64,000 bases of DNA, taken from positions 3,478 to 67,477 of the forward strand of contig MNTB01000034.1 of the NCBI GenBank assembly GCA_001916775.1. The letters run 5' to 3'. This DNA is from Firmicutes bacterium CAG:321_26_22 (GTDB taxonomy: Bacteria > Bacillota_I > Bacilli_A > RF39 > UBA660). Under the pieces are notes generated by a model. It was not told where the DNA came from and did no database searches. It saw nothing but the letters and a program-made list of their open reading frames with translations. The position numbers and the translations under genes were made by a program. Numbering within the stretch: position 1 is the first letter of the stretch; the number at the start of each line of letters is the position of its first letter. Positions 1 through 64,000 of the stretch are shown here, piece after piece.

Positions 1-588
1 TAATAAATTTCTTTCTTTTAGAACATTTTTTAAAGTATTAAATACTTCCGAACCCATTCTTAGGTTTTCATGGTATTCTTCTTTATTTGGTACTATCATA
101 AATTCTTGGAAGTCTAGATTATTACTAGCATGAACTCCGCCATTTAAGATATTCATCATACATTTTGGCATACCGTATTCTTTTCCTAAGTATTCATATA
201 ATTCTAAACCTTTATATTTAGCAGCAGCTTTTAGATTAGCTAGTGAAACTCCTAATATGGCATTAGCTCCTAGTACTTCTTTGTTTTCAGTACCATCTTT
301 TTCTAACATGATTCTATCTATTTCTTCTTGATTTAATGAATCTTTTCCTATTAATAATGGTTTTATAATATTATTAACATTGTTTATGGCTTTTAATACA
401 CCTTTACCATGATATCTATTTTTATCATTATCCCTTAGTTCTAATGCTTCATTCTTACCAGTAGATGCTCCACTTGGTACTGATGCTACTGCTTTTATTC
501 CTGATTCTAGTGTTAATTCTACTTCTACGGTAGGATTGCCTCTGGAATCTAATATTTCTCTTGCATATATATTTTTTATTTTACTCAT
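1..588 (-). CDS. eno: enolase (phosphopyruvate hydratase), N-terminal part; gene continues beyond window start
   Basis: Manual translation of the reverse strand gives [25 protein letters not shown]...[14 protein letters not shown]..., the canonical enolase N-terminus. GGAGG RBS upstream of ATG at 586-588. Confidence 0.85.
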
Positions 589-666
589 ATTTAGCCTCCA
601 TATTAATTATAAAATATTATAGAGAAAAAATCAAGGTAAAAGAAAAAATAGAACACTTTGGTTCTA

Positions 667-918
667 TTAGTATGAGTCAACATTTATTTTAACTAATTTA
701 TTGTTCATATTGAATGAAGCTGCTTGTACTATAGTTCTGATGGAATTTATTGTCTTGCCACCATGACCTATTACTTTTGGCATATCTTCTGATGATACCA
801 TTACTTCAATTAGAATGGTGTTATCTTCATCGGACTCAAATTCTTTTACTGATACTGATTCGGAATCTTTTACTAGTTTTTTTATTATTAACTCTGTAAG
901 TTCTACTAAATTATTCAT
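667..918 (-). CDS. KH-domain RNA-binding protein (YlqC/UPF0109-like)
   Basis: 83 aa, GHGGKTINSIR KH-type motif. Immediately downstream of rpsP as in Firmicutes rpsP-ylqC operons; start overlaps the rpsP stop. Confidence 0.7.
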   Translation of the reverse strand: MNNLVELTELIIKKLVKDSESVSVKEFESDEDNTILIEVMVSSEDMPKVIGHGGKTINSIRTIVQAASFNMNNKLVKINVDSY

Positions 919-1190
919 TATTTACCTTGCTTTAAATTATGGTATTTTTCCATAATTCCTGCTTTACTAAATAAATTTTTAACTGTATCAGTAGGTATTG
1001 CACCATTGTTAAGCCATTTAATTGCAGATTCTTCATTTAATTTAATTTCTGCTGGTGTTGTTAATGGATTATAAGTACCGATTGTATCGATAAATCTTCC
1101 ATCTCTTGGACTTCTAGAGTCTGCTACTACTACACGGTAGAAAGGTGCTTTCTTTGCTCCCATTCTTTTTAATCTAATTTTAACTGCCAT
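918..1190 (-). CDS. rpsP: 30S ribosomal protein S16
   Basis: [34 protein letters not shown] is the canonical S16 N-terminus. Confidence 0.9.
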
Positions 1191-1214
1191 ATTTATCCCT
1201 CGCTTTCTTTATGT

Positions 1215-1243
1215 ATTTTATCACAAAAAAAATATACTGTCAA
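1215..1243 (-). promoter_or_regulatory. sigma-A-type promoter for rpsP (TTGACA-17-TAAAAT on minus strand)
   Basis: rc of 1238-1243 is TTGACA and rc of 1215-1220 is TAAAAT, with a 17-nt spacer. GAGGG RBS before the rpsP ATG. Confidence 0.5.
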
Positions 1244-1279
1244 CTATTTTTTGTTACAGTATATGTTTATTTTATATAT

Positions 1280-1897
1280 TTATGATAATGTTGCTTGTAG
1301 TTTATCTGATGGCGATCCTACTAATTCAAAACCTATAGCTCCATTAAATGTTTTGGAATAGTCTGACGACTGATCACTATTAGTATCAGATAGCCATATT
1401 GCTAAATAGTATGTTTTTGTTCCTGTACTTGTTATAGATACTTGGGTAGTTCCTTTTTTGAAATATACTAAATCATTAGCAGTCTTTGATATGGTCATGA
1501 CATCTGTTATAGCATTATAACTTGAATCAAATATTTGATACTTTAAATTAGTTGTAGTATAAGTAGTGGTATTTGTTTTGACATAACCATATAGATTTTC
1601 TGAAGCATTGGTATTTGTTAATGTTATTGTATATAGGGAACATACTTCATAATTATTTTTATCTATACATTTATTACTACTTTTGGTTATGGCTGTTTTT
1701 ATTTTACTATCTTGTAATGGTACTAAGTTAGTTGAAGACTTTGTAGTAGTTAAATTTAATGTTGATACTATACCTTTTTCTATTTCTCCAGTGAATGTTT
1801 TGGTATCTTGAGATACATAATAGGCATATGTTGCTCCGAATGTTAGAGCACTAATTATTAAGACGGCCATTACTGATATATATATTTTGTTTTTCAT
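1280..1897 (-). CDS. secreted protein with SipW-cognate class signal peptide (TasA/camelysin-like)
   Basis: N-terminal TM segment followed by FGATYAYYVSQDT, resembling the GGT.AYF[ST]D SipW-cognate motif. Thr/Ser-rich mature part. Confidence 0.55.
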   Translation of the reverse strand: MKNKIYISVMAVLIISALTFGATYAYYVSQDTKTFTGEIEKGIVSTLNLTTTKSSTNLVPLQDSKIKTAITKSSNKCIDKNNYEVCSLYTITLTNTNASENLYGYVKTNTTTYTTTNLKYQIFDSSYNAITDVMTISKTANDLVYFKKGTTQVSITSTGTKTYYLAIWLSDTNSDQSSDYSKTFNGAIGFELVGSPSDKLQATLS

Positions 1898-1908
1898 TTT
1901 TTGACCTC

Positions 1909-2589
1909 CTATACGCCAATGGATGAATTACTATCTGATGCTGATTTTTTTCCATCAACACTAGCTGTAAGTCTTCCACCTTCAGAAGTTCTATATGTTA
2001 CATCAGCAGTAAATACTTCTCCTGCATCTGTTTCATCTTGTTCTTTATTGTTGTCTGTAAGCCATATTAATAATATGAATTTTTTTGATGGATAAATACC
2101 ATCTGTTGCTTTTGCTAAAGAAAATTTATTTCCTAATGTTAATCCTGATGGTTTATCTTTATCTATATGGGTTGTATCTACATATGTATTTCCATCTTCA
2201 TCTAATACCATATAACTTAAGTTTTCGATGGTTCCCAAATTGAAATCTATTGTGCCTTCTACTTCTGTTTTTTCTTCATAGTTGAATACTTCTAATCCAT
2301 ATGCAAGGCAAGCTCCACTACCTAGGTCATCTTTACAACGTTGATTATAAGCTCTAGTTATGTATTCGTCTTTTAATGGAATTAATTCATGTCCAGTATA
2401 TAATGGTGAAACTCCTAATCCTAGTACGACTTTTCCTGATTTGACTGCTAAGGCATCTATTTTACTCATAGTAGATAATGTGAAATAAGAAAGTGTTCCT
2501 CCTATTAAAAGAATTATCATACTTAGAACGGTTGTTACTAATAAAAACTTATTTATCTTATTACTATTATTTTCTTTCATATTTACCAT
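1909..2589 (-). CDS. secreted protein with SipW-cognate class signal peptide (TasA/camelysin-like)
   Basis: Signal region ...IILLIGGTLSYFTLSTMSK contains a textbook GGTLSYF SipW-cognate motif. Tandem with 1280..1897. Confidence 0.6.
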   Translation of the reverse strand: MVNMKENNSNKINKFLLVTTVLSMIILLIGGTLSYFTLSTMSKIDALAVKSGKVVLGLGVSPLYTGHELIPLKDEYITRAYNQRCKDDLGSGACLAYGLEVFNYEEKTEVEGTIDFNLGTIENLSYMVLDEDGNTYVDTTHIDKDKPSGLTLGNKFSLAKATDGIYPSKKFILLIWLTDNNKEQDETDAGEVFTADVTYRTSEGGRLTASVDGKKSASDSNSSIGV

Positions 2590-2667
2590 TCCTTACTATT
2601 ATAATAATACCAAATTATTAGTAGTTTTTCAAGTATTTTTATATGTTTAATTTAAATTTTTATACCT

Positions 2668-2722
2668 TTCATGAAATGCCTAAGTCATTTCATGTCATTA
2701 CTAGCCTATTCTATAGTCTAGT
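2668..2722. repeat. dispersed intergenic element, type 'CATGAAATG hairpin + CTAGCCT..AGTCTA hairpin' (copy 1 of 3)
   Basis: ttcatgaaatgcctaagtcatttcatgtc...ctagcctattctatagtctag. Near-identical architecture at 27180 and 51192. Confidence 0.6.
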
Positions 2723-2851
2723 AATGAATAACTATAAGATATTATATTCATGGTGAAATACTTTCTAACTTAGATAATTCCAAATAAAAAGAAAGATAAC
2801 TAGTATCTTTATAGTTAGAATATCTTGGTAATATTTTATATAATTTTTTTA

Positions 2852-2887
2852 TGATAGAGACTATTATATAGGCTCTATCATACCGCG
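2852..2887. repeat. dispersed intergenic hairpin element TGATAGAG-ACTATTATATAGG-CTCTATCA(TACCGCG)
   Basis: Inverted near-identical copy at 13706-13740 (tgatagTgactattatataggctctatca). Related copies at 6360, 42185, 56863. Confidence 0.6.
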
Positions 2888-2934
2888 TAAAACATAAACT
2901 TGTTTATGGTTGAAGTGGCAAAAAAAGAATAAAT

Positions 2935-3144
2935 TTACATAAACTTATTCATTTGTTTCATCATTTGATTTACTTGTTTTTGAGATGGTGTCCTTCCCAT
3001 CTGACTCATCATAGTCTTAATCATTTGCTCATTAATAGGAGGATTCTTTTTTAATTCTTTTTTCATTAATTTTCTAGCTACTAGAAAACCAATAACTAAT
3101 CCTACTACTAAACCTATTACTATATATAATATATCCCAAAGCAT
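2935..3144 (-). CDS. yneF: UPF0154 family membrane protein (YneF-like)
   Basis: [25 protein letters not shown]...[31 protein letters not shown] matches the conserved UPF0154/YneF sequence. Confidence 0.8.
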
Positions 3145-3165
3145 ATTATTCTCTCCTCTCTATAG

Positions 3166-3603
3166 TTATTGTACTATTAAATTATTATTTTGTAAAGAAT
3201 TTAATTTAGATAGCCAAAAATAATCCATATTTTTAAAATCACAGACAAATAAATTGTTATTATAATTATTTATATCATTAAAGAAAATACTATAGTTATT
3301 TTCTGTTTCTATCTTAATATTATAATTATTTATTCTTAAAATACTCTTATCAGTTGTATTTAAATAATGAATATTATCTTTTCTCTTATATCCATATTTA
3401 TATTTATATTCATTATAAATATATTCATTTAACATTATCTTATTAAAAGGATTTGCTATTTCTTCTAATACATGATAGGCTTTAATACTATTATAATCTC
3501 TAGAATAATATATTTCCTCAAATATTTTATACATCTTAAAAGGTTTATCTTTATACATATAACTATAATATTTATTAACATTAAAAATATAGTATGTTCT
3601 CAT
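3166..3603 (-). CDS. hypothetical Tyr/Asn-rich protein
   Basis: 145-aa ORF with strong low-complexity Y/N/K composition; no recognisable motif. Confidence 0.35.
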   Translation of the reverse strand: MRTYYIFNVNKYYSYMYKDKPFKMYKIFEEIYYSRDYNSIKAYHVLEEIANPFNKIMLNEYIYNEYKYKYGYKRKDNIHYLNTTDKSILRINNYNIKIETENNYSIFFNDINNYNNNLFVCDFKNMDYFWLSKLNSLQNNNLIVQ

Positions 3604-3653
3604 TTATATCACCATAAATAAAATATCATACTATATTTATTTATTTTGTCGAA

Positions 3654-5654
3654 TTATAAATTATTCTTTATTTTTATTACTAAATCAGTCATATCTAATT
3701 CAAAGAAATTTAATACTTCTTTTTCACTACCACTCTTACCAAAGGTTGGTATGTTAACAAAATCTTCATCAGATGAGATAAAGCGATACCAATTGGCATC
3801 ATTTGATAATTCTATAACCATACGACGATATCCTGTTGGTAAGACCTGCTCCTGATAATCTTTGTCTTGTTTTAGGAATAAATTCATATTGGGCATTGAT
3901 ACTACTCTGGCTTCAATATAATTCTTTAGTAATTCTTCTTTTATATTAACCGCTAATTCTACTTCACTACCTGTTGCTATTATTACTAAATCTAATCTTG
4001 TTCTTACTTCGCTAATTACGTAACCACCACGCGCTACTTTATTTGGATTAGTGTATTTCATTGTGTTGTTATGACCACGAGGTAATATTAAGGCTGATGG
4101 TTTACCTTCTCTTAGAATATTTGTCCAAGAACCCATTAGTTCTTTATAATCAGCAGGTCTATATACTGATAAATTAGGTATACTTCTTAAGGCTCCTAGT
4201 TGTTCTACTGGCTCGTGAGTTGGTCCATCCTCTCCTACTCTAACACTATCATGAGTAAAGATATATGTTACTGGTAAGTTCATCATGGCACTCATTCTAA
4301 TAGATGGTTTCATATAATCAGAAAAGGCTAAGAATGTACTTCCATAACTACGAATATTAGTTAAGGCTAAACCATTTAAGACCGCTCCCATAAGATTCTC
4401 TCTAACACCAAAGTTAATATTACGACCAGAATAATCATCTACTGAAAACTCATTCTTTCCTTTTAGATATGTCTTAGTACTACAGAATAAATCAGCTGAA
4501 CCTCCCATAAAGTTTGGTATAAAGGTACTAATAACATTCATTATTTGATAATTTATATCACGCATTGCTTTATCTTCAAATATCTTACTAGTATCAATAA
4601 CTGCTGCTATATCAAGAGATATTTTTTCATTTTCTATTACTAAATTTATTTTATCTCTTTCACTATCAGTAGCATTAGCTATATACATTTCATATTCAGA
4701 ATACCAATTGCGATAATAATCTTCAGTTCCATCTTTAATAAACTTCATAGCATTATTTCTGTCATTTTCACTATAGGTAAAGGCTGGTCCTCCTTTTAAT
4801 TTTGTTCTTATTTCTTCTAAGTCTTCTTTTTCTAAATTAGAATGAATACGATTAGTTCCTTCATACTTAGAATATATACCTAGGGTTGTTTTTATTTCTA
4901 TTAATACTGGTTTCTTACTCTTTTTGGCTTTTTCGATAGCATTAGATATTTCACCAATATTTTCGCCATCTTTTACTTTAATTACTTCCCAGTTCATTGA
5001 AGCAAATCTATCAGGAATATTTTCATACATAGCTTTATCTAAATCACCATCAGCAGTTACACCATTGGAGTCATATAGAACAATTAAATTATCTAAGCCT
5101 AGATTGCCCGCTAGGGAAGCTGCTTCATAAGATATTCCTTCCATTAGGTCACCATCAGATACTAAGGTATATATCTTATAGTCAAAGACAATGTTTTTCT
5201 TTTTATTAAAGGTGCTTTCTAAATATTTTTCACCAATAGCTAATCCTACTGATGTAGCAAAGCCTTCTCCTAATGGACCTGTTGTTACTTCAATACGATT
5301 GTTTAAATTATATTCAGGATGACCAGTACACTGAGAATTTATTTTACGAAAGTTTTTTAATTCTTCTAGATTAAATTCATCTAATAAATAATATAATGTA
5401 CTATATAATAAGGCTGAACCATGACCTGCACTTAATACAAATCTATCTCTATTACACCATGCTTTTCTTTCTAAATCAAATTTTAGGTGATATGCAAATA
5501 GTGTATATAGTGTGGGAGCAGCATCTAGAGCTATTCCTGGATGACCAGATCCCGCTGCATTTATCATATCTAATGCTAATAATCTTATATCATTTACAAT
5601 TCTTTTTTCATTTAGTTTCATATTTCTACCTACCTTATAATTTAATTCTATCAT
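3654..5654 (-). CDS. tkt: transketolase
   Basis: LDMINAAGSGHPG TPP-binding motif and a 666-aa length typical of Tkt. The true start may be the internal MKLNEK. Confidence 0.9.
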   Translation of the reverse strand: MIELNYKVGRNMKLNEKRIVNDIRLLALDMINAAGSGHPGIALDAAPTLYTLFAYHLKFDLERKAWCNRDRFVLSAGHGSALLYSTLYYLLDEFNLEELKNFRKINSQCTGHPEYNLNNRIEVTTGPLGEGFATSVGLAIGEKYLESTFNKKKNIVFDYKIYTLVSDGDLMEGISYEAASLAGNLGLDNLIVLYDSNGVTADGDLDKAMYENIPDRFASMNWEVIKVKDGENIGEISNAIEKAKKSKKPVLIEIKTTLGIYSKYEGTNRIHSNLEKEDLEEIRTKLKGGPAFTYSENDRNNAMKFIKDGTEDYYRNWYSEYEMYIANATDSERDKINLVIENEKISLDIAAVIDTSKIFEDKAMRDINYQIMNVISTFIPNFMGGSADLFCSTKTYLKGKNEFSVDDYSGRNINFGVRENLMGAVLNGLALTNIRSYGSTFLAFSDYMKPSIRMSAMMNLPVTYIFTHDSVRVGEDGPTHEPVEQLGALRSIPNLSVYRPADYKELMGSWTNILREGKPSALILPRGHNNTMKYTNPNKVARGGYVISEVRTRLDLVIIATGSEVELAVNIKEELLKNYIEARVVSMPNMNLFLKQDKDYQEQVLPTGYRRMVIELSNDANWYRFISSDEDFVNIPTFGKSGSEKEVLNFFELDMTDLVIKIKNNL

Positions 5655-5721
5655 AATTTAGTGAAAAATAAAAGAAGAAATATTATTTTCTCCTTTAGTT
5701 ATGGGTTTTTATGTAAACTAT

Positions 5722-6306
5722 TTAATTGACTTCGAGTAATTTTTTTATTTTTAAGAAGAATGATTCTTTTTCGTCTTTCTTTGTTACTTCTAGTAATTTT
5801 TTAAATAATCTTATTTCATCCTTTTTAAAAACTACTTCTTTAGAACCTACTTCAATTAATCTTATTACTTCTTCTATTTTATACCATCTTACAAAACTTA
5901 ATTCTTCCTTTTGAATTGTAAAGTCTTCAGCCTTTTGATTACATATTACATAATATGGATACATATAATGATTGTTATATTTTTCCTCGACTAAATACTT
6001 ATCACAAAGTGGATGAAGATCTTCTTTTTTTATTTTTAATCCTACTTCTTCTTTAGTTTCTCTTACAGCACATGTTAATATATCTTCACGATATGATTGA
6101 TGGCCAGCGATTACTCCTAATTTATTAGGACAAAATCTTCGATTCTTACTTCTTCTTTGAAGTAATACTTCTCCTTTATCATTTATGATATATATAGTTA
6201 CTTCATTATGTAATTTACCTCTATTATGTAATTCTTCTCTTTCTATTATTTCATTAGTATCATTTCCTAGTTTATCTACTACCCTTAATAATTCCATTCT
6301 TATCAC
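5722..6306 (-). CDS. NUDIX hydrolase
   Basis: Nudix box GHQSYREDILTCAVRETKEEVGL (GX5EX7REUXEEXGU). Confidence 0.75.
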   Translation of the reverse strand: MIRMELLRVVDKLGNDTNEIIEREELHNRGKLHNEVTIYIINDKGEVLLQRRSKNRRFCPNKLGVIAGHQSYREDILTCAVRETKEEVGLKIKKEDLHPLCDKYLVEEKYNNHYMYPYYVICNQKAEDFTIQKEELSFVRWYKIEEVIRLIEVGSKEVVFKKDEIRLFKKLLEVTKKDEKESFFLKIKKLLEVN

Positions 6307-6359
6307 CTACATTACTCTTATAGTATATCATACTTTTGATATTTTTTACATAGTTTTAA

Positions 6360-6424
6360 TCATAGAGACTATACTTAGGCTCTATGATTCCTAATGAAGA
6401 CTTATGTTATAAGGCTTCATAGGC
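6360..6424. repeat. dispersed intergenic element (TCATAGAG..CTCTATGA hairpin + TAAGGCTTCATAGG tail)
   Basis: Shares modules with 42185-42246 (AAGGCTTCATAGG identical) and 56863-56926. Confidence 0.55.
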
Positions 6425-6453
6425 AAAAAAGAAAGAACTCTTATTTATTAATT

Positions 6454-7713
6454 GTACGTTTGTAAATGATGTGAAACAATATTTTTTGTAAAAATGACTC
6501 AATTTGATTATTGGGTTGTTTTTTTCTTTGCTACTATATAAATAACACAGAAATGAATTTAGTCAATGATTAACGTTAGTTAAATTTATTTTGCATTGAC
6601 TAAAGAAATGAATGTGTTATGCTGTACAAGCAAAGAAACAATTAATTCTTTTCTTTTTTCTAATGGCGTTAAATAATTTAAACAAGCCATTGGTATTTTA
6701 TTACTTCTTTCTAAATATGCTTTTCCTTTTTCTCTTAAGTCTTCTAAATTATTAATTATTAATGTATTGTAAAACCTCTCGTTATCATTTCTGTGACTTC
6801 TTTCTACTTTTCCATTATGTCTTGGAGTTCTTGGTCTTATTTTGTGATGATCTATATCCAACTTTAAGCACAAATCATCTAAAGGATGTAGCTTTTTCAT
6901 TTTGCTTTGATTCCAAGTAAACTCTGTACCATTATCAGTTTGTATTTCTGAAGGTTTATATTCAAAATAAGAAATACATCTTTTTACAAAATCTACGGTA
7001 TTGGCAGGAGTATGTTCATCATACCAATATAAAAACCTTTCCCTTGTTGCTTCATCAATGCATGTATATTGATAATATTTCTTATCTAACGGTACTTTGT
7101 CACTTAAGCATATAGAAGGAACATATTTAACATCTATTTGCCATTTTTCACCAAGCATACTAGGTGTAAAATACTTTTTAGGAATATATTTAGAAGTTCC
7201 AGTAATATTAATTTGTTTATAGTAACCTAATTTTCTCATTACTCTATATAAGCTACCAATGTTTCTTTTATATCCTTTATTTATTCTTAATTTATACCAT
7301 ATTTCGCCAAGAGTAAGATTATCATTTTTATGTCTCTTTAACAAATCTTTTATCCATTTTATTTCTTCCTTTGTATGAGCATTAGGATGCGGAGAGTGCG
7401 GTCTATGCGATTTATCCATAAGAGATTCTAATGTACCATCATAAGCTTTATTCCATCTATATAAAGATGTTCTGGAAATATGATATTTTCTTAGCACATA
7501 ACTAATTGAATTTCCATTTCTATAAGTTTTTACAGCATTTTCACGAGTTTTAATATCGTGTGGCAAATATCTTTTGCTTTTTTCTTTATTTTCATTTATA
7601 ATATTCATAGTGATTCAAGTCCTTTCAAAATAATATTTTTGGTTCAACTCAATATTATACAACTTGAATCACTTTTTTTGTATAGAAATGTTTCGCATCA
7701 ATTGTAACACAAC
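6454..7713 (-). mobile_element. Insertion sequence (IS481 / ISNCY-IS1202-like) with ~27-bp imperfect terminal inverted repeats, flanked by a 27-bp direct repeat
   Basis: Single DDE transposase ORF. Imperfect IRs GTACGTTTGTAAATGATGTGAAACAAT (6454-6480) versus rc of 7687-7713 GTTGTGTTACAATTGATGCGAAACATT (18/27 matches). Direct repeat AAAAGAAAGAACTCTTATTTATTAATT at 6427-6453 and 7714-7740. Confidence 0.75.
6586..7608 (-). CDS. DDE transposase (rve integrase core; IS481/IS1202-group-like) with N-terminal HTH
   Basis: KWQIDVKYV (D), IQTDNGTEFT (D), RPRTPRHNGKVERSHRN (E) form an integrase-core DDE triad. N-terminal HTH (YVLRKYHISRTSLYRW). Confidence 0.8.
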   Translation of the reverse strand: MNIINENKEKSKRYLPHDIKTRENAVKTYRNGNSISYVLRKYHISRTSLYRWNKAYDGTLESLMDKSHRPHSPHPNAHTKEEIKWIKDLLKRHKNDNLTLGEIWYKLRINKGYKRNIGSLYRVMRKLGYYKQINITGTSKYIPKKYFTPSMLGEKWQIDVKYVPSICLSDKVPLDKKYYQYTCIDEATRERFLYWYDEHTPANTVDFVKRCISYFEYKPSEIQTDNGTEFTWNQSKMKKLHPLDDLCLKLDIDHHKIRPRTPRHNGKVERSHRNDNERFYNTLIINNLEDLREKGKAYLERSNKIPMACLNYLTPLEKRKELIVSLLVQHNTFISLVNAK

Positions 7714-7727
7714 AAAAGAAAGAACTC

Positions 7728-9125
7728 TTATTTATTAATTTTATAAGTAGTTCCTTCTCTTGTATCAATTAATTCTATACCTTTAGTTAATAGTTCATCT
7801 CTAATAGCATCTGATAAAGCATAATCTTTATTTTGTTTAGCTATTTTTCTTTCTTCTATTTTATCTTGAATATATTTTTCTAGTTCTGAATCTATATTAT
7901 TATCTTCTTTAATTAAGTCAAGGCTTAATATTTTATCAAAGTCTTCAATTAAATATCTTTTTGTAGTACCATTTACGGTATCATCTTTTATTAAATCATA
8001 TAGTATTGTTATACTATTAGCGGTATTTAAGTCATTAGATAATTCTTCTTTAAATCTATCTTGATATTCTTTTACTTTATCTTCTTGGAGACTACCTTCT
8101 TCTTTAATTAAAGATATCTTATTTATTAATTTATTATATTGATTTTGTACTTGTTCTAAAACAGAATATGAGAAGACTAATTGTTTACGATAATGACTTA
8201 ATAAACACATAAATCTAAAGGCTAATGGATTATAACCATTTTCTTTTAAAACACTTACTGATAAGACTGCTCCTTTACTCTTACTCATTTTACCTGATTC
8301 ATCCATAAGATGTTCATTATGAAACCAATAATTACACCATTTATGTCCTAGATATGCTTCACTTTGAGCTATTTCATTAGTATGATGTGGGAAGATATTA
8401 TCTACTCCTCCACCATGAATATCAAGATGTTCACCAAGATATTTTAAACTAATTCCGGTACATTCTATATGCCAACCGGGATAACCTACTCCAAATGGTG
8501 AATCCCATTTTAAATCTTGATCTTCAAACTTACTCTTAGTAAACCATAGGGCAAAGTCCGCTTGATTTCTCTTATTATCATCAAAGTCTACTCCTTCACG
8601 AACTCCAACGACCATATCATCTTCTTTATGGTTAGTTAATTTATAGTAATCTTCTAATTTACTTACATCAAAGTAAACATTACCTCCGGCTTCATAAGCA
8701 TAACCATCCTCTAGTAACTTGGATATTATTTTAATATATTCATCAATATTATCGGTAGCAGGACTTACTACATCTGGTCTACGACAATTTAACATATCAA
8801 AATCTTTAAAGAAAGCATCAGTATAAAATTTGGCTATATCCATAACTGATTTATGTTCTTTCTTAGCACTAGCTACCATTTTATCTTCACCAGAGTCAGA
8901 GTCACTCTTTAAATGTCCAACATCAGTAATATTCATTACTCTTTTTACATCATAGCCTAAATATCTTAAGGTCTTATCTAAAATATCATGACCTATATAA
9001 TTACGCATATTACCTATATGAGCATAATGATATACTGTTGGGCCACATGTATAGAAACCTACTTTATTACCTTCATATGGTATAAATTCTTCTTTTTGTC
9101 TTGTTAATGTGTTATATAATTTCAT
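7728..9125 (-). CDS. cysS: cysteine--tRNA ligase
   Basis: Class I aaRS HIGH-like (HIGN) and KMSKS (GKMSKSKG) motifs; 465 aa. The zinc-binding Cys context is typical of CysRS. Confidence 0.92.
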   Translation of the reverse strand: MKLYNTLTRQKEEFIPYEGNKVGFYTCGPTVYHYAHIGNMRNYIGHDILDKTLRYLGYDVKRVMNITDVGHLKSDSDSGEDKMVASAKKEHKSVMDIAKFYTDAFFKDFDMLNCRRPDVVSPATDNIDEYIKIISKLLEDGYAYEAGGNVYFDVSKLEDYYKLTNHKEDDMVVGVREGVDFDDNKRNQADFALWFTKSKFEDQDLKWDSPFGVGYPGWHIECTGISLKYLGEHLDIHGGGVDNIFPHHTNEIAQSEAYLGHKWCNYWFHNEHLMDESGKMSKSKGAVLSVSVLKENGYNPLAFRFMCLLSHYRKQLVFSYSVLEQVQNQYNKLINKISLIKEEGSLQEDKVKEYQDRFKEELSNDLNTANSITILYDLIKDDTVNGTTKRYLIEDFDKILSLDLIKEDNNIDSELEKYIQDKIEERKIAKQNKDYALSDAIRDELLTKGIELIDTREGTTYKINK

Positions 9126-9159
9126 TTTAATCCTCCTAATTATTATATTTTTATTTATT

Positions 9160-9191
9160 ATATAAAAGAACTTATCTATTATGATAAGTCC
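9160..9191 (-). terminator. intrinsic terminator in cysS leader (GGACUUAUC-AUAAUA-GAUAAGUUC-UUUUAU)
   Basis: 9-bp stem (8 WC + 1 GU) followed by a U-run on the minus-strand transcript. Lies between the leader ORF and the cysS RBS (TAGGAGG). Confidence 0.5.
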
Positions 9192-9203
9192 TCTTCGTAT
9201 ACT

Positions 9204-9287
9204 TTATTTATCTTGTAAGCATAAGGAAATAGACCTATCATTTAATAGATCTTGACAACACATTTTATTAGTAGTAAGTCTATTCAT
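9204..9287 (-). CDS. putative cysS leader peptide (27 aa: MNRLTTNKMCCQDLLNDRSISLCLQDK) with tandem Cys codons
   Basis: Small ORF with an AGGAAGAG RBS, downstream of promoter TTGACT-17-TAAAAT (9314-9342) and upstream of the terminator. Contains UGU UGU plus UGC codons; segments for alternative hairpins are present. Confidence 0.35.
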   Translation of the reverse strand: MNRLTTNKMCCQDLLNDRSISLCLQDK

Positions 9288-9313
9288 AGTATCTCTTCCT
9301 TTCTTACAATATT

Positions 9314-9342
9314 ATTTTATAATAAATTATTTATTTAGTCAA
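9314..9342 (-). promoter_or_regulatory. sigma-A-type promoter of the cysS leader (TTGACT-17-TAAAAT)
   Basis: rc of 9337-9342 is TTGACT, rc of 9314-9319 is TAAAAT, spacer 17 nt. Confidence 0.5.
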
Positions 9343-9376
9343 TTATTATTTCTTATTCCTGTTAAATAATTCGTAA

Positions 9377-10228
9377 TTAGTTCTTTTTCTTTATTATTTT
9401 TTTATCTTTATTATAATTATATTTTTGATATAATTCTTTCTTACTATCTAAATCAATCATTGGAGCATCTTTTACTAAAACTACAAAAGCAGATGTAGCA
9501 TAGTTTTCTTTAAATGTTCTATATAGACTTTTTTCTATATAATAATTATCTTCTTCTTCATATTCATTTCCTATATATTTAAATATTATGTTACCAGTAT
9601 ATACTTCAGGATTAGGAAAGGTATAATCTTCATTTAGTTCTTCTTCGGTAATATAATAACCACTTTGATAATTATAATTAGTAAGCATATATCTATCTAG
9701 ATTATAATATTTATCTAGTACTTTTAGTATAGTATCATTATTAATATGTTTTCTTCTTACATAAGATAATATTTTCCATACTGTAAAAGTTGGCATTTTC
9801 TTTAAATGCATATTCTTTTGTCTTTGATACTCTAAAGCATTTATTATATTATTAAATGCTTCTAGGTAGACTTGATTATTCTTTACGGCTTCAATATGTC
9901 TATATAGGTCTGTCTCCTCCAAAGGAAGATCTCCTAGTATAAAGTCTTCATATAATTCTACTATTTCTGGATTAACATCTTTAAATAAATAATATTTATA
10001 TGTACTTTCATTCATGTTTTTAATAACATTTTCAAGACTATCTACTATTTGTTTATTTGTTTTTGTTTTATCATATGGTGACTTTTCGTATTTTCTTTTT
10101 ATTTTTTCTAACTCTTGTTTTCTTTTATTTGGTTTATCCTCCACTATATTAATACACATGGCAAGTATTAATTCTTTATTTTCATATAAATAACTATATC
10201 TTCTTATTAATTCTTCTTTAATGTCCAT
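9377..10228 (-). CDS. hypothetical protein
   Basis: 283-aa ORF, K/E/Y-rich, with no recognisable motif. Confidence 0.4.
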   Translation of the reverse strand: MDIKEELIRRYSYLYENKELILAMCINIVEDKPNKRKQELEKIKRKYEKSPYDKTKTNKQIVDSLENVIKNMNESTYKYYLFKDVNPEIVELYEDFILGDLPLEETDLYRHIEAVKNNQVYLEAFNNIINALEYQRQKNMHLKKMPTFTVWKILSYVRRKHINNDTILKVLDKYYNLDRYMLTNYNYQSGYYITEEELNEDYTFPNPEVYTGNIIFKYIGNEYEEEDNYYIEKSLYRTFKENYATSAFVVLVKDAPMIDLDSKKELYQKYNYNKDKKIIKKKN

Positions 10229-10395
10229 TGCTACCTCCTGGTAATTTATTTTATCATAATATATTAGTTAAGTAAATATTTTACTATAGTTTTCCTACTT
10301 ATATATGATAAATGATGGTATTATTTGCAGACCTTAGGCTGCAAATAACCCTCTAAGACCTAGGCTTAGAGGGATAACAAAAAGATATTATTACT

Positions 10396-11478
10396 TTACT
10401 TATTTTGTAATAATTCATTTAAATATTCATTATCAGAAAAGTAGTTTAGTTTCATTGCTTCTTTTACTTCTTCTAATGTTTTATTGGCTTTATTAGATGC
10501 CTTGGTGGTACCTTCCTTTAAAATATTATATACTTCTTCAATGTTATTAGCATATTTTTTTCTTCTTTCTCTGATAGGAGTTAATTCATCGTTTATTACT
10601 TCAGTTAGGAATTTTTTTATGGTAACATCTCCTATTCCACCTTTTTGATAGGCTTTTTTTAAGGATTCTAAGTTTTGAAACTCTGGATAATACTTTTGAA
10701 AATGGGTATCAGTACAAAAGGCTTCTAAATAAATGAAGAGAATATTGTCTTTAAGTATTCCTGGTTCTTCTACTTTTCTAGATGTTGTTTTTATACTAAA
10801 TATTTTTTCTTTTATTATTTCTTTTTCATCAGATAAATAAATACAATTATTTAACGATTTACTCATCTTAGTATTTCCATCGGTGCCTACAAGTCTTCTT
10901 TGATAAATATTATCAGGTAATATTGATGTACATTCTTGTAAGACATTAGTTTTATATATTCGATTAAATGCTCTTACTATTTCTCTTGTTTGTTCAATCA
11001 TAGGTTCTTGATCATCTCCTACTGGTATTATATTAGCTTTGAAGGCTGTTATATCAGCGGCTTGACTTATTGGATATGCTGTAAAACCTACGGGAATGCT
11101 ATCTTTGAATTTTTTGGCGTTTAATTCACTTTTTACTGTAGGATTTCTAAATAGTCTATTTATTGTTACTAGATTCATGTAATAGTAGGTTAATTCTGTT
11201 AAGGCACTTACTCCTGATTGAACAAAGAATGTTACTTTACTTGGATCTAGGCCTACTGCCAAATAATCAAGCATTACTTCTATTACATTTTTTCTTACTT
11301 TATCTGGATTATCAAAATTATCAGTTAAAGCTTGTGAATCCGCTATCATAATATAAAATTCATCATAATTCCCTTCTTCTTGTAATTTATATCTTCTTTT
11401 TAAAGACCCAACATAATGTCCTATATGTAATCTACCTGTTGGTCTATCTCCTGTTAAAATTATATTTTTCATTTTCAT
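10396..11478 (-). CDS. trpS: tryptophan--tRNA ligase
   Basis: TGDRPTGRLHIGHYVGSL (HIGH) and KMSKS motifs; 360 aa as typical for TrpRS. Confidence 0.92.
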   Translation of the reverse strand: MKMKNIILTGDRPTGRLHIGHYVGSLKRRYKLQEEGNYDEFYIMIADSQALTDNFDNPDKVRKNVIEVMLDYLAVGLDPSKVTFFVQSGVSALTELTYYYMNLVTINRLFRNPTVKSELNAKKFKDSIPVGFTAYPISQAADITAFKANIIPVGDDQEPMIEQTREIVRAFNRIYKTNVLQECTSILPDNIYQRRLVGTDGNTKMSKSLNNCIYLSDEKEIIKEKIFSIKTTSRKVEEPGILKDNILFIYLEAFCTDTHFQKYYPEFQNLESLKKAYQKGGIGDVTIKKFLTEVINDELTPIRERRKKYANNIEEVYNILKEGTTKASNKANKTLEEVKEAMKLNYFSDNEYLNELLQNK

Positions 11479-11563
11479 CTTCCTCTCTTTCTATATTTAT
11501 AAATTATTTAATTAAACACCACCGTTTACTTAATATACTCATAACAACCTCCTATTAAATATA

Positions 11564-11594
11564 CAAAAAAGACCTACCTAATAAAGATAAGTCT
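11564..11594 (-). terminator. intrinsic terminator in trpS leader (AGACUUAUC-UUUAUUA-GGUAGGUCU-UUUUUU)
   Basis: 9-bp stem (7 WC + 2 GU) plus U6 on the minus transcript, positioned between the leader ORF and the trpS RBS. Confidence 0.5.
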
Positions 11595-11624
11595 ATAAAT
11601 TACATTAATAATATTTATATTAAT

Positions 11625-11705
11625 TTAATTCCACGAGTAAATAGACTTATCTTCAAATAAGTCTAGCCAGCTATTTAATTTAACTAAAACTATATTTATT
11701 TTCAT
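11625..11705 (-). CDS. putative trpS leader peptide (26 aa: MKINIVLVKLNSWLDLFEDKSIYSWN) with two Trp codons
   Basis: AGAGGAG RBS 7 nt before the ATG, downstream of promoter TTGACA-17-TAAAAT (11731-11759). Segments 1-4 can form 1:2, 2:3 and 3:4 alternative hairpins. UGG at codons 13 and 25. Confidence 0.4.
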   Translation of the reverse strand: MKINIVLVKLNSWLDLFEDKSIYSWN

Positions 11706-11730
11706 AGTCTATCTCCTCTTTCTTATCTAG

Positions 11731-11759
11731 ATTTTAGTACTTTTTTATTACTTTGTCAA
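11731..11759 (-). promoter_or_regulatory. sigma-A-type promoter of the trpS leader; the same ~29-bp promoter block is repeated at 12848-12873 upstream of the methyltransferase gene
   Basis: TTGACA (rc 11754-11759) - 17 nt - TAAAAT (rc 11731-11736). Block ttttattactttgtcaatatttttatttt is duplicated at 12846-12874. Confidence 0.5.
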
Positions 11760-11842
11760 TATTTTTATTTTATCTTTTGATTTATCTTGTCAATTTCTTT
11801 TTTTAAATGTTACATTGTTAAATAATCTTAACATATTTATGT

Positions 11843-12610
11843 TTACTTTCTAGCATATATTCCATAGTATCTTCTTACTAATCTTATGCCACTAGGATAT
11901 GTATTTCTTTCAATATATTTATTTAATTTTTCTTCATCTAACTTGCTTTGATAGTGATCCTTGATATCACCTTGTTCTTCAGAAAAATCATCAATGATTG
12001 GAACTTTTAAGAGAAAATTATATAAGCTTTCTCTTGTTTTAAAGTATTCTCTAACATGGATTGGTATTAGTTCAACATCTTTGAAACCTGCTGATATGAT
12101 ATTTTCATAATCTATTATACTTATTGGTTTGGTATCTTTGAAAGCTTGACCTTTACCAAAGATTAGTTTCAGTTCATAGCAGTCATATTTATCTACTCCG
12201 TGAACTAGTAAATGACCATCTTCTTTTAGAAAGTAATATATTTGTTTAGCATCTATAGGAGTGTTTCTGGCCACTACTACGTCATAATATTTATCTGGAA
12301 CATCCATTAATAAATTATCCATTACTTTAAAAGTTATATTCTTACGTCCACTTTGTAATAAGTTCTCTTTAGCAGTCTTTATCATTGCTTCTGAATAATC
12401 TGTTCCTAGTATTTCTGAGACTTCGGGAAAATATTTTAATAGTTTTTCTCCACCACCTGTACCTAAGTCTAGTATTCTTGAATTTTTATTTGTTATTTTT
12501 CTTAGAATACTATATAGATCCCAATTTGTTAATTTTTCACTTATTATGTTAAAAGTACTGAAATCCCAATTTTTTATTTCTTCATAATATTTTTGCTCAT
12601 TTATTTTCAT
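11843..12610 (-). CDS. class I SAM-dependent methyltransferase
   Basis: Motif I ILDLGTGGGEKLL and an acidic motif-II region; 255 aa. Confidence 0.75.
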   Translation of the reverse strand: MKINEQKYYEEIKNWDFSTFNIISEKLTNWDLYSILRKITNKNSRILDLGTGGGEKLLKYFPEVSEILGTDYSEAMIKTAKENLLQSGRKNITFKVMDNLLMDVPDKYYDVVVARNTPIDAKQIYYFLKEDGHLLVHGVDKYDCYELKLIFGKGQAFKDTKPISIIDYENIISAGFKDVELIPIHVREYFKTRESLYNFLLKVPIIDDFSEEQGDIKDHYQSKLDEEKLNKYIERNTYPSGIRLVRRYYGIYARK

Positions 12611-12868
12611 ATTTTTTTCTCCATTTTTTAATATTTTTGTGTGATTGTATAATTATATAGAAAAAGAACCTCCTTTCATGAACATACGCAAAAAACAATC
12701 ACAAAAATAATTTTGTATGTTTATTTGCCATTCATGAGGAGATTCTTAAGGCTCTTCATTATTCCTTTAAACTTTATGTTTATCTGGTAGTAAAACGCGA
12801 ATGGACTAATTGAGTTACTACATCTATAATTTAACATAGTTTTTATTACTTTGTCAATATTTTTATTT

Positions 12869-13603
12869 TTAATAATTATCTTTATTGTTTATACTTCTGA
12901 TGTATTTGGGTTTTGGGTTTTTTCTTATTAACATTTTAGCTTGGTTTAGAGTTGTAATTGGTTCTTCTAAATAATTACTAAGACTAGTTCTAAATTGTTT
13001 TAAAAATTCTAGGCAATTAGCATTAGAGGTATACATTTCATTTAGTAATCTACTACTAGTAATGAAGTTATTGAAATAGTTATCTACTAGAAATAGTTTT
13101 AATTCATAATTAAAAGGTAGCATATTTTTATCTAATGATATTTCTTCACTAGTTCCATATTCCATTGTATCTATTATGGCTATTTTACCATTTCTATATA
13201 GAATATTATACATGACATCATACATGGCTACTTTATTGTCTGTAAGTAATTTTATATCTTTAGTACTTTCTTGAATTGCTGTTTCTAAACTATCTAAATT
13301 AATTAATAGTGGATTTCTTTCATATAAGTTTTTGGATTTGACATATGGCATGGTGTATCCTACTATTTCATTTTTTACTATTAATACATCTTTAGGCCAT
13401 ATAAATGTTTTATTATCGATATGACTAAATCTTAGTATTTCTTCTTCTTTATAATCGCTTTTTTCGTAATCGAAATATTCATGAAAGACTTTATATACTA
13501 TTTTATGTTTTTCATCTAAGAAGCACATTCCTTGGGATCCTATTCCTAATGGTTTTAAGTTTTTTAAAAATATATTAAAATGTTCTCTATTTATGAAATT
13601 CAT
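12869..13603 (-). CDS. hypothetical protein, possible protein-kinase-like fold
   Basis: Glycine loop LGIGSQGMCF followed by VYK, then YDVMYNILYRNGKIAIIDTMEY resembling a degenerate catalytic/DFG region. Weak evidence. Confidence 0.35.
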   Translation of the reverse strand: MNFINREHFNIFLKNLKPLGIGSQGMCFLDEKHKIVYKVFHEYFDYEKSDYKEEEILRFSHIDNKTFIWPKDVLIVKNEIVGYTMPYVKSKNLYERNPLLINLDSLETAIQESTKDIKLLTDNKVAMYDVMYNILYRNGKIAIIDTMEYGTSEEISLDKNMLPFNYELKLFLVDNYFNNFITSSRLLNEMYTSNANCLEFLKQFRTSLSNYLEEPITTLNQAKMLIRKNPKPKYIRSINNKDNY

Positions 13604-13680
13604 TATTATTCCCCCCTTTAAGTGATTAGTATTGTAGCATAAAATTTGATAAAATGCAAATTTTGGTTTATCTTTTGCCC

Positions 13681-13740
13681 TTACAGCCTGTAGTCTTTCA
13701 GGGTATGATAGAGCCTATATAATAGTCACTATCATAAAGG
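13681..13740. repeat. dispersed intergenic element (CAGCCTGTAGTC + TGATAGAGCCTATATAATAGTCACTATCA)
   Basis: Inverted copy of the 2852-2887 hairpin. CCTGTAGTC is shared with 23452-23462. Confidence 0.55.
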
Positions 13741-13758
13741 GTTATATAAAAATAAGTA

Positions 13759-15558
13759 CTATTTTAAGTACTTATCTATTATTTCAAATAATTTATCTTT
13801 ACTAATTGGTTTAAGTAAATAGCCGCTGAAGCCATAAGTTAAATATTCTTCATTATATTCGTATTCGTTGTTTCTGGTAAGTAAGATAACATTTGTTTTA
13901 AAGTTTCTAATATCTTTAAATTTCTTCATTATTGTTACACCATCTAATGGGTCCATAACTTCATCAAGTAATATTAAATCATATTTTTCTTTACCTCTAA
14001 TTTTATCTAATGCTTCCTTACCTAAACTAACATAATCTAGTTTAATATTAGTACCTTTAATAAGTTTACTAATGATTTTTTCGGTAGATATATTATCATC
14101 TACTAGTAAGATTTTCTTTTTATCATATACTTCTTCATATTTATCTAATTTTTCATCTGATTCTTTTGCTACTTTTTGATCAAGTACTATTTTCATCGTA
14201 GTACCAGTTCCATATATACTACTAGGAATAATAGTACCACCCATTAAAGTAATTAAAGCTTTAGCATTGTATAAATTATTATTTAAATTAAGAGAATCTT
14301 CATTACGATCATTCTTTTTATTAAATACTTTAATTATATCTTCTGCTTTCATACCAGTACCAGAATCTTCAACAGTAATAATAAGTCTTGCTATATTATT
14401 TTTAATGATAGCATTAACATTAAATTCAATATAACCACTACTAGTGTATTTAACACTATTATCTAAAATAATATCTAACACTTGTTTAAGGCCAACACTA
14501 TCACCATATAAATATTCAGGTATATCACTGGCTATACTAGGACGAAAAGCAATATTTTTAACATTACATTTTTTACTATATACGGTAACTAATTCTTTAA
14601 TAATTAATTTAACATTATACTTATCATTATACACCTTGATACTAGCACTATCAATACTATTTATATCAAGTATTTCATTAGTCATTGTAGTAAACTTAGC
14701 AGTACTACCTTTTATCTCTCTAGCAGCATCATTAATAACTTCAACATCAACCTTTTTATTACTCGTTTCATCTAATATATCATCAGCAGAATAATCAATA
14801 TCTTTAGTAATATTTCTTATTTCATTAGTCATATTATATAAGAACATAGTCTTCTCTTCATTAGCATTATCACTAATTTCTTTTGCTCTATGTACTTCTT
14901 CTAGAATTTTCATATCAGGATTTTCAATTGTATGATACATTAAAAATACAATAAATGTTTCCATTGAAGTCATAAGTAATAATTCAGGATGACTTTTTTG
15001 AATAATAATAACAACAACTCCTAATAACATAAATGCAAAAATTGGTAAATACTTTTTATCTCTAATTTTCTTATAATTTATAATAAGTCTAACTATCCAA
15101 ATAGCAATATACACACTAGAAACAACATACATAACATTTGCACTAGGACCATAAGAATACACAGCTCCTCCTGCATTATGATAATATAATGGTTTTATAA
15201 TTATAACTATTAAAAATATAACGTATAATATTGAAAAACCTTTTATTATCCTATTTATTTTCTTTTTTCTATTTTTACTATCGTCAATTGATATAGCAAA
15301 TATATACACTGAAAACAGAGTAATCCAAGTTAATAAATAAACTATATATCCTTTAGATACTATAACATTAAAAATGGGATATTTATCTATATTTACTATC
15401 GTAAAATAACTACCTATAGCCAAGATTACACCAATTAAATTAGTAATCATTAATTTCTCAAAAATCTTATTTTCAAAAGTAACAAGTCTTTTCCTTGCAA
15501 AATAGACTATATTAAGTAATACACTATAAAATAAACTATATATAGTAAACATATTCAT
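13759..15558 (-). CDS. hybrid sensor histidine kinase/response regulator (multi-TM sensor, HATPase_c, C-terminal receiver); H-box apparently degenerate
   Basis: About 6-7 N-terminal TM helices. G1/G2 boxes (DSGTGM...GTGTT) and a receiver with KILLVDDN, LILLD, LLT, LLKPI. The H-box position reads FLYNMTNEIRN (Asn where His is expected). Confidence 0.7.
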   Translation of the reverse strand: MNMFTIYSLFYSVLLNIVYFARKRLVTFENKIFEKLMITNLIGVILAIGSYFTIVNIDKYPIFNVIVSKGYIVYLLTWITLFSVYIFAISIDDSKNRKKKINRIIKGFSILYVIFLIVIIIKPLYYHNAGGAVYSYGPSANVMYVVSSVYIAIWIVRLIINYKKIRDKKYLPIFAFMLLGVVVIIIQKSHPELLLMTSMETFIVFLMYHTIENPDMKILEEVHRAKEISDNANEEKTMFLYNMTNEIRNITKDIDYSADDILDETSNKKVDVEVINDAAREIKGSTAKFTTMTNEILDINSIDSASIKVYNDKYNVKLIIKELVTVYSKKCNVKNIAFRPSIASDIPEYLYGDSVGLKQVLDIILDNSVKYTSSGYIEFNVNAIIKNNIARLIITVEDSGTGMKAEDIIKVFNKKNDRNEDSLNLNNNLYNAKALITLMGGTIIPSSIYGTGTTMKIVLDQKVAKESDEKLDKYEEVYDKKKILLVDDNISTEKIISKLIKGTNIKLDYVSLGKEALDKIRGKEKYDLILLDEVMDPLDGVTIMKKFKDIRNFKTNVILLTRNNEYEYNEEYLTYGFSGYLLKPISKDKLFEIIDKYLK

Positions 15559-15575
15559 ATTTCATCACAACCTTT

Positions 15576-17456
15576 TTATCTTTTTTTTATTTTTTTCTTT
15601 ACATTTTCTTGAACTTTAACAAAATCTACTTTTCCAACACCAGTAAGTGGTAGTTCTTTTTCAAATGTATATTCATATGGTACATCTCTTTCTGGTAAAT
15701 AAGTTAAACATAGCTCTCTTAATTGTTCTTCAACTACATCTGGAGTTAATTGACAATCTTCTTTTAAAACTACTATTGCCATTGGAAACTCGCCCTGAGT
15801 AGTAGTATTACTAGGAATACCAACAACACAACAATTTTCAACTAAAGGATGCTTTTTTATTATATTTTCCATTTCCATTGGCCATACATTGTGTCCATCT
15901 GGTCTAATAATCATTCTTTTTATACGACCTGATGGAAATAAAACACCATCTTCATTCATGTAACCCCTATCTTTGGTATGTGTCCATATTAAACCATCAC
16001 TATGTTTTATTTGAACTTCAGCAGTTTTTTCTTTATCTTTATAATAACCTAACATTTGAGTAGGACCAGTTATACATATTTCACCATATTCACCATACTT
16101 AAGTTCCTTATCAGTATATTCAACATTATCATCTTTTGGTAATGCAAATATAGAAATAGTATTTTTAGCAAGTGGTACTCCTGCACTACCAACAACATTA
16201 CATTTATTAAGTCTAGTAGAAACACTTGAATTACATTCAGTAAGTCCAAATCCTACTATTACATTTTTATCATAACCATGATTATGTAAAAACTCATTAA
16301 ATTCTTGTTCATTACCCTCTAAGAAATAATCACCACCAGCAGAAATAGATTTAAGAAATTTTGAAAAATTTACTTTTTCCATTCTCTTGTCCTTCATAAG
16401 TGAAGTATAGTGTGTTGGCACTCCAACTATATGGTTTGGTTTATATTTTATAATATAATCAGCAAATTCATCTTGATCAAATTGTGGTATTATAATGTCT
16501 TCAATTCCAAGAGCAGGAGCCATTACTACCCCAAATGACCAACCATAAGCAATAAATCCTGGCATAATATTAAGAAGTGATTGTCCTTTTTTTAATCCTA
16601 AATCAGTATCTTTATATTGTTCAATTAATGCTATAACAGTATCATTAGTTAATTCAACACTCTTAGGAAGACCAGTAGTTCCACCTGTTAACACCATACC
16701 AGCAGGCATATTAGGAGTATATTCTACTTCTTTTGCTACAGTATTTTCTCCAATATTCATAAATGCTTTCCAAGAAACATATAAACCATCGTAACAATCA
16801 AAAGCAATATTAGGTATTGGAAGTCCCTTTTTAGTAAGCATTTCATCTACCTTTTTCTTAAAAATAGGCTTAAATAATGCTGGTACAGAATCGGTATATG
16901 AATTGCATACAACCATTTTAACATTGGTATTTCTAATAATACTATTTATTTTAGGAAAAGCTATATCTAGTGCTATTAAATATTTAGAATTAACTTTGTT
17001 TAAATTTTCTTCTATTCTTTTAGCATTAGTCCTAGGATCTATATTATTAGCAACTGCTCCTATTTTATTTAAAGCATAATTACTAATAATAGTTTCTGGA
17101 AATGTTGGAGAGCATATAGTAACAATGTCTCCTTTTTTTACTCCTAAAGCAGCAAATGAATTAGCAGCCCTATCTACCATATCAAAAAATTTTTTATAAG
17201 TCATTTTAAAGCCATAATATTTAATAGCATTCATTCCCTTATTATATTCATTATTATCTTTAGCATATCTATAAAAAGTCTTCTTTGGTAATTCCTTAGT
17301 GGCGGCCTTCTCAGTATAATATTTAAGCCACGGCTTATCAATTGAAGCAAATCCTGTTATTTCCTTACTTCTTTCTCTATCTAGTTTCATATCACTAGGT
17401 AATGCTGAATACATTGTAAAATTTTTCATAAAACCATCTCCCTCCGATTTTTTCAT
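15576..17456 (-). CDS. AMP-binding (acyl-CoA synthetase / fatty-acid--CoA ligase family) enzyme
   Basis: AMP-binding signature LTGGTTGLPKSV and a C-terminal GRIKRMIIRPDGHNVWP region; 626 aa. 17-nt gap to the hybrid HK gene suggests an operon. Confidence 0.8.
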   Translation of the reverse strand: MKKSEGDGFMKNFTMYSALPSDMKLDRERSKEITGFASIDKPWLKYYTEKAATKELPKKTFYRYAKDNNEYNKGMNAIKYYGFKMTYKKFFDMVDRAANSFAALGVKKGDIVTICSPTFPETIISNYALNKIGAVANNIDPRTNAKRIEENLNKVNSKYLIALDIAFPKINSIIRNTNVKMVVCNSYTDSVPALFKPIFKKKVDEMLTKKGLPIPNIAFDCYDGLYVSWKAFMNIGENTVAKEVEYTPNMPAGMVLTGGTTGLPKSVELTNDTVIALIEQYKDTDLGLKKGQSLLNIMPGFIAYGWSFGVVMAPALGIEDIIIPQFDQDEFADYIIKYKPNHIVGVPTHYTSLMKDKRMEKVNFSKFLKSISAGGDYFLEGNEQEFNEFLHNHGYDKNVIVGFGLTECNSSVSTRLNKCNVVGSAGVPLAKNTISIFALPKDDNVEYTDKELKYGEYGEICITGPTQMLGYYKDKEKTAEVQIKHSDGLIWTHTKDRGYMNEDGVLFPSGRIKRMIIRPDGHNVWPMEMENIIKKHPLVENCCVVGIPSNTTTQGEFPMAIVVLKEDCQLTPDVVEEQLRELCLTYLPERDVPYEYTFEKELPLTGVGKVDFVKVQENVKKKIKKR

Positions 17457-17654
17457 ATTAATTGTATCATAAATTTTAACTTTTTTATAGTACTTTTATA
17501 ACTTTTTTATCTTCTTTTAAATATTTCGTGAACATCACACAATTTAAAATTGCATGCTTCTAACATTGCTATTAGAATTTTCTCCATTTAATAATATCAT
17601 TATTAATGTAAAGAGACATAAACTCGGATAGTTCCTACCCTATATATAATTTAA

Positions 17655-18746
17655 TTAGATAAGTAATAGTTCTATTCCCTTATCTAGTATATTATTCGCA
17701 GCATTATAATCTCTATCATGCATGCTATCGCATCTAGGACATTGCCAAGTTCTTATACTATAATCTTTTATTTTTTTATTTTGATAGCCACAGTTATTGC
17801 ATAACTGACTAGATGGATAATATCTACCTACCTTTATTAACCTTCTTCCGTACCATCTTGCTTTATATTCTAACATATTAATAAACTTAGATATAGATAT
17901 ATCTCCAAGTACTTTGGCTATATTCTTATTTTGAAACATTTCTTTAACATTTAAATCTTCTACTACTATAACTTGGTTTTCGTTTATAATACTAGTACTT
18001 AATTTATGTAAGAAATCATTTCTAACATTATTACATTTATCATATAGTTTATTAATTTTATTTTCTATTTTTTTATAATTATTACTGCCTTTCATTTTTA
18101 AAGAAAGGCTTTTTTGTAATCTGCCTATTTTGTCATAAGTATTCATTAATTTTTTGGGAGCATTATATATGTTATTAGAACTATCATGAACAAAATTACT
18201 AACTCCCATATCTATTCCTACTATGTAACTATTAGTTTCTAACTTTTTAATTTCTTTTCTAACTAATATCATTACTTTATATTTATTATTACTATATTTT
18301 TTTATTGTAGCATTAATAATAGTACCTTCTACTTTTCTATGTACTTTAGTGGGTACTTTGCCTAGTTTAGGTAATTTAATGTAATTATCTAACACTTCTA
18401 TATTATTATTAGTATAATTAGTTTGATAAGATTCTCCTTTGTTCTTCTTTTTAAATCTAGGTTTACTACCTAATTTGTTCATATATCTTTTATAAGCATT
18501 ATCTAAATTATAAATAGCATTAGTAATAGCAAACTTATCTACTTCTTTAAGCCAAGGATATTCTGCTTTTAACTCTCTATTACATATGTTATTATTTGTA
18601 TACTTTGAGCTATAACCATTACTATTAGAATAATCTAAAAAATAATTATAGATAAATCTACAGCATCCAAAAGTTTTAGCAATTAAAACAATTTGTTCTT
18701 CATTAGGATAAATCCTAAAACTATAAGTATACTCCATAAATAACAC
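17655..18746 (-). CDS. tnpB: IS200/IS605 family TnpB (OrfB, RuvC-like RNA-guided endonuclease family)
   Basis: N-terminal OrfB_IS605 region and a C-terminal zinc finger CNNCGYQNKK...CPRCDSMHDRDYNAANNI. Confidence 0.88.
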   Translation of the reverse strand: MLFMEYTYSFRIYPNEEQIVLIAKTFGCCRFIYNYFLDYSNSNGYSSKYTNNNICNRELKAEYPWLKEVDKFAITNAIYNLDNAYKRYMNKLGSKPRFKKKNKGESYQTNYTNNNIEVLDNYIKLPKLGKVPTKVHRKVEGTIINATIKKYSNNKYKVMILVRKEIKKLETNSYIVGIDMGVSNFVHDSSNNIYNAPKKLMNTYDKIGRLQKSLSLKMKGSNNYKKIENKINKLYDKCNNVRNDFLHKLSTSIINENQVIVVEDLNVKEMFQNKNIAKVLGDISISKFINMLEYKARWYGRRLIKVGRYYPSSQLCNNCGYQNKKIKDYSIRTWQCPRCDSMHDRDYNAANNILDKGIELLLI

Positions 18747-19142
18747 CTACTTCCCCTGATTAGAAATATATTCTTTAATATTTTCTTCTAGTGTATCACT
18801 AACAGTGGAAACAAAATAAGAAGGATTCCACATATGTCCACCATATAATTCTTTTTTTAATTCTGGATATAATTTAAATAATAGTCTTGCACTTGTGCCT
18901 TTTAACCTTTTTACAATAGTAGGTATATAATGCTGAGGCTTACAACTAATTAACAAGTGAATATGGTCTAAATCTGTATTAATTTCTATTATTTTAAAAT
19001 CCATTTCTTGAGATAGTAATATAATTATCTCAAAAAGTGAATCTTTTACACTATCAGTTAATATTTTTTTACGATATTTAGTACAAAATACTATATGATA
19101 CTCTATACCATATACATATCCTCTTCCTTTAAAAATAATCAT
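18747..19142 (-). CDS. tnpA: IS200/IS605 family Y1 (HuH) transposase TnpA
   Basis: HuH motif HIHLLIS and the conserved Y in ...RLKGTSARLLFK; 131 aa. Confidence 0.88.
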   Translation of the reverse strand: MIIFKGRGYVYGIEYHIVFCTKYRKKILTDSVKDSLFEIIILLSQEMDFKIIEINTDLDHIHLLISCKPQHYIPTIVKRLKGTSARLLFKLYPELKKELYGGHMWNPSYFVSTVSDTLEENIKEYISNQGK

Positions 19143-19435
19143 ATTATCACCATAATAATCATACCATATGTAAGCGTAAAAGTAAATGCTTTTGGAAGCA
19201 AAAAAGGAAAAATCTAACTCACAAATTAATTCACGAGAGTGCGATTTTTAGTTCTTCAAATAAAGAATTATTATGTTTTTCTTCTATTTCTTTTAATAAT
19301 TCTTCTGTAGTAATTTCTTTCATACAAAAAAACCTCTTTCTATTTAAAAGTACCCTTTCACAAAGTGTCTTTATTTTACCACAAAAGAAAATTTTTTACA
19401 ACAAAAAAAGAATAACACTATGTTATCCTTAATTA

Positions 19436-19687
19436 TTATTCTTCAGTTTTTTTAGAAGCTTTTGCTTTTTTAGGAGCTTTTTCCTCAGTTACTTTAGTTT
19501 CTACTACTTTTTTAGAAGTATCTGCTCCTTTATAAAATCCACATTTTGGACATGCTCTGTGAGGTCTAATTTTAGCACCACAGTTAGTACATTCTACTAG
19601 TCCGTTAGCGGTAATTTTATAATGAGTTCTTCTCATATCTCTTCTAGTTTTACTTACTTTTCTAAATGGAACTGCCATCTTCTTCAC
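19436..19687 (-). CDS. rpmF: 50S ribosomal protein L32 (with C-terminal K/E-rich extension)
   Basis: MAVPFRKVSKTRRDMRRTHYKI...CTNCGAKIRPHRACPKCGFY: L32 signature with a zinc-ribbon. Confidence 0.85.
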   Translation of the reverse strand: MKKMAVPFRKVSKTRRDMRRTHYKITANGLVECTNCGAKIRPHRACPKCGFYKGADTSKKVVETKVTEEKAPKKAKASKKTEE

Positions 19688-19694
19688 TCCTTCC

Positions 19695-20153
19695 CTATAA
19701 TAGATCTTTTAAACTACTTAGTGGATTATTCTCTAATTTAACATCATCTTCACTAATTAGTCTCCAACCATCACCCTCAAGTGTTAAATCTTTATTTTTA
19801 TCATTAACACACTTAAGAGGAATTTCCACAAGAATATTTTGCCATAAATCTTCCGTAATATCAATAGTTTTTTGAAAATTTATTCTTGTTTCATCTATTT
19901 TTTCATCAATACTACTAGTAAAATTATATTCATAGTCCTCTAATGTTATATCATCAGGTAATATCATTGTACCACTAAGAGTACCAGATAATTCATAAGT
20001 ATCATCTATTAACCTATCTAGATATCCATTAAAATGGACATTATTTAATCTTCTAATTGTACTAGTTTTTAATAGTTCGTCATTAATAACAACATCATTA
20101 TCAATAATAATCTTTTTATTATTAACAACAAGATTAAATAATTCAATTACCAT
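19695..20153 (-). CDS. YceD/DUF177 family protein (23S rRNA accumulation protein)
   Basis: 152 aa, acidic, immediately upstream of rpmF as in the conserved yceD-rpmF arrangement. Confidence 0.65.
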   Translation of the reverse strand: MVIELFNLVVNNKKIIIDNDVVINDELLKTSTIRRLNNVHFNGYLDRLIDDTYELSGTLSGTMILPDDITLEDYEYNFTSSIDEKIDETRINFQKTIDITEDLWQNILVEIPLKCVNDKNKDLTLEGDGWRLISEDDVKLENNPLSSLKDLL

Positions 20154-20188
20154 AAAATTTCACCTGCCTAATAATTATATAATATTTT

Positions 20189-21064
20189 TTACAAAATATC
20201 AACCTTTTTCTTGATTTTTCCTTTTTTTATAACGATATTATCTATACTCATGGGATAAACAAAGTTAAAATATCTAAATATTCCTGATGTTTTAGATAGT
20301 TTAGTAATACCTCCACTTATAATTAAATGTGTATTATTTATATCTTTTACTCCTCTAGTATTATCTGCAAATAATCTATTATCCGGAGACATTAGTCCTC
20401 TATTTCCTTTAATAATTTTATCAAGATAATATGGCATCATTCCATTATGCATATGACCGCAAAAGATAAAATTAAAATTTTCAAGTTCATTACTAACATC
20501 TTTATTACTTATGTTAATAGGAGAATGACAAAGTACAATCTTTATTTTATTACTATCCATATTATTAAATAATATTTTATCTTCTTTAATTCTATCTAAT
20601 AATAATTCTCTGGATTCATGTTTATTCTTGTAGTAGTAGTCATAATCTTGTTCTAATAAATATACTATAATTTTATCATCTTCATAATAATTATTATATC
20701 TAGATAAATATATTCCATCTATTTTTGATACTTCTAACCAAAATTCATTATTATCATCTTTTGCCTTTTTATGCTTATTTCTAATGGCTAAATCATGATT
20801 ACCTAGAGTTATAAATACTTTACTTTTTTTACTTACCTTTTCTAAGAATTTTATTAATTTATCTCTCTTATCTATATTATTTACTACATCAGTACTATCT
20901 AATAGATCTCCTGCTATAAAGATATACTCACTATTTTTTAATTTGTTATATATTAAGTCTAGCTTTTTATCATTAAATTTATCTGAAAAATGTAAGTCTC
21001 CAAATAACATCATATTTATATCTTCATTACCCATATTATAATAGTGTTTCTTTATATCTATCAT
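20189..21064 (-). CDS. metallophosphoesterase (calcineurin-like phosphoesterase)
   Basis: Motifs GDLHFS, GDLLD, GNHD, GHMHNG. Confidence 0.75.
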   Translation of the reverse strand: MIDIKKHYYNMGNEDINMMLFGDLHFSDKFNDKKLDLIYNKLKNSEYIFIAGDLLDSTDVVNNIDKRDKLIKFLEKVSKKSKVFITLGNHDLAIRNKHKKAKDDNNEFWLEVSKIDGIYLSRYNNYYEDDKIIVYLLEQDYDYYYKNKHESRELLLDRIKEDKILFNNMDSNKIKIVLCHSPINISNKDVSNELENFNFIFCGHMHNGMMPYYLDKIIKGNRGLMSPDNRLFADNTRGVKDINNTHLIISGGITKLSKTSGIFRYFNFVYPMSIDNIVIKKGKIKKKVDIL

Positions 21065-21091
21065 TTTACCCCTCTAAAAGAAAGATAGTAA

Positions 21092-23323
21092 TTATTCATC
21101 ACTATCATTACTTACTTCTTTCTTTATTAATACTTCTCTTGGTTTAGAACCGTTTTGTGGACCAATAATACCTCTTTCTTCTAGTAAATCTACTATTCTA
21201 GCAGCTCTATTATATCCAATACGATATTTTCTTTGAATAAGAGAAGCGGATATTTTACCAAATTCCATAGCAAAATCTACAATATCATTATATAGTGGAT
21301 CATCATATTCTTCTTTTGATTCATAACCATCATCATACTTAGTATTATCACCATTCTCACTACCACTCTTATCTTCTGTAAGTGAGTGATCATAATTAGC
21401 TTTTTGTTGTGATATTGTATAATCTACTATTTTTTGAAGTTCTTCATCACTTACAAAAGCACCTTGTATTCTAATAGGAACATTCTCACCCATTGGTTTA
21501 AATAACATATCACCTTTACCAAGTAGTTTTTCTGCTCCAGTTTGGTCTAATATTGTTCTAGAATCTATTGATGATGATACAGCAAATGATATTCTAGATG
21601 GAATATTAGCCTTAACAACACCAGTAATAACATCAGTAGAAGGTCTCTGTGTTGCTACGATTAAGTGAATACCAGCTGCTCTAGCCATTTGCGTAATTCT
21701 CATAATTGAATCTTCAACATCTTTAGCGGCTACTAACATAAGATCTGCTAACTCATCAATAATAAATACTATATATGGCATCTTAACATAATCTGTATTA
21801 GTTTCACACATTTTATTATATGCTGTAATGTTTTTACACTTAGTATCTTCAAATACTTGGTATCTTCTTTCCATTTCTACAACAATATTTTTTAAAGCAA
21901 TAGAAGCTTTCTTAGGATCAGTAACAACTGGTGTAAGTAAGTGTGGAACTCCATTATACATTGATAATTCAACCTTTTTAGGGTCAACCATTACTAATTT
22001 TACTTCATCTGGTCTAGCTCTCATAAGAATAGAAGCTATAACGCAGTTAATACATACTGATTTACCACTACCAGTAGCACCTGCTATTAAAAGGTGTGGT
22101 GTTGCATTAATTTCAGCCCATTTAACTGTACCCATGATATCTTTTCCAAGTCCAACCGCAAGAATAGTCTTATCACTAGGAGCAGGTAATTTAGATAATA
22201 TTTCCCTAAATGAAACAGCAGAGTTTACTTTATTAGGAAGTTCTATACCAATAGTACTCTTTCCTGGAATAGGAGCCTGTATTCTAACATCTTTAGCGGC
22301 CAAATTAAGAGCTATTTCTTTCTGAATAGAAAGAAGTTTATTAACTTTAGTACCAGCTTTTAATTCAAGTTCATATTGTGTAACTGATGGTCCAATATGA
22401 CATTCTTTAATCTTACCTGGAATATCAAAATCTGCTAATACTTTTTCTAAAGTTGCAATATTTTGTTTAACTGCTTCAATATTTTCTTTGTCATTACCAG
22501 CTTTAGCTACTTTAAGTAAACTAAGAGGTGGAAGTTTATAATTTAAATTAATTTCCGGTTTTTCCATTACATTATTACCTTCATTACTACTAGTCATTTC
22601 AGTAGCGGATTTTATTGGAATGTCTGGTTCACTAACTACTTCTTTATCACTAACTTTATCTATGTCTTTAGAAGACAATATAATTCTTTTATCTTCTTCT
22701 TCACTATGTTCTTTTTCTTTCTTTTCATGTTTAATCTTAGGTACTTTAATTTTCTTAATTAAATCTATAATACTAGTATTAAATAATAATATTGTACCAA
22801 TAACTATTAAAGTAATAACTACTATCTTAGTACCATCTCTAAATAAACTATAGAATAAATAAGTAAATAAAGCTCCTATCATACCTCCACCACTATTAGA
22901 GATATAATAACTAAAGCTATCTACTAATCCTTTATTTGAAGAAGCATCAAATGCTTTTAATAAATTATCAAAAGTATCTGTAATAATTTTTACTCCTTCT
23001 TGACTATTTAATGTTATATATTTTATATGTAATAATACTAAGAATGAAATAACTATTATATAAAAACCTATCCATCTTAAACTACTAAAATTAGGCATCT
23101 TTCTTTTTAATATTAGATATCCTCCAAGTAATAATAAACCCATTAATAAAAATATATAAATATTTCCTACTAAAAAGATAGCAAATGCTCTAATAAAATT
23201 ACCCGCAGGTCCATATGCTCCAATACCTATAATTGAAGCTAATATTAATATAATACCTATTACTTCATTACTATATTCAAATTTCTTCTTTTCATCATCT
23301 TTTTTCTTTTTTTTCTTAGCCAT
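21092..23323 (-). CDS. ftsK: DNA translocase FtsK/SpoIIIE
   Basis: N-terminal TM domain, Walker A AGATGSGKS and a C-terminal gamma winged-helix; 743 aa. Confidence 0.9.
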   Translation of the reverse strand: MAKKKKKKDDEKKKFEYSNEVIGIILILASIIGIGAYGPAGNFIRAFAIFLVGNIYIFLLMGLLLLGGYLILKRKMPNFSSLRWIGFYIIVISFLVLLHIKYITLNSQEGVKIITDTFDNLLKAFDASSNKGLVDSFSYYISNSGGGMIGALFTYLFYSLFRDGTKIVVITLIVIGTILLFNTSIIDLIKKIKVPKIKHEKKEKEHSEEEDKRIILSSKDIDKVSDKEVVSEPDIPIKSATEMTSSNEGNNVMEKPEINLNYKLPPLSLLKVAKAGNDKENIEAVKQNIATLEKVLADFDIPGKIKECHIGPSVTQYELELKAGTKVNKLLSIQKEIALNLAAKDVRIQAPIPGKSTIGIELPNKVNSAVSFREILSKLPAPSDKTILAVGLGKDIMGTVKWAEINATPHLLIAGATGSGKSVCINCVIASILMRARPDEVKLVMVDPKKVELSMYNGVPHLLTPVVTDPKKASIALKNIVVEMERRYQVFEDTKCKNITAYNKMCETNTDYVKMPYIVFIIDELADLMLVAAKDVEDSIMRITQMARAAGIHLIVATQRPSTDVITGVVKANIPSRISFAVSSSIDSRTILDQTGAEKLLGKGDMLFKPMGENVPIRIQGAFVSDEELQKIVDYTISQQKANYDHSLTEDKSGSENGDNTKYDDGYESKEEYDDPLYNDIVDFAMEFGKISASLIQRKYRIGYNRAARIVDLLEERGIIGPQNGSKPREVLIKKEVSNDSDE

Positions 23324-23409
23324 CTTATCAATCCTCTACTCGTATTAATTATAACATTTCTAGATATAAAAGTAAATGTTTTATAGTTATTTTTATTTTT
23401 TATTATTGC

Positions 23410-23490
23410 CATTAAAGCCTATATATAATAGTCTTTAATGGTTATGAATAGCCTGTAGTCTATTCATAATAAACTATCATATTTGAGGTG
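23410..23490. repeat. dispersed intergenic element (AAAGCCTATATATAATAGTC + GAATAGCCTGTAGTCTATTC + AAACTATCATAT)
   Basis: Shares ATAATAGTC/TAGGCT and CTATCATAT modules with other copies. The GTAGTCTATTCATA module is also present in the cysS leader (9270-9290). Confidence 0.55.
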
Positions 23491-23565
23491 AAGTACTTTC
23501 TAACTATTAAATAACAATATAAAAAGAGCTTTTAGCTCTTTTTAGGAATAATAGCAGTCTGTTAA

Positions 23566-23964
23566 CTATATTAAATTTAATTCTTTTTTTATACTATCCT
23601 GCAATAACTTAGAAAAATTAATACCTTTAGTATCTGCTAGATTTTTTAACCATTCTGGCATTGTTACAGTTGTGTTAACTGTTTTTGAAGAAATTCTCTT
23701 TTCATGTTCAATTGGATCTAATTCAACCATAGTAATAAATTCATTATCTTTTACTTTTATTTTCATATAATCATAAGTTGGTTCTGGAAGATTATCTTTA
23801 TATTCTGGTAACATAGCATATAAAGCATCTTGTGCCATATAATATGCATCATTAAAACCGATACCATAAGTAAATATATTATCAAAATCAATAAATTTTA
23901 CATTATAGGCATCTCCTTCTTTAGAAAATATTGCAGGATAAAAATATTTTTTCATAATTATCAA
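23566..23964 (-). CDS. hicB: HicB-family antitoxin (UPF0150)
   Basis: N-terminus YPAIFSKEGDAYNVKFIDFDNIFTYG (HicB RNase-H-like fold signature). Directly downstream of hicA. Confidence 0.7.
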   Translation of the reverse strand: MIIMKKYFYPAIFSKEGDAYNVKFIDFDNIFTYGIGFNDAYYMAQDALYAMLPEYKDNLPEPTYDYMKIKVKDNEFITMVELDPIEHEKRISSKTVNTTVTMPEWLKNLADTKGINFSKLLQDSIKKELNLI

Positions 23965-23999
23965 ACAACAATCGTAAATAATAGTTTCGAAGACAGAAA

Positions 24000-24185
24000 C
24001 TAAAGCTTAATCCCTGTACTTCTAACTATTTGTGATAAAGTACCTTTAGGAATATCTCCTTTGTGATTAGGAACTATGCAAACTTTGTTAACCTTTTTAA
24101 ACTTCATGTGTGAACCTTTTTGACTAACCAGAACCCAACCATCATTTTCGAGTGCCTTTATCACTTTTTTAACAACTGTCATCAT
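24000..24185 (-). CDS. hicA: HicA-family toxin (mRNA interferase)
   Basis: 61 aa with GSHMKF...VPNHKGDIPKGTLSQIVRSTGI, the HicA dsRBD-like signature with the conserved His. Confidence 0.75.
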   Translation of the reverse strand: MMTVVKKVIKALENDGWVLVSQKGSHMKFKKVNKVCIVPNHKGDIPKGTLSQIVRSTGIKL

Positions 24186-24201
24186 TCCTCCTTTCTAATA
24201 A

Positions 24202-24237
24202 ATTATATCACTTTTTGTGACAAGTGTCAACACTTGT
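24202..24237 (-). promoter_or_regulatory. hicAB promoter (TTGACA-17-TATAAT) overlapped by a 7-bp inverted repeat ACAAGTG-N4-CACTTGT (candidate HicB operator)
   Basis: rc of 24225-24230 is TTGACA and rc of 24202-24207 is TATAAT. Palindrome 24220-24237 spans the -35 element. Confidence 0.45.
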
Positions 24238-24310
24238 TATATTGTATGCTAAATTTAAAAAAATATACTAAAATATAGACAGTATCTAATATTTATAGTA
24301 TAATTATAAA

Positions 24311-24423
24311 GAAATCAAAAGTATTTTTTTGTTACGAGTCTGCCATATGTATAAGATGGTTAGGACTCGACCCGTGTTGGGGCTAGGCCCCGCTTAGAAG
24401 AGCAACCTTATGGTTGTTTTTTT
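24311..24423 (+). ncRNA. candidate small structured RNA (unclassified), GC-rich, with intrinsic terminator
   Basis: Locally GC-rich stretch in an AT-rich genome with nested hairpins CGAGUC..GACUCG, CCAU..AUGG, GGGGC-UAGG-CCCC(GC), and terminator GCAACC-UUAU-GGUUG-U7. Possible -10 TATAAT at 24299-24304. No protein-coding potential. Confidence 0.3.
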
Positions 24424-24445
24424 AATCATTATACTAAAAAGAAAA

Positions 24446-25858
24446 CTATTTATTATAGTCTTCTTTAGTCTTCTCTACAATTTCTTTTAAATATTTACTA
24501 GTATAAGTACAACCACTAATAGTATCTAGATTATCTAGATTATTTTGATTATTAATAATTTTATTTAAATAATCATTACTATATATCATATTAGTATAAG
24601 TTTCATGACTACTAATTACTTCAATATTAGAAATATTATTATTAGTAAAGATAATCTTTAATTTTATACTACCTTTACCAGCATATCCCATACCTTTAAC
24701 TTTATATGTAGTAGTAGTCCCATTCTTAACCTTAGATAATATTTCATAAGTATCATCTAATGGCTTAGTAATTATATTCTTACCTATTACAAAAGAAGAT
24801 ATAATACATAGAAGAATAAAACCAATTAATATAATATTACTTATATTCTTTTTATCATATAATTTAACACTTAATTTATTAATAAATATAGTAATAATAT
24901 TAACTATAAGTATCGATATAAGTACTCCTTCTGGTAAAGGTGTTAAATATCTAATACCCATAGTAATAATACCCATAAGTATACCACTTATTACTTGTCC
25001 TCTTCTTGTAATAGGAGTAGTTACTGGATCAGTAGCCATAAATACTGCTCCAAAAAGTAAGCCACCACTAAGTATATTAAATAGAATAAACCATATACCT
25101 ATACCTTTAGTTAAACAAATAATAATACTAATAATAGTTACACTACCAATATAACTAGTAGGTATTCTCCATTTAATTATTTTTTTATAAGTCAAATATA
25201 TAAAAGCAATAATACAAAGTAAACTACAAGTCTCTCCAATAGCTCCTGGTATATTACCAAATAAAAAGTTAAATAAACTACCATATGGTTTAACTAAATT
25301 ATCATAAGTAACTAAGTATCCACTAGCGGTCATATTAGTAAGAGGAGTAGCACTACTTACTACATCTACTTCATAAGGATTAAGATAACCACCAGTTAGT
25401 GATGAAAAGATAACTGTAATAAATAAACTACCTACTAAAGCAGGATTTAATTTATTTTTACCTAAACCTCCCATTAATACTTTAGATAAACTAGCTATAA
25501 TACTTCCTATTATTACTAACCATATAGGAGTATTAATAGGAATAATAAGTGATAAAAATACCCCAGGTATAATAGCATAACTTTCACTAAATAACTTATA
25601 AAAACTTCTTTTATCCTTCTTAATATAATAATATAAATATTCAGTAACAATACAAAATAAACTAGCTACTGAAGCAAATATAAGTGGTTTAAATACTAAA
25701 TATAAATTACCATAACCTTTTATAATTGGATAAATACCATTCTTATATGTAGAAAATATAATAAATGGAATTAAAACAACTAATATAGTATACATCATAT
25801 TAGAAGTACTATTACTACTCTTTAGAAAGTTACCACTTCTTACTTTAAATTCTTTCAT
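24446..25858 (-). CDS. rnfDG: RnfD-RnfG fusion protein (Rnf/Nqr-type membrane subunit D fused to FMN-binding domain)
   Basis: RnfD motifs GGLGKNKLNPALVGS, FMATDPVTTP, PEGVLISILIVN. C-terminal FMN_bind-like LDTISGCTYTS. Start overlaps the rnfC stop. Confidence 0.7.
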   Translation of the reverse strand: MKEFKVRSGNFLKSSNSTSNMMYTILVVLIPFIIFSTYKNGIYPIIKGYGNLYLVFKPLIFASVASLFCIVTEYLYYYIKKDKRSFYKLFSESYAIIPGVFLSLIIPINTPIWLVIIGSIIASLSKVLMGGLGKNKLNPALVGSLFITVIFSSLTGGYLNPYEVDVVSSATPLTNMTASGYLVTYDNLVKPYGSLFNFLFGNIPGAIGETCSLLCIIAFIYLTYKKIIKWRIPTSYIGSVTIISIIICLTKGIGIWFILFNILSGGLLFGAVFMATDPVTTPITRRGQVISGILMGIITMGIRYLTPLPEGVLISILIVNIITIFINKLSVKLYDKKNISNIILIGFILLCIISSFVIGKNIITKPLDDTYEILSKVKNGTTTTYKVKGMGYAGKGSIKLKIIFTNNNISNIEVISSHETYTNMIYSNDYLNKIINNQNNLDNLDTISGCTYTSKYLKEIVEKTKEDYNK

Positions 25859-27114
25859 TTATGATTCACCTTCTCTTTAGCAATATTAACAAATTCTCTA
25901 ACTTCTATTTTAGAAGGACAAATATAACTACATAATGAGCATCCTATACATTTGTTACATTTAAGTTTCTTTAAATTATCTATATTATCAATATTTTCCA
26001 TAATAAGTACTGGCATAATATTAGCAGGACATACCATCGTACATTTACCACATTTAATACAAGGTAAATTTTTTTCAAAATGATCTTCCATTATAATAAT
26101 AGAAGTAACATCTTTAGTAATAACAACATCATCACAAGGCATACTCTTACCCATCATTGGTCCTCCAACAATAAAGAGAGGATTCTTTATATTTTTATAT
26201 CCATCTAAATTACTAATAATATCACTAGCTAAAGCTCCTATTTTAACTTTAACATTTTTCTTTTTCTTAATACCAGGACCAGTTATAGTAATAACTCTCT
26301 CAGTAAGAGGTCTATTATATTTAAACATTTCATATATAGCATATATAGTAGAAACATTATTAACAATAATACCTTTTTCACTAGGATATTTATCATATTC
26401 TATACCAAGAGTATTTCTAACTACTAGTCTTTCCCAACCATTAGGAAAAGCATCCTCTACTAATCTTAAACTAATATTAGGATAAGTCTTAATATATTTA
26501 TTAAACATTCTAATTGATTTAATATCATTACTTTTAACAGCTATAATAGCTCTAGGTATCTTTACTATTTCTAATATATTATCAATAGCCTCTAATATAG
26601 AATCAGCATAATTAGCCATAACTGCTTTATCACAAGAAACAAATGGTTCACATTCTACACCATTAACAATTAAACATCTAATATTATCCATACTATACTT
26701 TAAAAAAGTAGGATAATCAGCTCCTCCAAGTCCTGATATACCATTATCTCTTAAATCATTAATAAATGTTTCTTTTGTATAACTATTGATATCTTTACTT
26801 TTTAATTTACTTTTCTCATATTTTTCTTTGAAATCATTTTCGACAACAATACATTTTATTTTCTTACCATTACTAATCATTTTATTAGTACCACAAATGG
26901 CATAACCGGATACTGAACTATGTACTGGGAAATTGTTATCTTTATTGATGGCTACAGTCATTCCTTTATAGATGTAGTCTCCCTCTTTTACTAGATACTT
27001 ATATGTTGTACCACTTTTATTTTCTAGTGGTATATAAACAAGTTCTGGTTTAGTATATAATTCTATATTATAATCTATTTTATCATTACTACTAATTCTT
27101 ACTGGTTTATTCAT
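25855..27114 (-). CDS. rnfC: RnfC-like electron transport complex subunit C (SLBB + 2x[4Fe-4S] ferredoxin domains)
   Basis: GISGLGGADYPTFLK (GxGGAxFP-type nucleotide-binding motif) and two CxxCxxCxxxCP clusters (CIKCGKCTMVCP; CNKCIGCSLCSYICP). Confidence 0.75.
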   Translation of the reverse strand: MNKPVRISSNDKIDYNIELYTKPELVYIPLENKSGTTYKYLVKEGDYIYKGMTVAINKDNNFPVHSSVSGYAICGTNKMISNGKKIKCIVVENDFKEKYEKSKLKSKDINSYTKETFINDLRDNGISGLGGADYPTFLKYSMDNIRCLIVNGVECEPFVSCDKAVMANYADSILEAIDNILEIVKIPRAIIAVKSNDIKSIRMFNKYIKTYPNISLRLVEDAFPNGWERLVVRNTLGIEYDKYPSEKGIIVNNVSTIYAIYEMFKYNRPLTERVITITGPGIKKKKNVKVKIGALASDIISNLDGYKNIKNPLFIVGGPMMGKSMPCDDVVITKDVTSIIIMEDHFEKNLPCIKCGKCTMVCPANIMPVLIMENIDNIDNLKKLKCNKCIGCSLCSYICPSKIEVREFVNIAKEKVNHK

Positions 27115-27179
27115 ATCTATTCTCCTCTATAATAATAATATAACATAAAATTATAAAAAAATAAATATATTTTATTTTC

Positions 27180-27262
27180 TTTCATGAAATGCCAAGGTCA
27201 TTTCATGTCTTCTCTAGCCTTATGTTAAGTCTACAGAAGATGTCTCAGTAGACCTATCATAT
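27180..27262. repeat. dispersed intergenic element (CATGAAATG hairpin + CTAGCCTTATGTTAAGTCTAC + GACCTATCATAT), copy 2 of 3
   Basis: ttcatgaaatgccaaggtcatttcatgtc..ctagccttatgttaagtcta..gtagacctatcatat. Confidence 0.6.
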
Positions 27263-27312
27263 ATAAGTTAAAGAGCAAAATGAAAAGAACTAGTTCAAAT
27301 AAACTAATTCTT

Positions 27313-28458
27313 TTATCTAAAAAATGATAAGTATATAATAAATCCAAAATATATAAGAGATAATACAATACCATTTATTTTATTATTATTGTTAGATTTA
27401 TCAGGTACTCCAACTGCCATGGCTACTAATAGGCCTCCTACTAGGCCACCTATATGAGCTGAATTATCTATACCGCTATCTAAGAAACCAACAATTAGGT
27501 TTATTGCTATAACAGGAATTATTGATCTTGTTAATGTTGCTCCTAGATATGGTCTATAGTAATATCCAAAATATAGAAGGGCTCCAAGTAATCCAAATAT
27601 AGCACCAGAAGCTCCAGCACATATGGTGTTGTGATTAAATGCTAATGATAATATGCTTCCTGCTATACCACTTAATATATATATTACTAAGTATTTCCAT
27701 TTACCAAAAACATTTTCTACTTCTTTACCAATTATATATAGTGAATACATATTACATAATAAATGCATAATTCCTATATGTAAAAACATTGAAGTTAATA
27801 GTTTATAATAATCTCCATTTTTTGTTAATGCATCTAAGTTTGCTCCAAATAGGAGTAATGTATAGTTATCAGTAGAGCCATTACCTAGTACATACATTAA
27901 TATAAATACTAATACGCATATAAATATTATACTATAAGTAATAATTGGTTTTTTAAAAGAGAATATTTTTTCTGCTATTTTGCTTTTACTTTCGTTTTGC
28001 TTATTAATATTATCTGTTACTTTTATGAAATATTCTAATCCTTCTTCGTCTCTCTTTGTTTTTTCTACTATATTAGGAAAAGCATTGGTAAGTTTAGGAT
28101 TATTTATATCTTCTTCATTATTAATCATTACATCATCATTACTAAGTAGTTTTTCATCTTCTAAATCAGTATATATATTTAATACTTTTACTTTAAAAGA
28201 TAATGTTTTCTTTTTTACTTGTTTTACAACTCTGCTTAATTTAAATTTATCAAAATCCAATTGTTCTTTATTATGAATATGATGAGATACTATTCTTACT
28301 ATTTTATATTCTTCATTTAAATTTTCTAGCCATATTTCATCATTAATACCATGTATAATCATTGGATTATAGTTTTTTTCTGTAATAAAATAATTTATTA
28401 AACTCATTATTGTTAAATCATCACTTTTGAATACTATTTCTTCCATAATTACCTCCAC
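27313..28458 (-). CDS. rhomboid family intramembrane serine protease with N-terminal cytoplasmic domain
   Basis: GASGAIFGLLGALL (GxSG) and AHIGGLVGGLL (catalytic His) within a C-terminal 6-TM core. Confidence 0.8.
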   Translation of the reverse strand: MEVIMEEIVFKSDDLTIMSLINYFITEKNYNPMIIHGINDEIWLENLNEEYKIVRIVSHHIHNKEQLDFDKFKLSRVVKQVKKKTLSFKVKVLNIYTDLEDEKLLSNDDVMINNEEDINNPKLTNAFPNIVEKTKRDEEGLEYFIKVTDNINKQNESKSKIAEKIFSFKKPIITYSIIFICVLVFILMYVLGNGSTDNYTLLLFGANLDALTKNGDYYKLLTSMFLHIGIMHLLCNMYSLYIIGKEVENVFGKWKYLVIYILSGIAGSILSLAFNHNTICAGASGAIFGLLGALLYFGYYYRPYLGATLTRSIIPVIAINLIVGFLDSGIDNSAHIGGLVGGLLVAMAVGVPDKSNNNNKINGIVLSLIYFGFIIYLSFFR

Positions 28459-28552
28459 ACTATATATTATACTAAAAAAGCCAAAATAAATAAAGTATAT
28501 TTTTCACCTATAAGGTGTTTTTTTATATAATATTGTAGAGAGGAGATTTTAT

Positions 28553-28735
28553 ATGTATAATAGAAGAATGGTTTATCCTTATCGTAATGATAGATTTGTT
28601 GGTAGTTTTGCCGCTCCATTTATATTAGGAGGTATAACTGGAGGATTATTAGCTCCTGCCTTTTATCCTAGACCATATCCATATCCTGTATATTATGGAC
28701 CAAGACCACCATATGGACCATATCCTTACTACTAA
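28553..28735 (+). CDS. small Pro/Tyr/Gly-rich protein (possible spore-coat-like small protein)
   Basis: 60-aa ORF with RBS AGAGGAG and its own terminator (28736-28758). Composition ...YPRPYPYPVYYGPRPPYGPYPYY. Confidence 0.45.
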   Translation: MYNRRMVYPYRNDRFVGSFAAPFILGGITGGLLAPAFYPRPYPYPVYYGPRPPYGPYPYY

Positions 28736-28758
28736 AACACCAAAAAGGGTGTTTTTTT
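28736..28758 (+). terminator. intrinsic terminator AACACC-AAAAAG-GGUGUU-U7
   Basis: Perfect 6-bp stem plus a U-run directly after the stop of the small Pro/Tyr-rich ORF. Confidence 0.55.
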
Positions 28759-28784
28759 ACTTAAATATATGATAAAATAAGATT

Positions 28785-29093
28785 ATGAAGAAATTTAATA
28801 TGATTGATGAAAGTTTTATTTGCGAAAATTGTGGTAAAAAAGTAACTAAATTAGGTTATACTGCTAGAGATCATTGCCCTTTTTGTTTATATTCTAAACA
28901 TCTTGATATTAATCCTGGTGATAGAAGTTGTGAATGTCATGGTTTGATGAAACCTGTTGGTATTGAAAAATATAAAAACAGTTATAAAATTATTTATAAC
29001 TGTACTAAATGTCATCAATTACATAGAAATGTTATGGCAAGTGATGATGATTTTGATATGATAATAAAACTATCTAACGAAGTAAATCACTAA
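28785..29093 (+). CDS. RNHCP-domain (zinc-ribbon) protein
   Basis: ARDHCPFC...CECHGLM...CTKCH resembles the RNHCP Cys/His-rich domain; 102 aa. Confidence 0.55.
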   Translation: MKKFNMIDESFICENCGKKVTKLGYTARDHCPFCLYSKHLDINPGDRSCECHGLMKPVGIEKYKNSYKIIYNCTKCHQLHRNVMASDDDFDMIIKLSNEVNH

Positions 29094-29535
29094 TTATTGG
29101 TAATAGAAATATAAATATTAAAAGAATGACTACAATTAAGATAGCAATTTTAAACTCTGGACCTATCGTAATAGATATGGTCTTTTTTTTAGGTTTATTA
29201 TTTGTTGCTACATAAGTTCTATTTATATTACTAGTACTTACTGTAGTTGTGTAATTGTTTTGATTATTTGGTATTTGTTCATTATTTGTTTGATTTATAT
29301 TATTTGTATTCATGATATTAGTTTGAGGGTTATTAGTAACATTAGTTTGATTAACATTATTTGTTGGTTGAATATTTTGATTTGGTTGATAATTGTCAGC
29401 TGAATTCATTGTTTTTATGTTCATGTTCATTGTGTCATTTATATTAACTGTTGGGTTACTAATAATAGTATTTAAGTTATTAGCAGAAGCTTTATAAACT
29501 TCTACATTTTTATCAGAAGTGTTATTTTCATTCAT
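29074..29535 (-). CDS. hypothetical Asn/Thr-rich protein with C-terminal TM anchor
   Basis: Low-complexity N/T/Q-rich sequence ending in the hydrophobic IAILIVVILLIFIFLLPII. Confidence 0.35.
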   Translation of the reverse strand: MNENNTSDKNVEVYKASANNLNTIISNPTVNINDTMNMNIKTMNSADNYQPNQNIQPTNNVNQTNVTNNPQTNIMNTNNINQTNNEQIPNNQNNYTTTVSTSNINRTYVATNNKPKKKTISITIGPEFKIAILIVVILLIFIFLLPIISDLLR

Positions 29536-29581
29536 ACTATTGCTCCTTTTCTAAGTAAAAGATTTAGGATGTTCCTAAATC

Positions 29582-30667
29582 TTATAGTCTCCAATTGTCA
29601 TTGTTTGGTATATTTTGATTTCCTGTAAAAGGCATTCCATTTTGATTATTCATTTGATTTGAAAAGTTTTGATTAGGCTGCATATTTATATTTGGAATAC
29701 TATTATTCATATTAGGATTAATATTAGGTACTTGTTCCATATTTGGTGTTGGCATTCCTTGATTTACATTTTCCATCATTGGATTTACATTTTGTACTTC
29801 TTGATTTGGTGTTACAGGAATATTTGGTTGAATATTATTATATGTAGGTATATTATTTTCAACCGGTTGTGCACTATTTATTTGTGGGCCAAAACTATTC
29901 ATATTATTTACTTGTGCTTGATTTGTTTCAGGTAATGGCATATTGTTTTGTGGCATTGCTGGTTGTACATTACTATTTAATCCATTATTTAACATCTCAT
30001 TTGGGTTAATGTTATTATTCATTACTTGTGATACTTCTGGTATTGGATTTTGAATAGCAGGAGTTGGTTCTACTACTGGAGTTGGTATATTTGGAGTTAC
30101 TCCTACCATATTATTATTCATATTACTATTTGAATTATTCATAATTGGTGTACTTTGTACTGGTTTTGGTTCAAATGTTGGTGTTTGACTTGATAGTGGA
30201 TTAAAGAAACTATCATTATTTTCATTAGTGTTGGTGGTATTATTTAAACCATTTGGTACACTAGTAACCTCTGGATTTGATGGCATACTATTCATATTAT
30301 TCATCATATTATTATCGATGTTTTGGTTATCCATCATATTATTAAATTGATTGTTCATCATGTTGTTATTCATACTTTGATTATCCATCATGTTATTGAA
30401 TTGATTATTCATCATATTATTATTCATGTTTTGATTAAACATATTATTAGTATTTGGATTATTTATATCAAAATTATTTGGATTCATATTATTCATACCA
30501 TTCATGTTATTTTGATTAACATTGTTGTCTTCAGCGTTAACTTTTGCTCTCATTTTTTTCTTTTTCTTAGTATCTACTAAAAAACCAACTACTGTAATGA
30601 GTAAAATTACTATTACAACTAAAAACCAAATATAATATTCTAACAAAAAATCTACTACTGTTTGCAT
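29582..30667 (-). CDS. hypothetical N-terminally membrane-anchored Asn/Met/Gln-rich low-complexity (prion-like) protein with internal repeats
   Basis: N-terminal TM, poly-K, then N/M/Q/P-rich sequence with repeated NNQFNNMMDNQ.. units encoded by a ~54-bp tandem DNA repeat at 30331-30438. Confidence 0.4.
   Translation of the reverse strand: MQTVVDFLLEYYIWFLVVIVILLITVVGFLVDTKKKKKMRAKVNAEDNNVNQNNMNGMNNMNPNNFDINNPNTNNMFNQNMNNNMMNNQFNNMMDNQSMNNNMMNNQFNNMMDNQNIDNNMMNNMNSMPSNPEVTSVPNGLNNTTNTNENNDSFFNPLSSQTPTFEPKPVQSTPIMNNSNSNMNNNMVGVTPNIPTPVVEPTPAIQNPIPEVSQVMNNNINPNEMLNNGLNSNVQPAMPQNNMPLPETNQAQVNNMNSFGPQINSAQPVENNIPTYNNIQPNIPVTPNQEVQNVNPMMENVNQGMPTPNMEQVPNINPNMNNSIPNINMQPNQNFSNQMNNQNGMPFTGNQNIPNNDNWRL
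30331..30438. repeat. ~54-bp imperfect tandem repeat x2 inside the N/M-rich ORF
   Basis: ccatcatattattaaattgattgttcatcatgttgttattcatactttgattat / ccatcatgttattgaattgattattcatcatattattattcatgttttgatta. Confidence 0.6.
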
Positions 30668-30733
30668 TTTAAATTTCCTCCCTATTTACTCTATATTTAG
30701 AATAGCACATTTTTTTTTAAAAATCAATAAACT

Positions 30734-32437
30734 TTAAAATTTTTCTGCAATATTTTTATCTATAAAACTTAAACTTTTAACTGATAAGTCTAGTGATTCT
30801 TTATATTTTCCTCTTTTGAATAACTCTTCTGCTTTATTAAGGGCTATATCTATTTCCTCATAACTACTTCTATAACGATTACCATAAATTATAATTTTTT
30901 CAGACATACTAGCAATCTTAATCATATCATTAGTCTTATTATATATTTTAAAAACCAAATCTCTAGCAGTATCTACCCTTATATTAAGTATCTTAATAAC
31001 AATTGGTTTTCTATCTAATTCCTTAATAATTTCTCTAATAGCATCTTGAGCCTCAGTAAGTTCAATATAATAACTACTAGGTATTACTGGTATTTTATAA
31101 TCTTTTAGTCTATATTTAGCTTTCTTAAGTAAGTTTTCAATCGTAGCAAGCTGTTCTCTTGCTCTTGTTTCATCATCTTTCATACTAGTAATTGATCTAA
31201 GTTGAAAATCCAAATCATCTTGTAATCTAGATAACTTAAGTGATAAACCATTTAATTCATCTACTAATTTAGAATAAGCAAATGTTTTCATTTTACCCTG
31301 ATCAACTAATATTTTATAATCTTGATTAATTTTTTCTAAATTCTTATTAAGAATACTAAATTTATTAATATCTTCATCAGATAAATTATAATTATATTTA
31401 ATATCATCTATCTGAAGATAAATATCTCTAACAACTTTATTAATATTATCTATCTTATAACTAAAATCTTTAATATTTTGTCTAAATAAATCCTTACATT
31501 CTTTTTCTTTATCAAAATCATTATATAATTCATTAAAATATTCAATAAAAGTTTTTAATTCTATTATAGATTCTCCTAATTCTAATTTCTTTAAATTTTC
31601 CATAATATTATCTATCTTATTTTTTATTTCTTTAATATTATATTCAACATTTAAATAATCAAGTGGATAACCATCTCTTTTCATACGATAATAGTAGGTT
31701 ATAGCTTCATCAATTTTATTTGGTACTAATACAGTAGCCATTAATACTATTGTAGGAATATCTTCAAGTAATTTACCTAATTTAGTTATTTTATCATCAA
31801 GTAAATTTATTTTCTTCTCTACTGATACATAATCATTATTATCCATAGCTTTCTCAAACTTAGCAAATAAATCATCAATATTATCTATTTCTTTTTCTAA
31901 ATAATCCGCTATTACACCATATTCTTTTTTTGATCTTTCAAATTTATTTTGATCTTCACGATATACTATTTTTAATTTAGTAATAAGAGCTCTATTTCTT
32001 TCTTCTGAATTAGTAATTAATTTAACTTCTTCAAGTAAATGATCTGTTTTCTTTTTCAAAGAATTTATTTCTATTTCAATATTTGTAATCTTTTTAACTG
32101 CTTGTTTATAATCTTTTCTATCAATCAAAAAATCAGCTTCTGATATTAAATCAGTAAGTTCAGGTATCTTTTCATCTCTAATTGTAGTAAAAGTATTATC
32201 CCAATCATCTAATTTATTTTTTAAATTATCTGTTTTTATAAGTTCTTTAACTTTAGTTATTTCACTAAGTACAGGTACTCCTATTAAATTATTTTTTCTT
32301 ATATCTAGTTCTTCTATTTCCTTTTTATACTTCTTATTCTGATTTCTTTTTATAATAACAATCGTAACTATAATAAGTATTACAGCCAATATAAAGGCAG
32401 ATATTGTAATTAAAAGAACACTATCCATTAATATCAC
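30734..32437 (-). CDS. ezrA: septation ring formation regulator EzrA
   Basis: Single N-terminal TM followed by a ~540-aa coiled-coil/spectrin-like region; the 567-aa size and architecture are typical of EzrA. Confidence 0.8.
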   Translation of the reverse strand: MILMDSVLLITISAFILAVILIIVTIVIIKRNQNKKYKKEIEELDIRKNNLIGVPVLSEITKVKELIKTDNLKNKLDDWDNTFTTIRDEKIPELTDLISEADFLIDRKDYKQAVKKITNIEIEINSLKKKTDHLLEEVKLITNSEERNRALITKLKIVYREDQNKFERSKKEYGVIADYLEKEIDNIDDLFAKFEKAMDNNDYVSVEKKINLLDDKITKLGKLLEDIPTIVLMATVLVPNKIDEAITYYYRMKRDGYPLDYLNVEYNIKEIKNKIDNIMENLKKLELGESIIELKTFIEYFNELYNDFDKEKECKDLFRQNIKDFSYKIDNINKVVRDIYLQIDDIKYNYNLSDEDINKFSILNKNLEKINQDYKILVDQGKMKTFAYSKLVDELNGLSLKLSRLQDDLDFQLRSITSMKDDETRAREQLATIENLLKKAKYRLKDYKIPVIPSSYYIELTEAQDAIREIIKELDRKPIVIKILNIRVDTARDLVFKIYNKTNDMIKIASMSEKIIIYGNRYRSSYEEIDIALNKAEELFKRGKYKESLDLSVKSLSFIDKNIAEKF

Positions 32438-32579
32438 CTTTCCTACTCATAATATATTCTACCACATTTTTTTATATTTTAAAATTGTTTTTGTAATAAA
32501 AATATTTTTTTTTAAAAAGTGTATATAAAAATCAAATATAAATATTGATATTTTTATAACTTTTTAGTATAATGTATAC

Positions 32580-32682
32580 AGGAAGAGAAATTTATCCATA
32601 ATAAAAATGGGTAACACCTAGTTCCAAAAGGTGTTCTCTCCGTAAGTAGATTACGAAGCACCCCCCTGTGGTGCTTCTTTTG
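32580..32682 (+). ncRNA. candidate type I antitoxin sRNA (convergent to and overlapping the 3' UTR of the small toxin ORF)
   Basis: Promoter TTGATA (32545-32550) - 17 nt - TATAAT (32568-32573). Hairpins AACACC..GGUGUU and CGUAA..UUACG, and terminator GAAGCACC-CCCCUGU-GGUGCUUC-UUUUG ending 2 nt before the toxin stop codon. No ORF. Confidence 0.4.
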
Positions 32683-32683
32683 T

Positions 32684-32761
32684 CTATTTTCTATGCATCA
32701 TATTGCCTATATAGACAATAGTGATAAGAGTAATCCAAGCAAATGCAAGGACTAGTTCCAT
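32684..32761 (-). CDS. candidate type I toxin: 25-aa hydrophobic peptide MELVLAFAWITLITIVYIGNMMHRK
   Basis: GGAGG RBS 9 nt upstream of the ATG. Single predicted TM helix plus a basic C-terminus. Own promoter TTGACT (rc 32903-32908) - 17 nt - TACAAT (rc 32880-32885) with a ~110-nt 5' UTR. 3' UTR fully antisense to the plus-strand sRNA. Confidence 0.4.
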   Translation of the reverse strand: MELVLAFAWITLITIVYIGNMMHRK

Positions 32762-33043
32762 TACTCAAACCTCCAACCCCCTAAGAAGTAAAAAAGTTCT
32801 TTCATCATAGACGTCACCCCTTTCTCTTAGGAATACTAAGAAATTGGAGAGAATACACCATGTAAGTGTTACCTAAATAATTGTACTATAGTTTCACTTA
32901 ATAGTCAATATAATATGGCTATTTATTTTTATTTTATATATACATACAAATGTATATATTACTATCATAAGAAAGGCATTAGACTTTCTTATGATATAAA
33001 AGACCTATAAGAACTTATAACAAAAAACAAGATAAACCTTAGG

Positions 33044-34333
33044 TTATCTTGTCCATTCAAATTCAAAATCAAATATTCTAACAATATCCCCATCTTGAAT
33101 ACCCATTTTTTCTAATTCTTCATCAATACCCATTCTTCTAAGTTTATTAGAGAATCTCTCATATGCTTCTTCAGTATTAAAGTTAGTCATTCTAAATAGT
33201 TTTTCAACAGCATCACCTTTAATAACATAAACATCTTTATCCTTAATAATAGTAAAAGGTTTTTCTTTCTTAAATTTATATAAAACATGACTTTCTACTA
33301 CTTCATCATCATATAAATTAGTATCTTCAATAGATTTAGTAAGTTCAGATAATTTATTAATAACTTCATCTAAACCTTCATTAATTAAAGCAGTAACTTC
33401 AAAGATATTTTTATTTTTAATCTTCTTTTTAAATTCTTCTAAATTCTCTTTAGCCTTATCTCCATCCATCTTATTAGCTATAATAATCTCTTCTTTAGTT
33501 AAAAGTTTAGGACTAAAAGATTCTAATTCTTTTCTAATAGCAACATAATCATCATAAGGATCTCTACCTTCAGTACCAGCCATATCTATAACATGAGCAA
33601 TTATCTTAGTTCTCTCAACATGTTTTAAAAATTTATGTCCTAAACCTACTCCTTCACTAGCTCCTTCAATTAAACCAGGAAGATCCGCTACTACGAAAGT
33701 ATTGTCTTTAGTCTTAACTACTCCTAGATTAGGAGATAAAGTAGTAAAATGATAGTCTGCTATTTTAGGATTAGCATTAGATATCATAGAAAGAATAGTA
33801 CTCTTACCAACCGAAGGCATACCAACTAGTCCAACATCTGCAATCATACGAAGCTCAACTTTAATATTTCTAACTTCACCAGGTTCTCCATTCTCGGCAT
33901 ACGATGGACAAGGATTATTACGAGAAGATAAACTTACATTACCTCTACCTCCTCTACCACCATAAGCAATCGTAGCCATTTCACCATTTCTAGTAAGATC
34001 CGCTATTACAACACCAGTATCAGCATCTTTAACCGTAGTTCCAACTGGTACTTTTACTATTAAATCTTCACTATTACTACCATATTTATTTTTACCTTCA
34101 CCATTTTCCCCATTATTTCCTTTTATTTTCTTTTGATATCTTAAATCTATTAATGTTTTTAATCCTTCATCAGCTTTAAAGATAATGTCAGCTCCTTTAC
34201 CACCATTACCTCCAAATGGTCCCCCCATTGGTACACAAGCTTCTCTTCTATAAGCCATACAACCATTGCCACCATTTCCAGCTTGAACATTAATTAATAC
34301 CTCATCTACAAACATATTATCATCTTCCTTCAT
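33044..34333 (-). CDS. obg: GTPase Obg
   Basis: Obg-fold N-terminus MFVDEV.I.VQAGNGGNGC..YRRE..VP.GGP.GG.GG.G plus G-domain motifs; the likely true start is the internal MFVDE. Confidence 0.9.
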   Translation of the reverse strand: MKEDDNMFVDEVLINVQAGNGGNGCMAYRREACVPMGGPFGGNGGKGADIIFKADEGLKTLIDLRYQKKIKGNNGENGEGKNKYGSNSEDLIVKVPVGTTVKDADTGVVIADLTRNGEMATIAYGGRGGRGNVSLSSRNNPCPSYAENGEPGEVRNIKVELRMIADVGLVGMPSVGKSTILSMISNANPKIADYHFTTLSPNLGVVKTKDNTFVVADLPGLIEGASEGVGLGHKFLKHVERTKIIAHVIDMAGTEGRDPYDDYVAIRKELESFSPKLLTKEEIIIANKMDGDKAKENLEEFKKKIKNKNIFEVTALINEGLDEVINKLSELTKSIEDTNLYDDEVVESHVLYKFKKEKPFTIIKDKDVYVIKGDAVEKLFRMTNFNTEEAYERFSNKLRRMGIDEELEKMGIQDGDIVRIFDFEFEWTR

Positions 34334-34407
34334 ACTTAACTTTGAATATTACTACTAGTACTAATATAATTATTAAAGCTATATAAATACCACTTACCCA
34401 TAATATT

Positions 34408-36723
34408 CTAAGATAATTTATTTTCTTTTTTTCTTTTTTCATTTTTTACCTCTTTTATCTTTATTATTATTTTATCAAATAATTCACTTAAAAAATCAAT
34501 TATATAAGTATCAACAAAGGCAAGTAACAAAATAAAAACAATACTTACTATACCAAATTTTGAAACTAAAAACAAGTCAGGAAGCAAAATTAATAGTTCA
34601 AAAAAGGAAATTGTACAAAATATTAGTAATATTTTACGCCATAAATTAAGTGGTTTACATATTGTATATAAAAGTCTCAACGTAATAAAACCAGTTAATG
34701 TTACTACTACTAAACGATAATTCTCAAAGTTTTTATTAAATATTGTACAAAACATTATTATAATAAAGATATTTAACACAACAGTTATTCCATTAGGCAC
34801 AGCATTTCTAAATACTTTAGCAATAAAATCTTTATCTACTTTATTATAATTAGGTTCTAAAGCTAAAAAGAATGACGGTATACCTACACATACTGAACTA
34901 ATTAAGGATAATTGAATTGGATAAAAAGGATATTCATGAGATAATCCAATTGATAAAAGACATAGCAAAAATGAATATGTTGTCTTTATTAAATACATTG
35001 AAGCTACTCTCTCAATATTATTTACTACTCTTCTACCTTCATTAACAATACTAGGAAGAACACTAAAGTCATCAGTTTTTAAAACAACATCAGATACACT
35101 TCTAGCAGCACTCACTCCACTACCAAGAGCAATACCACAGTCAGCCTCTTTTAAAGCAAGAATATCATTAACACCATCTCCTATCATACCAACAGTATTA
35201 TTTTCTTTCAAAGCCTTAATAACCATTTGTTTCTGCATAGGAGTCATTCTACCAAAGATTGTTTTCTCTTTAACTACTTCTACTAACTCATTATAATCTT
35301 TAGGTAAATCTTTTCCTTCGATATATCTATCATAGCCTTCAAAATCTAATTGTCTTAATATATTAGATACAGTACTAGGATTATCTCCAGATATTATTTT
35401 AATTTCTACTTGTTGTTCTTTAAAATAACGTAAAGTATCTCCAGCATTACTTCTAATATTATCTTTTATTACAATAAAACCAATTACTTCTAATTTATTC
35501 TTTTCTTTAGCTAAAGTAATTATTCTATAACCTTTCTTTACATACTTATCTAGTTCCGGATAATCACTAATACTCTTATCAGTAATATATTCTAAAGCAC
35601 CCAAATAATATTTAACTCCCTCAATTATAGTAATACTACACTTTTTAGCAGAACTAAATGGTATTCTATCTTCTACTTTTAAATTATCTTTAACACCAAA
35701 TTTATTCTTTAAAGCCTTATCAGTAGAATTATTAGCATCATTAGTATTAATATTAGCAATAATATCTTCAATATTATCTTTATCATTTAATTTAATTAAT
35801 TCTACTACTTCCATAGTACCATCAGTAATAGTACCAGTCTTATCTAAACATAATACATCAACACATGATAATATCTCTATACCATGTAACTTCTCTATAA
35901 TAACATTCTTTTTAGCCATCTTAACAACACCTGCCGTTAAAGCAATTGAAGTAAGAAGTACTAATCCCTCTGGTATCATACCAATAATACCCGCTACTGT
36001 CGATAAAATAGCTTCATTATAAGATTGTCCACTATAAAAATATTGACTAACAAATAATAGTATTCCCACTGGTACTATTAAAAAAGTAATTATCTTTAAT
36101 ATCTTATTAATAGTATTTTGTAAATATGAAGAATTATCTTTAATAGAAGTAGCCTCTTTAATTAAATTATTAGCATAATTATTCTTACCAACACTAATTA
36201 CTTTAGCATAAGCACTACCACTAGTAACTATTGAACCAGACATAATCTTATCATCTTTTCTCTTAATAATAGCATCAGATTCCCCAGTAATAACAGATTC
36301 ATCTACTTCTAAACTACTAGACTTCATAACAACCATATCTACTAATGCCGATTCACCACTAGTAAGATAAATAATATCATCCATAACAATCTTTTCTTTA
36401 GGTATCTCTATCTTTTTACCTTCTCTTACTACTGTTACAGTATCTTGATCTGTTACCTTTAATTTTTCTAATATTTTCTTTGATTTAAACTCTTGATATA
36501 TAGCAATAACCGTATTAAATATTACCGTACCAACAAACAAACAATTTTGAAGTGATCCAGTTGTTAATACTAACACTAATAAAGAAATATTTAATATATT
36601 AAATAGTGTTATAGTATTAGATAAAATTATTTGTTTAGTTGTTCTAGTATACTTAACTTTCTCCTCATTACTTAAACCATTATTCTCTCTATATTCTACT
36701 TCTTGTCTATTTAAACCTTCCAT
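34408..36723 (-). CDS. P-type (HAD superfamily) cation-transporting ATPase
   Basis: Phosphorylation motif CLDKTGTITDG and hinge GDGVNDILALKEADCGIALG, with 8-10 TM segments. Confidence 0.85.
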   Translation of the reverse strand: MEGLNRQEVEYRENNGLSNEEKVKYTRTTKQIILSNTITLFNILNISLLVLVLTTGSLQNCLFVGTVIFNTVIAIYQEFKSKKILEKLKVTDQDTVTVVREGKKIEIPKEKIVMDDIIYLTSGESALVDMVVMKSSSLEVDESVITGESDAIIKRKDDKIMSGSIVTSGSAYAKVISVGKNNYANNLIKEATSIKDNSSYLQNTINKILKIITFLIVPVGILLFVSQYFYSGQSYNEAILSTVAGIIGMIPEGLVLLTSIALTAGVVKMAKKNVIIEKLHGIEILSCVDVLCLDKTGTITDGTMEVVELIKLNDKDNIEDIIANINTNDANNSTDKALKNKFGVKDNLKVEDRIPFSSAKKCSITIIEGVKYYLGALEYITDKSISDYPELDKYVKKGYRIITLAKEKNKLEVIGFIVIKDNIRSNAGDTLRYFKEQQVEIKIISGDNPSTVSNILRQLDFEGYDRYIEGKDLPKDYNELVEVVKEKTIFGRMTPMQKQMVIKALKENNTVGMIGDGVNDILALKEADCGIALGSGVSAARSVSDVVLKTDDFSVLPSIVNEGRRVVNNIERVASMYLIKTTYSFLLCLLSIGLSHEYPFYPIQLSLISSVCVGIPSFFLALEPNYNKVDKDFIAKVFRNAVPNGITVVLNIFIIIMFCTIFNKNFENYRLVVVTLTGFITLRLLYTICKPLNLWRKILLIFCTISFFELLILLPDLFLVSKFGIVSIVFILLLAFVDTYIIDFLSELFDKIIIKIKEVKNEKRKKENKLS

Positions 36724-36758
36724 AGTTCCTCCTAGTTAAAAAGGGCTTAATAATGCCC

Positions 36759-37916
36759 TTATTTTCTATAATAATAAACTCCACTATCCATACCAGGAAA
36801 AGCCATAACATTTCTCGGATTAAATGAATAGTTATTAAAGAAAGTAGCATGATGACCACTAGCCATTCCTAAATGTAAATGAGCTCCAAAACTTACACCA
36901 GTATTTCCAACATAACCAATAACATCATCAGTTGTTACTGCTTTACCTTGATACATACCAGAAGCAAAACTATTCATATGCATATAAACAGTAGTATAAT
37001 CTACTCCATTAACATTATGATAAATATAAATAGCATTACCACCTCCAGATATCCAACCAATACGAGCAATAGTTCCTTTAGCAACAGGATATATAGGAGC
37101 ACCATATATATTAGGATGCCATAAATCTATACCATGATGATAACCACCAATATTAGGTCTCTCAAAAGCATACCCAGTATAATTATCACTAACAGTAAGA
37201 TAACTAAGTGGATATCTCCATCCAAAAGATACAGGAGTTGCTAAACAAGAACTAACATCTTGATTTAACTTACAACCCATTTTTTCATAGTAGGCAATCT
37301 CTTTCTTATAATCACGAATATCTTCTTCTATCGTAGATCCTTCTTTATCATAAGATTCAGCATTTGATTTTAAAGTAATCATCTTACTATTTAACTCACT
37401 ACTCTTAGCCTCAAGAGTACCCTGTTTACTAGCAAGTTCTTTCTTTTTATTTTCCAAAGTAGTAATTAACTCTTTTAATTCATCCATTAACTTAGTATTA
37501 TAATCAGTAAGTTGTGATACTACCGAATACCTATATATAAAATCAGTATAAGAATCAGCCTCAAATAAATATTCTAAGTAAACATTTTCTCCATTAGATA
37601 CTTGAAGAAACTTAAGTAACTCATCAGTTTCTTTACTCTTTTCTTCTATTTGCTTTTGACTACTTATAATATCATCTTCTGATTTCTTTATATCACTTTT
37701 TATCTTTGATATACTAGATATAATTGAAGCTATTTCATTATTTACAGCCTTAATCTCATTAGCATTCAACTCTTTCTTATTTTGATTATCTGAGTATTTC
37801 TTTTCCAAAGCCGCTAACTCATTTTTTAATTGCCCAAGTGTTTTAGCTTCTGCTTTATAACTAGGAATAAACACCATAGTCATTATTATAAATATAAATA
37901 ATATTTTTTTCTTCAT
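36759..37916 (-). CDS. secreted coiled-coil M23 family peptidoglycan metalloendopeptidase
   Basis: Signal peptide, ~200-aa coiled-coil, then C-terminal M23/LytM motifs HHGIDL...GNTGVSFGAHLHLG. Confidence 0.75.
   Translation of the reverse strand: MKKKILFIFIIMTMVFIPSYKAEAKTLGQLKNELAALEKKYSDNQNKKELNANEIKAVNNEIASIISSISKIKSDIKKSEDDIISSQKQIEEKSKETDELLKFLQVSNGENVYLEYLFEADSYTDFIYRYSVVSQLTDYNTKLMDELKELITTLENKKKELASKQGTLEAKSSELNSKMITLKSNAESYDKEGSTIEEDIRDYKKEIAYYEKMGCKLNQDVSSCLATPVSFGWRYPLSYLTVSDNYTGYAFERPNIGGYHHGIDLWHPNIYGAPIYPVAKGTIARIGWISGGGNAIYIYHNVNGVDYTTVYMHMNSFASGMYQGKAVTTDDVIGYVGNTGVSFGAHLHLGMASGHHATFFNNYSFNPRNVMAFPGMDSGVYYYRK
37505..37635. repeat. ~130-bp near-identical block shared with 38776-38905 (tandem M23 paralogs)
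   Basis: About 90% nucleotide identity between the two paralog genes over the coiled-coil-encoding block. Confidence 0.6.
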
Positions 37917-37982
37917 CTTATCACATCTTCCTAGAATAATTATATATTAAATGAATATTTTAGTCAATAATTTAATTCTATA

Positions 37983-39188
37983 TTAATATCTCTTTAAATA
38001 ACTACCTGAAGCAAATGGTACTAAATTTCTTGGATTAAAGGAATTAGCATTAAATCTACTAACATCATTACCAGTAGCTACTCCAAAATGTAAGTGACCA
38101 CCACAAGTACAATAATCATAGCCCCCCTTACCAGCATAAGATACAGAACACTGACTAGGATTCATAGCTCCAGTAGTTAATCCACCAGTTAAACCAACAA
38201 CAGTATTAGTATCAACTATATCATCAACATTAACCTTAATTTCTAATAAATGCATATAAACAGTCGTATATGGAACCCCATTAATAGTATGATAAATATA
38301 AACCATATTACCACCACACGAACCTCTTCTTACAATATAAGCAACTCTTCCTTTAGCAGCAGCATATGCATAAGTTCCTTCACTTGCCCCTAAATCTATA
38401 CCACGGTGTGATGTACCACCACAACCAATACAATCAGTTCTAACTACTTGATATTCACTAGTTACCCAAGCACTAGTAAGAGGTAATTTCCAACCACTAG
38501 AGTTAGGAATAGTAACACAAGAATTAATATTTTGATTTAATTTACATCCTTTTGATTCATAATATTTAATATCTTTTTCTTTAGCATCAATATCTTCATC
38601 AATAGTAGTACCCTCTTCTTCTAATTTAGATAAATTAGCCTTCAAAGTAGCAAGTTTAGAAGCTAAGTTATTACTCTGCACTTCAAGTTCTTTTTGCTTA
38701 CTAGCAAGAGTTATTTTACTATCTTCTAATTCTTTAACTAATTTCTTTAAACTTTCCATTAAATTACTATTATACTCAGTAAGTTGTGATACGACTGAAT
38801 ATCTATATATAAAATCAGTATAAGAATCTGCTTCAAATAAATATTCTAAGTAAACATTTTCCCCATTAGATACTTGAAGAAACTTAAGTAATTCATTAGT
38901 CTCTTTATCTTTCTCCTCTATCTCTTTCTCAGAACTACTAATTTTCTCAGTAGCAGCAATAATCTCTTTCTTCGTATTTTCTATTTCAATTTGTGTATTA
39001 TCAATATCTACTCTTAAAGACTTAATTTGACTATCAGTTAAATTCTTATTATTCTCAGTAGCAGCCTTTTTAGCTTTTAAATCTGCTAACTCATTTTTTA
39101 AATCTTGAAGAGTCTTAGCTTCTACCTTATAACTAGGAATAAACATTATAATCATTATTAGAAATATTACTAATATTTTTTTCTTCAT
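37983..39188 (-). CDS. secreted coiled-coil M23 family peptidase paralog with Cys-rich insertions
   Basis: Same signal peptide and coiled-coil block as the 36759..37916 product (identical NELLKFLQVSNGENVYLEYLFEADSYTDFIYRYSVVSQLT). HRGIDL...CTCGGHLHFG with extra Cys clusters. Confidence 0.7.
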   Translation of the reverse strand: MKKKILVIFLIMIIMFIPSYKVEAKTLQDLKNELADLKAKKAATENNKNLTDSQIKSLRVDIDNTQIEIENTKKEIIAATEKISSSEKEIEEKDKETNELLKFLQVSNGENVYLEYLFEADSYTDFIYRYSVVSQLTEYNSNLMESLKKLVKELEDSKITLASKQKELEVQSNNLASKLATLKANLSKLEEEGTTIDEDIDAKEKDIKYYESKGCKLNQNINSCVTIPNSSGWKLPLTSAWVTSEYQVVRTDCIGCGGTSHRGIDLGASEGTYAYAAAKGRVAYIVRRGSCGGNMVYIYHTINGVPYTTVYMHLLEIKVNVDDIVDTNTVVGLTGGLTTGAMNPSQCSVSYAGKGGYDYCTCGGHLHFGVATGNDVSRFNANSFNPRNLVPFASGSYLKRY

Positions 39189-39465
39189 TTAATCACAACT
39201 TTCCTAACATAATTATATATTAAATAATTATTTAGGTCAACAATTAAAAGAGAGTTTACATTTTTTGTAAATTCTCTCTTTTCTTATAAAAAAGTTATCC
39301 TATGCCAATTACCTTTAAACCATTAGTTATCGACCACTTATGACCATCTAGACCCCAAAAGTGATCGATAACTGCCATTTTTCATAATTTTTTATCTTTT
39401 TTAATAATATTATCACATTAAAATATCAACAAATTCGGAATTCAATTCCGAAAATGTATAAAATA

Positions 39466-40554
39466 TTAAGATATATCTTTTACCTCTTTTCTTTTTATAA
39501 AACTAATTATAAATATTAATACTATCGATATATATAATATTATCTTAATATCATTAATAAAATAACCTATTAAACAGAAGATACTTCTAGTAAAACAAAA
39601 AATTATTTCTACTAATACTATATACCCTTTTATATTAGTGTCTTTCTTAATATTATAAATATTTTCTGCTGATACAATTTCAAACATCTTAATACCAAGA
39701 CCTTCAAAGAAACCTATTACTAATATCAAATAATTACTAGTAATATTTAATTTTAATAATAATATTATACAAAACAATATATTTAAGTATTTAAAATATT
39801 TATTATCATCTATCTTTCTAACAAAGAAGTAAATAAATATACAAGCACTAACACCCATTATAGCATTAAATATACCAATATATTCTATCTTATTATTTAT
39901 AAATAAATATAGATATAATGGCTGAAGAGATAAATTAATTACTTTAGCCTGCTCCAAGATAAAGAATAGTAGTTTATTCTTCTCTATTTTTTGATATTTA
40001 ATTATCTTATTATTTTCTTTAATATCTAACTTAAATAAAGGTATTATTGCTACTACTGATAATACAATAACTATTATAGCAAGTACTATTAAAGATAATT
40101 TCTTAGTAACATAACTAACTATAATAGGAGCTACAATTAAACCAATATTACTAAAAATTAAAATACTTCCTATTTCTTTTTTTCTTTCTTTATCCATAGC
40201 CTTAATAGCAAAGTAATGTCTTAAACTATGATAACTATAACAACCTATTCCATATATAATACTAAATATTATTAGATTACTAATAGTTTTATCCATCGTA
40301 GACATAAAATAAAAACTTATACTAAAAATTATACTAGAAAGTATTAATATATATTTAGCATTAATATATTTAGTTAAATAAATAACTATAACACTAATAA
40401 TGCCTCCAACAAAATATAAAATAGTAAAAAATAATAATATTTCTTTTAAAGAATATCCCATTTTATATAATAGTACAGAAGAAAAGACTTCTACTATATT
40501 TCTTGCAATAGTAGATATCATAATAAATAAATTATATTTTTTAATATTTGACAT
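39466..40554 (-). CDS. multi-pass membrane transporter (MFS-like)
   Basis: 362 aa with ~10-12 predicted TM helices and short loops. No soluble domains. Confidence 0.45.
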   Translation of the reverse strand: MSNIKKYNLFIMISTIARNIVEVFSSVLLYKMGYSLKEILLFFTILYFVGGIISVIVIYLTKYINAKYILILSSIIFSISFYFMSTMDKTISNLIIFSIIYGIGCYSYHSLRHYFAIKAMDKERKKEIGSILIFSNIGLIVAPIIVSYVTKKLSLIVLAIIVIVLSVVAIIPLFKLDIKENNKIIKYQKIEKNKLLFFILEQAKVINLSLQPLYLYLFINNKIEYIGIFNAIMGVSACIFIYFFVRKIDDNKYFKYLNILFCIILLLKLNITSNYLILVIGFFEGLGIKMFEIVSAENIYNIKKDTNIKGYIVLVEIIFCFTRSIFCLIGYFINDIKIILYISIVLIFIISFIKRKEVKDIS

Positions 40555-40618
40555 ATAATCACCATTATTATTATGTATTTTTTATATTATATGATACAAT
40601 ATAAAGAGGTGATTTATT

Positions 40619-41548
40619 ATGTTTAAATATACATTAGATAATAAAAGATATCATACACTTAATTACTATCTAAAAAACAAATTTAATGATAAAGTAATAA
40701 AAATAAGTTTAAATGGTAATTTTACTTGTCCTAACATCGATGGTACTAAAGGCTATGGTGGTTGTATATATTGTTCTAAAAGTGGTTCAGGTGAACACGG
40801 AGGTAATCCTAACAAAGATTTAACAACCCAATTTAATGAAGTAAGAGAAGTAATAGAAAAGAAATGGTTTAGTAATAAATATATCGCTTATTTCCAAGCT
40901 CGAACTAATACTTATGCCCCTCTTAATGTATTAAAAGAAAAGTATGAAGAAGTATTAAAGATAGATAATGTTATAGGTTTATTTATTGCTACTAGATGTG
41001 ATGCTATAACCAAGGAAACACTAGATTACTTAGAAGAACTAAATAAAAGAACTTTCTTAGTAATAGAATTAGGCCTTCAAACTATTCATGAAAGTACTTC
41101 TAAATTAATTAATCGTGGTCATACTTTAAAAGAATTTGATGATATGGTCAAAAAATTAAGAGATAGAAATATTAATGTAGTTGTACATATAATTAATGGC
41201 CTACCTTATGAAACTGAAGAAATGATGTTAGATACAGTTAAGCACTTAAATAATCTTGATATTCAAGGTATTAAAATACATATGTTAAATATATGTAAAG
41301 ATACTCCTATTGAAACTTTATATAATAAAGAACACTTTCATATTCTTACTAAAGAAGAGTATATTGATATCGTAATCAAACAATTAGAATTATTAAGAGA
41401 AGAAATAGTTATTCATCGAATTACCTCTGACCCCGATAAAGATTCTCTAATAGAACCTACTTGGTTATTAAAAAAATTCTGTTTACTTAATGATATTGAT
41501 AAAGAAATGAAAAAAAGAGATACTTACCAAGGTAAATACACCAAATAA
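40619..41548 (+). CDS. radical SAM protein, TIGR01212 (YtqA/YhcC-like) family
   Basis: CPNIDGTKGYGGCIYCS cluster motif typical of the TIGR01212 family; 309 aa. Confidence 0.75.
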   Translation: MFKYTLDNKRYHTLNYYLKNKFNDKVIKISLNGNFTCPNIDGTKGYGGCIYCSKSGSGEHGGNPNKDLTTQFNEVREVIEKKWFSNKYIAYFQARTNTYAPLNVLKEKYEEVLKIDNVIGLFIATRCDAITKETLDYLEELNKRTFLVIELGLQTIHESTSKLINRGHTLKEFDDMVKKLRDRNINVVVHIINGLPYETEEMMLDTVKHLNNLDIQGIKIHMLNICKDTPIETLYNKEHFHILTKEEYIDIVIKQLELLREEIVIHRITSDPDKDSLIEPTWLLKKFCLLNDIDKEMKKRDTYQGKYTK

Positions 41549-41571
41549 AAGACTTCACTCGAAGTCTTTTA
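41546..41571. terminator. bidirectional intrinsic terminator AAAGACUUC-ACUC-GAAGUCUUU between convergent genes
   Basis: Perfect 9-bp hairpin flanked by A- and U-runs, between the radical SAM (+) and nitroreductase (-) genes. Confidence 0.55.
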
Positions 41572-42165
41572 TTCATAATATTCTACTATTTCTTCTAAAT
41601 CTTTTCTTGGTCTCATCTTAGGTTCTTGATTAGGATAACCAATAACAAGTGAACTAACTAACTCCATATCATTATGCTTTGTCATATCTAAAATTTCATT
41701 TTCTACAAAATCAGTATCTCCTATCCAAAGAGTACCAAGATTTAATTCAGTACTTCTAAGACACATATTCTCTATAGCAGCTCCTACTGATAAAATATCA
41801 TATCTATCCCACTCATCATCTTTACTTTTTAATATCAATATAAGTACAGGTGCTTCTTTTATTACATTAGCAGTAAAACTAACACTATATAATCGACCAT
41901 CTTTATTTTTATTCTGAGCATATTTAATCATTAAATCTGCTATCTCATTTTTCATCTCAGTACTAACTTTAACAAAATACCAAGGTTGTCTATTTTTAGC
42001 AGATGGTGCTAACCTACCAGCATTTAATATATCCAATATTTGTTCTTTACTTACTTTAACATCTTTATATTTTCTAATACTTCTTCTATCCTCTATTGCT
42101 TTTATTGTATCCATATTTATCCTCCATCTTAAAGAAATTATATTATTTTTATTTAACTTTGTCAA
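41569..42165 (-). CDS. nitroreductase family protein
   Basis: Nitroreductase fold signature RRSIRKY.. and ...GRLAPSAKNRQPW. Confidence 0.75.
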   Translation of the reverse strand: MTKLNKNNIISLRWRINMDTIKAIEDRRSIRKYKDVKVSKEQILDILNAGRLAPSAKNRQPWYFVKVSTEMKNEIADLMIKYAQNKNKDGRLYSVSFTANVIKEAPVLILILKSKDDEWDRYDILSVGAAIENMCLRSTELNLGTLWIGDTDFVENEILDMTKHNDMELVSSLVIGYPNQEPKMRPRKDLEEIVEYYE

Positions 42166-42184
42166 TTACCTAAACTAAATGATT

Positions 42185-42246
42185 AATAGAGAGACTTAAT
42201 TATTTAAGGTTCTCTATTACCTATGAAGACCTAAGGCTTCATAGGA
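42185..42246. repeat. dispersed intergenic element (TAGAGAG..CTCTCTA hairpin + CCTAAGGCTTCATAGG)
   Basis: Module shared with 6360-6424. Confidence 0.5.
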
Positions 42247-42281
42247 TATTAAAAGAACTAGTTTTAACTAGTTCTATATTT

Positions 42282-43322
42282 TTAGAATAATCTTAATATA
42301 TCATTAAAAGTTACATATACCATAAGAAGCATAAGTAGCATAAAGCCTATACTATTTACCATAGCCTCTGTCTTAGCAGGCACAGGTTTTCTTCTTATCT
42401 TTTCAATAATTAAGAATAATACTCTACCACCATCAAAAGCAGGGAATGGAAGTAAGTTAATAACTCCTACATTCATAGATAAGTAAGCAGTCAAATACAT
42501 AATATTTTGAAATCCTTGTTTAGCCTGTGAATCCACTATCAAATAAATACCAACTGGACCAGATAAATCTTTAGCAGATACACCACCAGTAAATAATTGT
42601 TTAATAGTAGTAAGCATTAATTTATATAAACTAACAGTAGCCTCTCCTGCATAAGTAATAGAACTAACAAATCCTCTTCTAACAGTATTATCAATTCCTA
42701 TACCAACAACATAACTCTTATTACCATCTTTATCCTCTATCGTATTAGGTTTTACTATTACAGTTCTCTTATTACCATCTTTATCTTTTAGTACAAAAGA
42801 AATATCATTACCTTTAGAAGAAGCAATATATAATTGTACCTCACTCCAACTAGATACCTTATTACCATCTACTGATAATATCTTATCTCCTTCTCTAATA
42901 CCAGCAGTATAAGCAGGATATTCAGGACTAACATTAGCTATAATTGGTTTAGTAGAAATACTACCATATATTAAAGCCATCACAAATAATAATACAAAAG
43001 CAAAAATAAAGTTAAAGCTTACTCCAGCTATCATAATAATAAATCTTTGCCATACTGGCTTAGTATATAGCATTCTCTTCTTATCTATTTTAGTATTATC
43101 ATCAGCATCTTCTCCCGCTAATGAAACAAATCCTCCTATTGGTATTGCCCTAATACAATATTCAGTCTCTCCACCTTTCTTCTTATGATGTAATAACTTT
43201 GGTCCCATACCTATAGAGAACTCATATACATATACACCAAATAATTTAGAAAAGATAAAATGTCCAAATTCATGAACTAATACAATTCCCCCTAATATTA
43301 ATATAAACCATAATATTGCCAT
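42282..43322 (-). CDS. rseP: RIP metalloprotease RseP/RasP (site-2 protease)
   Basis: HEFGHF (HExxH) in TM1, a PDZ domain, and a C-terminal LLPFPAFDGGRV (LDG motif). Confidence 0.85.
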   Translation of the reverse strand: MAILWFILILGGIVLVHEFGHFIFSKLFGVYVYEFSIGMGPKLLHHKKKGGETEYCIRAIPIGGFVSLAGEDADDNTKIDKKRMLYTKPVWQRFIIMIAGVSFNFIFAFVLLFVMALIYGSISTKPIIANVSPEYPAYTAGIREGDKILSVDGNKVSSWSEVQLYIASSKGNDISFVLKDKDGNKRTVIVKPNTIEDKDGNKSYVVGIGIDNTVRRGFVSSITYAGEATVSLYKLMLTTIKQLFTGGVSAKDLSGPVGIYLIVDSQAKQGFQNIMYLTAYLSMNVGVINLLPFPAFDGGRVLFLIIEKIRRKPVPAKTEAMVNSIGFMLLMLLMVYVTFNDILRLF

Positions 43323-43335
43323 TCATTTTCCTCCT

Positions 43336-44115
43336 TTACAATATATTAAGCATTATTAACATACCAAGTGATACAAATATCACACTATCAAATCTATCTA
43401 ATATACCACCATGTCCTGGTATAATATTAGAATAATCTTTCTTATCAAAATATCTCTTTATAGAACTAAATACTAAGTCTCCACTTTCACTTAAAAATAC
43501 TAATACCAAAGACATAATAATAGTCTTAATAATAGACAAATCTCCTACTAAAGAGTAATAAAACATTGTACCAATAAAACAACCCATAATTCCACCTATT
43601 AAGCATCCTTCTATTGTCTTTTTAGGAGATATATCAGTAAATCTATGTTTACCAATTAACATTCCACTAATATAAGCATACGTATCAGTAATAAAAGCTA
43701 TTACAAATATATATATACCCTTAAATATATCACTACCCATCATATCTATTATATTTAAGAAAGCATATCCTATAAAATATATTATTCCAAATAAATATAA
43801 ACTATCATTTATATTATATCTATCCTTATCGTCATAGAAGATAATAGGTAATATCAAAGATATTAAACTTATACATATTACTACCTTATTATCTAATTTC
43901 AACACTAAATTATTTATCATAAAGAATATCATTAATAAATAACTAATTATCTTTATCAAATCAATCTTTCTCTTTTTATATTTAATATCTATTAATTCTC
44001 TTAAACCTAGTAAAGAAACAACTGTCATAGTAATACTAAAAACAGTATTTCCCAGCAATAAAGAAGTTATTAATATAAATAAAACAATAAAAGCTCCTAA
44101 TAATCTTTTCTTCAT
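43336..44115 (-). CDS. cdsA: phosphatidate cytidylyltransferase
   Basis: C-terminal CTP-transferase signature SPKKTIEG...GHGGILDRFDS. Confidence 0.85.
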   Translation of the reverse strand: MKKRLLGAFIVLFILITSLLLGNTVFSITMTVVSLLGLRELIDIKYKKRKIDLIKIISYLLMIFFMINNLVLKLDNKVVICISLISLILPIIFYDDKDRYNINDSLYLFGIIYFIGYAFLNIIDMMGSDIFKGIYIFVIAFITDTYAYISGMLIGKHRFTDISPKKTIEGCLIGGIMGCFIGTMFYYSLVGDLSIIKTIIMSLVLVFLSESGDLVFSSIKRYFDKKDYSNIIPGHGGILDRFDSVIFVSLGMLIMLNIL

Positions 44116-44123
44116 ACTACCTC

Positions 44124-46028
44124 CTATGCAATTTTATAGTCATCTTCTAATGAAAAAATTACATTCTCTTCAATCCAATTCTTTCTAGGTTCTACAGCAT
44201 CACCCATAAGTACAGATACTCTCTTTTCAGCAAGAGCAGCATCAGATATATTTACTTTTATTAGTTTTCTTTCTTTAGGATCCATAGTAGTTTCCCATAA
44301 CTGATTAGCATTCATTTCACCAAGTCCTTTATATCTTTGAACCTTATAGTTTACTCTACCACTAGTTTCATCTTTTAATTCTTCATTACTCCAAGCATAT
44401 ACATGTTTATTACTATAACTAACCTTATATAAAGGAGGCATTGCTATATATAAATGACCATCTTCAATTAAAGGTTTCATATATCTATAGAAGAAAGTTA
44501 AAAGTAAACACTGAATATGAGCACCATCATCATCAGCATCGGTCATAATAATAACCTTACCATAATTAATATCTTTAACATCAAAATCCGTTCCTACCCC
44601 AGCACCAATTGTATAAATCAAAGTATTAATTTCTTCATTCTTAAAAATTTCTTCCATCCTTGTCTTCTCAGTATTCAATACCTTACCTCTAAGCGGAAGA
44701 ATAGCCTGTGTCTTTCTATCTCTACCCTGTTTAGCACTACCACCAGCAGAATCACCCTCTACAATAAATAACTCTTTTTCCATAGCCTTCTTACTTTGAG
44801 CAGGCGTTAATTTACCAGATAATAATCTTTCAGTCTTTTTATTATCTTTACCTTTTCTTGTTTCTTCTCTTGCCTTTCTAGCAGCTTCTCTAGCTTCTTT
44901 TCCTTTTAAAGCTTTACCAACAATCTTCGTAGCTACAGCTTTATTCTCTTCTAAAAAGAATTTTAACTTTTCAGTAACTATTGCTTCTACTATTGTTCTA
45001 GCAACAGGAGTACCAAGTTTAGCTTTAGTCTGACCCTCAAATTGTAATAAATCTTCTGGTATTTGAACAGATATAATAGCGGTAAGTCCCTCTCTAACAT
45101 CAGAACCATCAAAACTTTTATCTTTCTTTAAGTATCCATTAGTCTTAGCATAATCATTAAGAACTTTCGTAATAGCAGTCTTAAATCCTACTTCATGAGT
45201 ACCACCATCACTAGTTTTAACATCATTAACAAATGAAACAATATTCTCAGCATAACTATCAGTATATTGCATAGCTATTGATACATTTACTTTGTCTTTA
45301 CTAGCACTAAAACATAATGGTTTATGAAGTACCCCTTTATTTTCATTCAAATATTCGCAGAAGGCTTCTAGTCCATTTTCATAATGATATTTTTCACTTC
45401 TACCTTCTATCTCATCTACTACTTCTATAGTTAGACCACTAATTAAAAAAGCACTCTCTTGCATTCTCTCACATATAGTAGAAAAACTAAAAGTTGTTGT
45501 CGAAAATATAGTAGGATCAGGTTTAAATTTAACAGTAGTTCCAGTCCTATTAGTAGTACCTACTTTCTTAAGAGGAACTGCTACCTTACCACCGTCTTCA
45601 AACTTAATATAATATTCTCCGCCATCTCTTCTAGTTACTACCTCCATAACCGAACTTAAAGCATTAACAACTGATCCACCAACACCATGTAAACCTCCAG
45701 ATACTTTATAGCCACCTTCACTAAATTTACCACCAGCATGAAGTACAGTATAAATAACCTCAGGCGTACTCTTACCTGATGAATGCATACCAACAGGAAG
45801 TCCTCTACCTTTATCAGTTACACTAACACTACCATCCTTATGAAGAACTATCTTTAAATGATTACCATAACCATTTAATGCTTCATCAATAGAATTATCT
45901 ACTATTTCCCATACTAAATGATGTAATCCTCTTTTATCAGTAGAACCAATATACATACCAGGTCTCTTTCTAACGGCTTCTAAGCCTTCTAGTATCTTAA
46001 TTGAACTCTCATCATATTTTGCTGTCAT
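44124..46028 (-). CDS. type IIA DNA topoisomerase subunit B (GyrB/ParE family)
   Basis: N-terminus ILEGLEAVRKRPGMYIGST..GLHHLVWEIVDNSIDEA, TOPRIM EGDSAGGS, and PLRGKVLN / PLYK motifs. No adjacent A subunit, so gyrB versus parE cannot be assigned. Confidence 0.85.
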   Translation of the reverse strand: MTAKYDESSIKILEGLEAVRKRPGMYIGSTDKRGLHHLVWEIVDNSIDEALNGYGNHLKIVLHKDGSVSVTDKGRGLPVGMHSSGKSTPEVIYTVLHAGGKFSEGGYKVSGGLHGVGGSVVNALSSVMEVVTRRDGGEYYIKFEDGGKVAVPLKKVGTTNRTGTTVKFKPDPTIFSTTTFSFSTICERMQESAFLISGLTIEVVDEIEGRSEKYHYENGLEAFCEYLNENKGVLHKPLCFSASKDKVNVSIAMQYTDSYAENIVSFVNDVKTSDGGTHEVGFKTAITKVLNDYAKTNGYLKKDKSFDGSDVREGLTAIISVQIPEDLLQFEGQTKAKLGTPVARTIVEAIVTEKLKFFLEENKAVATKIVGKALKGKEAREAARKAREETRKGKDNKKTERLLSGKLTPAQSKKAMEKELFIVEGDSAGGSAKQGRDRKTQAILPLRGKVLNTEKTRMEEIFKNEEINTLIYTIGAGVGTDFDVKDINYGKVIIMTDADDDGAHIQCLLLTFFYRYMKPLIEDGHLYIAMPPLYKVSYSNKHVYAWSNEELKDETSGRVNYKVQRYKGLGEMNANQLWETTMDPKERKLIKVNISDAALAEKRVSVLMGDAVEPRKNWIEENVIFSLEDDYKIA

Positions 46029-46124
46029 TTATATCACTCTCTCTATCAATTCCATATCAATTATACTATAAAATAACATCTCTATCAAGGTATTTGTCAT
46101 TTAATTTGACAAAAAAAAGAACAA

Positions 46125-47477
46125 TTAATTCAAATTGCTCTCTAATATTTCTTTAAACTTTAAACAATCATCAATACTATAATTATTAATTAAACTAATA
46201 GTAACAGCATCATCAATACTAATATTATTACTATTTGTAAAATCTTTTAGTTTGGTAAGCATAGTAGCAAACTTCTTGTAGTCCTCTAATGTATAGATAT
46301 CTTTTTTAGTGGTAGTTTTTTTGTCTTCAGTCTCTTCTTTAATATCTATATTTAATTCTTTTTCTTTAGTATTAGTAATATCTTCTTTAATACTAATAGT
46401 ATTCTCTTTTAATGTGTTGTTTTCTAGTTCTTGTAAAGGTATAGTATTATTTTTTAGATTTTCTTTAGCTTTATTTTTCTTAATAATAACAACATTATCT
46501 TCTTTGACATCATTAACAATATCTTGAAATGATTCAATATTACTATTATTTTTATATTCTTTATATTTATTTTCAAATACTTCTTGAGGATTAACAATAT
46601 CATGAGCATCTATCTCTAGTGTGTTTTCATAATAATTAACTGGTATGTTACCATTTAATATATCATCAAATGTAAGATTGTTATTTGTCTCTTCTACTGT
46701 TTCAATACTTTCTTCTTCTATAACTTTGTTATCTAAAAGATCATTATTAATTGTAGTATCAATTGATGATAAAATTGGTTGTGGTTCTTCTACTACCTCT
46801 ACTGGGGTAATAGTTTGACTAGAAGTAGGTACTTTATTATCATTAGAAACTTCCACTTCATTATTTATTTCACAAGTAATTTTTTCTCTTCTTTTACTTC
46901 CTATTCTATCACATATTACTGATGTTGTATAAACTACTATTAAAGATAGTATCCATAATATAAATAAGCCCATACTAATTTCTAATATAGCTACTAAATT
47001 AATACTAGTATATAAAGAGTTAGGAGTAAAAATATCTATCTTATTTTTAGCAATGATATTTAGAATAATAACTAATAGGATATTATTTAAAATGAAAGTT
47101 ATTCCATTAATAATCTTATATGTTTTATTAAGCATTTTATTAAGTATACTAACAATGAAGGCAATAAACACTATTACCAAAGTACCTATGTATACATAGA
47201 TAGATGGAAAATAAATATTACTAAAGAAAATAGTCATAAAATTATCAAATACTTTAGATAATTCTTTATAATTGATAATAATATCAATACCAATTGTTAA
47301 AAGTAAGGCTAAAATTATTGCTGATATGTATTTTTTGTTATCTATCTTTTTTATTAGATATAAAAATGTAGCAATAACTAGTATTCCAAGTAATACAAAA
47401 ATAACTTTAAAATCTAATATCATATCAAATAATATTTTAAATTTTTCTATTATTGATAAATAAGACATTCTATTCAC
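46125..47477 (-). CDS. hypothetical membrane protein with acidic/Asn-rich C-terminal domain
   Basis: About 5 N-terminal TM helices followed by an E/N/T-rich region. Confidence 0.4.
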   Translation of the reverse strand: MNRMSYLSIIEKFKILFDMILDFKVIFVLLGILVIATFLYLIKKIDNKKYISAIILALLLTIGIDIIINYKELSKVFDNFMTIFFSNIYFPSIYVYIGTLVIVFIAFIVSILNKMLNKTYKIINGITFILNNILLVIILNIIAKNKIDIFTPNSLYTSINLVAILEISMGLFILWILSLIVVYTTSVICDRIGSKRREKITCEINNEVEVSNDNKVPTSSQTITPVEVVEEPQPILSSIDTTINNDLLDNKVIEEESIETVEETNNNLTFDDILNGNIPVNYYENTLEIDAHDIVNPQEVFENKYKEYKNNSNIESFQDIVNDVKEDNVVIIKKNKAKENLKNNTIPLQELENNTLKENTISIKEDITNTKEKELNIDIKEETEDKKTTTKKDIYTLEDYKKFATMLTKLKDFTNSNNISIDDAVTISLINNYSIDDCLKFKEILESNLN

Positions 47478-47491
47478 CCCTTTCTTTTGGT

Positions 47492-48127
47492 TTATTCAAC
47501 ACTAATTAAATATGCAATATATATTGTTTGATGATAATTATCATCCTTAGTACAGGTAATAAGAGTAAGTGTTGTTTTGCTTTTATTTCTTAATATTCTT
47601 ACTCGACCTGTCTTTTCTTCATTATAAATCTTATCAATTTTATAGACATAGTTTTTGTTATTATAATGAATGTTTATAGTATCACCTAATTCTAGTAAAT
47701 ATAAGTTAGCAAAGTAACTATTATTATAATTACCAGAATGGCCTGCGATTATAAGGTTACCACTTTCAGTATCTGGATAATTTGATTCTGGCAATACATA
47801 TAAATTAAATTTAACATTATTAAGGTTAGAATTTTTATTATAAAATCCTTTATATAACCCTATTTTACTAATATCTACTATTCCTAAATATTCTTCATAA
47901 GTATAATTGTCATTCTTTTCTTCTTTTGGTTCTTCACTTTCGTCAGAAGTTATATTGTCTTGATTATTTAAGTTTTCATCCATGTTTATTGATGATAATA
48001 CAAGATTCATCTCACTAAATACAACATCCCTTTTATCTTTTATGTAATCTGAAAGCAAAACGAGAGTTCCACATATGACTAGTATTACTCCCGCTGCTAT
48101 TTGATATTTTAAATTATTTATCTTCAT
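47492..48127 (-). CDS. srtB: class B sortase
   Basis: N-terminal TM anchor, catalytic His (IIAGHSG) and the TLITC Cys motif. 211 aa, a class-B-like size. Confidence 0.75.
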   Translation of the reverse strand: MKINNLKYQIAAGVILVICGTLVLLSDYIKDKRDVVFSEMNLVLSSINMDENLNNQDNITSDESEEPKEEKNDNYTYEEYLGIVDISKIGLYKGFYNKNSNLNNVKFNLYVLPESNYPDTESGNLIIAGHSGNYNNSYFANLYLLELGDTINIHYNNKNYVYKIDKIYNEEKTGRVRILRNKSKTTLTLITCTKDDNYHQTIYIAYLISVE

Positions 48128-49676
48128 TCTTTTTATAATTTTTGTATACTATTACAGAACCTAATCCTATAATAAGTAATCCAATTAAGGATGTTGTAAT
48201 TGTTTTGAATGTTCCTGTACTAGGTACTTCTATCGTTTCAGGTGTATTGTACATAATAACCTTACCATCAACAGTACCATCTTCTTTAACAACGAAAGTA
48301 ATTGTTTCTTTAGATAACTCATATCCTTCTGGAGCTAGAATTTCTGTTAATGTGTATTTTCCTGGTGCAAGTCCTACAATTTTATGAGGCTCTTTTTCTG
48401 ATACCCATGCTTCGATTAAATTACCATCAGCATCTCTAAGTTCAAGATGAGCGCCTTCTAGTTCTTCACCAGTAGTAGCGTCTTGTTTACTAATAACTAC
48501 TATTGGTTTATCTTTTGGTGTGTTTTCCATTTTTACTTTTGTTACACTACCATCATTTTTTACAGTAAATGTAATTGTTTCTGTACTAAGTATATATCCT
48601 TCTGGAGCAATTGTTTCGGTTAGGGTATATTCTCCTGGTACTAAATTTTTAATAACATGAGCTTCTTTTGTACTATCCCATTCATCAACAATTTTACCAG
48701 TAGAATCTTTAACTACTAGATGTGCTCCTTCTAGTTCTTCACCATTAGTAACATCAACTTTAGTTATTTCTACTCTTGTAGTAATATTTACTTTTAATGT
48801 TGTATTATCACTTACATTTTTGTATTCTGGATATAGTGCTCCTGTGTTTTGTACATCAGCATGAGAAGCTTTGTAACCATATGCTTTATTGATTACTCCT
48901 TTAGCAGATACATTAGCCTTGAATTCTGCTGTTAAGCCACTAATACTTGATGTTGGTACTTTTACTAAAAATGTTTCATTAGCAGCAAAGGTACCTTTAA
49001 TGTTACCATTCTTATCTGTTACAATTGTTCCTTTTGGAGCATTGCTTAAACTTACAGTGTAATTACCATCTATTCCTGAAGCTGTTACACCAATATTTGA
49101 ACTAACATAGTATTTACCATCACTTGATAATGTTAAATTACTATTTGAATTATTAATTTTTATTGATGGGTTTGTATAACTATAACTATTAGCACCATTT
49201 ACTAATTTAGCCATAGCTTTTACTACATCATTTGCAGCACCACGATATGTACCATTTTTTAAATCAAAGTTTACAAACTCACTTGAATTTGGTTCTAATA
49301 CATACCAAATAGCAAGTCCTGTTGTATAATAATCTTTGTCTGTGTCGCCAAATATACTTTTATTTGGGTAACCATTTTGCATAATATATGCAACTTTTGG
49401 ACTTATTTCTTTATCTAAAGTGTATGTTTCTATACTAGTAGAAGAAATCATTAATTTTTCTTTTTCTATGCAATATATAATTTTTCCATCAGTGTTCTTT
49501 TTGAATTGCATATTGAAGTTTGTACTTCCTTTTAAATACTTTTGACTATTAATAACATGTAAGTCACTACCTCTTACTTTGTAACTACTTGGAGCAGTAG
49601 TCTCTGCGTTAGCAGTACCGATAAATAACATACTAACTAACATAATTAAACTAAATAAAATTTTTTTTAATTTCAT
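48114..49676 (-). CDS. sortase-anchored cell-surface protein with two CnaB/SpaA-type (prealbumin-like) repeat domains and C-terminal [V]PSTG sorting signal
   Basis: Signal peptide, two ~75-aa repeats (..TNGEELEGAHL..GEYTLTET.APEGY..), and C-terminal EVPSTG + TM + KKNEDK. Overlaps the sortase gene start, suggesting an operon. Confidence 0.7.
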   Translation of the reverse strand: MKLKKILFSLIMLVSMLFIGTANAETTAPSSYKVRGSDLHVINSQKYLKGSTNFNMQFKKNTDGKIIYCIEKEKLMISSTSIETYTLDKEISPKVAYIMQNGYPNKSIFGDTDKDYYTTGLAIWYVLEPNSSEFVNFDLKNGTYRGAANDVVKAMAKLVNGANSYSYTNPSIKINNSNSNLTLSSDGKYYVSSNIGVTASGIDGNYTVSLSNAPKGTIVTDKNGNIKGTFAANETFLVKVPTSSISGLTAEFKANVSAKGVINKAYGYKASHADVQNTGALYPEYKNVSDNTTLKVNITTRVEITKVDVTNGEELEGAHLVVKDSTGKIVDEWDSTKEAHVIKNLVPGEYTLTETIAPEGYILSTETITFTVKNDGSVTKVKMENTPKDKPIVVISKQDATTGEELEGAHLELRDADGNLIEAWVSEKEPHKIVGLAPGKYTLTEILAPEGYELSKETITFVVKEDGTVDGKVIMYNTPETIEVPSTGTFKTITTSLIGLLIIGLGSVIVYKNYKKNEDK

Positions 49677-49794
49677 AACATAAACCTCCCATTGAAATCG
49701 TTATATATACTACCACTTTTTTAAAATATTGTCAATAGATTTAGCCGAAATTTAATACGAACAAATATTCAAAAGAAAAATCCATATACATGGA

Positions 49795-50682
49795 TTACTT
49801 CTTCTTATCAATTATTTCGTTTATTACTGTTCCAAAAGATGCTATTCCGCTCATATCTGATGGAATAATAATCTTAGTAGAACTACCATCTGCTAGTTTC
49901 TCTAAAGCTTCATAACTCTTTAATGTAAGTACTGAAGAATCTGCTTTAGCTTCTTTTAATAATCTAATACCATCAGCCTCAGCTTGTTTCATTTTAAGTA
50001 AGGCTTCGGCTTCTCCTTCAGCCATTTTAATTTGAGCTTCCTTATGAGCTTCAGCTTTTAATATAGCAGATTCTTTTTCTCCTTCTGCTATTAAGATACT
50101 AGATTTCTTTTCTCCCTCTGCTTGAAGAATCTTCTCTCTTCTTTCTCTTTCAGCACGCATTTGTTTTTCCATAGCTTCTTGAATATCTCTAGGTGGAAGT
50201 ATATTTTTTACTTCTACTCTATTTACTTTGATTCCCCATGGATCTGTTGCTTCATCTAAAATGCTTCTCATCTTAGAATTTATAATATCTCTTGAAGTTA
50301 AAGTTTGGTCTAGTTCTAACTCACCGATAATATTTCTAAGTGTAGTAGCAGTTAAATTCTCAATAGCATTTATTGGATCTTCAATACCATAAGTATATAA
50401 CTTAGGATCTGTTATTTGAAAATAAACTACTGTATCTATTTGCATAGTAACATTATCTTTAGTTATAACTGGTTGTGGTGCAAAGTCCTTTACTATTTCT
50501 TTTAAACTTACTTTATTAGATACTCTATCTACAAATGGTATCTTAAAATGTAAACCATTATTCCAAGTAGTTAAATAACTACCAAGTCTTTCTATAACAT
50601 AACTTCTAGCTTGTGGTACTACTTTAATATTTGGTATTATAAATATTACCACTATTACTAATATTGCAATTAATAATTCCAT
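49795..50682 (-). CDS. SPFH/band-7 (stomatin/prohibitin-like) family protein
   Basis: N-terminal TM, an SPFH core, and a C-terminal coiled-coil with repeated EAxxKxAE segments. Confidence 0.8.
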   Translation of the reverse strand: MELLIAILVIVVIFIIPNIKVVPQARSYVIERLGSYLTTWNNGLHFKIPFVDRVSNKVSLKEIVKDFAPQPVITKDNVTMQIDTVVYFQITDPKLYTYGIEDPINAIENLTATTLRNIIGELELDQTLTSRDIINSKMRSILDEATDPWGIKVNRVEVKNILPPRDIQEAMEKQMRAERERREKILQAEGEKKSSILIAEGEKESAILKAEAHKEAQIKMAEGEAEALLKMKQAEADGIRLLKEAKADSSVLTLKSYEALEKLADGSSTKIIIPSDMSGIASFGTVINEIIDKKK

Positions 50683-50683
50683 A

Positions 50684-51109
50684 TTATTTTTCCTCCCATT
50701 TCTTTACTTTTAATTTAACACTATTAATAGATAATACTTTTATATTTTCTCCTTTAGAAATATCAGTATCGGAATAAGCTGACCATTTCTTACCATCTAC
50801 CTTTACTTCTCCTATATCATCTTTAATAATATCTTCAGTTACAATCCCCTTCATTCCTATTATTCTATCAATATTTGTTTTGGTATTATTTACTTTTATT
50901 TTACTATATAACTTCTTACTAATAGGCATAAGTAATACTCCTACTAAAACAAATATAGCAATTTGTATTAATATATTATCTGTAAATAATGAACTTACCA
51001 TAGCAAATAAACTACTTATCACAAACCAAATACTAACTAAATTAGTTGTAGATATTTCTATTATTCCAAGTATTACTGCTAACAAAAGCCATATATAAAA
51101 GTTTTCCAT
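50684..51109 (-). CDS. NfeD family membrane protein (stomatin operon partner)
   Basis: TM N-terminus plus a C-terminal OB-fold-like region. Immediately upstream of the SPFH gene with a 1-nt gap. Confidence 0.75.
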   Translation of the reverse strand: MENFYIWLLLAVILGIIEISTTNLVSIWFVISSLFAMVSSLFTDNILIQIAIFVLVGVLLMPISKKLYSKIKVNNTKTNIDRIIGMKGIVTEDIIKDDIGEVKVDGKKWSAYSDTDISKGENIKVLSINSVKLKVKKWEEK

Positions 51110-51191
51110 TTTACCACCTACTACAAAATATGTCTCATCTAGTTATAGTATAACAAAATATCAAAGTATTTACAATAACATTTATCACCTT

Positions 51192-51277
51192 CCATGAAAA
51201 TCCAAGGTATTTTCATGTCCAATCTAGCCTAATTCTTAGTCTATATTGGAGTCTCTTTGGACCTATCATATTCGCGG
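51192..51277. repeat. dispersed intergenic element (CATGAAAATCC hairpin + CTAGCCTAATTCTTAGTCTAT + GACCTATCATATTCGCGG), copy 3 of 3
   Basis: ccatgaaaatccaaggtattttcatgtcc..ctagcctaattcttagtctat..ggacctatcatattcgcgg. Confidence 0.6.
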
Positions 51278-51296
51278 TTAGTACTATATACTAAAT

Positions 51297-52031
51297 TTAA
51301 CTTGCAAGTCTACTATCACCCGTTTTATAATCTATTATAACACCATCTTCGATATTATAAACAAAGACATTGAACTTTATACCTTCACCATTATCTTCAA
51401 CTGAGTAGGCTTCCATTTCTACTCCTGTTGCTACTATATTATTACCTTCAAATACTGGAGTTACACGATATAAAACATGATTGCCAGTATCTTTGATATA
51501 TTTAGTTACCATATTTTCAAATTGTAACATTCCTTTAGTATTCATACTTCTAGTACAAGTGATTAGATTTTTTTCATTAGCATTTTCTCCAGTTAACTGG
51601 TATCCTATTAAATGACATCTATTATATAAATACTTACCATCTATATGATCATATTTTACAGTATGCCAACCACTTGGTTTTATAGAACCAATAGAACCTC
51701 TCTTTTCAGTAGGCATTAAGTCTTTACTTATATTAGCATAAGCAACACCACATCTACCTAATGAATCAAGTTCACTATATTTTTCAAAACTATTAGTAGT
51801 ATATTCTTCTTCTTTAAAATAAGGAATATTATCATTAACAATAACATAACTATTACCATTATAATCCGTTATATCTTCAATATTAGAACTATTATTACTA
51901 TCACCATTTATTAAACTATATGTATAATTATAAATATCATCTTTACAATAAAATAAAGCTCCTAATAACAAAATTAAAACAATTAATTTACTTCTCTTTT
52001 TCATATTCTTACCTCCATTTAAGTATACCAT
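51297..52031 (-). CDS. secreted DNA/RNA non-specific endonuclease (EndA/NucA-like)
   Basis: Signal peptide, with a ...LGRCGVAYA...NRCHLIGYQLTGENANEKNLITCTRSMN region resembling the Endonuclease_NS_2 RGH-type active site. Confidence 0.5.
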   Translation of the reverse strand: MVYLNGGKNMKKRSKLIVLILLLGALFYCKDDIYNYTYSLINGDSNNSSNIEDITDYNGNSYVIVNDNIPYFKEEEYTTNSFEKYSELDSLGRCGVAYANISKDLMPTEKRGSIGSIKPSGWHTVKYDHIDGKYLYNRCHLIGYQLTGENANEKNLITCTRSMNTKGMLQFENMVTKYIKDTGNHVLYRVTPVFEGNNIVATGVEMEAYSVEDNGEGIKFNVFVYNIEDGVIIDYKTGDSRLAS

Positions 52032-52093
52032 AAATTATATATTTTTTATACTATTTTTTATAAGATAACATATACTTTATCAGGTTGTAAACT

Positions 52094-52627
52094 ATGAATG
52101 AACTATCTAATTCTGTAAAAGTGGTAGGTGTTTATAATAAAATATTAACTTTTCTTACATCAAATATTACTACTGTGAATTTAATTAATGAATTAACTAT
52201 TACTAAAGCAGCAGATAAGCAAAATTGGAGAGATGGATTTTTAACTTATACAATGGCAATAATAAGCAATAAAAATAATACTAATTTTTTTAACTCAGTT
52301 ATTATAGATATAATTGATACAACATTAGTAGATTTTGTAGAAAATAGTATTTCTATTAATAGTAGACCCGCTAGTGGTAGTGAATATTCTTATGATAGTG
52401 ATACTCATATACTTAAAATTAATTTGGAAGAAATAGCAGCTAATACAGATACTATAGTGACCTTTCGTATTAAGAAGAAATATAATAGACAATTCTATTT
52501 AAAGAGTAATTGTATTTTTACTTATAATAATAAAACTATTAATAGTAATACTATTATAGTAAAAAGTTATATGGTTATACCAAGAAACTTTTCATTTGAT
52601 TGTAAGAGTCTTTTTTGGAGATGTTGA
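52094..52627 (+). CDS. hypothetical protein
   Basis: 177-aa ORF, T/N/I-rich, with no recognisable motif. Confidence 0.35.
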   Translation: MNELSNSVKVVGVYNKILTFLTSNITTVNLINELTITKAADKQNWRDGFLTYTMAIISNKNNTNFFNSVIIDIIDTTLVDFVENSISINSRPASGSEYSYDSDTHILKINLEEIAANTDTIVTFRIKKKYNRQFYLKSNCIFTYNNKTINSNTIIVKSYMVIPRNFSFDCKSLFWRC

Positions 52628-52681
52628 TTTTTATTAAATTTTAATTTATTTTTATATAAATATGTGATATAATTTATTTAT

Positions 52682-52758
52682 GTCCTCGTAGCTCAGTAGG
52701 ATAGAGCAATTGCCTCCTAAGCAATAGGTCGCTAGTTCGATTCTAGTCGAGGACGCCA
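52682..52758 (+). tRNA. tRNA-Arg (anticodon CCT), 3' CCA encoded
   Basis: Manual cloverleaf: acceptor GUCCUCG/CGAGGAC, D-arm GCUC-AGUAGGAUA-GAGC, anticodon arm AUUGC-CUCCUAA-GCAAU (anticodon CCU), T-arm GCUAG-UUCGAUU-CUAGU, then GCCA. Followed by an 11-bp terminator hairpin (52763-52795). Confidence 0.85.
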
Positions 52759-52952
52759 TTTTTGATTAATTAGCCTTATAAATACTATTTTTATAAGGCT
52801 TTTTGCTGTTTAAAGAAGAAAAACTACTATGGCATTGAGGAAATGAAGAAAGGTGAACTTGATTTCTTTAAGGCTACTGTTTTAAGTAAAAATTGTGATG
52901 ATCTATTGCATTATGTTTAAAAAAGGGATTATATTTAAATATTATTCATAAT

Positions 52953-53762
52953 TTGGATAGACCATTTAATGAGATGATGTTAGGTCTAGAAAATTGGATT
53001 CCAATATATATAACTGGGCAAATATCACCCTTTTATTTTAAAGATAATATAAATAATATTTTTGAACATTTAACTTATGTATCTGGTGTTGCTGCTTTAA
53101 ATGGTGAATGTATTAAAGGATTTCATGACAATGGTAAGTATTCTTTAACTAATAATAGTAAAGAACTTGACTATTATATGGAAAAGGCACAATTATTACT
53201 AAAAAAAGCTAATTCACTTATGGATATTTATACTAGTGATAATTATAATTACTTTTATACTTTTCTAAAAAAGGATATGGAAACTCATGGTAATAGAAAA
53301 AGATATTTATCTTCTTTACCACTATTTACAATGAGTAATTCTTTACTTATAAAAATATTAAAAAGAAATAATATTGATAATATTATTAAATATAAGCATA
53401 TGGAAGAAAAGAATATTAAAATTATACTTGTTAAAAATACTATTAATGATTATATTTATGTTTATAATAAAAATAATATAATTAATCTTTCATTAGAAAA
53501 TATATTTTTAGATAAATGTATTAGTTATACTTATGATGAATACTTAGAACATTTAAGTCTTACTAAAGACTTTGCTAAGAAAAATAATAATTATAATATT
53601 AATTATCAAACAGATTATATATTTACTAATATATCTATTAATATACTTATTAATAAGTATGTTATATTATCTAAAAATAGTAATCCTAATATTCATTTTG
53701 TTATTAGGCATTCTAAATTAGTTACCGCTATTGAAAATTTTACACCATTAGTTAAAGATTAA
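52953..53762 (+). CDS. hypothetical protein
   Basis: 269-aa ORF with a weak RBS and N/K/Y-rich composition. Confidence 0.35.
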   Translation: MDRPFNEMMLGLENWIPIYITGQISPFYFKDNINNIFEHLTYVSGVAALNGECIKGFHDNGKYSLTNNSKELDYYMEKAQLLLKKANSLMDIYTSDNYNYFYTFLKKDMETHGNRKRYLSSLPLFTMSNSLLIKILKRNNIDNIIKYKHMEEKNIKIILVKNTINDYIYVYNKNNIINLSLENIFLDKCISYTYDEYLEHLSLTKDFAKKNNNYNINYQTDYIFTNISINILINKYVILSKNSNPNIHFVIRHSKLVTAIENFTPLVKD

Positions 53763-53830
53763 TAAATATTTATTTTGATATTGTAATTATTATGTTTTTT
53801 TGGTATATTAAATAATGAAAGGAGTAAGTT

Positions 53831-54385
53831 ATGGAAAATAATATTTTAGCAATGATTTTAGGAGGCTCTATATTTATATTGCTTTTGGTTATAGCATTAT
53901 ATGCAGTTTATGTTATTGGACTTTGGAAGTTATTTAAAAAAGCCGGAAAGCAAGGATGGGAAGCTATTATTCCATTTTATAACACATATGTGCTTGTAGA
54001 AATATCTGGACTTAATTGGTGGTATTTTCTTATTGCTATTTCTGGTACTATTCTTGGTATGTTAAAAATTAATGGTCTTGATTATGTTGCTAATATTGCA
54101 ACCTTAGTAACTAGATTCTTTATCTTCTGGAATATTGGTAAGAAGATGAAACAAAATCATGTTCCAATTGCTATTTTAGGAACTTTATTTGCTCCTGTTA
54201 TGGTCATGATTCTTGGTTTATCTAGTAGTTATCAATTTGATAGCAATATTTCTGTTAGTCCTAATGGACCTTTTGGTGAAGAAAAACAAGGTACTTCTAA
54301 TAATGAAAGATTTTGTTTAGGATGTGGAGTTAAATTAAAACCTAATGCTAAATTTTGTGATAATTGTGGAAAAAAAGTCGATTAG
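53831..54385 (+). CDS. small membrane protein with C-terminal zinc-ribbon (CxxC...CxxC)
   Basis: N-terminal TM, conserved LWKLFKKAGKQGWEAIIPFYNTYVLVEI block, and C-terminal FCLGCG...FCDNCG. Confidence 0.5.
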   Translation: MENNILAMILGGSIFILLLVIALYAVYVIGLWKLFKKAGKQGWEAIIPFYNTYVLVEISGLNWWYFLIAISGTILGMLKINGLDYVANIATLVTRFFIFWNIGKKMKQNHVPIAILGTLFAPVMVMILGLSSSYQFDSNISVSPNGPFGEEKQGTSNNERFCLGCGVKLKPNAKFCDNCGKKVD

Positions 54386-54402
54386 AAATTCTAATCGATT
54401 TT

Positions 54403-54786
54403 TTATTTATATTCTGCTGTTTTACTAAATGCTAATATTGGAAGACATACAATACTAAAGAATACTGTTGCTACTCCAAAGCCTGTAGACTTTCCAAATT
54501 TATGTGCTAACTCAATGTATATTTTAAATAATGCATATATGTTAGCAAATGGTATAAAGAATAGTACTATATACCATAATGGTAATTCTGTGATTTCTAA
54601 TAGTACTATCATATTGTATATTGGTACTATAGAAGCCCATCCTGGTTTACCAGCTTTTTTGAAGATTTTCCACAAACTAACTATTATTAGTATAGAAGCT
54701 AGACTTCCTCCTATTAATGGAAATGTTCCTATTGATGATGTTGTGGATACTCCTGCTGAATAATCATATAAATCATAGTCGTACAT
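54403..54786 (-). CDS. small membrane protein, paralog of the N-terminal domain of the 53831..54385 product
   Basis: Shares LWKIFKKAGKPGWASIVPIYNMIVLLEI with the neighbouring convergent gene. Confidence 0.5.
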   Translation of the reverse strand: MYDYDLYDYSAGVSTTSSIGTFPLIGGSLASILIIVSLWKIFKKAGKPGWASIVPIYNMIVLLEITELPLWYIVLFFIPFANIYALFKIYIELAHKFGKSTGFGVATVFFSIVCLPILAFSKTAEYK

Positions 54787-54879
54787 AAATTCATTTTCCT
54801 CCTTACTTTATGTTCAATTTAAGTATATCATAATAGCAATATTAGAGCAAGAAAAAAAGAAACATTTCTGTTTCTAATT

Positions 54880-55752
54880 TTATGCATTCATTTGTTTTGC
54901 AACTTCGTCAGCAAAGTTTTCTTCTCTTTTTTCCATACCTTCGCCAACTTCGTATCTTACGAAAGATAATACTTTCATATTTTTGCTTTCTACATATTTA
55001 GATACTTTCATTTTGTTTTCTTTTACAAAGCCTTGATCTAATAAACATACTTCTTCATAGAATTTATTTAATCTTCCATTTACAATCATAGGTAATTTAT
55101 TAGCATCTAGTCCTTCATTCTCTGCTTGTTCAGTTAAGATTTCTCTTTCTTTTTCTACTCTTTCAGTAGGTACTGAATCTTTATCTAAATATAGTGGTCT
55201 CATAGCCGCTATTTGCATAGCAACATCTTTTGCTACTTCTTCATCAGTTCCTTCTAAAACTGCTAATGTAACAATTTTTCCACCCATATGTGAATAAGTG
55301 CCAAATACTTGATTATCTTCTTTTTCTACTAGTTCAAATCTTCTAAATGATAATTTTTCTCCAATAGTAGCAGTTTTGTCAATAATAATATTTTCAATAG
55401 TATTACCTTCTACTTCTAATTTCATTACTTCTTCAACTGTTTTTACATTACTACTTAAAATTGCAGTAGCAATTAAATCTACTAATCCAGTAAATTCTGG
55501 ATTTTTAGCAACAAAGTCTGTTTCTGAATTTACTTCAACAATAACAGCTTTATTTCCTTCTACTTTAGCCTTAGCTAATCCTTCAGCAGCAATTCTTGTT
55601 TGCTTTTTAGCAGCTTTAGAAATTCCTTTTTCTCTAAGCCAAGTAATTGCTTCTTCCATATTACCATTTGTTTCAGTAAGAGCTTTTTTACAATCTAGCA
55701 TTCCTGCTCCTGTTGCTTCTCTTAACTCTTTTACCATATTTGCAGTAATCAT
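54880..55752 (-). CDS. tsf: elongation factor Ts
   Basis: N-terminus MITANMVKELREATGAGMLDCKKAL is the canonical EF-Ts UBA-like domain. Confidence 0.9.
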   Translation of the reverse strand: MITANMVKELREATGAGMLDCKKALTETNGNMEEAITWLREKGISKAAKKQTRIAAEGLAKAKVEGNKAVIVEVNSETDFVAKNPEFTGLVDLIATAILSSNVKTVEEVMKLEVEGNTIENIIIDKTATIGEKLSFRRFELVEKEDNQVFGTYSHMGGKIVTLAVLEGTDEEVAKDVAMQIAAMRPLYLDKDSVPTERVEKEREILTEQAENEGLDANKLPMIVNGRLNKFYEEVCLLDQGFVKENKMKVSKYVESKNMKVLSFVRYEVGEGMEKREENFADEVAKQMNA

Positions 55753-55763
55753 AGTATTCCTCC

Positions 55764-56699
55764 TTATTTTAAATTTTCAATTAATTCTTCTTTTTTCATT
55801 TTTGAATAGCCTTTGATTTCTTTTTTCTTAGCTAAATCTCTAAGTTCTGCTACTGTTAAGATATTTAAATCTAATTCTGGCTTTTCTTCTTTGATTTCTT
55901 CTTTTTCAGTAACTTCTTTAGTTTCTTTTACTTCTTTTTTATCTTTTTTAGCAAAAGTTTTTTCTTTAACAGGCTTTTTATCATCTTCACTTACATAATC
56001 AATAATAGTTCCACCATTTGCTTCAATAATAGCATTTGTTAATGAACCAAGTACTACTTTGATACTTCTTACAGCATCATCATTTCCTGGAAGTACATAA
56101 TCTACATCGTCTGGATCACAGTTAGTGTCAATTAGACCAAATACTGGAATACCTAATTTTTTAGCTTCTCTTATTGCATTATATTCTTTAGTTGAATCTA
56201 CAATAATGATTGCTTGTGGTAATTTAGTCATTTCTCTAATACCACATAAGTTTTTATTTAATTTTTCGTATTCTTTCTTAAGTCCTACTACTTCTTTCTT
56301 AGGTAATCTATCAAATGTACCATCTTTTTCCATTTTTTCGATTTCTTCTAGACGATTTACTCTTCTTCTAATAGTTTTGAAGTTTGTTAATGTTCCTCCT
56401 AACCATCTTTCAGTCATGTAATACATGTTACTTCTTTCTGCTTCTTCTTTACATACTTCTTGGGCTTGTTTTTTAGTTCCTACATATAGAACTTTACCTC
56501 CTTCTGCTGCTATTTTATTTAATGCTTCATATGCTTCTTCCATTTTAGCAACAGTTTTTTGTAAGTCAATGATATAAATATCATCTCTAGAGTTATAAAT
56601 ATACTCTTTCATTTTAGGATTCCATCTTTTAGTTTGATGACCAAAGTGAACTCCTGCTTCTAACAAATAGCTCATAGATACTACTGTCATATTAAACAC
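55764..56699 (-). CDS. rpsB: 30S ribosomal protein S2 (with C-terminal K/E-rich extension)
   Basis: [15 protein letters not shown] plus the conserved S2 core; followed by tsf as in the rpsB-tsf operon. Confidence 0.9.
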
Positions 56700-56862
56700 T
56701 CTCCTTTCGTTTTGCTTCCAAATATCTCTTTTTTAATATCCACCTATTAGGCACTGGGATTATTAAATCAATATTTGTGTATATTTTTTGAAAAGCCATT
56801 TATATAGTACCATATTATGCTAAATAAGTAAATATTTTTCATGAATTTTATAACAAAAGTGC

Positions 56863-56926
56863 TATGACAGAGACCTTAGGCTCTGTCATACTCTGAAAGA
56901 CTTATTTTATATAAGGCTGTAAGGGC
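56863..56926. repeat. dispersed intergenic element (TGACAGAG-ACCTTAGG-CTCTGTCA + TATAAGGCTGTAAGGGC)
   Basis: Same hairpin architecture as 2852-2887 and 6360-6424, with a loop containing TAGGC. Confidence 0.55.
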
Positions 56927-56947
56927 AAAAGAAAAAGAGATAACTCT

Positions 56948-57667
56948 CTACTTCTTTAATATAAATGATTTTAATATAATATTATTATTGCCATCTTTTG
57001 TATATGATATTATACCATCACTAGTTTCTTTATCTAGAATATCTGCTAGTCTAGTACTATAAGTAGTTTTAACACTTGCTATATATTCTCCTTTCTTATA
57101 TTCTACTTTATCACTAGTAATCATTGATACATATACACCATTACTACCAGGATGTCTATTATCAAAGTAAACATAATCTTTATCATACTTAGTATTACCC
57201 ATTTTGCCTTTAGTTATTTTAAAATCTTCTCCTAGTAATTCTTTATAGTATTTATTAAATATCTTGTAATCTAAATATGCTAAAGTAAAATCACTAGTAG
57301 GAGTATCTTCAACTACAGACTGGTCTCCTGCTGATAAAACTGTAAAACTATCTATATTATCTTGATAACTTAATATATATTCCATAACAAATAATTGTCT
57401 ATTTTCATATTTTTCTAGGTAATTATAATTATATTTAGGACTATATTTACCATTATCATCTTGACTATCAATACCTTCTTTTACTATTAACCAACCAAGA
57501 GGAGAACCTATTTTAGATAAATGACTATTTATATCTTTTAGTTCTTTTTCTTCATCTATTTCTATTTTATTATCTTCTTTTATTAATATTTTATCTGTTA
57601 CTATGTAACCCGCTACTAAGAAGCATATTATGCCTATTATTATGCAAAAAATATTTAACTTTTTCAT
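56948..57667 (-). CDS. hypothetical membrane-anchored/secreted protein
   Basis: N-terminal signal-anchor MKKLNIFCIIIGIICFLVAG; no motifs. Confidence 0.4.
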   Translation of the reverse strand: MKKLNIFCIIIGIICFLVAGYIVTDKILIKEDNKIEIDEEKELKDINSHLSKIGSPLGWLIVKEGIDSQDDNGKYSPKYNYNYLEKYENRQLFVMEYILSYQDNIDSFTVLSAGDQSVVEDTPTSDFTLAYLDYKIFNKYYKELLGEDFKITKGKMGNTKYDKDYVYFDNRHPGSNGVYVSMITSDKVEYKKGEYIASVKTTYSTRLADILDKETSDGIISYTKDGNNNIILKSFILKK

Positions 57668-57733
57668 TTTTTATCACCTACTATAAGTATAACATATAAT
57701 TAAAAAAAATTAACCTAAATTTGGTTAATTTTA

Positions 57734-58990
57734 TTATTTTATTTTTCTTGCTTCTAAATAGAATCTCTTATCATAACTATGCCCCATAGAGAATGTTTTT
57801 CTTGGTAAGGCACCATCTAATATTACAGTTCTAAATAACTCTTCTTTAGGCATTGCTTCAAATAGAATGGCTACATTATTTTCTTCTTTGCCCATACCTC
57901 TAGTTGTTTCATCGCCATGAATATAATCTAGTTTTCCTTCATGATCTTTTAGGTATTCATCTAAGAACATTTGAATAGAACCTACTGCTATATTAGATTT
58001 GGGATTACTAATATATAATTTTTTATCAAAATCTTTTGTTACCAATTCAAAGTATTCCCCTTTTCCTTCTTCATTGATATCATAATATTTATTTAATTCT
58101 TCAATTAAGTTATTTACATCTGTATTAAATATTACTCTATGTATTGGTTCAAATTCTAAAGCTTCACTATGTAAGTTTACTATTTCTACTAGGGCATATC
58201 TAGCTGGATTATTTAAATATTCTTCTTTGCTCATAGTTTTCTTTAAGTTTTCATAATTTGCTTTAGCGGTTGCTAATGAATGATTTCCATCTCCCATTGC
58301 AAATAGTAGTATTCCTTTATCTTTAACATTATATTTCTTTTCAAAGTAATCTTTATCCATAAGGCCTTCTAATCCTTTTTCAATATCTTTAATTACTTCA
58401 TCAGATAAGTTATAACCTTTAATGTGACCTCCATTTTCCATTAGGTCAAAGTCGTAAACGATATCTTTAGCTGTTACTTTGTTTTTTAAACTTTCGATAA
58501 TATTTTTCTTTTCATCATCTATTAAAATCATTATATGTGGTAATTCTAAGGGAGCATTTTCTCTTACTTTTAGTCTTGGTGGTATTCTTTCAATTACGGT
58601 TTTTTCAGTTGCTCTTATTAGTGTTTGAGAACCTTTTTCATAAGAATAGTCTTCTAAGTCAACCATTCCCATTAATCCTTCTCTTACTTTACCATCACTT
58701 TGTTTTCTTTCTAGATAAATCATAGTATTTGGATATTCTTGGAAAACATTTTCTTTTAAATAGTCTTCCATTGTTAAATTTATCTTTTTGATTCTTTCTT
58801 CAACATTTTCTTCTTCTAAATATAATTCTGGTAAGATTAGATTTAGAGTTGATGGTGAAGAACCTACTATACTCTCTACTTCTTTCCAATATTCTGGTTC
58901 ACTTGTATATTGGTCACAAGCTACTACTGACCATTTGGTCATGTCTACATCTTTTGGTAATAAGATGTTTGCTCTTTTAAATGGTAACAT
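57734..58990 (-). CDS. conserved hypothetical protein (DUF1015-like)
   Basis: 418 aa. The N-terminal pattern M.PFK....LP...V......VVACDQY resembles the DUF1015 N-terminus. Weak, from memory. Confidence 0.4.
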   Translation of the reverse strand: MLPFKRANILLPKDVDMTKWSVVACDQYTSEPEYWKEVESIVGSSPSTLNLILPELYLEEENVEERIKKINLTMEDYLKENVFQEYPNTMIYLERKQSDGKVREGLMGMVDLEDYSYEKGSQTLIRATEKTVIERIPPRLKVRENAPLELPHIMILIDDEKKNIIESLKNKVTAKDIVYDFDLMENGGHIKGYNLSDEVIKDIEKGLEGLMDKDYFEKKYNVKDKGILLFAMGDGNHSLATAKANYENLKKTMSKEEYLNNPARYALVEIVNLHSEALEFEPIHRVIFNTDVNNLIEELNKYYDINEEGKGEYFELVTKDFDKKLYISNPKSNIAVGSIQMFLDEYLKDHEGKLDYIHGDETTRGMGKEENNVAILFEAMPKEELFRTVILDGALPRKTFSMGHSYDKRFYLEARKIK

Positions 58991-59049
58991 TTCTGCACTC
59001 TCCTTTTCTTTAATTATATATTAGCAGATATTTTGTTTATTGTAAATAT

Positions 59050-60507
59050 TTATTTGTTATTTAAGATGTCTTTTATTATTTCTCTTTCATCTAAATGTTC
59101 TCTTACACCTTTTATTTCACGATATGTCTCATGACCTTTTCCTAACAAAAGAATTATGTCTCCTTCTTTTGCATTATCAATAGCATATTTTATAGCATCC
59201 TTACGACTTGGTATTTTTATGTATTTTCCGGATGTTTTCTTTAAGCCTATTTCGATATCATTCATGATATCATTTATATCTTCATATCTAGAATTATCTT
59301 CAGTTACTATGGTAAAGTCTGCTAGTCTTCCGGATATTTCACCCATGTCATAGCGACGTTCTTTACTTCTATTTCCACCACAGCCAAATAAACTTACGAT
59401 TCTTTTTGGATTATATGCTCTCATAGTCTCTAGTATACTTTGCATTGATACTCCATTGTGAGCATAATCTATTATAACACTATATTTACTAGATACTGGT
59501 ACTATTTCTACTCTTCCTTTTACCGCTACTTTTGATAGGGCTTTTTTAATATTTTCTACTTTGCATCCTATTAGATATGTTGTTAAAATAGCACTAGAAG
59601 CATTATAGGCTGAGAATTCTCCTGGTGTATTTACTAGAAAAGTATCTTCTATGATTCCTTTAGTATTCAGTTCTAGTCCTATAAAATGTTCTTTTCTTAA
59701 TAATTTTATATTATCTATTAAAAGATTAGCTTCTTTATTTTTACCAAAGGTATGTATATCACAAGTACTATTTTTTATCATATCTTCATAGTGGATATCA
59801 TCAATGTTTAGTATACCATGTTTGCATTTTTGGAATAATAGGCTTTTACTATAAATATAGTCTTCCATATTCTCATGTTCTCCTTCACCGATATGGTCTT
59901 TGGTTAAGTTAGTAAATACTCCGTAATCAAAGGAAAGGCCCTCTACTCTTCCTACTTTTAAAGCTTGAGATGATACTTCCATAATGGCATATTCTACTTT
60001 ATCATCTACCATTTCTTTTAGATATTTTTGTATATCATAGCTTTCAGGAGTTGTATTTACAGTATCGTAATGAGTGTTTCCGATAAATACTCCCATTGTA
60101 CCTATAACTCCAGTCTTGTGACCATCTTCTTCAAGAATATTCTTAATCATCCATGATGTTGTTGTTTTACCTTTGGTTCCTGTTATTCCTATCATAGTTA
60201 ATTTACTAGCAGGATTATCAAAATAATTTATGGCTAATAATGATAAATTCTTTCTAGTATTTGGTAATTTTACTACAGTTACATCTTCAGGTACTTCAAC
60301 ATCTTTTTCGATAATGATTGTTGTTGCTCCTTTTTCAATAGCGGACTCAATATAATCATGACCATCTACTTGAGTTCCTGATAAGCATATAAAAGCTGAA
60401 CCATTAGTTACTTTTCTGGAATCATAGTATAATCCTGATACTTCGGTATCTAGACTTCCTTTTATTAATTTATAATCAATGTTATTTAATATTTTTTCTA
60501 ATTTCAT
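59050..60507 (-). CDS. murE: UDP-N-acetylmuramoyl-L-alanyl-D-glutamate--2,6-diaminopimelate ligase
   Basis: Mur ligase P-loop ITGTKGKTTT and the MurE-specific DYAHN region. Confidence 0.88.
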   Translation of the reverse strand: MKLEKILNNIDYKLIKGSLDTEVSGLYYDSRKVTNGSAFICLSGTQVDGHDYIESAIEKGATTIIIEKDVEVPEDVTVVKLPNTRKNLSLLAINYFDNPASKLTMIGITGTKGKTTTSWMIKNILEEDGHKTGVIGTMGVFIGNTHYDTVNTTPESYDIQKYLKEMVDDKVEYAIMEVSSQALKVGRVEGLSFDYGVFTNLTKDHIGEGEHENMEDYIYSKSLLFQKCKHGILNIDDIHYEDMIKNSTCDIHTFGKNKEANLLIDNIKLLRKEHFIGLELNTKGIIEDTFLVNTPGEFSAYNASSAILTTYLIGCKVENIKKALSKVAVKGRVEIVPVSSKYSVIIDYAHNGVSMQSILETMRAYNPKRIVSLFGCGGNRSKERRYDMGEISGRLADFTIVTEDNSRYEDINDIMNDIEIGLKKTSGKYIKIPSRKDAIKYAIDNAKEGDIILLLGKGHETYREIKGVREHLDEREIIKDILNNK

Positions 60508-60624
60508 TGTTTCACCTCTCTAATTTATTATATTACTTTTTGGATATTTTTTAAAGTTTTTTATTCCACAGTTTGAAAAGAAATCCACAAAAAAAGAAAG
60601 ATTTCACTTTCTTTAATATTTATT

Positions 60625-61698
60625 TTATTGTTTAACTGTGCTAATCTTTAAGTCAAAGTTAATATTTCCACCTGATGCATTATTTTCACAGTCAACGTCT
60701 TGTCCTTCAACCCACATATAGATTCTTACTTTAGTAATACCTTTAGTTAATGTAAATAATTCTGTATTAGTAGTAAAATCAGCTACTGTAGATTTGGTAG
60801 GAGTTACTGTTGTAAATTTATCTTCATGTTTTGCTTGAGTAGCATCTCCTAATAGGATATCATCTGTTTTTAGAATTGTAGCTTTAATACCAGAGTAAGG
60901 TACTAATTCACCATTTGCTTCAGTAGTAGTAATGCCATATACGTCTTTAGCATTAGCAATACCAGCAGGTGTATGAACATCAAAGTTTGGTTCCCATACT
61001 GTAACAGTTGATGCAGCACCAGCATTTAATTTTTGTATGTCTGCTAATGCAGAACCATCAGTAATATTTCCTAAAGTAACAAAGGCAATTCTAGATGCAT
61101 TCTTAATACCACTATCATTAGCATCTGCACTAGTTACACCAGAATTTGCTTGTAAGTAAATAGGTGTATCTTCGTTAACTTTGAAGAATAAATCAAAAGC
61201 AATAAATTTAGCAGTATCAGCTTCTCCTTCAGTTCTAACATTATCATCCATTTCAGTAGTCTTAGTAGCAGTTAGGATATATTCACCATTATTAGTTACT
61301 GTATCTGATGTTTCAACTACTCCATAGTACATAGGTAGGTAGCCATTTTCATCTGGTACTGCTACTGTTGAAACTGGTTCTAATGCGCCTGGAATTTGGT
61401 TAACAGCGGTTTTATAGTTACCATTACGAGCACCGTTTAAGTCAGCTTTTTGAACTATTGATTTCCATTTTGTTCCGTCAGCAGATATTTGGATACCATT
61501 TTTAGCTTCGATATTTACTTTTAATGTTTCTACTGAAACGTTCTTGTTAGATGTAAACCATGCGTAGGTTGATGTAGCAAGCATTGTTCCAGTTCCTAGC
61601 ATTAGAAGTAATAATATCAACAATCTGTATTTTCTTCTCTTTTGTCTTTCTTTTCTTAATTTTTCTTTTTCTTCTTTAGTAAGAACTTTTTCTTCCAT
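60625..61698 (-). CDS. TasA/camelysin-like secreted protein with SipW-cognate signal peptide
   Basis: Basic N-terminus, TM, then GTMLATSTYAWFTSNKNV (SipW-cognate motif). 357 aa. Downstream in the sipW gene cluster. Confidence 0.6.
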   Translation of the reverse strand: MEEKVLTKEEKEKLRKERQKRRKYRLLILLLLMLGTGTMLATSTYAWFTSNKNVSVETLKVNIEAKNGIQISADGTKWKSIVQKADLNGARNGNYKTAVNQIPGALEPVSTVAVPDENGYLPMYYGVVETSDTVTNNGEYILTATKTTEMDDNVRTEGEADTAKFIAFDLFFKVNEDTPIYLQANSGVTSADANDSGIKNASRIAFVTLGNITDGSALADIQKLNAGAASTVTVWEPNFDVHTPAGIANAKDVYGITTTEANGELVPYSGIKATILKTDDILLGDATQAKHEDKFTTVTPTKSTVADFTTNTELFTLTKGITKVRIYMWVEGQDVDCENNASGGNINFDLKISTVKQ

Positions 61699-61831
61699 TT
61701 TATCACTCCTTTTTATTAAGAATCTGAGAGTACTTCTCTCCTACTATTACTATTTCAGTATATCATACTTCCTTTTTATTTGCAATAGATATTTCGACAT
61801 TTTTTGCATAACTTTTTTGAAGCCTTATTTA

Positions 61832-62428
61832 CTAAGCATTTTTATCTATTATTTGTTTTGATTCTATACATATTGTTACTCCTTCAATGATATCTTGATA
61901 TTCAAAACTATCATATTCTTTAGGAAAAGTAACTACTAAATGATAGATATTTTCTTCATCTTTATCAAAACCAAAGGTTTGCTTAGCGGTTTCTAAAGTT
62001 CTAAAATAGGCTCCATCTTCCCCTGTCTTTTCAATTGTATCTTTAGTTATGATATTAGTACTTGCATTATAGTTATAATTTTCATTCATATATAATTTAT
62101 ATGATAGTGGTAAATTAGTTGTAGTAACTATTTTTAAAGTATACTCTAATTTGGTTTCTAATCTATTTTTACCATCATTATTAGCTACTTTGAAATTATA
62201 TACATATGGTGTATCTGATGGTACTAATTCATCTAATTTTACTTCTTTTTCATAGTAGTCAGTATTTAATATATATAAAGCTGTTTCTATTTTAGAATCT
62301 GAGTCTGTTTTAGAAAATAGTTTAGAGTAGGCTATTGGTATTAATGTTAATACTACGGCGAGTAATATTATAGCTATTGTTAATTTATTAGATTTTAATA
62401 ATTTTCTTCTATCAAACATATACTTCAC
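61832..62428 (-). CDS. hypothetical signal-anchored protein in the sipW cluster (TapA-position)
   Basis: N-terminal TM LTIAIILLAVVLTLIPIAYSKLFS (weak AY.F-like motif). Sits between sipW and the TasA-like gene. Confidence 0.4.
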   Translation of the reverse strand: MKYMFDRRKLLKSNKLTIAIILLAVVLTLIPIAYSKLFSKTDSDSKIETALYILNTDYYEKEVKLDELVPSDTPYVYNFKVANNDGKNRLETKLEYTLKIVTTTNLPLSYKLYMNENYNYNASTNIITKDTIEKTGEDGAYFRTLETAKQTFGFDKDEENIYHLVVTFPKEYDSFEYQDIIEGVTICIESKQIIDKNA

Positions 62429-62989
62429 CTACTTTTTATATATACAATCTGGATCTTCAAACTTATCATCTAAAGATACTACTTTTTTTCTTTTATCTTT
62501 AGGTATATAAGATATACTTAGACTTATTAATATTAATGTTACTACTATTGACACTATTACTTTAGGAGTAGTAAATACTTCTCTTAATACTCCACCTTTT
62601 GGTATTCTAAGTATTACTTTACCTATTACTTTAGATTTATCTATTCTAACATCATCACTATTATTAGAATCTCCTTTAGTAGTAAGAGTATTACCTTCTA
62701 TCTTTATTACTCTATGGGTAATAAAATCTTTACCATCTATATAAGTTATTATATCATTCTTACTAATATTAGAGGTTTTCTTTACTACTATTAAATCTTT
62801 AACATTTAGTGTTGGTTCCATACTTCCACTTACTATTTCAAAGATACTAACTCCTAATACATTTGAATATTCTTTATTTAATACTTTTAGTGATATAAAA
62901 TTATATAATGAAAAAAAAATTAAAACGGTGATTATAAATACTAAGATATCAATAAATACTTGAAATATTTTATTTATATACTTTAACAT
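62429..62989 (-). CDS. sipW: signal peptidase I, SipW (archaeal/ER-type)
   Basis: SGSMEPTL catalytic Ser motif and the conserved His region (ITHRVIKIEGN), with N- and C-terminal TM segments; 186 aa. Confidence 0.85.
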   Translation of the reverse strand: MLKYINKIFQVFIDILVFIITVLIFFSLYNFISLKVLNKEYSNVLGVSIFEIVSGSMEPTLNVKDLIVVKKTSNISKNDIITYIDGKDFITHRVIKIEGNTLTTKGDSNNSDDVRIDKSKVIGKVILRIPKGGVLREVFTTPKVIVSIVVTLILISLSISYIPKDKRKKVVSLDDKFEDPDCIYKK

Positions 62990-63005
62990 TTATATCACCG
63001 CTTTA

Positions 63006-63608
63006 TTATTCATTTTGATATTCTACTACTGGTTCTCCTAGATACTGAATAACAGAAACAGATACTGGTATACTAATAAAATTATCTTTAGTTAAGCCTA
63101 TTTTACTATCTTCTTCATTATTTTCTTCAACATTATTCCATTTTATATATACTCTTATTGTATTTGTTACTTTATTCTTTATTTCTTCTAGAGTTATTAC
63201 TTTACTATAAGTATTTTCTCCTGTTCTAATTAAATTACCACTAGTGGTTTCTTCTATTCTATCTATAGCAAAACTACCATTTACTTTGGTAAAATCAAAG
63301 GTAACACTATATAATATTGATGTATCAGTATCAGTAGGATCTATTAATATATCAAAATATCCTTCTGTACCTGGTGCCATCTTACCATTTTTTACACTAT
63401 CAGAACCTACTATATTAACAGAATTTACTACAAAGTTTTCTCCACTTTTTATATCTGTTCCATTAATTAATACATTCCATTTTGCTATATTTGTATTTGT
63501 ATTCATTATATTTTTACTTTCAAATAGTCCATATGTATCTCTTATTATATATATTGTTATAAATACTAAGATTAATGATACTACTACTAAAATATTTTTA
63601 TTCTTCAT
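63006..63608 (-). CDS. TasA/camelysin-like small secreted protein (SipW-cognate-type signal)
   Basis: N-terminal TM then RDTYGLFESKN (degenerate AYF-type motif). 200 aa. Immediately upstream of sipW. Confidence 0.5.
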   Translation of the reverse strand: MKNKNILVVVSLILVFITIYIIRDTYGLFESKNIMNTNTNIAKWNVLINGTDIKSGENFVVNSVNIVGSDSVKNGKMAPGTEGYFDILIDPTDTDTSILYSVTFDFTKVNGSFAIDRIEETTSGNLIRTGENTYSKVITLEEIKNKVTNTIRVYIKWNNVEENNEEDSKIGLTKDNFISIPVSVSVIQYLGEPVVEYQNE

Positions 63609-64000
63609 CTTTCTCTTCTTTGATTTCTTTTATTTCTTCTTTTTGTTCTACTACTTCTTTTTTATCTTTTTTAGATTTCTTTTTTGGTTCTTCATCTTCA
63701 TCATCATATTTTGATTCTTTTAATTCTTTTATTACAACATATATTTCATAAATAAATAATATTAATATTGGGAATATTATCATAAATAAGAAACCAAATC
63801 TTGATTCTAATATTCCTAGTATAGTGCCTAACTTACTATATGTTTTACTTGTTCTAGCGGTACCTATTACATATTCACTAGATACTGCATGATCACCATC
63901 TACAACAAATGTTGATTCTTCTTTGGTTATTGTTTCTTTTTCTAATACTGTTCCTAAGTTAACTGATACTGTTTGTTTATAATTGTCATAGAAGAATATT
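63598..64000 (-). CDS. partial ORF (C-terminal part): membrane-anchored protein with K/E-rich tail; N-terminus beyond window end
   Basis: Reading frame open from the window end. C-terminal TM FGFLFMIIFPILILFIYEIYVV followed by an acidic/basic tail. Confidence 0.35.
   Translation of the reverse strand, partial: IFFYDNYKQTVSVNLGTVLEKETITKEESTFVVDGDHAVSSEYVIGTARTSKTYSKLGTILGILESRFGFLFMIIFPILILFIYEIYVVIKELKESKYDDEDEEPKKKSKKDKKEVVEQKEEIKEIKEEKDEE

Follow-up and report, generated by a model that had tools for sequence, protein, structure and literature searches.

Characterisation of small interspersed palindromic repeats has been confined almost entirely to cultured Proteobacteria and a handful of Gram-positive pathogens. 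BOX, RUP and SPRITE of pneumococci, bcr1 of Bacillus cereus and the Enterococcus repeats are lineage-specific, intergenic, hairpin-forming and modular elements of 50-150 nt; BOX is built of boxA, boxB and boxC modules, and RUP and bcr1, like typical MITEs, end in inverted repeats and are flanked by target duplications. The attC sites are single long bulged hairpins with R''/L''-L'/R' (GTTRRRY) boxes, found in cassette arrays beside intI. If single-stranded DNA transposes by an IS608-type mechanism, one replication strand should be strongly favoured, through use of the lagging-strand template; IS200/IS605-derived elements insert 3' of a short specific target and leave no target duplication. In the REP/REPIN system, short (20-40 bp) imperfect palindromes flank a single-copy RAYT gene. 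The hallmark of REPs is an unpaired GTAG (or CGTC) tag at one end of the palindrome (PMC3733652). Y1 RAYTs that act on hairpins of single-stranded DNA are the proposed agents of their mobilisation (PMC3116915, PMC3733652, PMC3479197), and REPs are also known mRNA stabilisers (PMC3733652). The repeat described here is a previously undescribed family of 53-70 nt elements, each composed of two abutting hairpins (H1 and H2), and represents a new REP/BIME-like repeat family, clean and well defined, in an uncultured small-genome gut lineage.

The DNA analysed (the window) is a 64,000-nt stretch of Firmicutes bacterium CAG:321_26_22 (GCA_001916775.1 MNTB01000034.1:3478-67477). A covariance model, R1, was built from a short-apex subset of units (alignment A2), the MAFFT alignment of all units (A1) having misaligned the long H1 apices. 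R1 found 10 full-length units in the window (E 2e-13 to 3e-6, 128 kb searched), five per strand and all lying between genes, and in addition a degenerate copy. A scan for perfect hairpins that combine a GCCT..GTC apex with 5 bp or more of stem gave 11, against 0.055 expected from Markov shuffles (maximum 1). An earlier note on this DNA had proposed an above-chance family of recurrent intergenic hairpin modules, which is upheld for eight of its site groups (2.67-2.92, 6.36-6.42, 13.68-13.74, 23.41-23.47, 27.18-27.24, 42.18-42.25, 51.19-51.25 and 56.86-56.93 kb); its sites at 9.22-9.30 and 11.58-11.67 kb do not belong to the family, and it had overlooked the minus-strand copy at 10321..10373 (H1 10349-10373, H2 10321-10348; 63.6 bits, E 2e-13), which lies 22 nt past the trpS stop with perfect 8- and 9-bp stems and a fold z of -6.4. 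The plus-strand element at 13678..13736 (62.6 bits; inverted repeat I2) is antisense to its flanking genes and has an H2 near-identical to that at 2850-2882, in keeping with the earlier observation that the copies at 2852 and 13706 are inverted and near-identical (46 nt, 89% complementary); its orthologous copy in a sister species shows two compensatory pair swaps. Four further minus-strand elements are found at 56863..56925, between a 239-aa gene and rpsB (55.5 bits; hairpin scan and fold), at 42184..42245, directly past the terminator of an rseP-like gene and with ACC instead of GCC in H2 (53.2 bits; hairpin scan and fold), at 6358..6423, after the cysS terminator T tract and also present in loci L080 and L001 (50.8 bits), and at 2850..2918, with a long-apex H1 of the ACC..GTT variant (49.1 bits). 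On the plus strand, an antisense element at 23409..23469 lies upstream of a hicB-like gene (53.5 bits; fold z -8.0), and the CATGAAAT subfamily (direct-repeat family D3) contributes three antisense copies at 2670..2727 (38.6 bits; fold z -8.9), 51193..51250 (37.4 bits) and 27183..27240 (33.9 bits). The degenerate copy at 32966..33019 (minus strand; 20.4 bits, E 0.0055) has a reversed apex order (GTC..GCC). The window copies are diverged from one another and thus give no sign of recent activity.

Across all 43 units listed, H1 is always followed by H2 with 0 nt between them, and the two hairpins share one polarity, GCC..GTC. With a length of 25-35 nt, each hairpin consists of a lower stem that varies freely yet remains strictly Watson-Crick, an apex whose length differs among hairpins (0-13 nt) and, near the apex, a fixed 5-bp box, AGCCT/AGTCT, with the pairs A-T, G-C, C.T, C-G and T-A. 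The C.T mismatch is retained in 54 of 58 H1 and 61 of 62 H2 hairpins and is replaced by a Watson-Crick pair in none; because H1 lay outside the search pattern, its mismatch constitutes independent evidence. This box is the conserved part of the hairpins, rather than the TAGGC in the loop noted earlier for module (a). Nor are the four modules (a)-(d) of the earlier note freely mixed: module (a) corresponds to H2, (d) to H1 on the other strand, (b) to H2 of one subfamily and (c) to a subfamily-specific 3' extension, as at 27241..27265. All 10 window units fold as two adjacent hairpins, with z from -2.5 to -8.9 and none of 200 shuffles equally stable. Both sides change in 14 of 21 pairs in alignment A2, and in alignment A3 double changes occupy 188 of 1283 cells against 4 with one-sided changes of the G.U type; the observed values were reached by 0 of 500 shuffles and collapsed in slid controls. 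Double changes with almost no G.U-type change are characteristic of palindromic DNA and not of a typical structured RNA. The C.T mismatch, a pyrimidine internal loop and a 5' T tract are conserved features that distinguish the two strands. The first 10 nt of the element match the reverse complement of its last 10 at a mean of 2.2 positions (maximum 5), and no target duplication was discernible in the low-complexity flanks.

The earlier view of a dispersed, intergenic, REP/BIME-like mosaic family of palindromes is supported by these data. As with REPs and BIMEs, the elements are short, imperfect, extragenic palindromes in many copies (10 units in 64 kb, none within genes), lie mostly just downstream of genes in either orientation, comprise several sequence classes occurring as mosaics, are lineage-restricted and vertically persistent, and conserve an unpaired or mismatched feature in the stem. 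Unlike in REPs, this feature is an internal mismatch box near the apex and not a tag at the hairpin foot: GTAG, CTAC, CGTC or GACG occurs within 8 nt of either foot at 0 of 34 sites, GTAG being present only inside apices (7 elements). The family is not a REPIN, since its hairpins are direct, not inverted, and have no spacer; no RAYT was found in the window and 84 loci, and the host is no proteobacterium but an uncultured gut lineage with small, low-GC genomes. Palindrome-associated elements derived from IS200/IS605, non-autonomous forms that retain just the hairpins of the left and right ends, offer a second parallel, with two similar same-polarity hairpins that one dimeric enzyme could bind, strand asymmetry, a biased left flank without an obvious target duplication, and a Y1 transposase gene in the genome; the ends of the resident IS605-type unit are, however, unrelated to the family, no strong replication-strand bias is seen, and no spacer or cleavage-site motif is definable here. 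The Gram-positive elements show no sequence similarity to the family; unlike RUP, bcr1 and classical MITEs, it has neither terminal inverted repeats nor a discernible duplication, and unlike BOX it consists of two box-bearing hairpins.

Occurrences of the family were confined to a group of uncultured gut bacteria with small genomes. R1 gave 67 strong matches in loci of low-GC MAGs, which represent at least 12 species carrying the label Tenericutes or Bacilli, and no matches in high-GC control loci that had been chance matches to the search pattern; the family was not found in unrelated phyla, and viral contigs, plasmids and phages gave chance coding-region matches or none. Searches of Rfam returned only a tRNA-Arg for the window at the gathering threshold, nothing relevant to the elements or leaders (T-box included) for 2500-14000 at E<=5, and nothing for 20 trpS loci at the gathering threshold, and nothing describing the family was found in the literature on RF39 repeats. 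Two further expectations of the earlier note, that the elements are unlike described families and are not limited to this region, thus hold, the second as the family recurs at numerous non-homologous loci spread over at least 12 related species. Its forecast of hundreds of copies genome-wide is not supported, and per-MAG counts of the exact H2 pattern (7 places in the MAG of the window's species, 2 in a complete 1.46-Mb relative) point lower. The matches collapse to 34 independent sites beside unrelated, mostly housekeeping genes, none within a gene. Occupancy is specific to the clade: among the relatives, only those with trpS identity of at least 91% have the copy 3' of trpS, and none was found in about 150 kb from relatives at or below 78%. 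Copies are retained at orthologous sites across species of one genus, with pairing restored after change; at one such site in a sister species, H2 differs by two compensatory swaps and a different apex and H1 is nearly unchanged, and one H2 sequence is joined to different H1s at other sites. A BLAST of the flanks of 103 elements against the collected DNA revealed no empty site.

The flanks are asymmetric. Immediately 5' of H1, 23 of the 34 independent sites have a pyrimidine/T run (8 or more pyrimidines in 10 positions) and 1 has a purine run; positions -3 to -12 are 74-88% pyrimidine, T accounting for 53-82% against 37% expected, and about 6 of the 34 sites are without a T tract. The run corresponds either to the tail of a terminator or to a ribosome-binding site read on the opposite strand. 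No discrete 4-5 nt target motif was found in the left flank of the 34 sites, and H2 is followed by AA(A)A, with T-rich sequence only from +6. Intrinsic termination by the unit was considered and rejected, the T run being on the wrong side (5' of H1) and a terminator scan calling only H1 of the 10.35-kb copy. The distance from the upstream stop, given earlier as 20-75 bp, in fact ranges from 0 to about 96 nt. Orientation shows only a weak bias, whether judged against genes or against replication: 21 to 11 with respect to the upstream gene, and 21 sites with the element's top strand on the G-rich strand against 11 on the C-rich strand, the window copies being split 5 to 5 in each comparison.

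Our confidence is evenly balanced for the explanation we favour, namely that the copies belong to a non-coding, REP/BIME-like DNA repeat specific to this lineage, which spread into T tracts in the form of a strand-specific hairpin and was then inherited vertically. The unit would have been spread by an enzyme that reads single-stranded DNA in its folded form, an HUH/Y1 transposase or another enzyme of comparable structure specificity, which may recognise the C.T mismatch box in both hairpins and insert the unit on the 3' side of an oligo-pyrimidine/T tract in the top strand of the element. Placement 3' of a T tract would explain the sense copies after terminator T tails, and placement 3' of a pyrimidine run the antisense copies just upstream of ribosome-binding sites. 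However, no feature of AT-rich intergenic DNA is commoner than the T tract, so the flank bias could partly reflect tolerated, not targeted, insertion, and the splits of 21 to 11 and 5 to 5 count against mobilisation of the IS608 type, for which a strong strand bias is predicted. After insertion, the copies would have been inherited vertically, remaining stable within species, and would have been reshuffled module by module via conversion between copies. Given their position at the ends of genes, the copies probably form 3'- or 5'-end hairpins in transcripts too, which is regarded as a secondary effect.

The resident Y1 transposase was considered as the cognate enzyme of the elements. The Y1 (IS200/IS605) gene tnpA is accompanied by tnpB (17655-19142), is not flanked by elements, the nearest being more than 4 kb off, and occupies the same locus in all strain contigs, homologues in other species sitting elsewhere; tblastn with approximate Y1/RAYT queries against the window and 84 loci found only this gene. 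It was rejected on present evidence, as the ends of the window's IS (about 19264 and 17526) have no AGCCT/AGTCT box, fold weakly, share no hairpin with the family and give no R1 match. No enzyme tied to the elements was found, the sole Y1 gene seen belonging to an ordinary IS605-type unit. Owing to its sharp signature (same-polarity hairpins, invariant mismatch, Watson-Crick covariation and T-tract flank), the family is a good substrate for seeking a hairpin-reading enzyme.

It is possible, although we consider it unlikely, that the element is instead a host cis-acting RNA, whose double hairpin protects mRNA 3' ends against exonucleases, blocks read-through from one operon into the next or structures 5' UTRs and intercistronic spacers, and is maintained by site-wise selection instead of transposition. 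Sense-oriented elements begin 0-58 nt past the stop codon, and at several antisense sites (L017, L055, L068 and L012) the element exactly spans the gap between two operon genes, with the ribosome-binding site directly after H1; the stability of the hairpins and the retention of orthologous copies across the genus, pairing being restored after change, agree with such a role, as does the stabilisation of mRNA by REPs. Yet between one third and one half of the copies have antisense orientation relative to the genes around them, the conserved features differ between the strands and G.U pairs are nearly absent (4 of 1283 cells). Moreover, many sense copies lie between a terminator hairpin with its T tail and the next promoter, where they should be poorly transcribed, and the hairpins, having no direct U tract, are not terminators themselves; both points count against a host RNA.

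That the units serve as recombination or docking sites, with recombinase-read hairpins forming attC-like junctions at which gene cassettes and small modules are exchanged, is distinctly doubtful. In three comparisons, synteny does break at the H2 end or no more than about 20 nt from it: at window position 2845, where the element at 2850..2918 marks the end of synteny with the close relatives L080 and L078, between L024 and L074, L075 and L082, where a GNAT gene is present or absent, and downstream of trpS. A small-toxin-like module of about 430 bp always abuts the 3' end of H2, as at 32527-32957 beside the degenerate copy, and accessory acetyltransferase genes are among the neighbours. The units also resemble attC in keeping structure more than sequence, in strand specificity, in unpaired bases for recognition and in the variable genes nearby. 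They differ, however, from its single long bulged hairpin with R and L boxes in having two short hairpins without a GTTRRRY core, scattered among housekeeping genes in a window without an integrase; no integrase or recombinase adjoining the elements was found, most copies lie between housekeeping genes, the indels are not bounded by two elements, and indels occur in intergenic DNA anyway, the sample being small. A cassette array was discarded for the 2-kb spacing in L024, L026, L055 and L017, which reflects tandem gene duplication carrying the element along. Still less probable is the combined proposal that the unit, with its fixed C.T-mismatch box, is the recognition site of a structure-specific DNA enzyme of this gut lineage which places it at oligo-T tracts and also joins further modules, such as promoters, a small-toxin cassette and accessory genes, to the H2 end; if true, a reduced genome would here exchange cassettes at docking sites scattered along it, which would correspond to attC sites but be dispersed and lack an integrase.

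Equally improbable, in our estimation, are DNA sites at which a host protein (a nucleoid-associated protein, gyrase or similar) uses extruded cruciforms to organise supercoiling domains from one transcription unit to the next, as proposed for BIMEs. The position of elements between a terminator and the next promoter, their occurrence in both orientations and stems that are strictly Watson-Crick on both strands would suit such sites, but the variable apex (0-13 nt) and stems oppose a dimer reading the duplex, and the mismatch box and T tract are strand-asymmetric and not needed by a cruciform binder. Finally, chance similarity of hairpins and terminators is a negligible explanation even in a 26% GC genome where simple hairpins are frequent, given 11 hairpins against 0.055 expected, E values down to 2e-13, an invariant box and mismatch, and occurrence in many species with none in controls.

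The family by itself overturns nothing known. Its covariance model marks the clade in metagenomes, the elements flag sites where assemblies and synteny tend to break, and the family explains apparent 'structured RNA' signals in the clade's intergenic regions. What had been assigned to the family at 9.22-9.30 and 11.58-11.67 kb are the attenuator hairpins in the leaders of cysS and trpS; no R1 match (E<=10) and no mismatch box is present there, and the suggestion that these leaders share the family's hairpins is not supported. The IS at 6427-6453, of the rve family, was inserted just 5' of the 6358..6423 element; as a single case within the cysS terminator T tract, beside and not inside the element, it does not support a causal link between IS and element. 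A look-up of an acs-like protein for IS-free strains gave no record. The window is of uniform skew in a genome of 26% GC; promoter-like sites in this AT-rich DNA number 143 against 149 expected, and a simple promoter/terminator scan is uninformative there.

Some subfamilies carry specific 3' extensions beyond H2, as aligned in A4. Two of these, on the plus strand at 27241..27265 (GTCTC..TAGACCTATCATAT) and 51251..51275 (GTCTC..GGACCTATCATATTCGCGG), belong to the CATGAAAT subfamily. Another type, beginning with TAAGATATTATATTCATGGTGAAATACTTTCTAAC, follows the element at 2670..2727 (2728..2792, plus strand; repeat D14) and is aligned with 23470-23542 and with sequences from L044 and L046, its second copy in the window occupying 23470..23527 (plus strand; D14). 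On its minus strand, 2728..2792 contains what looks like a promoter, TTAGAA-16 nt-TATAAT, which would be directed into the element.

The window has a GC content of 26%, nearly all of its genes lie on the minus strand, and the GC skew of the plus strand is uniformly negative. When all intergenic regions were read on the gene-sense strand, hairpins recurred whose tops share GCCT...(A/G)GTC and whose stems vary from copy to copy. A scan for this core (GCCT-N(0-20)-GTC with 5 or more perfectly complementary bases on either side) found 11 hairpins in the window, against a mean of 0.055 and a maximum of 1 in Markov shuffles; the repeats are therefore a real family, for which AT richness alone is no explanation. 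R1, a covariance model trained on 23 short-apex units (alignment A2), retrieved ten full-length units with E-values of 2e-13 to 3e-6, on the minus strand at 10321-10373, 56863-56925, 42184-42245, 6358-6423 and 2850-2918 and on the plus strand at 13678-13736, 23409-23469, 2670-2727, 51193-51250 and 27183-27240, together with a degenerate copy at 32966-33019. Folded as single-stranded DNA, 10/10 units form two adjacent hairpins (z -2.5 to -8.9), with 0/200 shuffles equally stable. The dispersed hairpin family proposed in an earlier note is borne out by the shuffle-tested scan and by the ten R1 units, most of which that note had listed, the copy at 10.32-10.37 kb being overlooked. Two further sites that it had included, 9.22-9.30 and 11.58-11.67 kb, give no R1 match even at E<=10 and belong, as alternative hairpins, to the leaders of cysS and trpS, respectively.

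In every match from low-GC genomes (H2-pattern scan, one genome per species), the hairpin H2 is preceded without spacer by a second hairpin, H1, and the unit is therefore H1+H2, with a length of 53-70 nt (median 59.5). The four hairpin modules first distinguished do recur, but not as separate entities, since all map onto this unit or its extension: (a) is H2, (d) is H1 seen from the opposite strand, (b) is the H2 of the 'CATGAAAT' subfamily, and (c) is a 3' extension specific to one subfamily. A typical H1 reads CCnnTTnAG-CCT..GT-CTTnnnnGG, often with a 3x3 all-pyrimidine internal loop, and a typical H2 TATGATAGAG-CCT..GT-CTCTATCATA. Both hairpins contain the same 5-bp box (A-T, G-C, C.T, C-G, T-A), topped by a 3-5 nt loop or by an additional small stem-loop. 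In 54/58 H1 and 61/62 H2 the box has its C.T mismatch, with a Watson-Crick pair in none; as H1 lies outside the search pattern, its conservation there is independent evidence. Two-sided changes occur in 14/21 pairs of A2, where 94.8% of cells are paired; 0/500 shuffles matched any observed measure, and sliding the partner by 1-3 columns left pairing at only 30-43%. In A3, an alignment of 62 distinct model-aligned matches, 188 of 1283 cells are double changes vs 4 that are one-sided (G.U-type), and the stems are thus strictly Watson-Crick on both strands, which is unusual for structured RNA and expected of palindromic DNA or of an element obliged to fold as DNA.

Across 185,579 species genomes, the H2 pattern was found at 76 loci, about 48 of them in low-GC (22-31%) MAGs. 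These come from at least 12 species, carry the labels uncultured Tenericutes or Bacilli or Clostridium sp. CAG:302, and include a complete 1.46-Mb 'Bacilli bacterium' chromosome; the labels presumably correspond to the gut order RF39. The scan of relatives with a covariance model, suggested earlier as a check, gave 67 strong R1 matches, all of them in the low-GC loci, and no strong match and two marginal ones in high-GC loci matching the H2 pattern by chance. The window's proteins matched human-gut metagenome contigs only, and the window is 97-98% identical to a locus from a Hadza MAG (L080). Among 79 trpS-anchored metagenome loci, elements were confined to loci whose trpS shares at least 80% identity with that of the window, and about 150 kb from more distant trpS relatives contained none. 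Nothing similar was found in Rfam, plasmids, phages or viral contigs, nor any such family in the literature on RF39 repeats; together with the restriction of matches to the low-GC clade, this indicates that the family is limited to one clade and undescribed so far. Element-bearing contigs of 24-28% GC also occur in a MAG labelled Paludibacteraceae bacterium G02611-L1 (L022, L053, L067, L082), of which L082 is orthologous to loci from Bacilli/Tenericutes MAGs; the MAG is probably mislabelled taxonomically, or else contaminated. At ten copies per 64 kb, a 1.5-Mb genome would hold about 200. However, a search with the exact H2 pattern, to which 2/10 window copies conform, gave only 7 matches in a same-species MAG and 2 in the complete relative; the window may be unusually rich in elements, or the MAG incomplete. 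A genome-wide copy number of at least dozens is safe, and one in the hundreds is unproven.

After orthologous copies had been collapsed, 34 independent sites remained, of which 0/34 lie within genes. At 21 sites the upstream gene is oriented towards the element, at 11 it faces the other way, and co-directional gene pairs hold 14 sense vs 9 antisense elements. The element's top strand coincides with the G-rich strand in 21 cases and with the C-rich one in 11, and the two strands of the window carry 5 vs 5 copies under its uniform skew. The clearest regularity is the 5' flank, where positions -3 to -12 are 74-88% pyrimidine and 53-82% T vs 37% expected; at least 8/10 pyrimidines precede the element in 23/34 sites, and a purine run in 1. 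Where the element is in sense orientation, this pyrimidine run corresponds to the T tail that ends the terminator hairpin of the upstream gene (a reading of the sequence, with upstream fold energies computed). Where the element is antisense, the run complements the ribosome-binding site of the downstream gene; the start codon often lies about 13 nt from H1, and some elements fill the intercistronic gap exactly. Both settings, and both orientations, follow from one rule, a strand-specific preference for an oligo-T or pyrimidine tract. On the 3' side, AA(A)A comes first and T-rich sequence next, with AACAATT at many unrelated sites.

The best-supported interpretation is that of a lineage-specific REP/BIME-like DNA repeat. 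Family, structure, covariation, flank bias, orientation statistics and clade restriction are observed directly; for the mode of spread, we infer a strand-asymmetric hairpin element that would have entered T tracts through a structure-specific enzyme that acts on single strands and may be of the HUH type, with later inheritance mostly vertical and copies reshuffled by conversion. Any role in transcripts would likewise be inferred. The main rival, a host RNA element stabilising or insulating transcripts, fits the positions at gene ends, but many copies are antisense or placed after terminators, the conserved features are strand-asymmetric, and G.U pairs are nearly missing. Function as a recombination site or in cruciform binding is possible at low probability. 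Classical MITEs are ruled out, as the element has no terminal inverted repeats, and attC sites and intrinsic terminators are ruled out by its structure. The REP-like repeat proposed here also differs from REP/REPIN-RAYT systems, which are defined by a GTAG/CGTC tag (PMC3733652) and in which REPIN hairpins are inverted and spaced (PMC3116915), whereas the element lacks this tag and its hairpins are direct and abutting. It works like a REP/BIME-type repeat yet belongs to none of the described families.

A tblastn search of the window and retrieved loci with Y1-transposase queries found one gene, at 18747-19142 (Pfam Y1_Tnp, 1.6e-40), adjoined by TnpB. The corresponding IS605-type element spans 17526-19264 on the minus strand (tnpB 17655-18746, tnpA 18747-19142), its ends at ~19264 and ~17526 having been mapped by comparison with homologues. 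The Y1 gene is at the same rpmF-acs locus (rpmF / AMP-binding enzyme gene) in 10/10 strain contigs returned, with tnpB split in L166; its homologues (73-79% identity) occupy other loci in other organisms, and it therefore belongs to an ordinary IS605-type element. This resident transposase is not demonstrably the cognate enzyme of the repeats: in the IS ends the AGCCT/AGTCT box is missing, folding is weak and R1 finds no match. A second insertion sequence, of the rve (DDE) family (6457-7713; ORF 6586-7608, minus), is absent from the 97%-identical L080; it has inserted into the cysS terminator's T tract, directly 5' of the 6358-6423 element, and a stretch of about 23 nt (AATAAATAAGAGTTCTTTCTTTT) occurs at each of its two junctions.

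Copies are invariant within species (L085-L088), and a search with 103 elements yielded no filled/empty site pair. A sister species lacks the copy 3' of trpS, and there another gene follows trpS. At the 13.7-kb site, the sister species has an element at the orthologous position with an almost identical H1 and an H2 with two compensatory pair swaps and another apex, and the same H2 was found joined to different H1s at other sites; modules were therefore exchanged between copies, or compensated in place. In three comparisons, close relatives cease to be syntenic at the H2 end or close to it; the sample is small, and intergenic DNA undergoes indels anyway. Periodic element arrays in some loci are tandem gene duplications.

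Several other features were noted. A ~430-bp multi-copy module (window 32527-32957; L018, L059, L078, L079, L080) always adjoins the 3' end of an H2 hairpin and has its own promoter. Within it, GGTAACAC pairs at long range with GTGTTACC, and an ORF of 25 aa encodes a hydrophobic peptide, MELVLAFAWITLITIVYIGNMMHRK (MDYVVALAMIIFFFVVYIDNRKNRR in L078), with no Pfam match; the module resembles a type I toxin locus. A 1272-bp tandem duplication (36759-39201) comprises two paralogous genes (385 and 401 aa) and their upstream regions at 76-83% identity. The segment 11778-12861, with a methyltransferase gene (11843-12610), is missing from the strains and species L085-L091; on either side it is bounded by a promoter region that is directly repeated over 49 nt (11742-11790, 12840-12888). 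The interval 23566-24200 holds a gene for a HicB-like antitoxin and a small ORF of HicA type (MTVVKKVIKALENDGWVLVSQKGSHMKFKK...), the latter a HicA-like candidate; upstream of them, a GC-rich stretch, GCGGGGCCTAGCCCCAACACGGGTCGAGTCCTAACC (~24330-24400), is like a tRNA or tmRNA 3' fragment and received no call by ARAGORN or Rfam. A conserved, structured-looking motif, AAATGTTAATCGCTTCTAGGTGGTGCGAGCAATAAATGATC.., single or as a tandem pair, follows an element and precedes a gene in L075 (~780-920), L082 (4110-4250) and L024 (6760-6830), and may be a riboswitch-like leader.

The cysS (9126-9376) and trpS (11479-11842) leaders contain small ORFs in which the cognate codon is abundant, and after these come alternative hairpins and a terminator; aaRS leaders were also read in L085-L108, L099-L103 and L144. 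Neither the window nor any of 20 trpS loci gave a T-box match, and leader-peptide (ribosome-mediated) attenuation looks like the replacement for T-boxes in this clade. The cysS leader ORF, MNRLTTNKMCCQDLLNDRSISLCLQDK, has Cys-Cys, and L099 keeps ..NNKCCFRS...; the trpS leader encodes ..NSWQLGLF.DKSIYSWN and MSILSKRWCLIK, which are kept across species.

Follow-up and report, generated by a model that had tools for sequence, protein, structure and literature searches.

The experimentally established precedent for attenuation on an aminoacyl-tRNA synthetase (aaRS) gene is the pheST attenuator (pheM) of Escherichia coli, a gamma-proteobacterium, in which the leader peptide carries five Phe codons. 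In the E. coli trpL attenuator, which belongs to a biosynthetic operon, the stop codon is placed so that the terminating ribosome masks segment 2. The T-box (RF00230) binds uncharged tRNA directly via a specifier codon and the T-box sequence, and translation is not needed. A system already described upstream of cysS itself is the uORFC-8-2 motif, a prediction from Rhodobacterales (Brewer et al. 2021, PMC8632094). Classical attenuators were also predicted for trpS and leuS of Streptomyces (Seliverstov et al. 2005, PMC1262725); the same paper cites the pheST attenuator, states that the aaRS genes of Firmicutes mostly have T-boxes and that 'none' has classical attenuation, and describes short ORFs with consecutive Cys codons before cys operons, which control cysteine biosynthesis, not cysS. 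According to a preprint (bioRxiv 10.1101/834739), polycysteine leaderless short ORFs of mycobacteria are Cys-responsive attenuators. Here we present the features of a leader upstream of cysS in a Bacilli metagenome-assembled genome (MAG) of 26% GC, together with its comparison to these systems; the window is the whole analyzed stretch of 64,000 nucleotides.

The cysS leader resembles uORFC-8-2 in its target gene, in having a uORF with a conserved AUG and tandem Cys codons (UGC or UGU), and in two stems that end in a U-run terminator, with a proposed stall at the Cys codons leading to read-through. The two differ in their hosts (alpha-proteobacteria versus AT-rich gut Bacilli) and in the place of the Cys codons, which are at positions 14-15 and inside the first stem in uORFC-8-2, but at positions 10-11 and just 5' of stem 1 in the present leader. 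Unlike uORFC-8-2, the present family includes a paralogue specific for Trp, and its leaders carry a second cognate codon. No sequence relationship between the two could be shown, the comparison being with the published description of uORFC-8-2. With pheST the leader shares an aaRS operon as target, a leader peptide rich in cognate codons and terminator/antiterminator alternatives, whereas pheST is Phe-specific, has a run of five Phe codons and is without sequence similarity to the cysS leader. The Streptomyces trpS and leuS elements likewise place cognate-codon leader peptides and terminator/antiterminator structures before aaRS genes of a Gram-positive organism, and the Streptomyces trpS leader has Trp codons as does the trpS paralogue reported below, but these elements are from GC-rich Actinobacteria and of unrelated sequence. 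From trpL are known the 1:2 / 2:3 / 3:4 four-segment design, pairing between the leader RBS and sequence further down the leader, and tandem regulatory codons placed such that a stalled ribosome masks segment 1, all of which have a counterpart here. The likeness to the T-box lies in the input (tRNA charging), the output (terminator versus antiterminator) and the target genes. Consecutive Cys codons and the sensing of cysteine supply through ribosome movement are shared with the mycobacterial short ORFs, which differ by their position on cysteine biosynthesis operons, their leaderless mRNAs and the lack of an obvious intrinsic terminator. Attenuators of this kind are already known from pheST, from the predictions for Streptomyces trpS and leuS, and from the predicted tandem-Cys uORF with terminator in Rhodobacterales (PMC8632094). 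The cysS and trpS leaders described here are a new family in AT-rich gut Bacilli, bacteria in which T-boxes are usual, and are unrelated to the known ones, uORFC-8-2 having been compared by description.

Organization of the cysS leader

The element is a module of ~150 nt between the promoter and the cysS RBS. A promoter / leader peptide / terminator architecture had originally been predicted before cysS from the nucleotide sequence, and every element then listed is present on the minus strand (Table 1). The regulated gene matches TIGR00435 cysS with 470.9 bits against a cutoff of 340.

Table 1. Positions of the features of the cysS leader and of the paralogous trpS leader in the window
Feature	Sequence	Position	Strand	Remark
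cysS leader promoter	-35 TTGACT, -10 TAAAAT	9342..9337, 9319..9314	-	spacer 17
Shine-Dalgarno (SD) of leader ORF	AAGGAAGAG	9301..9293	-	
cysS leader ORF	MNRLTTNKMCCQDLLNDRSISLCLQDK	9287..9204	-	27 codons and stop
Tandem Cys codons 10-11	TGT TGT	9260..9255	-	proposed stall site; Cys-Cys in 5/5 variants
Cys23 codon	TGC	9221..9219	-	second cognate codon; Cys in 5/5 cysS variants
Segment 1	AGATCTATT; conserved AGAUCUAU(U)	9252..9244	-	begins 3 nt past the Cys codons
Segment 2	GATAGGTCT	9239..9231	-	partners: segment 1, segment 3 or leader SD region
Segment 3	GGACTTATC	9191..9183	-	5' arm of terminator and 3' arm of antiterminator
Segment 4	GATAAGTTC	9176..9168	-	with segment 3, predicted intrinsic terminator
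U-run	TTTTATAT	9167..9160	-	tail of predicted intrinsic terminator
cysS RBS	AGGAGG	9137..9132	-	SD
cysS		9125..7728	-	465 aa; regulated gene; ATG at 9125
trpS attenuator (predicted)		11565..11759	-	promoter 11759..11731
trpS leader ORF	MKINIVLVKLNSWLDLFEDKSIYSWN	11705..11625	-	
Trp13 codon		11669..11667	-	
Trp25 codon		11633..11631	-	
trpS leader segment 1		11665..11657	-	
trpS leader segment 2		11651..11641	-	
trpS leader segment 3		11596..11586	-	
trpS leader segment 4		11578..11570	-	followed by T6

The promoter proposed at 9314-9342 is sigma-70-like, with 10/12 consensus matches in the promoter scan of the window, and recurs as TTGACTAAATA...TA(A/C)AAT in five orthologous loci (L172, L201, L202, L209 and the leaderless L204). 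As the AT-rich region has no excess of promoter-like sites (32 found vs 33.9 expected), little can be concluded about this promoter from the scan by itself. Locus L001 is collinear with the window from ~9351, just upstream of the promoter. The proposed 27-codon ORF with UGU-UGU and UGC was found as described. Its SD is kept in all variants (GGAAGAG, GGGAAGAG or GGAAAGAG) and is able to pair with an anti-SD, TTTCCTT, within the ORF ('segment 0'), a pairing that is seen in the minimum-energy folds. Among the 321 short ORFs (15-40 aa) of the window, two (0.6%) have tandem Cys codons together with a third Cys, and ten (3.1%) have two or more Trp codons.

Conservation among orthologous leaders

Five distinct orthologous cysS leaders were found, in loci whose CysS is 84-99% identical to that of the window; these ~5 independent variants all belong to one narrow clade. 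The tandem Cys codons and a third Cys codon 12 codons later are kept in 5/5 leaders, as had to be expected from the original prediction, and they vary synonymously (TGT TGT or TGC TGT for the tandem, TGC or TGT for Cys23), whereas the five codons after the tandem differ (QDLLN / FRSIY / KTLLK / SDLFY). The metagenome pattern that retrieved L172 and L158 did not contain the regulatory codons, so for these loci the comparison of Cys codons is unbiased. The orthologous leader peptides are ...SLCLTR (L001-type), MNRLTISRRCCQDLLNDRSISLCLIK (L209), MSRFNTNNKCCFRSIYDRSISSCLIK (L172), MNKMEVNNKCCKTLLKDRSISLCLKMI (L201) and MNRLNNADSNCCSDLFYDRSISSCLFR (L202). The N-terminal third of the peptide is poorly conserved. 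A 1-nt frameshift separates the window from 11 same-species copies and alters the last residues of the peptide. Five cysS and four trpS variants retain SD, ATG and reading frame, and indels within the leader ORF are all multiples of 3 nt, whereas those past the stop codon are not. Judged by the retained SD and start codon and by the indel pattern, the leader ORF looks translated, and Cys10, Cys11 and Cys23 appear to supply the cognate codons of a classical attenuator.

The leader accompanies cysS under varied upstream genes, namely a glycosyltransferase (L200), a CotE-domain gene (L201) and a peptidase S51 (L202); in L172, L209 and L211 the upstream gene is trpS. Among 80 cysS loci of GTDB species representatives the leader was found only in L001 (same species), the remaining loci having short promoter-only or operonic upstream regions. 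The close relatives L002, L204, L205, L206 and L207 (CysS 82-87%) are without it, and this patchy presence indicates that the leader is dispensable. Of the 119 loci from the metagenome pattern scan 14 are real, the rest being mostly chance matches (marine, soil and other samples). No other gene with a family member was found by nhmmer and the covariance model in 603 kb of related DNA, glyS of L210 is without a leader, and a plasmid search with cysS gave zero matches. The 8-mer AGACTTAT shared by the two leaders was considered as a genome-wide repeat and rejected (10 found vs 7.1 expected). The paired core motif is specific (3 found vs 0.14 expected) and, within the window, confined to the cysS and trpS leaders.

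The paralogous trpS leader

A common RNA family with the leader of trpS had been suggested and was borne out by in-frame comparison, according to which the cysS and trpS leaders are paralogues, codon by codon. Their in-frame nucleotide identity is 59% at a codon offset of +2 and 21-36% (~28%) at nine other offsets. In this alignment Cys11 stands opposite Trp13 and Cys23 opposite Trp25, with TGY against TGG at both trpS Trp codons; the difference in specificity between the leaders is thus the third base of two codons, UGG versus UGY. The conserved segment 1 of the cysS leader and that of the trpS leader are homologous. Both Trp codons are kept in four distinct trpS leader variants (L172/L158/L142/L211, L209 and L210 orthologues). 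Downstream of the trpS terminator there is a further conserved cognate-codon mini-ORF (SKRWC); SD sequestration by this mini-ORF was rejected, being absent from the folds. The only aaRS genes among the 34 larger annotated ORFs of the window are cysS and trpS, both with a cognate-codon leader, and no aaRS or amino-acid biosynthesis gene was found among the other 32.

Secondary structure and alternative helices

The whole cysS leader folds better than shuffled sequences (z = -3.9; 0/200 shuffles as good). By folding, the window leader has a 1:2 hairpin of -8.4 kcal/mol, a 2:3 antiterminator helix of -15.9 to -17.8 kcal/mol and a 3:4 terminator hairpin of -13.7 kcal/mol, the flanking A/U extension included. 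Three mutually exclusive helices (1:2, 2:3 and 3:4) are present in all leader variants, with energies of -5.3 to -9.6, -10.4 to -20.8 and -10.9 to -14.8 kcal/mol, respectively. The terminator predicted at 9160-9191, ahead of the cysS RBS, agrees with the 3:4 hairpin, which with its U-run UUUUAUAU qualifies in silico as an intrinsic terminator. It is absent from the list of a simple terminator scan, probably because of the stem and tail rules of that scan. Being AU-rich and followed by four U and then A, the terminator may be weak.

The original prediction had drawn the 1:2 pairing between codons 2-4 and codons 17-20. This pairing is possible in the window but not conserved, L201 having AAUAAAAUGGAA; codons 2-4 were rejected as the conserved segment 1, their sequence being kept neither in L201 nor in L202. 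The proposed 2:3 alternative was found in every variant, with 93.9% of cells paired vs <=49% when the partners were slid; two-sided pair changes are absent from this helix, as segment 2 hardly varies across the cysS/trpS leader family. In helix 1, 97.8% of cells are paired across 15 distinct sequences, with one two-sided pair change (C-G / U-A). For the 1:2 and 3:4 helices together, 96.7% of cells are paired vs <=53% with slid partners, and three pairs are altered on both sides, a covariation that rests on few lineages and on an alignment that was fitted to the model. One compensatory change, U-A to C-G, is seen in the L202 terminator arms GAACCTATC/GGTAGGTTC. The same two hairpins (1:2 and 3:4) were predicted by RNAalifold.

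A ribosome whose A site is at Cys10 or Cys11 would cover most or all of segment 1 with its footprint of ~30 nt; the folds thus predict both an antiterminator and a maskable segment 1, as in a classical attenuator. Folded without a ribosome, 14/15 distinct sequences show the terminator. Masking both the 5' region and the stalled ribosome led to its loss in 12/15 distinct sequences; with the 5' UTR masked along with the ribosome, L172 still had it and L202 was ambiguous. In equilibrium folds with the ribosome masked at the Cys codons alone, segment 2 finds a partner in the leader SD region and the terminator persists, the antiterminator being the minimum-energy fold only with the 5' UTR occupied as well.

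Searches for known RNA families

At the gathering threshold no Rfam family overlaps the leader in the window or in 54 related loci. The T-box (RF00230) was unmatched in the window, in sensitive E<=10 scans of 9000..9500 and 11450..11850, and in the 54 related loci. The sole match in the E<=10 scan of 9000..9500 was SAM-SAH at 9442..9467, outside the leader; the SAM-SAH (E=6.8) and HIV_GSL3 (E=2.5) matches were rejected as chance-level. As a positive control, the T-box model detected a true T-box on cysE-cysS in L208 with 107.6 bits. An overlapping T-box or other riboswitch, one of the findings that had been named as speaking against a leader-peptide mechanism, was thus encountered at neither threshold.

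Proposed mechanism

We interpret the element, with a probability of roughly 0.8, as a classical ribosome-mediated (leader-peptide) transcription attenuator that controls cysS by charged tRNA(Cys); the comparative data support the idea of an amino-acid-matched leader attenuator put forward originally. Alongside the observed anatomy, conservation, amino-acid match and alternative helices, we infer leader translation, stalling and the direction of regulation as follows. Transcription would start ~7 nt past the -10 box, and a ribosome would load at the leader SD and translate the 27-codon ORF before RNA polymerase has left the leader. With Cys-tRNA(Cys) plentiful, the ribosome would run through, segment 1 (AGAUCUAUU) or the leader SD region would sequester segment 2 (GAUAGGUCU), the 3:4 terminator would form and most transcripts would stop at the U-run, before cysS. 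With Cys-tRNA(Cys) scarce, the ribosome would stall when codons 10-11 (UGU-UGU) occupy its A/P sites, and its footprint would cover segment 1, which begins 3 nt downstream. Segment 2 would then be free as segment 3 emerges, so that the 2:3 antiterminator could form, segment 4 would be left partnerless and the polymerase would enter cysS. Extra CysRS would restore charging, which would make this a negative feedback loop.

The stop codon of the cysS leader lies 8-9 codons beyond segment 2, unlike that of trpL, and termination must therefore rely on the 1:2 (or SD:2) pairing re-forming behind the ribosome. A stall at Cys23 should favor termination, and the attenuator model gives this codon no role; roles via segment 1:4 pairing, SD unmasking or ribosome queuing were considered and none was convincing. 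More tentatively, the cysS and trpS leaders could belong to a compact, re-targetable attenuator module that stands in place of T-boxes on aaRS genes, and that is maybe also a two-checkpoint device. Such a module may have arisen in the small-genome gut Bacilli lineage, and its amino-acid specificity may have been re-programmed by single-base UGG to UGY changes at two codons. What points to two checkpoints is the conserved second cognate codon near the stop, a stall at which would oppose the first, and the trpS mini-ORF SKRWC past the terminator; this may be a design not described for classical attenuators.

Alternative explanations

The alternative that survives best, an unlikely one, is that the choice between terminator and antiterminator is set by an RNA-binding protein, by uncharged tRNA or by a small ligand, with the ORF being incidental or a helper. 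It would fit that conservation within the element is highest in segment 2 and its partners, that RNA pairing, with the covarying pair included, fully accounts for the conserved peptide core D-R/K-S-I, and that masking the ribosome alone does not switch the equilibrium folds of the cysS leader. However, the sole systematic difference between the cysS and trpS leaders consists of cognate codons at two in-frame positions, where synonymous change is kept, and SD, ATG and reading frame survive indels. The Rfam families, T-box included, are unmatched, and conserved loops or junctions resembling a ligand pocket are not apparent.

Somewhat less probable still is an action mainly on translation or mRNA stability (coupling or RBS access), in which the hairpin would be a stabilizer or processing site. 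The shortness of the U-run is in keeping with such an action, and so are terminator-free Cys-codon mini-ORFs that abut the cysS SD in distant relatives; in L009 the sequence directly past UGU-UGC pairs with the cysS SD. By these observations translational Cys-codon control of cysS seems present in the wider group. The cysS SD of the window, by contrast, lies 23 nt past the U-run and stays free of pairing in both the minimum-energy and the masked folds, which thus give no sign of the SD sequestration that characterizes translational attenuation (erm/cat-type). Moreover, hairpin and U-run are retained in all variants, a compensatory change included, and the mutually exclusive 2:3 helix makes sense only for a termination decision.

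That the leader encodes a functional small peptide (a TnaC-type nascent-chain sensor or a released regulator), so that peptide sequence and not codon-specific stalling is decisive, is very improbable. The C-terminal half, (C/W)xxLxxD(R/K)SIxx(C/W), is common to both paralogues, and second functions of leader peptides are known, e.g., for peTrpL (bioRxiv 10.1101/606483), but the conserved residues are those encoded by segment 2 and the anti-SD, the R/K difference corresponds to one side of a base pair that covaries, and the N-terminal half and C-terminus vary freely, up to the 1-nt frameshift within the species.

Just as improbable, and largely refuted by the conservation data, is that the ORF arose by chance in an ordinary AT-rich 5' UTR, or belongs to a terminator-bearing intergenic element that is repeated or mobile, the Cys codons being meaningless. 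In its favor, UGU is fairly cheap in 26% GC DNA (random-codon probability of Cys 0.023), the leader behaves as a discrete module that a locus either has or lacks, and promoter-like sites are not enriched. Against it, the Cys codons are retained in five diverged variants whose neighboring codons change, the trpS paralogue has Trp in their place, the covariance model found no further copy in the 603 kb of related DNA, the core motif pair is limited to two leaders in the window, and the fold stands out from its shuffles.

Implications

The understanding of attenuation itself is unchanged by the cysS leader, since a functionally equivalent cysS uORF is on record in alpha-proteobacteria. The leader would be a counter-example to the 'none' statement on classical attenuation of Firmicutes aaRS genes (PMC1262725). 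The two-checkpoint features, if true, would allow graded or multi-level sensing of tRNA charging. A covariance model of the cysS and trpS leaders could serve to annotate them in gut metagenomes, and the host gut Bacilli are abundant, uncultured, small-genome organisms that probably depend on imported amino acids. Within one genome, the cysS/trpS pair offers an unusually clear natural example of the re-targeting of an attenuator, for which the evolutionary route would be duplication and point mutation; as the difference in specificity between the homologous leaders comes down in essence to the third base of two codons, both this route and the mechanism are testable by codon swaps.

Leader anatomy and genomic context

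The promoter, leader ORF, terminator and cysS RBS foreseen in the original prediction are all present on the minus strand, in the 251-nt gap between an unannotated ORF and cysS (see the table), and the predicted fold of the leader is more stable than those of shuffled sequences (z = -3.9); the GC content of the window is 26%. The sequence is most closely matched by the MAG of an uncultured gut 'Bacilli' member from a Hadza sample (L001, CAKPIH010000008), whose CysS is 99% identical. Because this otherwise collinear locus has no counterpart of the IS481-family transposase gene, that gene is, by this comparison, a recent insertion just 3' of cysS. The 283-aa ORF gave no Pfam or NCBIfam match and is missing from three related loci (L172, L209 and L211), in which trpS and cysS are adjacent, each behind its own leader. 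Elsewhere in the window, three intergenic gaps of 550-600 nt (2590..3165, 19143..19694 and 32438..33043) contained no ORF of at least 100 aa and no Rfam hit at the gathering threshold.

Features of the cysS-trpS region and of related loci (window positions unless a locus is named)
Feature	Position	Strand	Sequence or remark
trpS leader, Trp25 codon	11631..11633		second cognate codon
trpS mini-ORF	11554..11504	-	SD-led, between trpS attenuator terminator and trpS
trpS	11478..10396	-	
283-aa ORF	10228..9377	-	unannotated, between trpS and cysS
cysS leader -35	9342..9337	-	TTGACT
cysS leader -10	9319..9314	-	TAAAAT
Leader SD	9301..9293	-	AAGGAAGAG
Leader ORF, 27 codons	9287..9204	-	MNRLTTNKMCCQDLLNDRSISLCLQDK
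Segment 1	9252..9244	-	AGAUCUAU(U)
Anti-SD next to segment 2	9229..9223	-	TTTCCTT
cysS leader, Cys23 codon	9219..9221		second cognate codon
Terminator hairpin	9191..9183 / 9176..9168	-	GGACTTATC / GATAAGTTC, then TTTTATAT
cysS SD	9137..9132	-	AGGAGG
cysS	9125..7728	-	
IS481-family transposase gene	7608..6586	-	between cysS and Nudix hydrolase gene
IS200/IS605-type pair	17655..19142	-	Y1 transposase TnpA, 131 aa; OrfB/TnpB-like protein, 363 aa, with Cas12f1-like TNB domain
L208, cysE-cysS behind T-box	3038..3258; 4001..5410		higher-GC contig, 34-40% GC
L009, Cys mini-ORF	2936..2986		MLTKRCCTYFCINNKI
L033, Cys mini-ORF	~2940..2972		MVKRCCIYIT
L041, Cys mini-ORF			MKYNYFRCLCHS
L022, Cys mini-ORF			...NESCCIF

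Conservation and distribution

A sample of 80 GTDB species representatives was uninformative, as the leader was found only in L001, which belongs to the same species. Metagenomes were searched with the core formed by segment 1, loop and segment 2 (the regulatory codons being left out on purpose), which yielded 11 copies that are nearly identical and also a further species (L172/L158/L142), and further loci (L201, L202/L203, L209, L210 and L211) were added through CysS and TrpS homologues. The tandem Cys codons are kept in 5/5 distinct cysS leaders, with both TGT and TGC in use, and a third Cys follows at a constant spacing of 11 codons; the N-terminal third of the peptide varies, as do the five codons past the tandem Cys. 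Loss of the Cys codons from orthologous leaders, which the original prediction named as a refuting outcome, was thus not observed. The peptides end in ...KMCCQDLLNDRSISLCL.. in the window and L001 types and in ...RRCCQDLLNDRSISLCLIK in L209, and read MSRFNTNNKCCFRSIYDRSISSCLIK in L172, MNKMEVNNKCCKTLLKDRSISLCLKMI in L201 and MNRLNNADSNCCSDLFYDRSISSCLFR in L202. Both Trp codons are kept in 4/4 distinct trpS leaders. Indels within the leader ORFs are all multiples of three, whereas those past the stop codon are not, which, along with conservation of the SD and the ATG, is indirect evidence that the ORF is translated. The window itself carries a single-nucleotide deletion close to the leader ORF's 3' end (9204..9215; TTACAAGATAAATAA vs TTAACAAGATAAATAA in L001 and 10 same-species copies), which turns the peptide tail from ...CLTR (stop) into ...CLQDK (stop); stop codons are present in both frames and ORF length is barely altered.

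Where found, the leader goes with cysS regardless of the upstream gene. It is missing from L002, L205, L206 and L207, and also from L204 (CysS identity 82%), an abundant relative with contigs up to 1.15 Mb. L204 (3880..4010, compared with window 9350..9120) matches the window in the promoter, which is homologous, and in the ~35 nt nearest to cysS, and is without the ~150 nt of leader ORF and terminator between them. This makes it a naturally occurring leaderless allele of the locus; leader ORF and terminator therefore behave as a discrete module. In L127, a same-species metagenome contig, unrelated DNA (ATAGGAACTTGAGACTC...) replaces the terminator-to-cysS stretch from ~2430 onward and may be an insertion that parts the attenuator from cysS.

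Paralogy of the cysS and trpS leaders

The key new result is the paralogy, judged by sequence, of these two leaders. When their ORFs are compared in frame, shifted by two codons, nucleotide identity is 59% (21-36% at nine other codon offsets), and this alignment places the tandem Cys codons 10-11 opposite Ser12-Trp13 and Cys23 opposite Trp25, which bears out the proposed common RNA family. Throughout the family alignment, both regulatory positions read 'TG' without exception, and the third base depends on which gene follows (T or C with cysS, G with trpS). The segment 1 originally placed at codons 2-4 is not conserved; homology with the trpS leader, where UAGACUUAU follows Trp13 in matching placement, identifies the true segment 1, beginning 3 nt past the Cys codons. 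Origin of the pair by local duplication would fit the trpS-cysS adjacency. No third member was found over 603 kb with R1, a covariance model built here for the terminated form, and glyS in L210 has no leader. Of the 34 larger ORFs annotated in the window, none but trpS and cysS encodes an aaRS or an enzyme of amino-acid biosynthesis; the suggested scan of such genes yielded, within the window, two genes, each with its cognate leader.

RNA structure and search for known families

Three mutually exclusive helices are possible in every variant, namely 1:2 (-5.3 to -9.6 kcal/mol), 2:3 (-10.4 to -20.8 kcal/mol) and 3:4 plus U-run (-10.9 to -14.8 kcal/mol). When 16 leaders were re-aligned to R1, 96.7% of the cells in the 1:2 and 3:4 helices were paired (37-53% with partners slid). 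In three pairs both partners had changed, once in helix 1 (C-G/U-A) and twice in the terminator (G-C/A-U and U-A/C-G). RNAalifold independently predicted the same two hairpins. The antiterminator was 93.9% paired (28-49% when slid) with one-sided changes only, as expected because segment 2 must suit several partners and is almost invariant. Based on few lineages and on an alignment fitted to the model, these counts show conserved pairing rather than strong covariation.

No Rfam family was found on the cysS leader, either at the gathering threshold over the whole window or at E<=10 over 9000..9500, nor on the trpS leader, and scans of 54 related loci had the same outcome. This negative is meaningful, since the T-box model scored 107.6 bits on a genuine T-box 5' of cysE-cysS in L208; a T-box or other known riboswitch overlapping the leader was not detected by Rfam. 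The L208 CysS is 82% identical to that of the window (typical Lachnospiraceae CysS ~62%), which suggests horizontal transfer of cysS between lineages with different leaders.

Proposed mechanism of attenuation

The anatomy of the cysS leader is that of a classical attenuator, and we put the probability that it is a ribosome-mediated, Cys-tRNA-sensing transcription attenuator at roughly 80%. The original prediction was essentially right in this respect and wrong in the placement of segment 1. A ribosome whose A site is at Cys10 or Cys11 would shield segment 1 entirely or for the most part, leaving segment 2 free to pair with segment 3. Folds computed without a ribosome contained the terminator in 14/15 distinct sequences, and with the stall footprint and 5' region masked it was lost to 2:3 in 12/15. 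With the stall footprint masked alone, cysS leaders retain the terminator, since segment 2, together with the anti-SD next to it, pairs with the leader SD region. This SD-to-ORF pairing would restrict the leader to one round of translation, a limit that such pairing sets in E. coli trpL; during a stall it may be kept from forming by steric hindrance, by the order of synthesis or by a ribosome that is queued or initiating. As the leader stop codon lies 8-9 codons past segment 2, termination under plenty would require 1:2 (or SD:2) to form again once the ribosome has passed, and masking of segment 2 by the terminating ribosome would not be the means.

A second cognate codon is present in every leader variant, about 11-12 codons beyond the first one and 2-5 codons ahead of the stop, and this site has switched between Cys and Trp in parallel with the first. 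In a simple model, a ribosome stalled at this codon would cover segment 2 and make termination likelier.

Cognate-codon mini-ORFs

The very short ORF between the trpS terminator and trpS recurs in L172 (~1190..1225) and 5' of trpS in L209, L210 and L211; its four species variants encode MSILSKRWCLIK, MYIFSKRWCFN, MSILSKRWCLILD and MSILSKRWCLVK. Its Trp codon lies in the loop of a small covarying hairpin (AAAC..GUUU vs AAGC..GCUU), with no obvious sequestration of the trpS SD, and cysS leaders of the same clade are without such a mini-ORF. Four distant relatives (L009, L033, L041 and L022; CysS identity 66-73%) are without the attenuator and have SD-led Cys-codon mini-ORFs directly 5' of cysS, whose 'KR-C-C' is similar to the 'KR-W-C' of the trpS mini-ORF. 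In L009 the stretch just past UGU-UGC pairs with the cysS SD (-18.7 kcal/mol), which suggests translational attenuation of cysS through Cys codons.

Comparison with known attenuators

For aaRS operons, attenuation through a leader peptide is established in E. coli pheST, an example cited in PMC1262725. The same kind of control has been predicted for Streptomyces trpS and leuS (PMC1262725), an uORF with tandem Cys codons and a terminator has been described before cysS in Rhodobacterales (uORFC-8-2, PMC8632094), and His-leader attenuators are predicted for some Firmicutes biosynthetic operons (PMC9413887). The cysS leader would be like these systems in its working but is not related in sequence to any of them that could be compared; the mechanism, and even cysS as its target, is already precedented. 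Among Firmicutes, no aaRS gene has leader-peptide attenuation according to PMC1262725, and no report of one on a Firmicutes aaRS gene was found. What is new is the lineage, the paralogous re-targeting between Trp and Cys and the additional cognate-codon features, all easily testable, with extra interest attached to the codon-swapped pair of paralogues and the second cognate-codon site.

Follow-up and report, generated by a model that had tools for sequence, protein, structure and literature searches.

How is a tryptophan--tRNA ligase gene of the window, by which we mean the whole 64 kb stretch of DNA analysed here, tied to the supply of its amino acid? The host is an uncultured low-GC gut Firmicute. 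T-boxes are regarded as near-universal in the control of aminoacyl-tRNA synthetase (aaRS) genes in Firmicutes, and the initial annotation had assigned this gene a leader-peptide attenuator and not a T-box, a reading that the T-box scan, the conservation of the leader, its helices and the codons of a cysS leader all support. We consider it probable that a ribosome-mediated transcription attenuator ties the expression of a dispensable second TrpRS to the supply of charged tRNA-Trp. The anatomy of the leader, its conservation and alternative pairings, the absence of a T-box, the paralogy with its codon swap, and the duplication and dispensability of the gene were all shown by computation.

A second tryptophanyl-tRNA synthetase gene

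The regulated gene and its ribosome-binding site are located as follows.

10396..11472 (-), trpS2, 358-aa tryptophan--tRNA ligase, the regulated gene (TIGR00233, 239.7 bits)
~11487..11479 (-), trpS2 Shine-Dalgarno (SD) sequence GAGAGGAAG

Database homologues of trpS2 begin at its second ATG. The same genome encodes a canonical TrpRS of 327 aa about 5 kb outside the window (L253 15708..16691; TIGR00233, 352.7 bits), which is 29% identical to the window enzyme and whose gene is preceded by a plain promoter. In strain L252 the leader is gone and trpS2 is reduced to the 3′ third of the window-type gene, its 5′ two-thirds having been deleted. By copy number and dispensability trpS2 is an auxiliary TrpRS gene and belongs to the class of second-copy synthetases. 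The attenuator reading of trpS given at the outset is retained here, with the correction that the gene is a second copy, the canonical one elsewhere in the genome having been overlooked.

T-boxes in the window and its relatives

The absence of a T-box, claimed from inspection of the letters, was confirmed by covariance-model scans: RF00230 gave no match at the gathering score in the whole 64 kb window and none at E ≤ 10 on 11380..11900 (521-nt query). The same model is positive, with a UGG specifier, in nine relatives (60-92 bits, E 1e-10 to 7e-19); these T-boxes stand before the orthologous trpS of L003-L009, L011 and L080 (TrpRS 59-69% identical). Since the model recognises T-boxes in this lineage, the window does lack one.

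The window leader lacks Stem I, the specifier loop and the T-box bulge, and its antiterminator (helix 2:3 below) is a bulge-free helix lacking the UGGN bulge. The sole UGGC nearby is made of codon 13 of the leader ORF plus one base, lies 5′ of helix 1:2 and has no counterpart in the cysS paralogue. Homology of the window leader to the leaders of the T-box-bearing relatives is limited to the terminator, a downstream mini-ORF (ORF2) and the RBS; upstream of the terminator no significant alignment to those leaders was obtained. An Rfam search of the trpS leader at E ≤ 10 returned no meaningful family, Trp_leader included, the two viral elements that did appear (E 3-7) being chance matches.

Promoter and leader ORF

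The 5′ part of the trpS2 leader contains the following elements.

11731..11759 (-), sigma-70-type promoter TTGACA-17-TAAAAT (11/12 match)
11713..11719 (-), Shine-Dalgarno AGAGGAG of ORF1
11625..11705 (-), leader ORF1, 26 codons, MKINIVLVKLNSWLDLFEDKSIYSWN, open frame and both UGG codons conserved
11669..11667 (-), sensor site 1, UGG, ORF1 codon 13
11633..11631 (-), sensor site 2, UGG, ORF1 codon 25

The promoter, the RBS AGAGGAG, the 26-codon ORF with two UGG codons and the terminator had all been placed correctly on the minus strand. The promoter is the top scorer among 19 promoter-like sites in 2.6 kb, a number not in excess of that in shuffles, and its -35 and -10 hexamers are identical in nine related loci. 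All variants carry a purine-rich SD 7-9 nt 5′ of the ORF1 AUG. Trp makes up 0.50% of codons in the long ORFs of the window, giving a probability of 0.008 for at least two Trp in 26 codons; Trp (0.5%) and Cys (0.9%) are the two rarest residues in the window.

Frame 0 of ORF1 is free of stops in all variants, with 2-9 stops in the remaining two frames, and survives two independent 3-nt indels. The N-terminus diverges among relatives, yet UGG stays at codon 13 or 14, and the Ser codon ahead of site 2 varies synonymously (UCG/UCA). From these patterns ORF1 appears to behave as coding sequence, a short conserved leader ORF with its own RBS and start. The leader ORF and its Trp codons, whose conservation in relatives had been proposed as a check, are indeed kept: ORF1, the RBS and both UGG codons occur in every relative with this leader type (nine loci and 37 metagenome stretches, with 15 distinct ORF1/ORF2 peptide combinations), all leaders of the trpS2 type belonging to a single narrow clade, in which TrpRS identity is 79% or more. 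The pattern used for the metagenome scan, which returned the 37 stretches, held neither UGG, and both codons are present in every stretch that covers the sensor region.

Mutually exclusive RNA structures

The pairing elements of the leader, from 5′ to 3′ of the transcript, are listed below.

11706..11712 (-), segment 0 (AUAGACU), between the SD and the ORF1 AUG, complementary to segment 2 (pairing 13 nt, 85%, reaching over the SD)
11657..11665 (-), segment 1 (UAGACUUAU), +4..+12 from the first base of the site-1 UGG
11641..11653 (-), segment 2 (AAGAUAAGUCUAU), partner of segment 1 (anti-antiterminator), segment 0 and segment 3 (antiterminator)
11598..11630 (-), A-U-rich middle hairpin between segments 2 and 3 (13 nt, 92%), stacking on 2:3
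11584..11596 (-), segment 3 (AUAGACUUAUCUU), 3′ strand in the antiterminator, 5′ arm in the terminator
11565..11594 (-), intrinsic terminator 3:4, AGACUUAUC-loop-GGUAGGUCU plus U-run (stem 11594..11570; -10.9 kcal/mol)

Helix 1:2 comprises 9 nt, all paired (11665..11657 with 11650..11642). Helix 2:3 is as perfect as first described, and its length is 13 nt (11653..11641 with 11596..11584) and not 10 bp; an inverted repeat that perfect over at least 13 nt arose in 3 of 300 dinucleotide shuffles. The terminator is one of two terminator-like sites in the region, where 0.6 are expected. Calculated free energies for seven leaders range from -5 to -10 (1:2), -10 to -12 (3:4) and -16 to -24 kcal/mol (2:3).

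The three alternative folds are maintained across leaders, as the proposed scheme requires. Over ten leaders, of trpS and cysS together, 95% of cells are paired in 1:2 and 3:4 and 89% in 2:3, compared with 30-49% for slid partners, and two pairs show double-sided (compensatory) changes. For the terminator alone, 98.9% of cells are paired across ten leaders, with one compensatory pair (A-U/G-C). Covariation is thin, most positions being invariant, and the 2:3 covariation score was equalled in 71 of 500 shuffles. A terminator with a mutually exclusive antiterminator and anti-antiterminator is present, and the element is in this sense an attenuator.

All four segments of the original scheme exist; a fifth pairing segment, segment 0, had escaped notice. 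Its pairing with segment 2 appears in the unconstrained MFE fold, its sequence is invariant across variants, and its equivalent in the cysS leader lies in codons 2-4. The 5′ arm of the middle hairpin begins at the site-2 codon and the stop codon; the sequence of this hairpin is not conserved in L083-, L002- and L253-type alleles, and the hairpin is missing from the cysS leader.

A paralogous leader at cysS

Only 2 kb from the trpS leader lies a paralogue of it, preceding cysS.

9160..9342 (-), cysS leader, paralogue of the trpS leader
9342..9314 (-), promoter
9287..9204 (-), leader ORF MNRLTTNKMCCQDLLNDRSISLCLQDK
9260..9255 (-), site 1, UGU-UGU
9252..9245 (-), segment 1, +5..+12 from the second UGU
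9238..9231 (-), segment 2
9221..9219 (-), site 2, UGC
9191..9168 (-), terminator, plus UUUUAUAU

The two leaders are 78% identical end to end (z = 5.8). In their alignment UGG-13 faces UGU-UGU and UGG-25 faces UGC (UGU, a synonymous codon, in L002), with 36 nt between sites 1 and 2 in both leaders. Rfam and T-box searches of 9090..9400 gave no match at E ≤ 10. Codon identity appears to follow the amino acid of the regulated gene in the only two specificities available, and this swap of sensor codons is the best evidence that codon identity may set specificity. UGG and UGY are one base apart, so the site-2 swap taken alone is modest evidence; its probability under neutrality is estimated at roughly 0.05-0.25.

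No third paralogous leader with another amino acid was detected by motif and terminator-in-5′-UTR scans of the window, nor in ~880 kb of other loci or in ~40 kb of genome flanking the window, and Pfam searches of the ten largest other ORFs revealed no further aaRS gene in the window. Several candidates were rejected. Motif matches at 26481 and 30783 lie inside coding sequence, and that at 27246 is an unrelated intergenic hairpin upstream of 25855..27114. A scan of viral contigs for the shared core GATAGGTCTATTTNNT hit 120 sites by chance, and at no site did the terminator arm follow; the C-terminal IleRS fragment adjoining the L116 leader, used as a query, found only stand-alone DUF5915 mini-proteins and no full ileS.

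Folding with a stalled ribosome

Folds were constrained with a simulated stalled ribosome. Placed at UGG-13, it turns the MFE fold into 2:3 for the alleles of the window, L002 and L116; the other four of the seven alleles keep the 0:2 pairing and the terminator, and change to 2:3 only if segment 0 is blocked too, an effect that a second ribosome, queued or initiating, would have. All seven alleles retain the terminator when the ribosome stands at codon 25. When it stands at the stop codon six do so, the exception being the window's own allele, which folds into 2:3. For that allele the prediction for the replete state consequently rests on re-pairing of 1:2 or on a steric argument and not on the fold.

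The idea that a ribosome at the first Trp codon would sequester segment 1 and favour 2:3 agrees with the geometry (+4..+12) and with the constrained fold of the window allele. The cognate codon is so placed that a ribosome stalled there, with a footprint of about -15 to +13, should mask segment 1 and not segment 2, the latter lying at +16..+28 from the first base of UGG-13. Having a lone Trp codon, site 1 is a weaker sensor than its counterparts in classical leaders, where such codons stand in tandem. The second UGG is at odds with simple trpL logic, as a ribosome there would cover segment 2 and should favour termination. For site 2, neither 1:4 pairing nor a partial 2:3 helix behind the ribosome nor a part in pausing is compatible with the geometry.

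A mini-ORF between terminator and gene

Between the terminator and the trpS RBS lies a further reading frame, absent from the initial description of the leader.

11553..11548 (-), Shine-Dalgarno AGGAGG of ORF2
11504..11542 (-), ORF2, 12 codons, MSILSKRWCLIK
11521..11519 (-), UGG of ORF2

Its K-R-W core shows third-position changes (AAA/AAG, CGG/CGA), occurs with an in-frame AUG and SD in 11 loci (L007 has WW and L008 W-R-W), and is also found 3′ of T-box terminators in L004, L080, L007, L008, L019 and L021. By these sequence features ORF2 is a probable conserved coding mini-ORF with a Trp codon between sensor and gene, an arrangement of the rtpLP type. In the window the ORF2 stop lies about 13-16 nt 5′ of the trpS SD, and in window-type leaders 31-56 nt before the trpS AUG; in L019 and L021 the stop UAG is fused to GAGGAA, and in L004 and L080 the ORF overlaps the trpS start. 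An SD-sequestering structure tying ORF2 to trpS was rejected, the RNAalifold consensus reaching no more than -1.3 kcal/mol.

Alternative explanations

The same anatomy could serve other signals. A short ORF with alternative hairpins and a terminator also underlies antibiotic-sensing attenuators in Firmicutes. The trpS2 leader might sense general translation stress, for example from ribosome-targeting antibiotics as in the ermK/vmlR type, with the Trp codons incidental: a stall anywhere at codons 11-14 would yield the same fold, and trpS2, like many resistance genes, is auxiliary and varies between strains. We regard this as unlikely, because both regulated genes encode aaRSs, the critical rare codon is the cognate one in each leader (UGG for trpS, UGU-UGU for cysS), and Trp and Cys are the rarest residues here. 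The chances seem slightly poorer still for a trans-acting RNA-binding protein or small RNA that would read the UAGACU/AGUCUA repeats and select 2:3 or 3:4 in the manner of TRAP, PyrR or LicT, ORF1 then being no sensor. UAGACU does occur three times directly (segments 0, 1 and 3) and twice inverted, and these elements are nearly invariant and common to the trpS and cysS leaders, but mutual pairing fully accounts for the repeats, and a single protein site common to both leaders could not make one respond to Trp and the other to Cys; the sensor codons, by contrast, do differ. The frame, RBS and start of ORF1 are moreover preserved through indels, and the TRAP-type array of 9-11 (G/U)AG triplets spaced 2-3 nt apart is absent, 11480..11780 holding no run of five or more.

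Least probable, to the point of being hardly credible, is a T-box in degenerate or minimal form, still able to bind uncharged tRNA-Trp, with UGG-13 as specifier or 'UAGCUGGC' as a relic of the UGGN bulge. Relatives do carry a T-box at the equivalent position; by eye, 'UAGYUGGC' near codon 13 resembles their T-box core 'UAGGUGGC', and 'AUUUACUC' after segment 2 recurs in the antiterminator region of L007 and L008. Against these resemblances stand the negative RF00230 result even at E ≤ 10 with the 521-nt query, the lack of significant alignment with T-box leaders 5′ of the terminator, and a cysS paralogue without UGGN at the matching place. The sign would also be wrong: with the UGGC 5′ of helix 1:2, a stabilised 1:2 would mean more termination.

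Proposed mechanism and origin

For the ribosome-mediated attenuator that we prefer, ribosome stalling, the direction of regulation and its timing are inferred as follows. Transcription would start ~7 nt past the -10 box, and a ribosome would load on ORF1. When Trp-tRNA is plentiful, the ribosome should pass segments 1 and 2 and reach the stop codon, segment 2 would be occupied by the ribosome or have gone back to pairing with segment 1 or 0, segment 3 would pair with segment 4, and RNA polymerase would stop at the U-run (11565). When it is scarce, the ribosome would be held with UGG-13 in the A site, covering segment 1 and exposing segment 2; the 13-bp 2:3 antiterminator could then stack on the middle hairpin and block the terminator, so that transcription would proceed into ORF2 and trpS2. 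Pairing of segment 0 with segment 2 probably keeps leaders that are untranslated, or whose fate is already settled, in the terminating fold and prevents further initiation at ORF1. Firmicute RNA polymerase is often said to outrun ribosomes, which would make tight coupling harder, although leader-peptide attenuators that sense antibiotics do function in Bacillus; the locus bears on whether transcription-translation coupling suffices for ribosome-mediated attenuation in such Firmicutes.

As to origin, the cassette is probably a lineage-specific replacement of the T-box, with the terminator, ORF2 and RBS alone inherited, and a sister copy was probably retargeted to cysS through changes in its sensor codons. 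A broader proposal, to which we give somewhat less than an even chance, is that a portable, codon-programmable attenuator cassette displaced T-boxes at aaRS genes in a lineage of gut Bacilli. Its starting point would have been the terminator inherited from a T-box, whose hairpin was apparently duplicated, and it would then have been copied to a neighbouring synthetase gene, with Trp/Cys retargeting by single-base UGG<->UGY changes at two codons 36 nt apart; site 2 and the K-R-W mini-ORF might add layers of charged-tRNA sensing, such as stalled-ribosome mRNA stabilisation or translational gating.

Relation to known systems

With E. coli trpL (trp operon) and pheM (pheST) the trpS2 leader has in common a short translated leader, cognate codons that let a stalled ribosome mask segment 1, the 1:2, 2:3 and 3:4 helices, and an intrinsic terminator ahead of the structural gene; in pheM this logic serves an aaRS operon (PMC1262725 treats pheST). 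It differs from both in having no sequence or Rfam relationship to them, one Trp codon at site 1 and no tandem run, an ORF that spans segments 1 and 2 and ends after the second cognate codon, an additional segment 0 over its own initiation region, and a low-GC Firmicute host. We assign it to the classical ribosome-mediated type as a new family, unusual for a Firmicute aaRS gene. That leader-peptide attenuation of an aaRS gene would be unusual in a low-GC Firmicute had been remarked from the start, in agreement with a 2005 survey that knew of no Firmicute aaRS gene under classical attenuation (PMC1262725), and no later report of such control at a Firmicute aaRS gene was found in the literature. 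Predicted His-leader attenuators of his operons in the B. cereus group, Peptostreptococcaceae and Erysipelotrichales (Ashniev et al. 2022, PMC9413887) likewise occur in Firmicute lineages without the usual T-box or repressor for the gene set, but concern biosynthetic operons and have runs of 3-5 His codons and other sequences.

An attenuator of the Streptomyces trpS/trpRS1 gene was predicted by Seliverstov et al. 2005 (PMC1262725). As proposed for trpS2, an auxiliary TrpRS gene is there under ribosome-mediated attenuation and induced when the main TrpRS fails to keep tRNA-Trp charged; the phylum (high-GC Actinobacteria) and the leader sequence are unrelated. Vecchione and Sello are said to have dealt with the same Streptomyces attenuator in 2010 (J Bacteriol 192:3565, cited in PMC4787780). 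B. subtilis tyrZ is an auxiliary aaRS gene induced by low charging. The same holds for thrZ in the account of Putzer et al. 1992 given in PMC4787780. Like trpS2 in the proposed model, both are second synthetase genes that normally stay silent until a cis-acting sensor detects uncharged cognate tRNA; the sensors of thrZ and tyrZ are T-boxes. In a common human-gut organism, a second TrpRS that varies between strains and is predicted to be inducible could bear on how it copes with Trp limitation or TrpRS inhibitors.

The UGG-specifier T-box of the relatives shares with the trpS2 leader its position, gene, signal (tRNA-Trp charging) and output (antitermination), together with a homologous module of terminator, ORF2 and RBS; the predicted sensor in the window is the translating ribosome, as opposed to direct tRNA binding. 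The locus would display a natural replacement of a T-box by a leader peptide with intermediate parts (shared terminator, ORF2 and RBS) still visible, and the leader pair, apparently reprogrammed by codon point changes, offers a compact and testable model for the turnover and retargeting of RNA-level amino-acid sensors.

In the passage of PMC10327191 that cites Chen and Yanofsky (2003 and 2004), rtpLP is described as the leader peptide of the B. subtilis anti-TRAP (rtpA) operon. The layout is tandem at both loci, with a transcription-level sensor of tRNA-Trp (a T-box for rtpLP; a T-box or the ORF1 attenuator here) followed by a Trp-codon mini-ORF near the gene, and by this analogy ORF2 is a candidate counterpart of rtpLP. 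The rtpLP frame has three consecutive Trp codons and a stop that overlaps the downstream SD, whereas ORF2 has one Trp codon and, in the window, a stop that falls short of the trpS SD.

The trpS leader

The promoter, RBS, two-UGG ORF and terminator that the initial annotation had placed upstream of trpS (10396..11472, minus strand) were all found at those positions, together with a mini-ORF (ORF2) that follows the terminator and precedes the trpS RBS and is absent from that annotation. Database homologues of trpS start at the position of the second ATG (11472), from which a protein of 358 aa is read.

Elements of the trpS leader and of the leader before cysS (window positions; helices and middle hairpin from the repeat finder)
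11759..11731, minus: trpS-leader promoter TTGACA-17-TAAAAT, 11/12 match
11719..11713, minus: RBS AGAGGAG of the leader ORF (ORF1)
11705..11625, minus: ORF1, product MKINIVLVKLNSWLDLFEDKSIYSWN
11669..11667, minus: ORF1 codon 13, UGG (site 1)
11633..11631, minus: ORF1 codon 25, UGG (site 2)
11718..11706 with 11647..11635, minus: helix 0:2, 13 nt, 85%
11665..11657 with 11650..11642, minus: helix 1:2, 9 nt, perfect
11653..11641 with 11596..11584, minus: helix 2:3, 13 nt, perfect
11630..11598, minus: middle hairpin, 13 nt, 92%
11594..11570, then U's to 11565, minus: intrinsic terminator (3:4)
11542..11504, minus: ORF2, product MSILSKRWCLIK, with a strong SD AGGAGG at 11553..11548
9160..9342, minus: whole cysS leader
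9342..9314, minus: cysS-leader promoter TTGACT-17-TAAAAT; an RBS is also present
9287..9204, minus: cysS-leader ORF, 27 codons, MNRLTTNKMCCQDLLNDRSISLCLQDK
9191..9168, then UUUUAUAU, minus: cysS-leader terminator

Helix 1:2 is as annotated, while helix 2:3 exists but extends over 13 perfect nucleotides instead of 10 bp; a perfect inverted repeat of at least 13 nt arose in 3/300 dinucleotide shuffles of the 301-nt leader. The promoter is the top-scoring promoter-like site within 2.6 kb, a region where the count of such sites is not above that in shuffles, and the terminator is one of two terminator-like sites versus 0.6 expected. Of the codons in the long ORFs of the window, 0.50% encode Trp, and the chance of two in 26 codons is P=0.008.

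The leader carries all testable defining features of the leader-peptide attenuator class and lacks those of the T-box, TRAP and the Rfam Trp leader, and on sequence evidence we interpret it as classical attenuation of the trpL/pheM type. Such attenuators have been predicted for Streptomyces aaRS genes (PMC1262725) and for the his operons of some Firmicutes (PMC9413887). A Firmicute aaRS gene had been called an unusual target; the 2005 survey states outright that none has classical attenuation (PMC1262725), and our literature search found no account of one. The leader thus appears to be a new family within a known class, as the proposed mechanism is classical yet has no account at Firmicute aaRS genes. 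Its interest lies in a documented T-box replacement, codon-swapped paralogues, an auxiliary and strain-variable target, and two extra elements without explanation.

Probable replacement of a T-box

The source organism is an uncultured gut member of the 'Bacilli' with ~26% GC that encodes EzrA, PcsB and a Mur ligase. The covariance-model check agrees with the annotated absence of a T-box: none was found in the whole window at the Rfam gathering score, and 11380..11900 gave no credible Rfam match at E<=10. Among related loci, those whose TrpRS is 79-99% identical to the window's (L001, L002, L047, L083, L085-L087, L091) have the window-type leader, those at 73-74% (L081, L082) have no leader, and those at 59-69% (L003-L009, L011, L080) have a genuine T-box with a GAA-UGG-R specifier, scoring 60-92 bits (E 1e-10 to 7e-19), slightly below the curated cut-off of 93 bits. 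When the window leader is locally aligned with these T-box leaders, significant similarity is confined to the stretch comprising the terminator, ORF2 and the RBS (scores 45-46; shuffle maximum 36-40). Because homology is limited to this part, the tRNA-sensing domain appears to have been replaced and the expression platform retained. In more distant relatives, T-box leaders above the gathering score (L010 6014..6190, L012 6540..6712, L014 4923..5098, L016 5365..5536) lie 2.5-3.5 kb downstream of a trpS that has no leader, and presumably regulate some other gene.

A codon-swapped leader before cysS

A second leader precedes cysS (7728..9125) on the same strand, 2 kb downstream of the trpS leader. 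The two align end to end (78% identity, z=5.8), and all four pairing segments are present in both. At site 1, AGC-UGG of the trpS leader (codons 12-13) is aligned with UGU-UGU of the cysS leader (codons 10-11), and at site 2 UGG-25 is aligned with UGC-23, the two sites being 36 nt apart in either leader. Relatives' cysS leaders keep Cys-Cys at site 1 and have the synonymous UGC or UGU at site 2; the chance of at least three Cys among 27 codons is P=0.002. In a joint alignment of 10 trpS and cysS leaders, 95% of cells are paired for 1:2 and 3:4 (30-49% in slid controls) and 89% for 2:3 (31-48%). The compensatory changes whose search had been suggested are represented by two double-sided pairs: in helix 1:2 a U-A pair becomes C-G, and at the terminator base an A-U pair becomes G-C. 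As the RNA scaffold is essentially common while the rare codons track the regulated gene, the ribosome-read codon is the most economical specificity determinant for the two leaders, and the comparison argues against a ligand-binding aptamer, a common protein site or tRNA binding.

In L083 cysS directly follows trpS, which is consistent with local copying of the whole leader between these genes. Within the trpS leader, the 9-mer UAGACUUAU occurs twice, 70 nt apart, and the 1:2 hairpin resembles a tandem duplicate of the one in the terminator (in L002, TTAGACTTATTTAAGGATAGGTCTATTT versus ATAGACTTATCTTAATAAAGATAGGTCTTTTTT); from such a duplication the 1:2 / 2:3 / 3:4 topology would arise automatically. 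The cysS leader of the complete-genome MAG CP091726.1 (L047, ~4200..4260) has an extra T in a T-run that creates a UAG stop directly after Cys-Cys-Phe, within segment 1 (MSRFNTNNKCCF*); the extra base reflects either natural truncation of the ORF or an assembly error in the homopolymer.

ORF1 as the proposed sensor and the predicted switching of folds

Conservation of the leader ORF, a check proposed in the initial annotation, was borne out in nine loci and in 37 stretches of metagenome sequence, the latter fetched with a pattern including neither UGG; together they hold 15 different pairings of ORF1 and ORF2 peptides. In all of them ORF1 has its RBS and AUG and is free of stops, of which each of the two alternative frames contains 2-9. 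The first 12 codons diverge freely (MKINIVLVKLNS, MRTSMTMVKLNS, MNKLFNLVNLNS, MNKLSLVIVKNNS), the frame is preserved through two independent 3-nt indels, and the Ser codon preceding site 2 varies synonymously. By this pattern ORF1 has the character expected of a translated sensor.

A ribosome that holds UGG-13 in its A site, with a footprint of about -15 to +13, would cover segment 1 (+4..+12) and leave segment 2 (+16..+28) free. The proposal that this stall favours 2:3 held in constrained folding for 3/7 alleles; the other 4/7 switch only when segment 0 is occupied too, as it would be by a second, initiating ribosome. A ribosome at codon 25 gives the terminator in 7/7 alleles, and one at the stop codon in 6/7, the window's own allele forming 2:3. 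When no ribosome is present, the predicted fold consists of the middle hairpin, the terminator and helix 0:2, the last of which overlaps the ORF1 SD and the nucleotides separating it from the AUG. Predicted helix energies (1:2, -5 to -10; 3:4, -10 to -12; 2:3, -16 to -24 kcal/mol) suggest that the competing states are balanced.

Two elements without explanation

A ribosome stalled at site 2 covers 8/10 bases of segment 2 and the fold predicts termination, which would be the wrong direction for the attenuator model. Under the usual kinetic model site 2 should not matter for the decision, since the lead ribosome reaches site 1 first. Both leader families have a cognate codon there, at identical spacing; UGG and UGY are one base apart, and the bases around it have diverged. 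By our rough estimate, neutral change would produce such a pattern with a probability of 0.05-0.25, a suggestive but not a compelling figure. Stalling of a ribosome close to the 5' end protects the mRNA of erm leaders; speculatively, a stall at site 2 would likewise stabilise the readthrough mRNA.

The K-R-W core of ORF2, with its in-frame AUG and SD, is kept in 11 loci, in six of which (L004, L080, L007, L008, L019, L021) it lies downstream of the terminators of T-boxes. The core varies at third codon positions (AAA/AAG, CGG/CGA), and L007 has WW and L008 W-R-W. In L019/L021 the stop codon of ORF2 runs directly into the trpS SD, in L004/L080 ORF2 overlaps the trpS start, and in window-type leaders 31-56 nt separate the stop from the trpS AUG downstream of it; we found no conserved RNA structure joining ORF2 to the trpS SD. 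ORF2 may plausibly be a translational Trp-tRNA sensor. ORF2 behind a T-box recalls the anti-TRAP operon of B. subtilis, where T-box and rtpLP sense in tandem (work of Chen & Yanofsky cited in PMC10327191).

The regulated gene as an auxiliary TrpRS

A canonical 327-aa TrpRS lies ~5 kb beyond the window start, and the window's trpS (trpS2) is therefore a second copy. The canonical gene (L253 15708..16691; L252 15679..16662) has no leader, its 100-nt upstream region being plain promoter-like only; the two proteins are 29% identical and score 352.7 (canonical) and 239.7 bits (window) with TIGR00233. In strain L252 (2373..2957) a deletion has removed the methyltransferase gene and the leader along with two-thirds of trpS2 from its 5' side, and the remaining 3' end adjoins the upstream 244-aa gene. 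Because this strain has lost the leader and most of the gene, trpS2 is dispensable. The design matches Streptomyces trpRS1, whose attenuator was predicted in PMC1262725, and B. subtilis thrZ, both of them back-up synthetase genes induced on falling charging (references cited in PMC4787780). In L116 (2722..3262, minus strand) an alternative leader allele, which differs in its middle region and in the loop of its terminator and is intact in L253 (1450..1715), is fused together with the ORF2 start to a stand-alone IleRS-C-terminal-like (DUF5915) mini-gene in place of trpS2; either the DNA was rearranged here or the assembly is wrong.

Other structured sites in the window

At 27215..27300 (minus), a strong hairpin with a U-run is followed by more hairpins (GGUCUAC...GUAGACU; CAUGAAAUGACCUUGGCAUUUCAUG) within the 170-nt region upstream of the ORF at 25855..27114, possibly another leader or the terminator of an upstream gene. 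At 32560..32640 (minus), 170-190 nt ahead of the ezrA-like gene (30734..32437), a G+C-rich structured stretch contains two terminator-like hairpins that overlap. Neither has an Rfam match, the sole one in the window being a tRNA with anticodon CCU (Arg) at 52682..52755 (plus).
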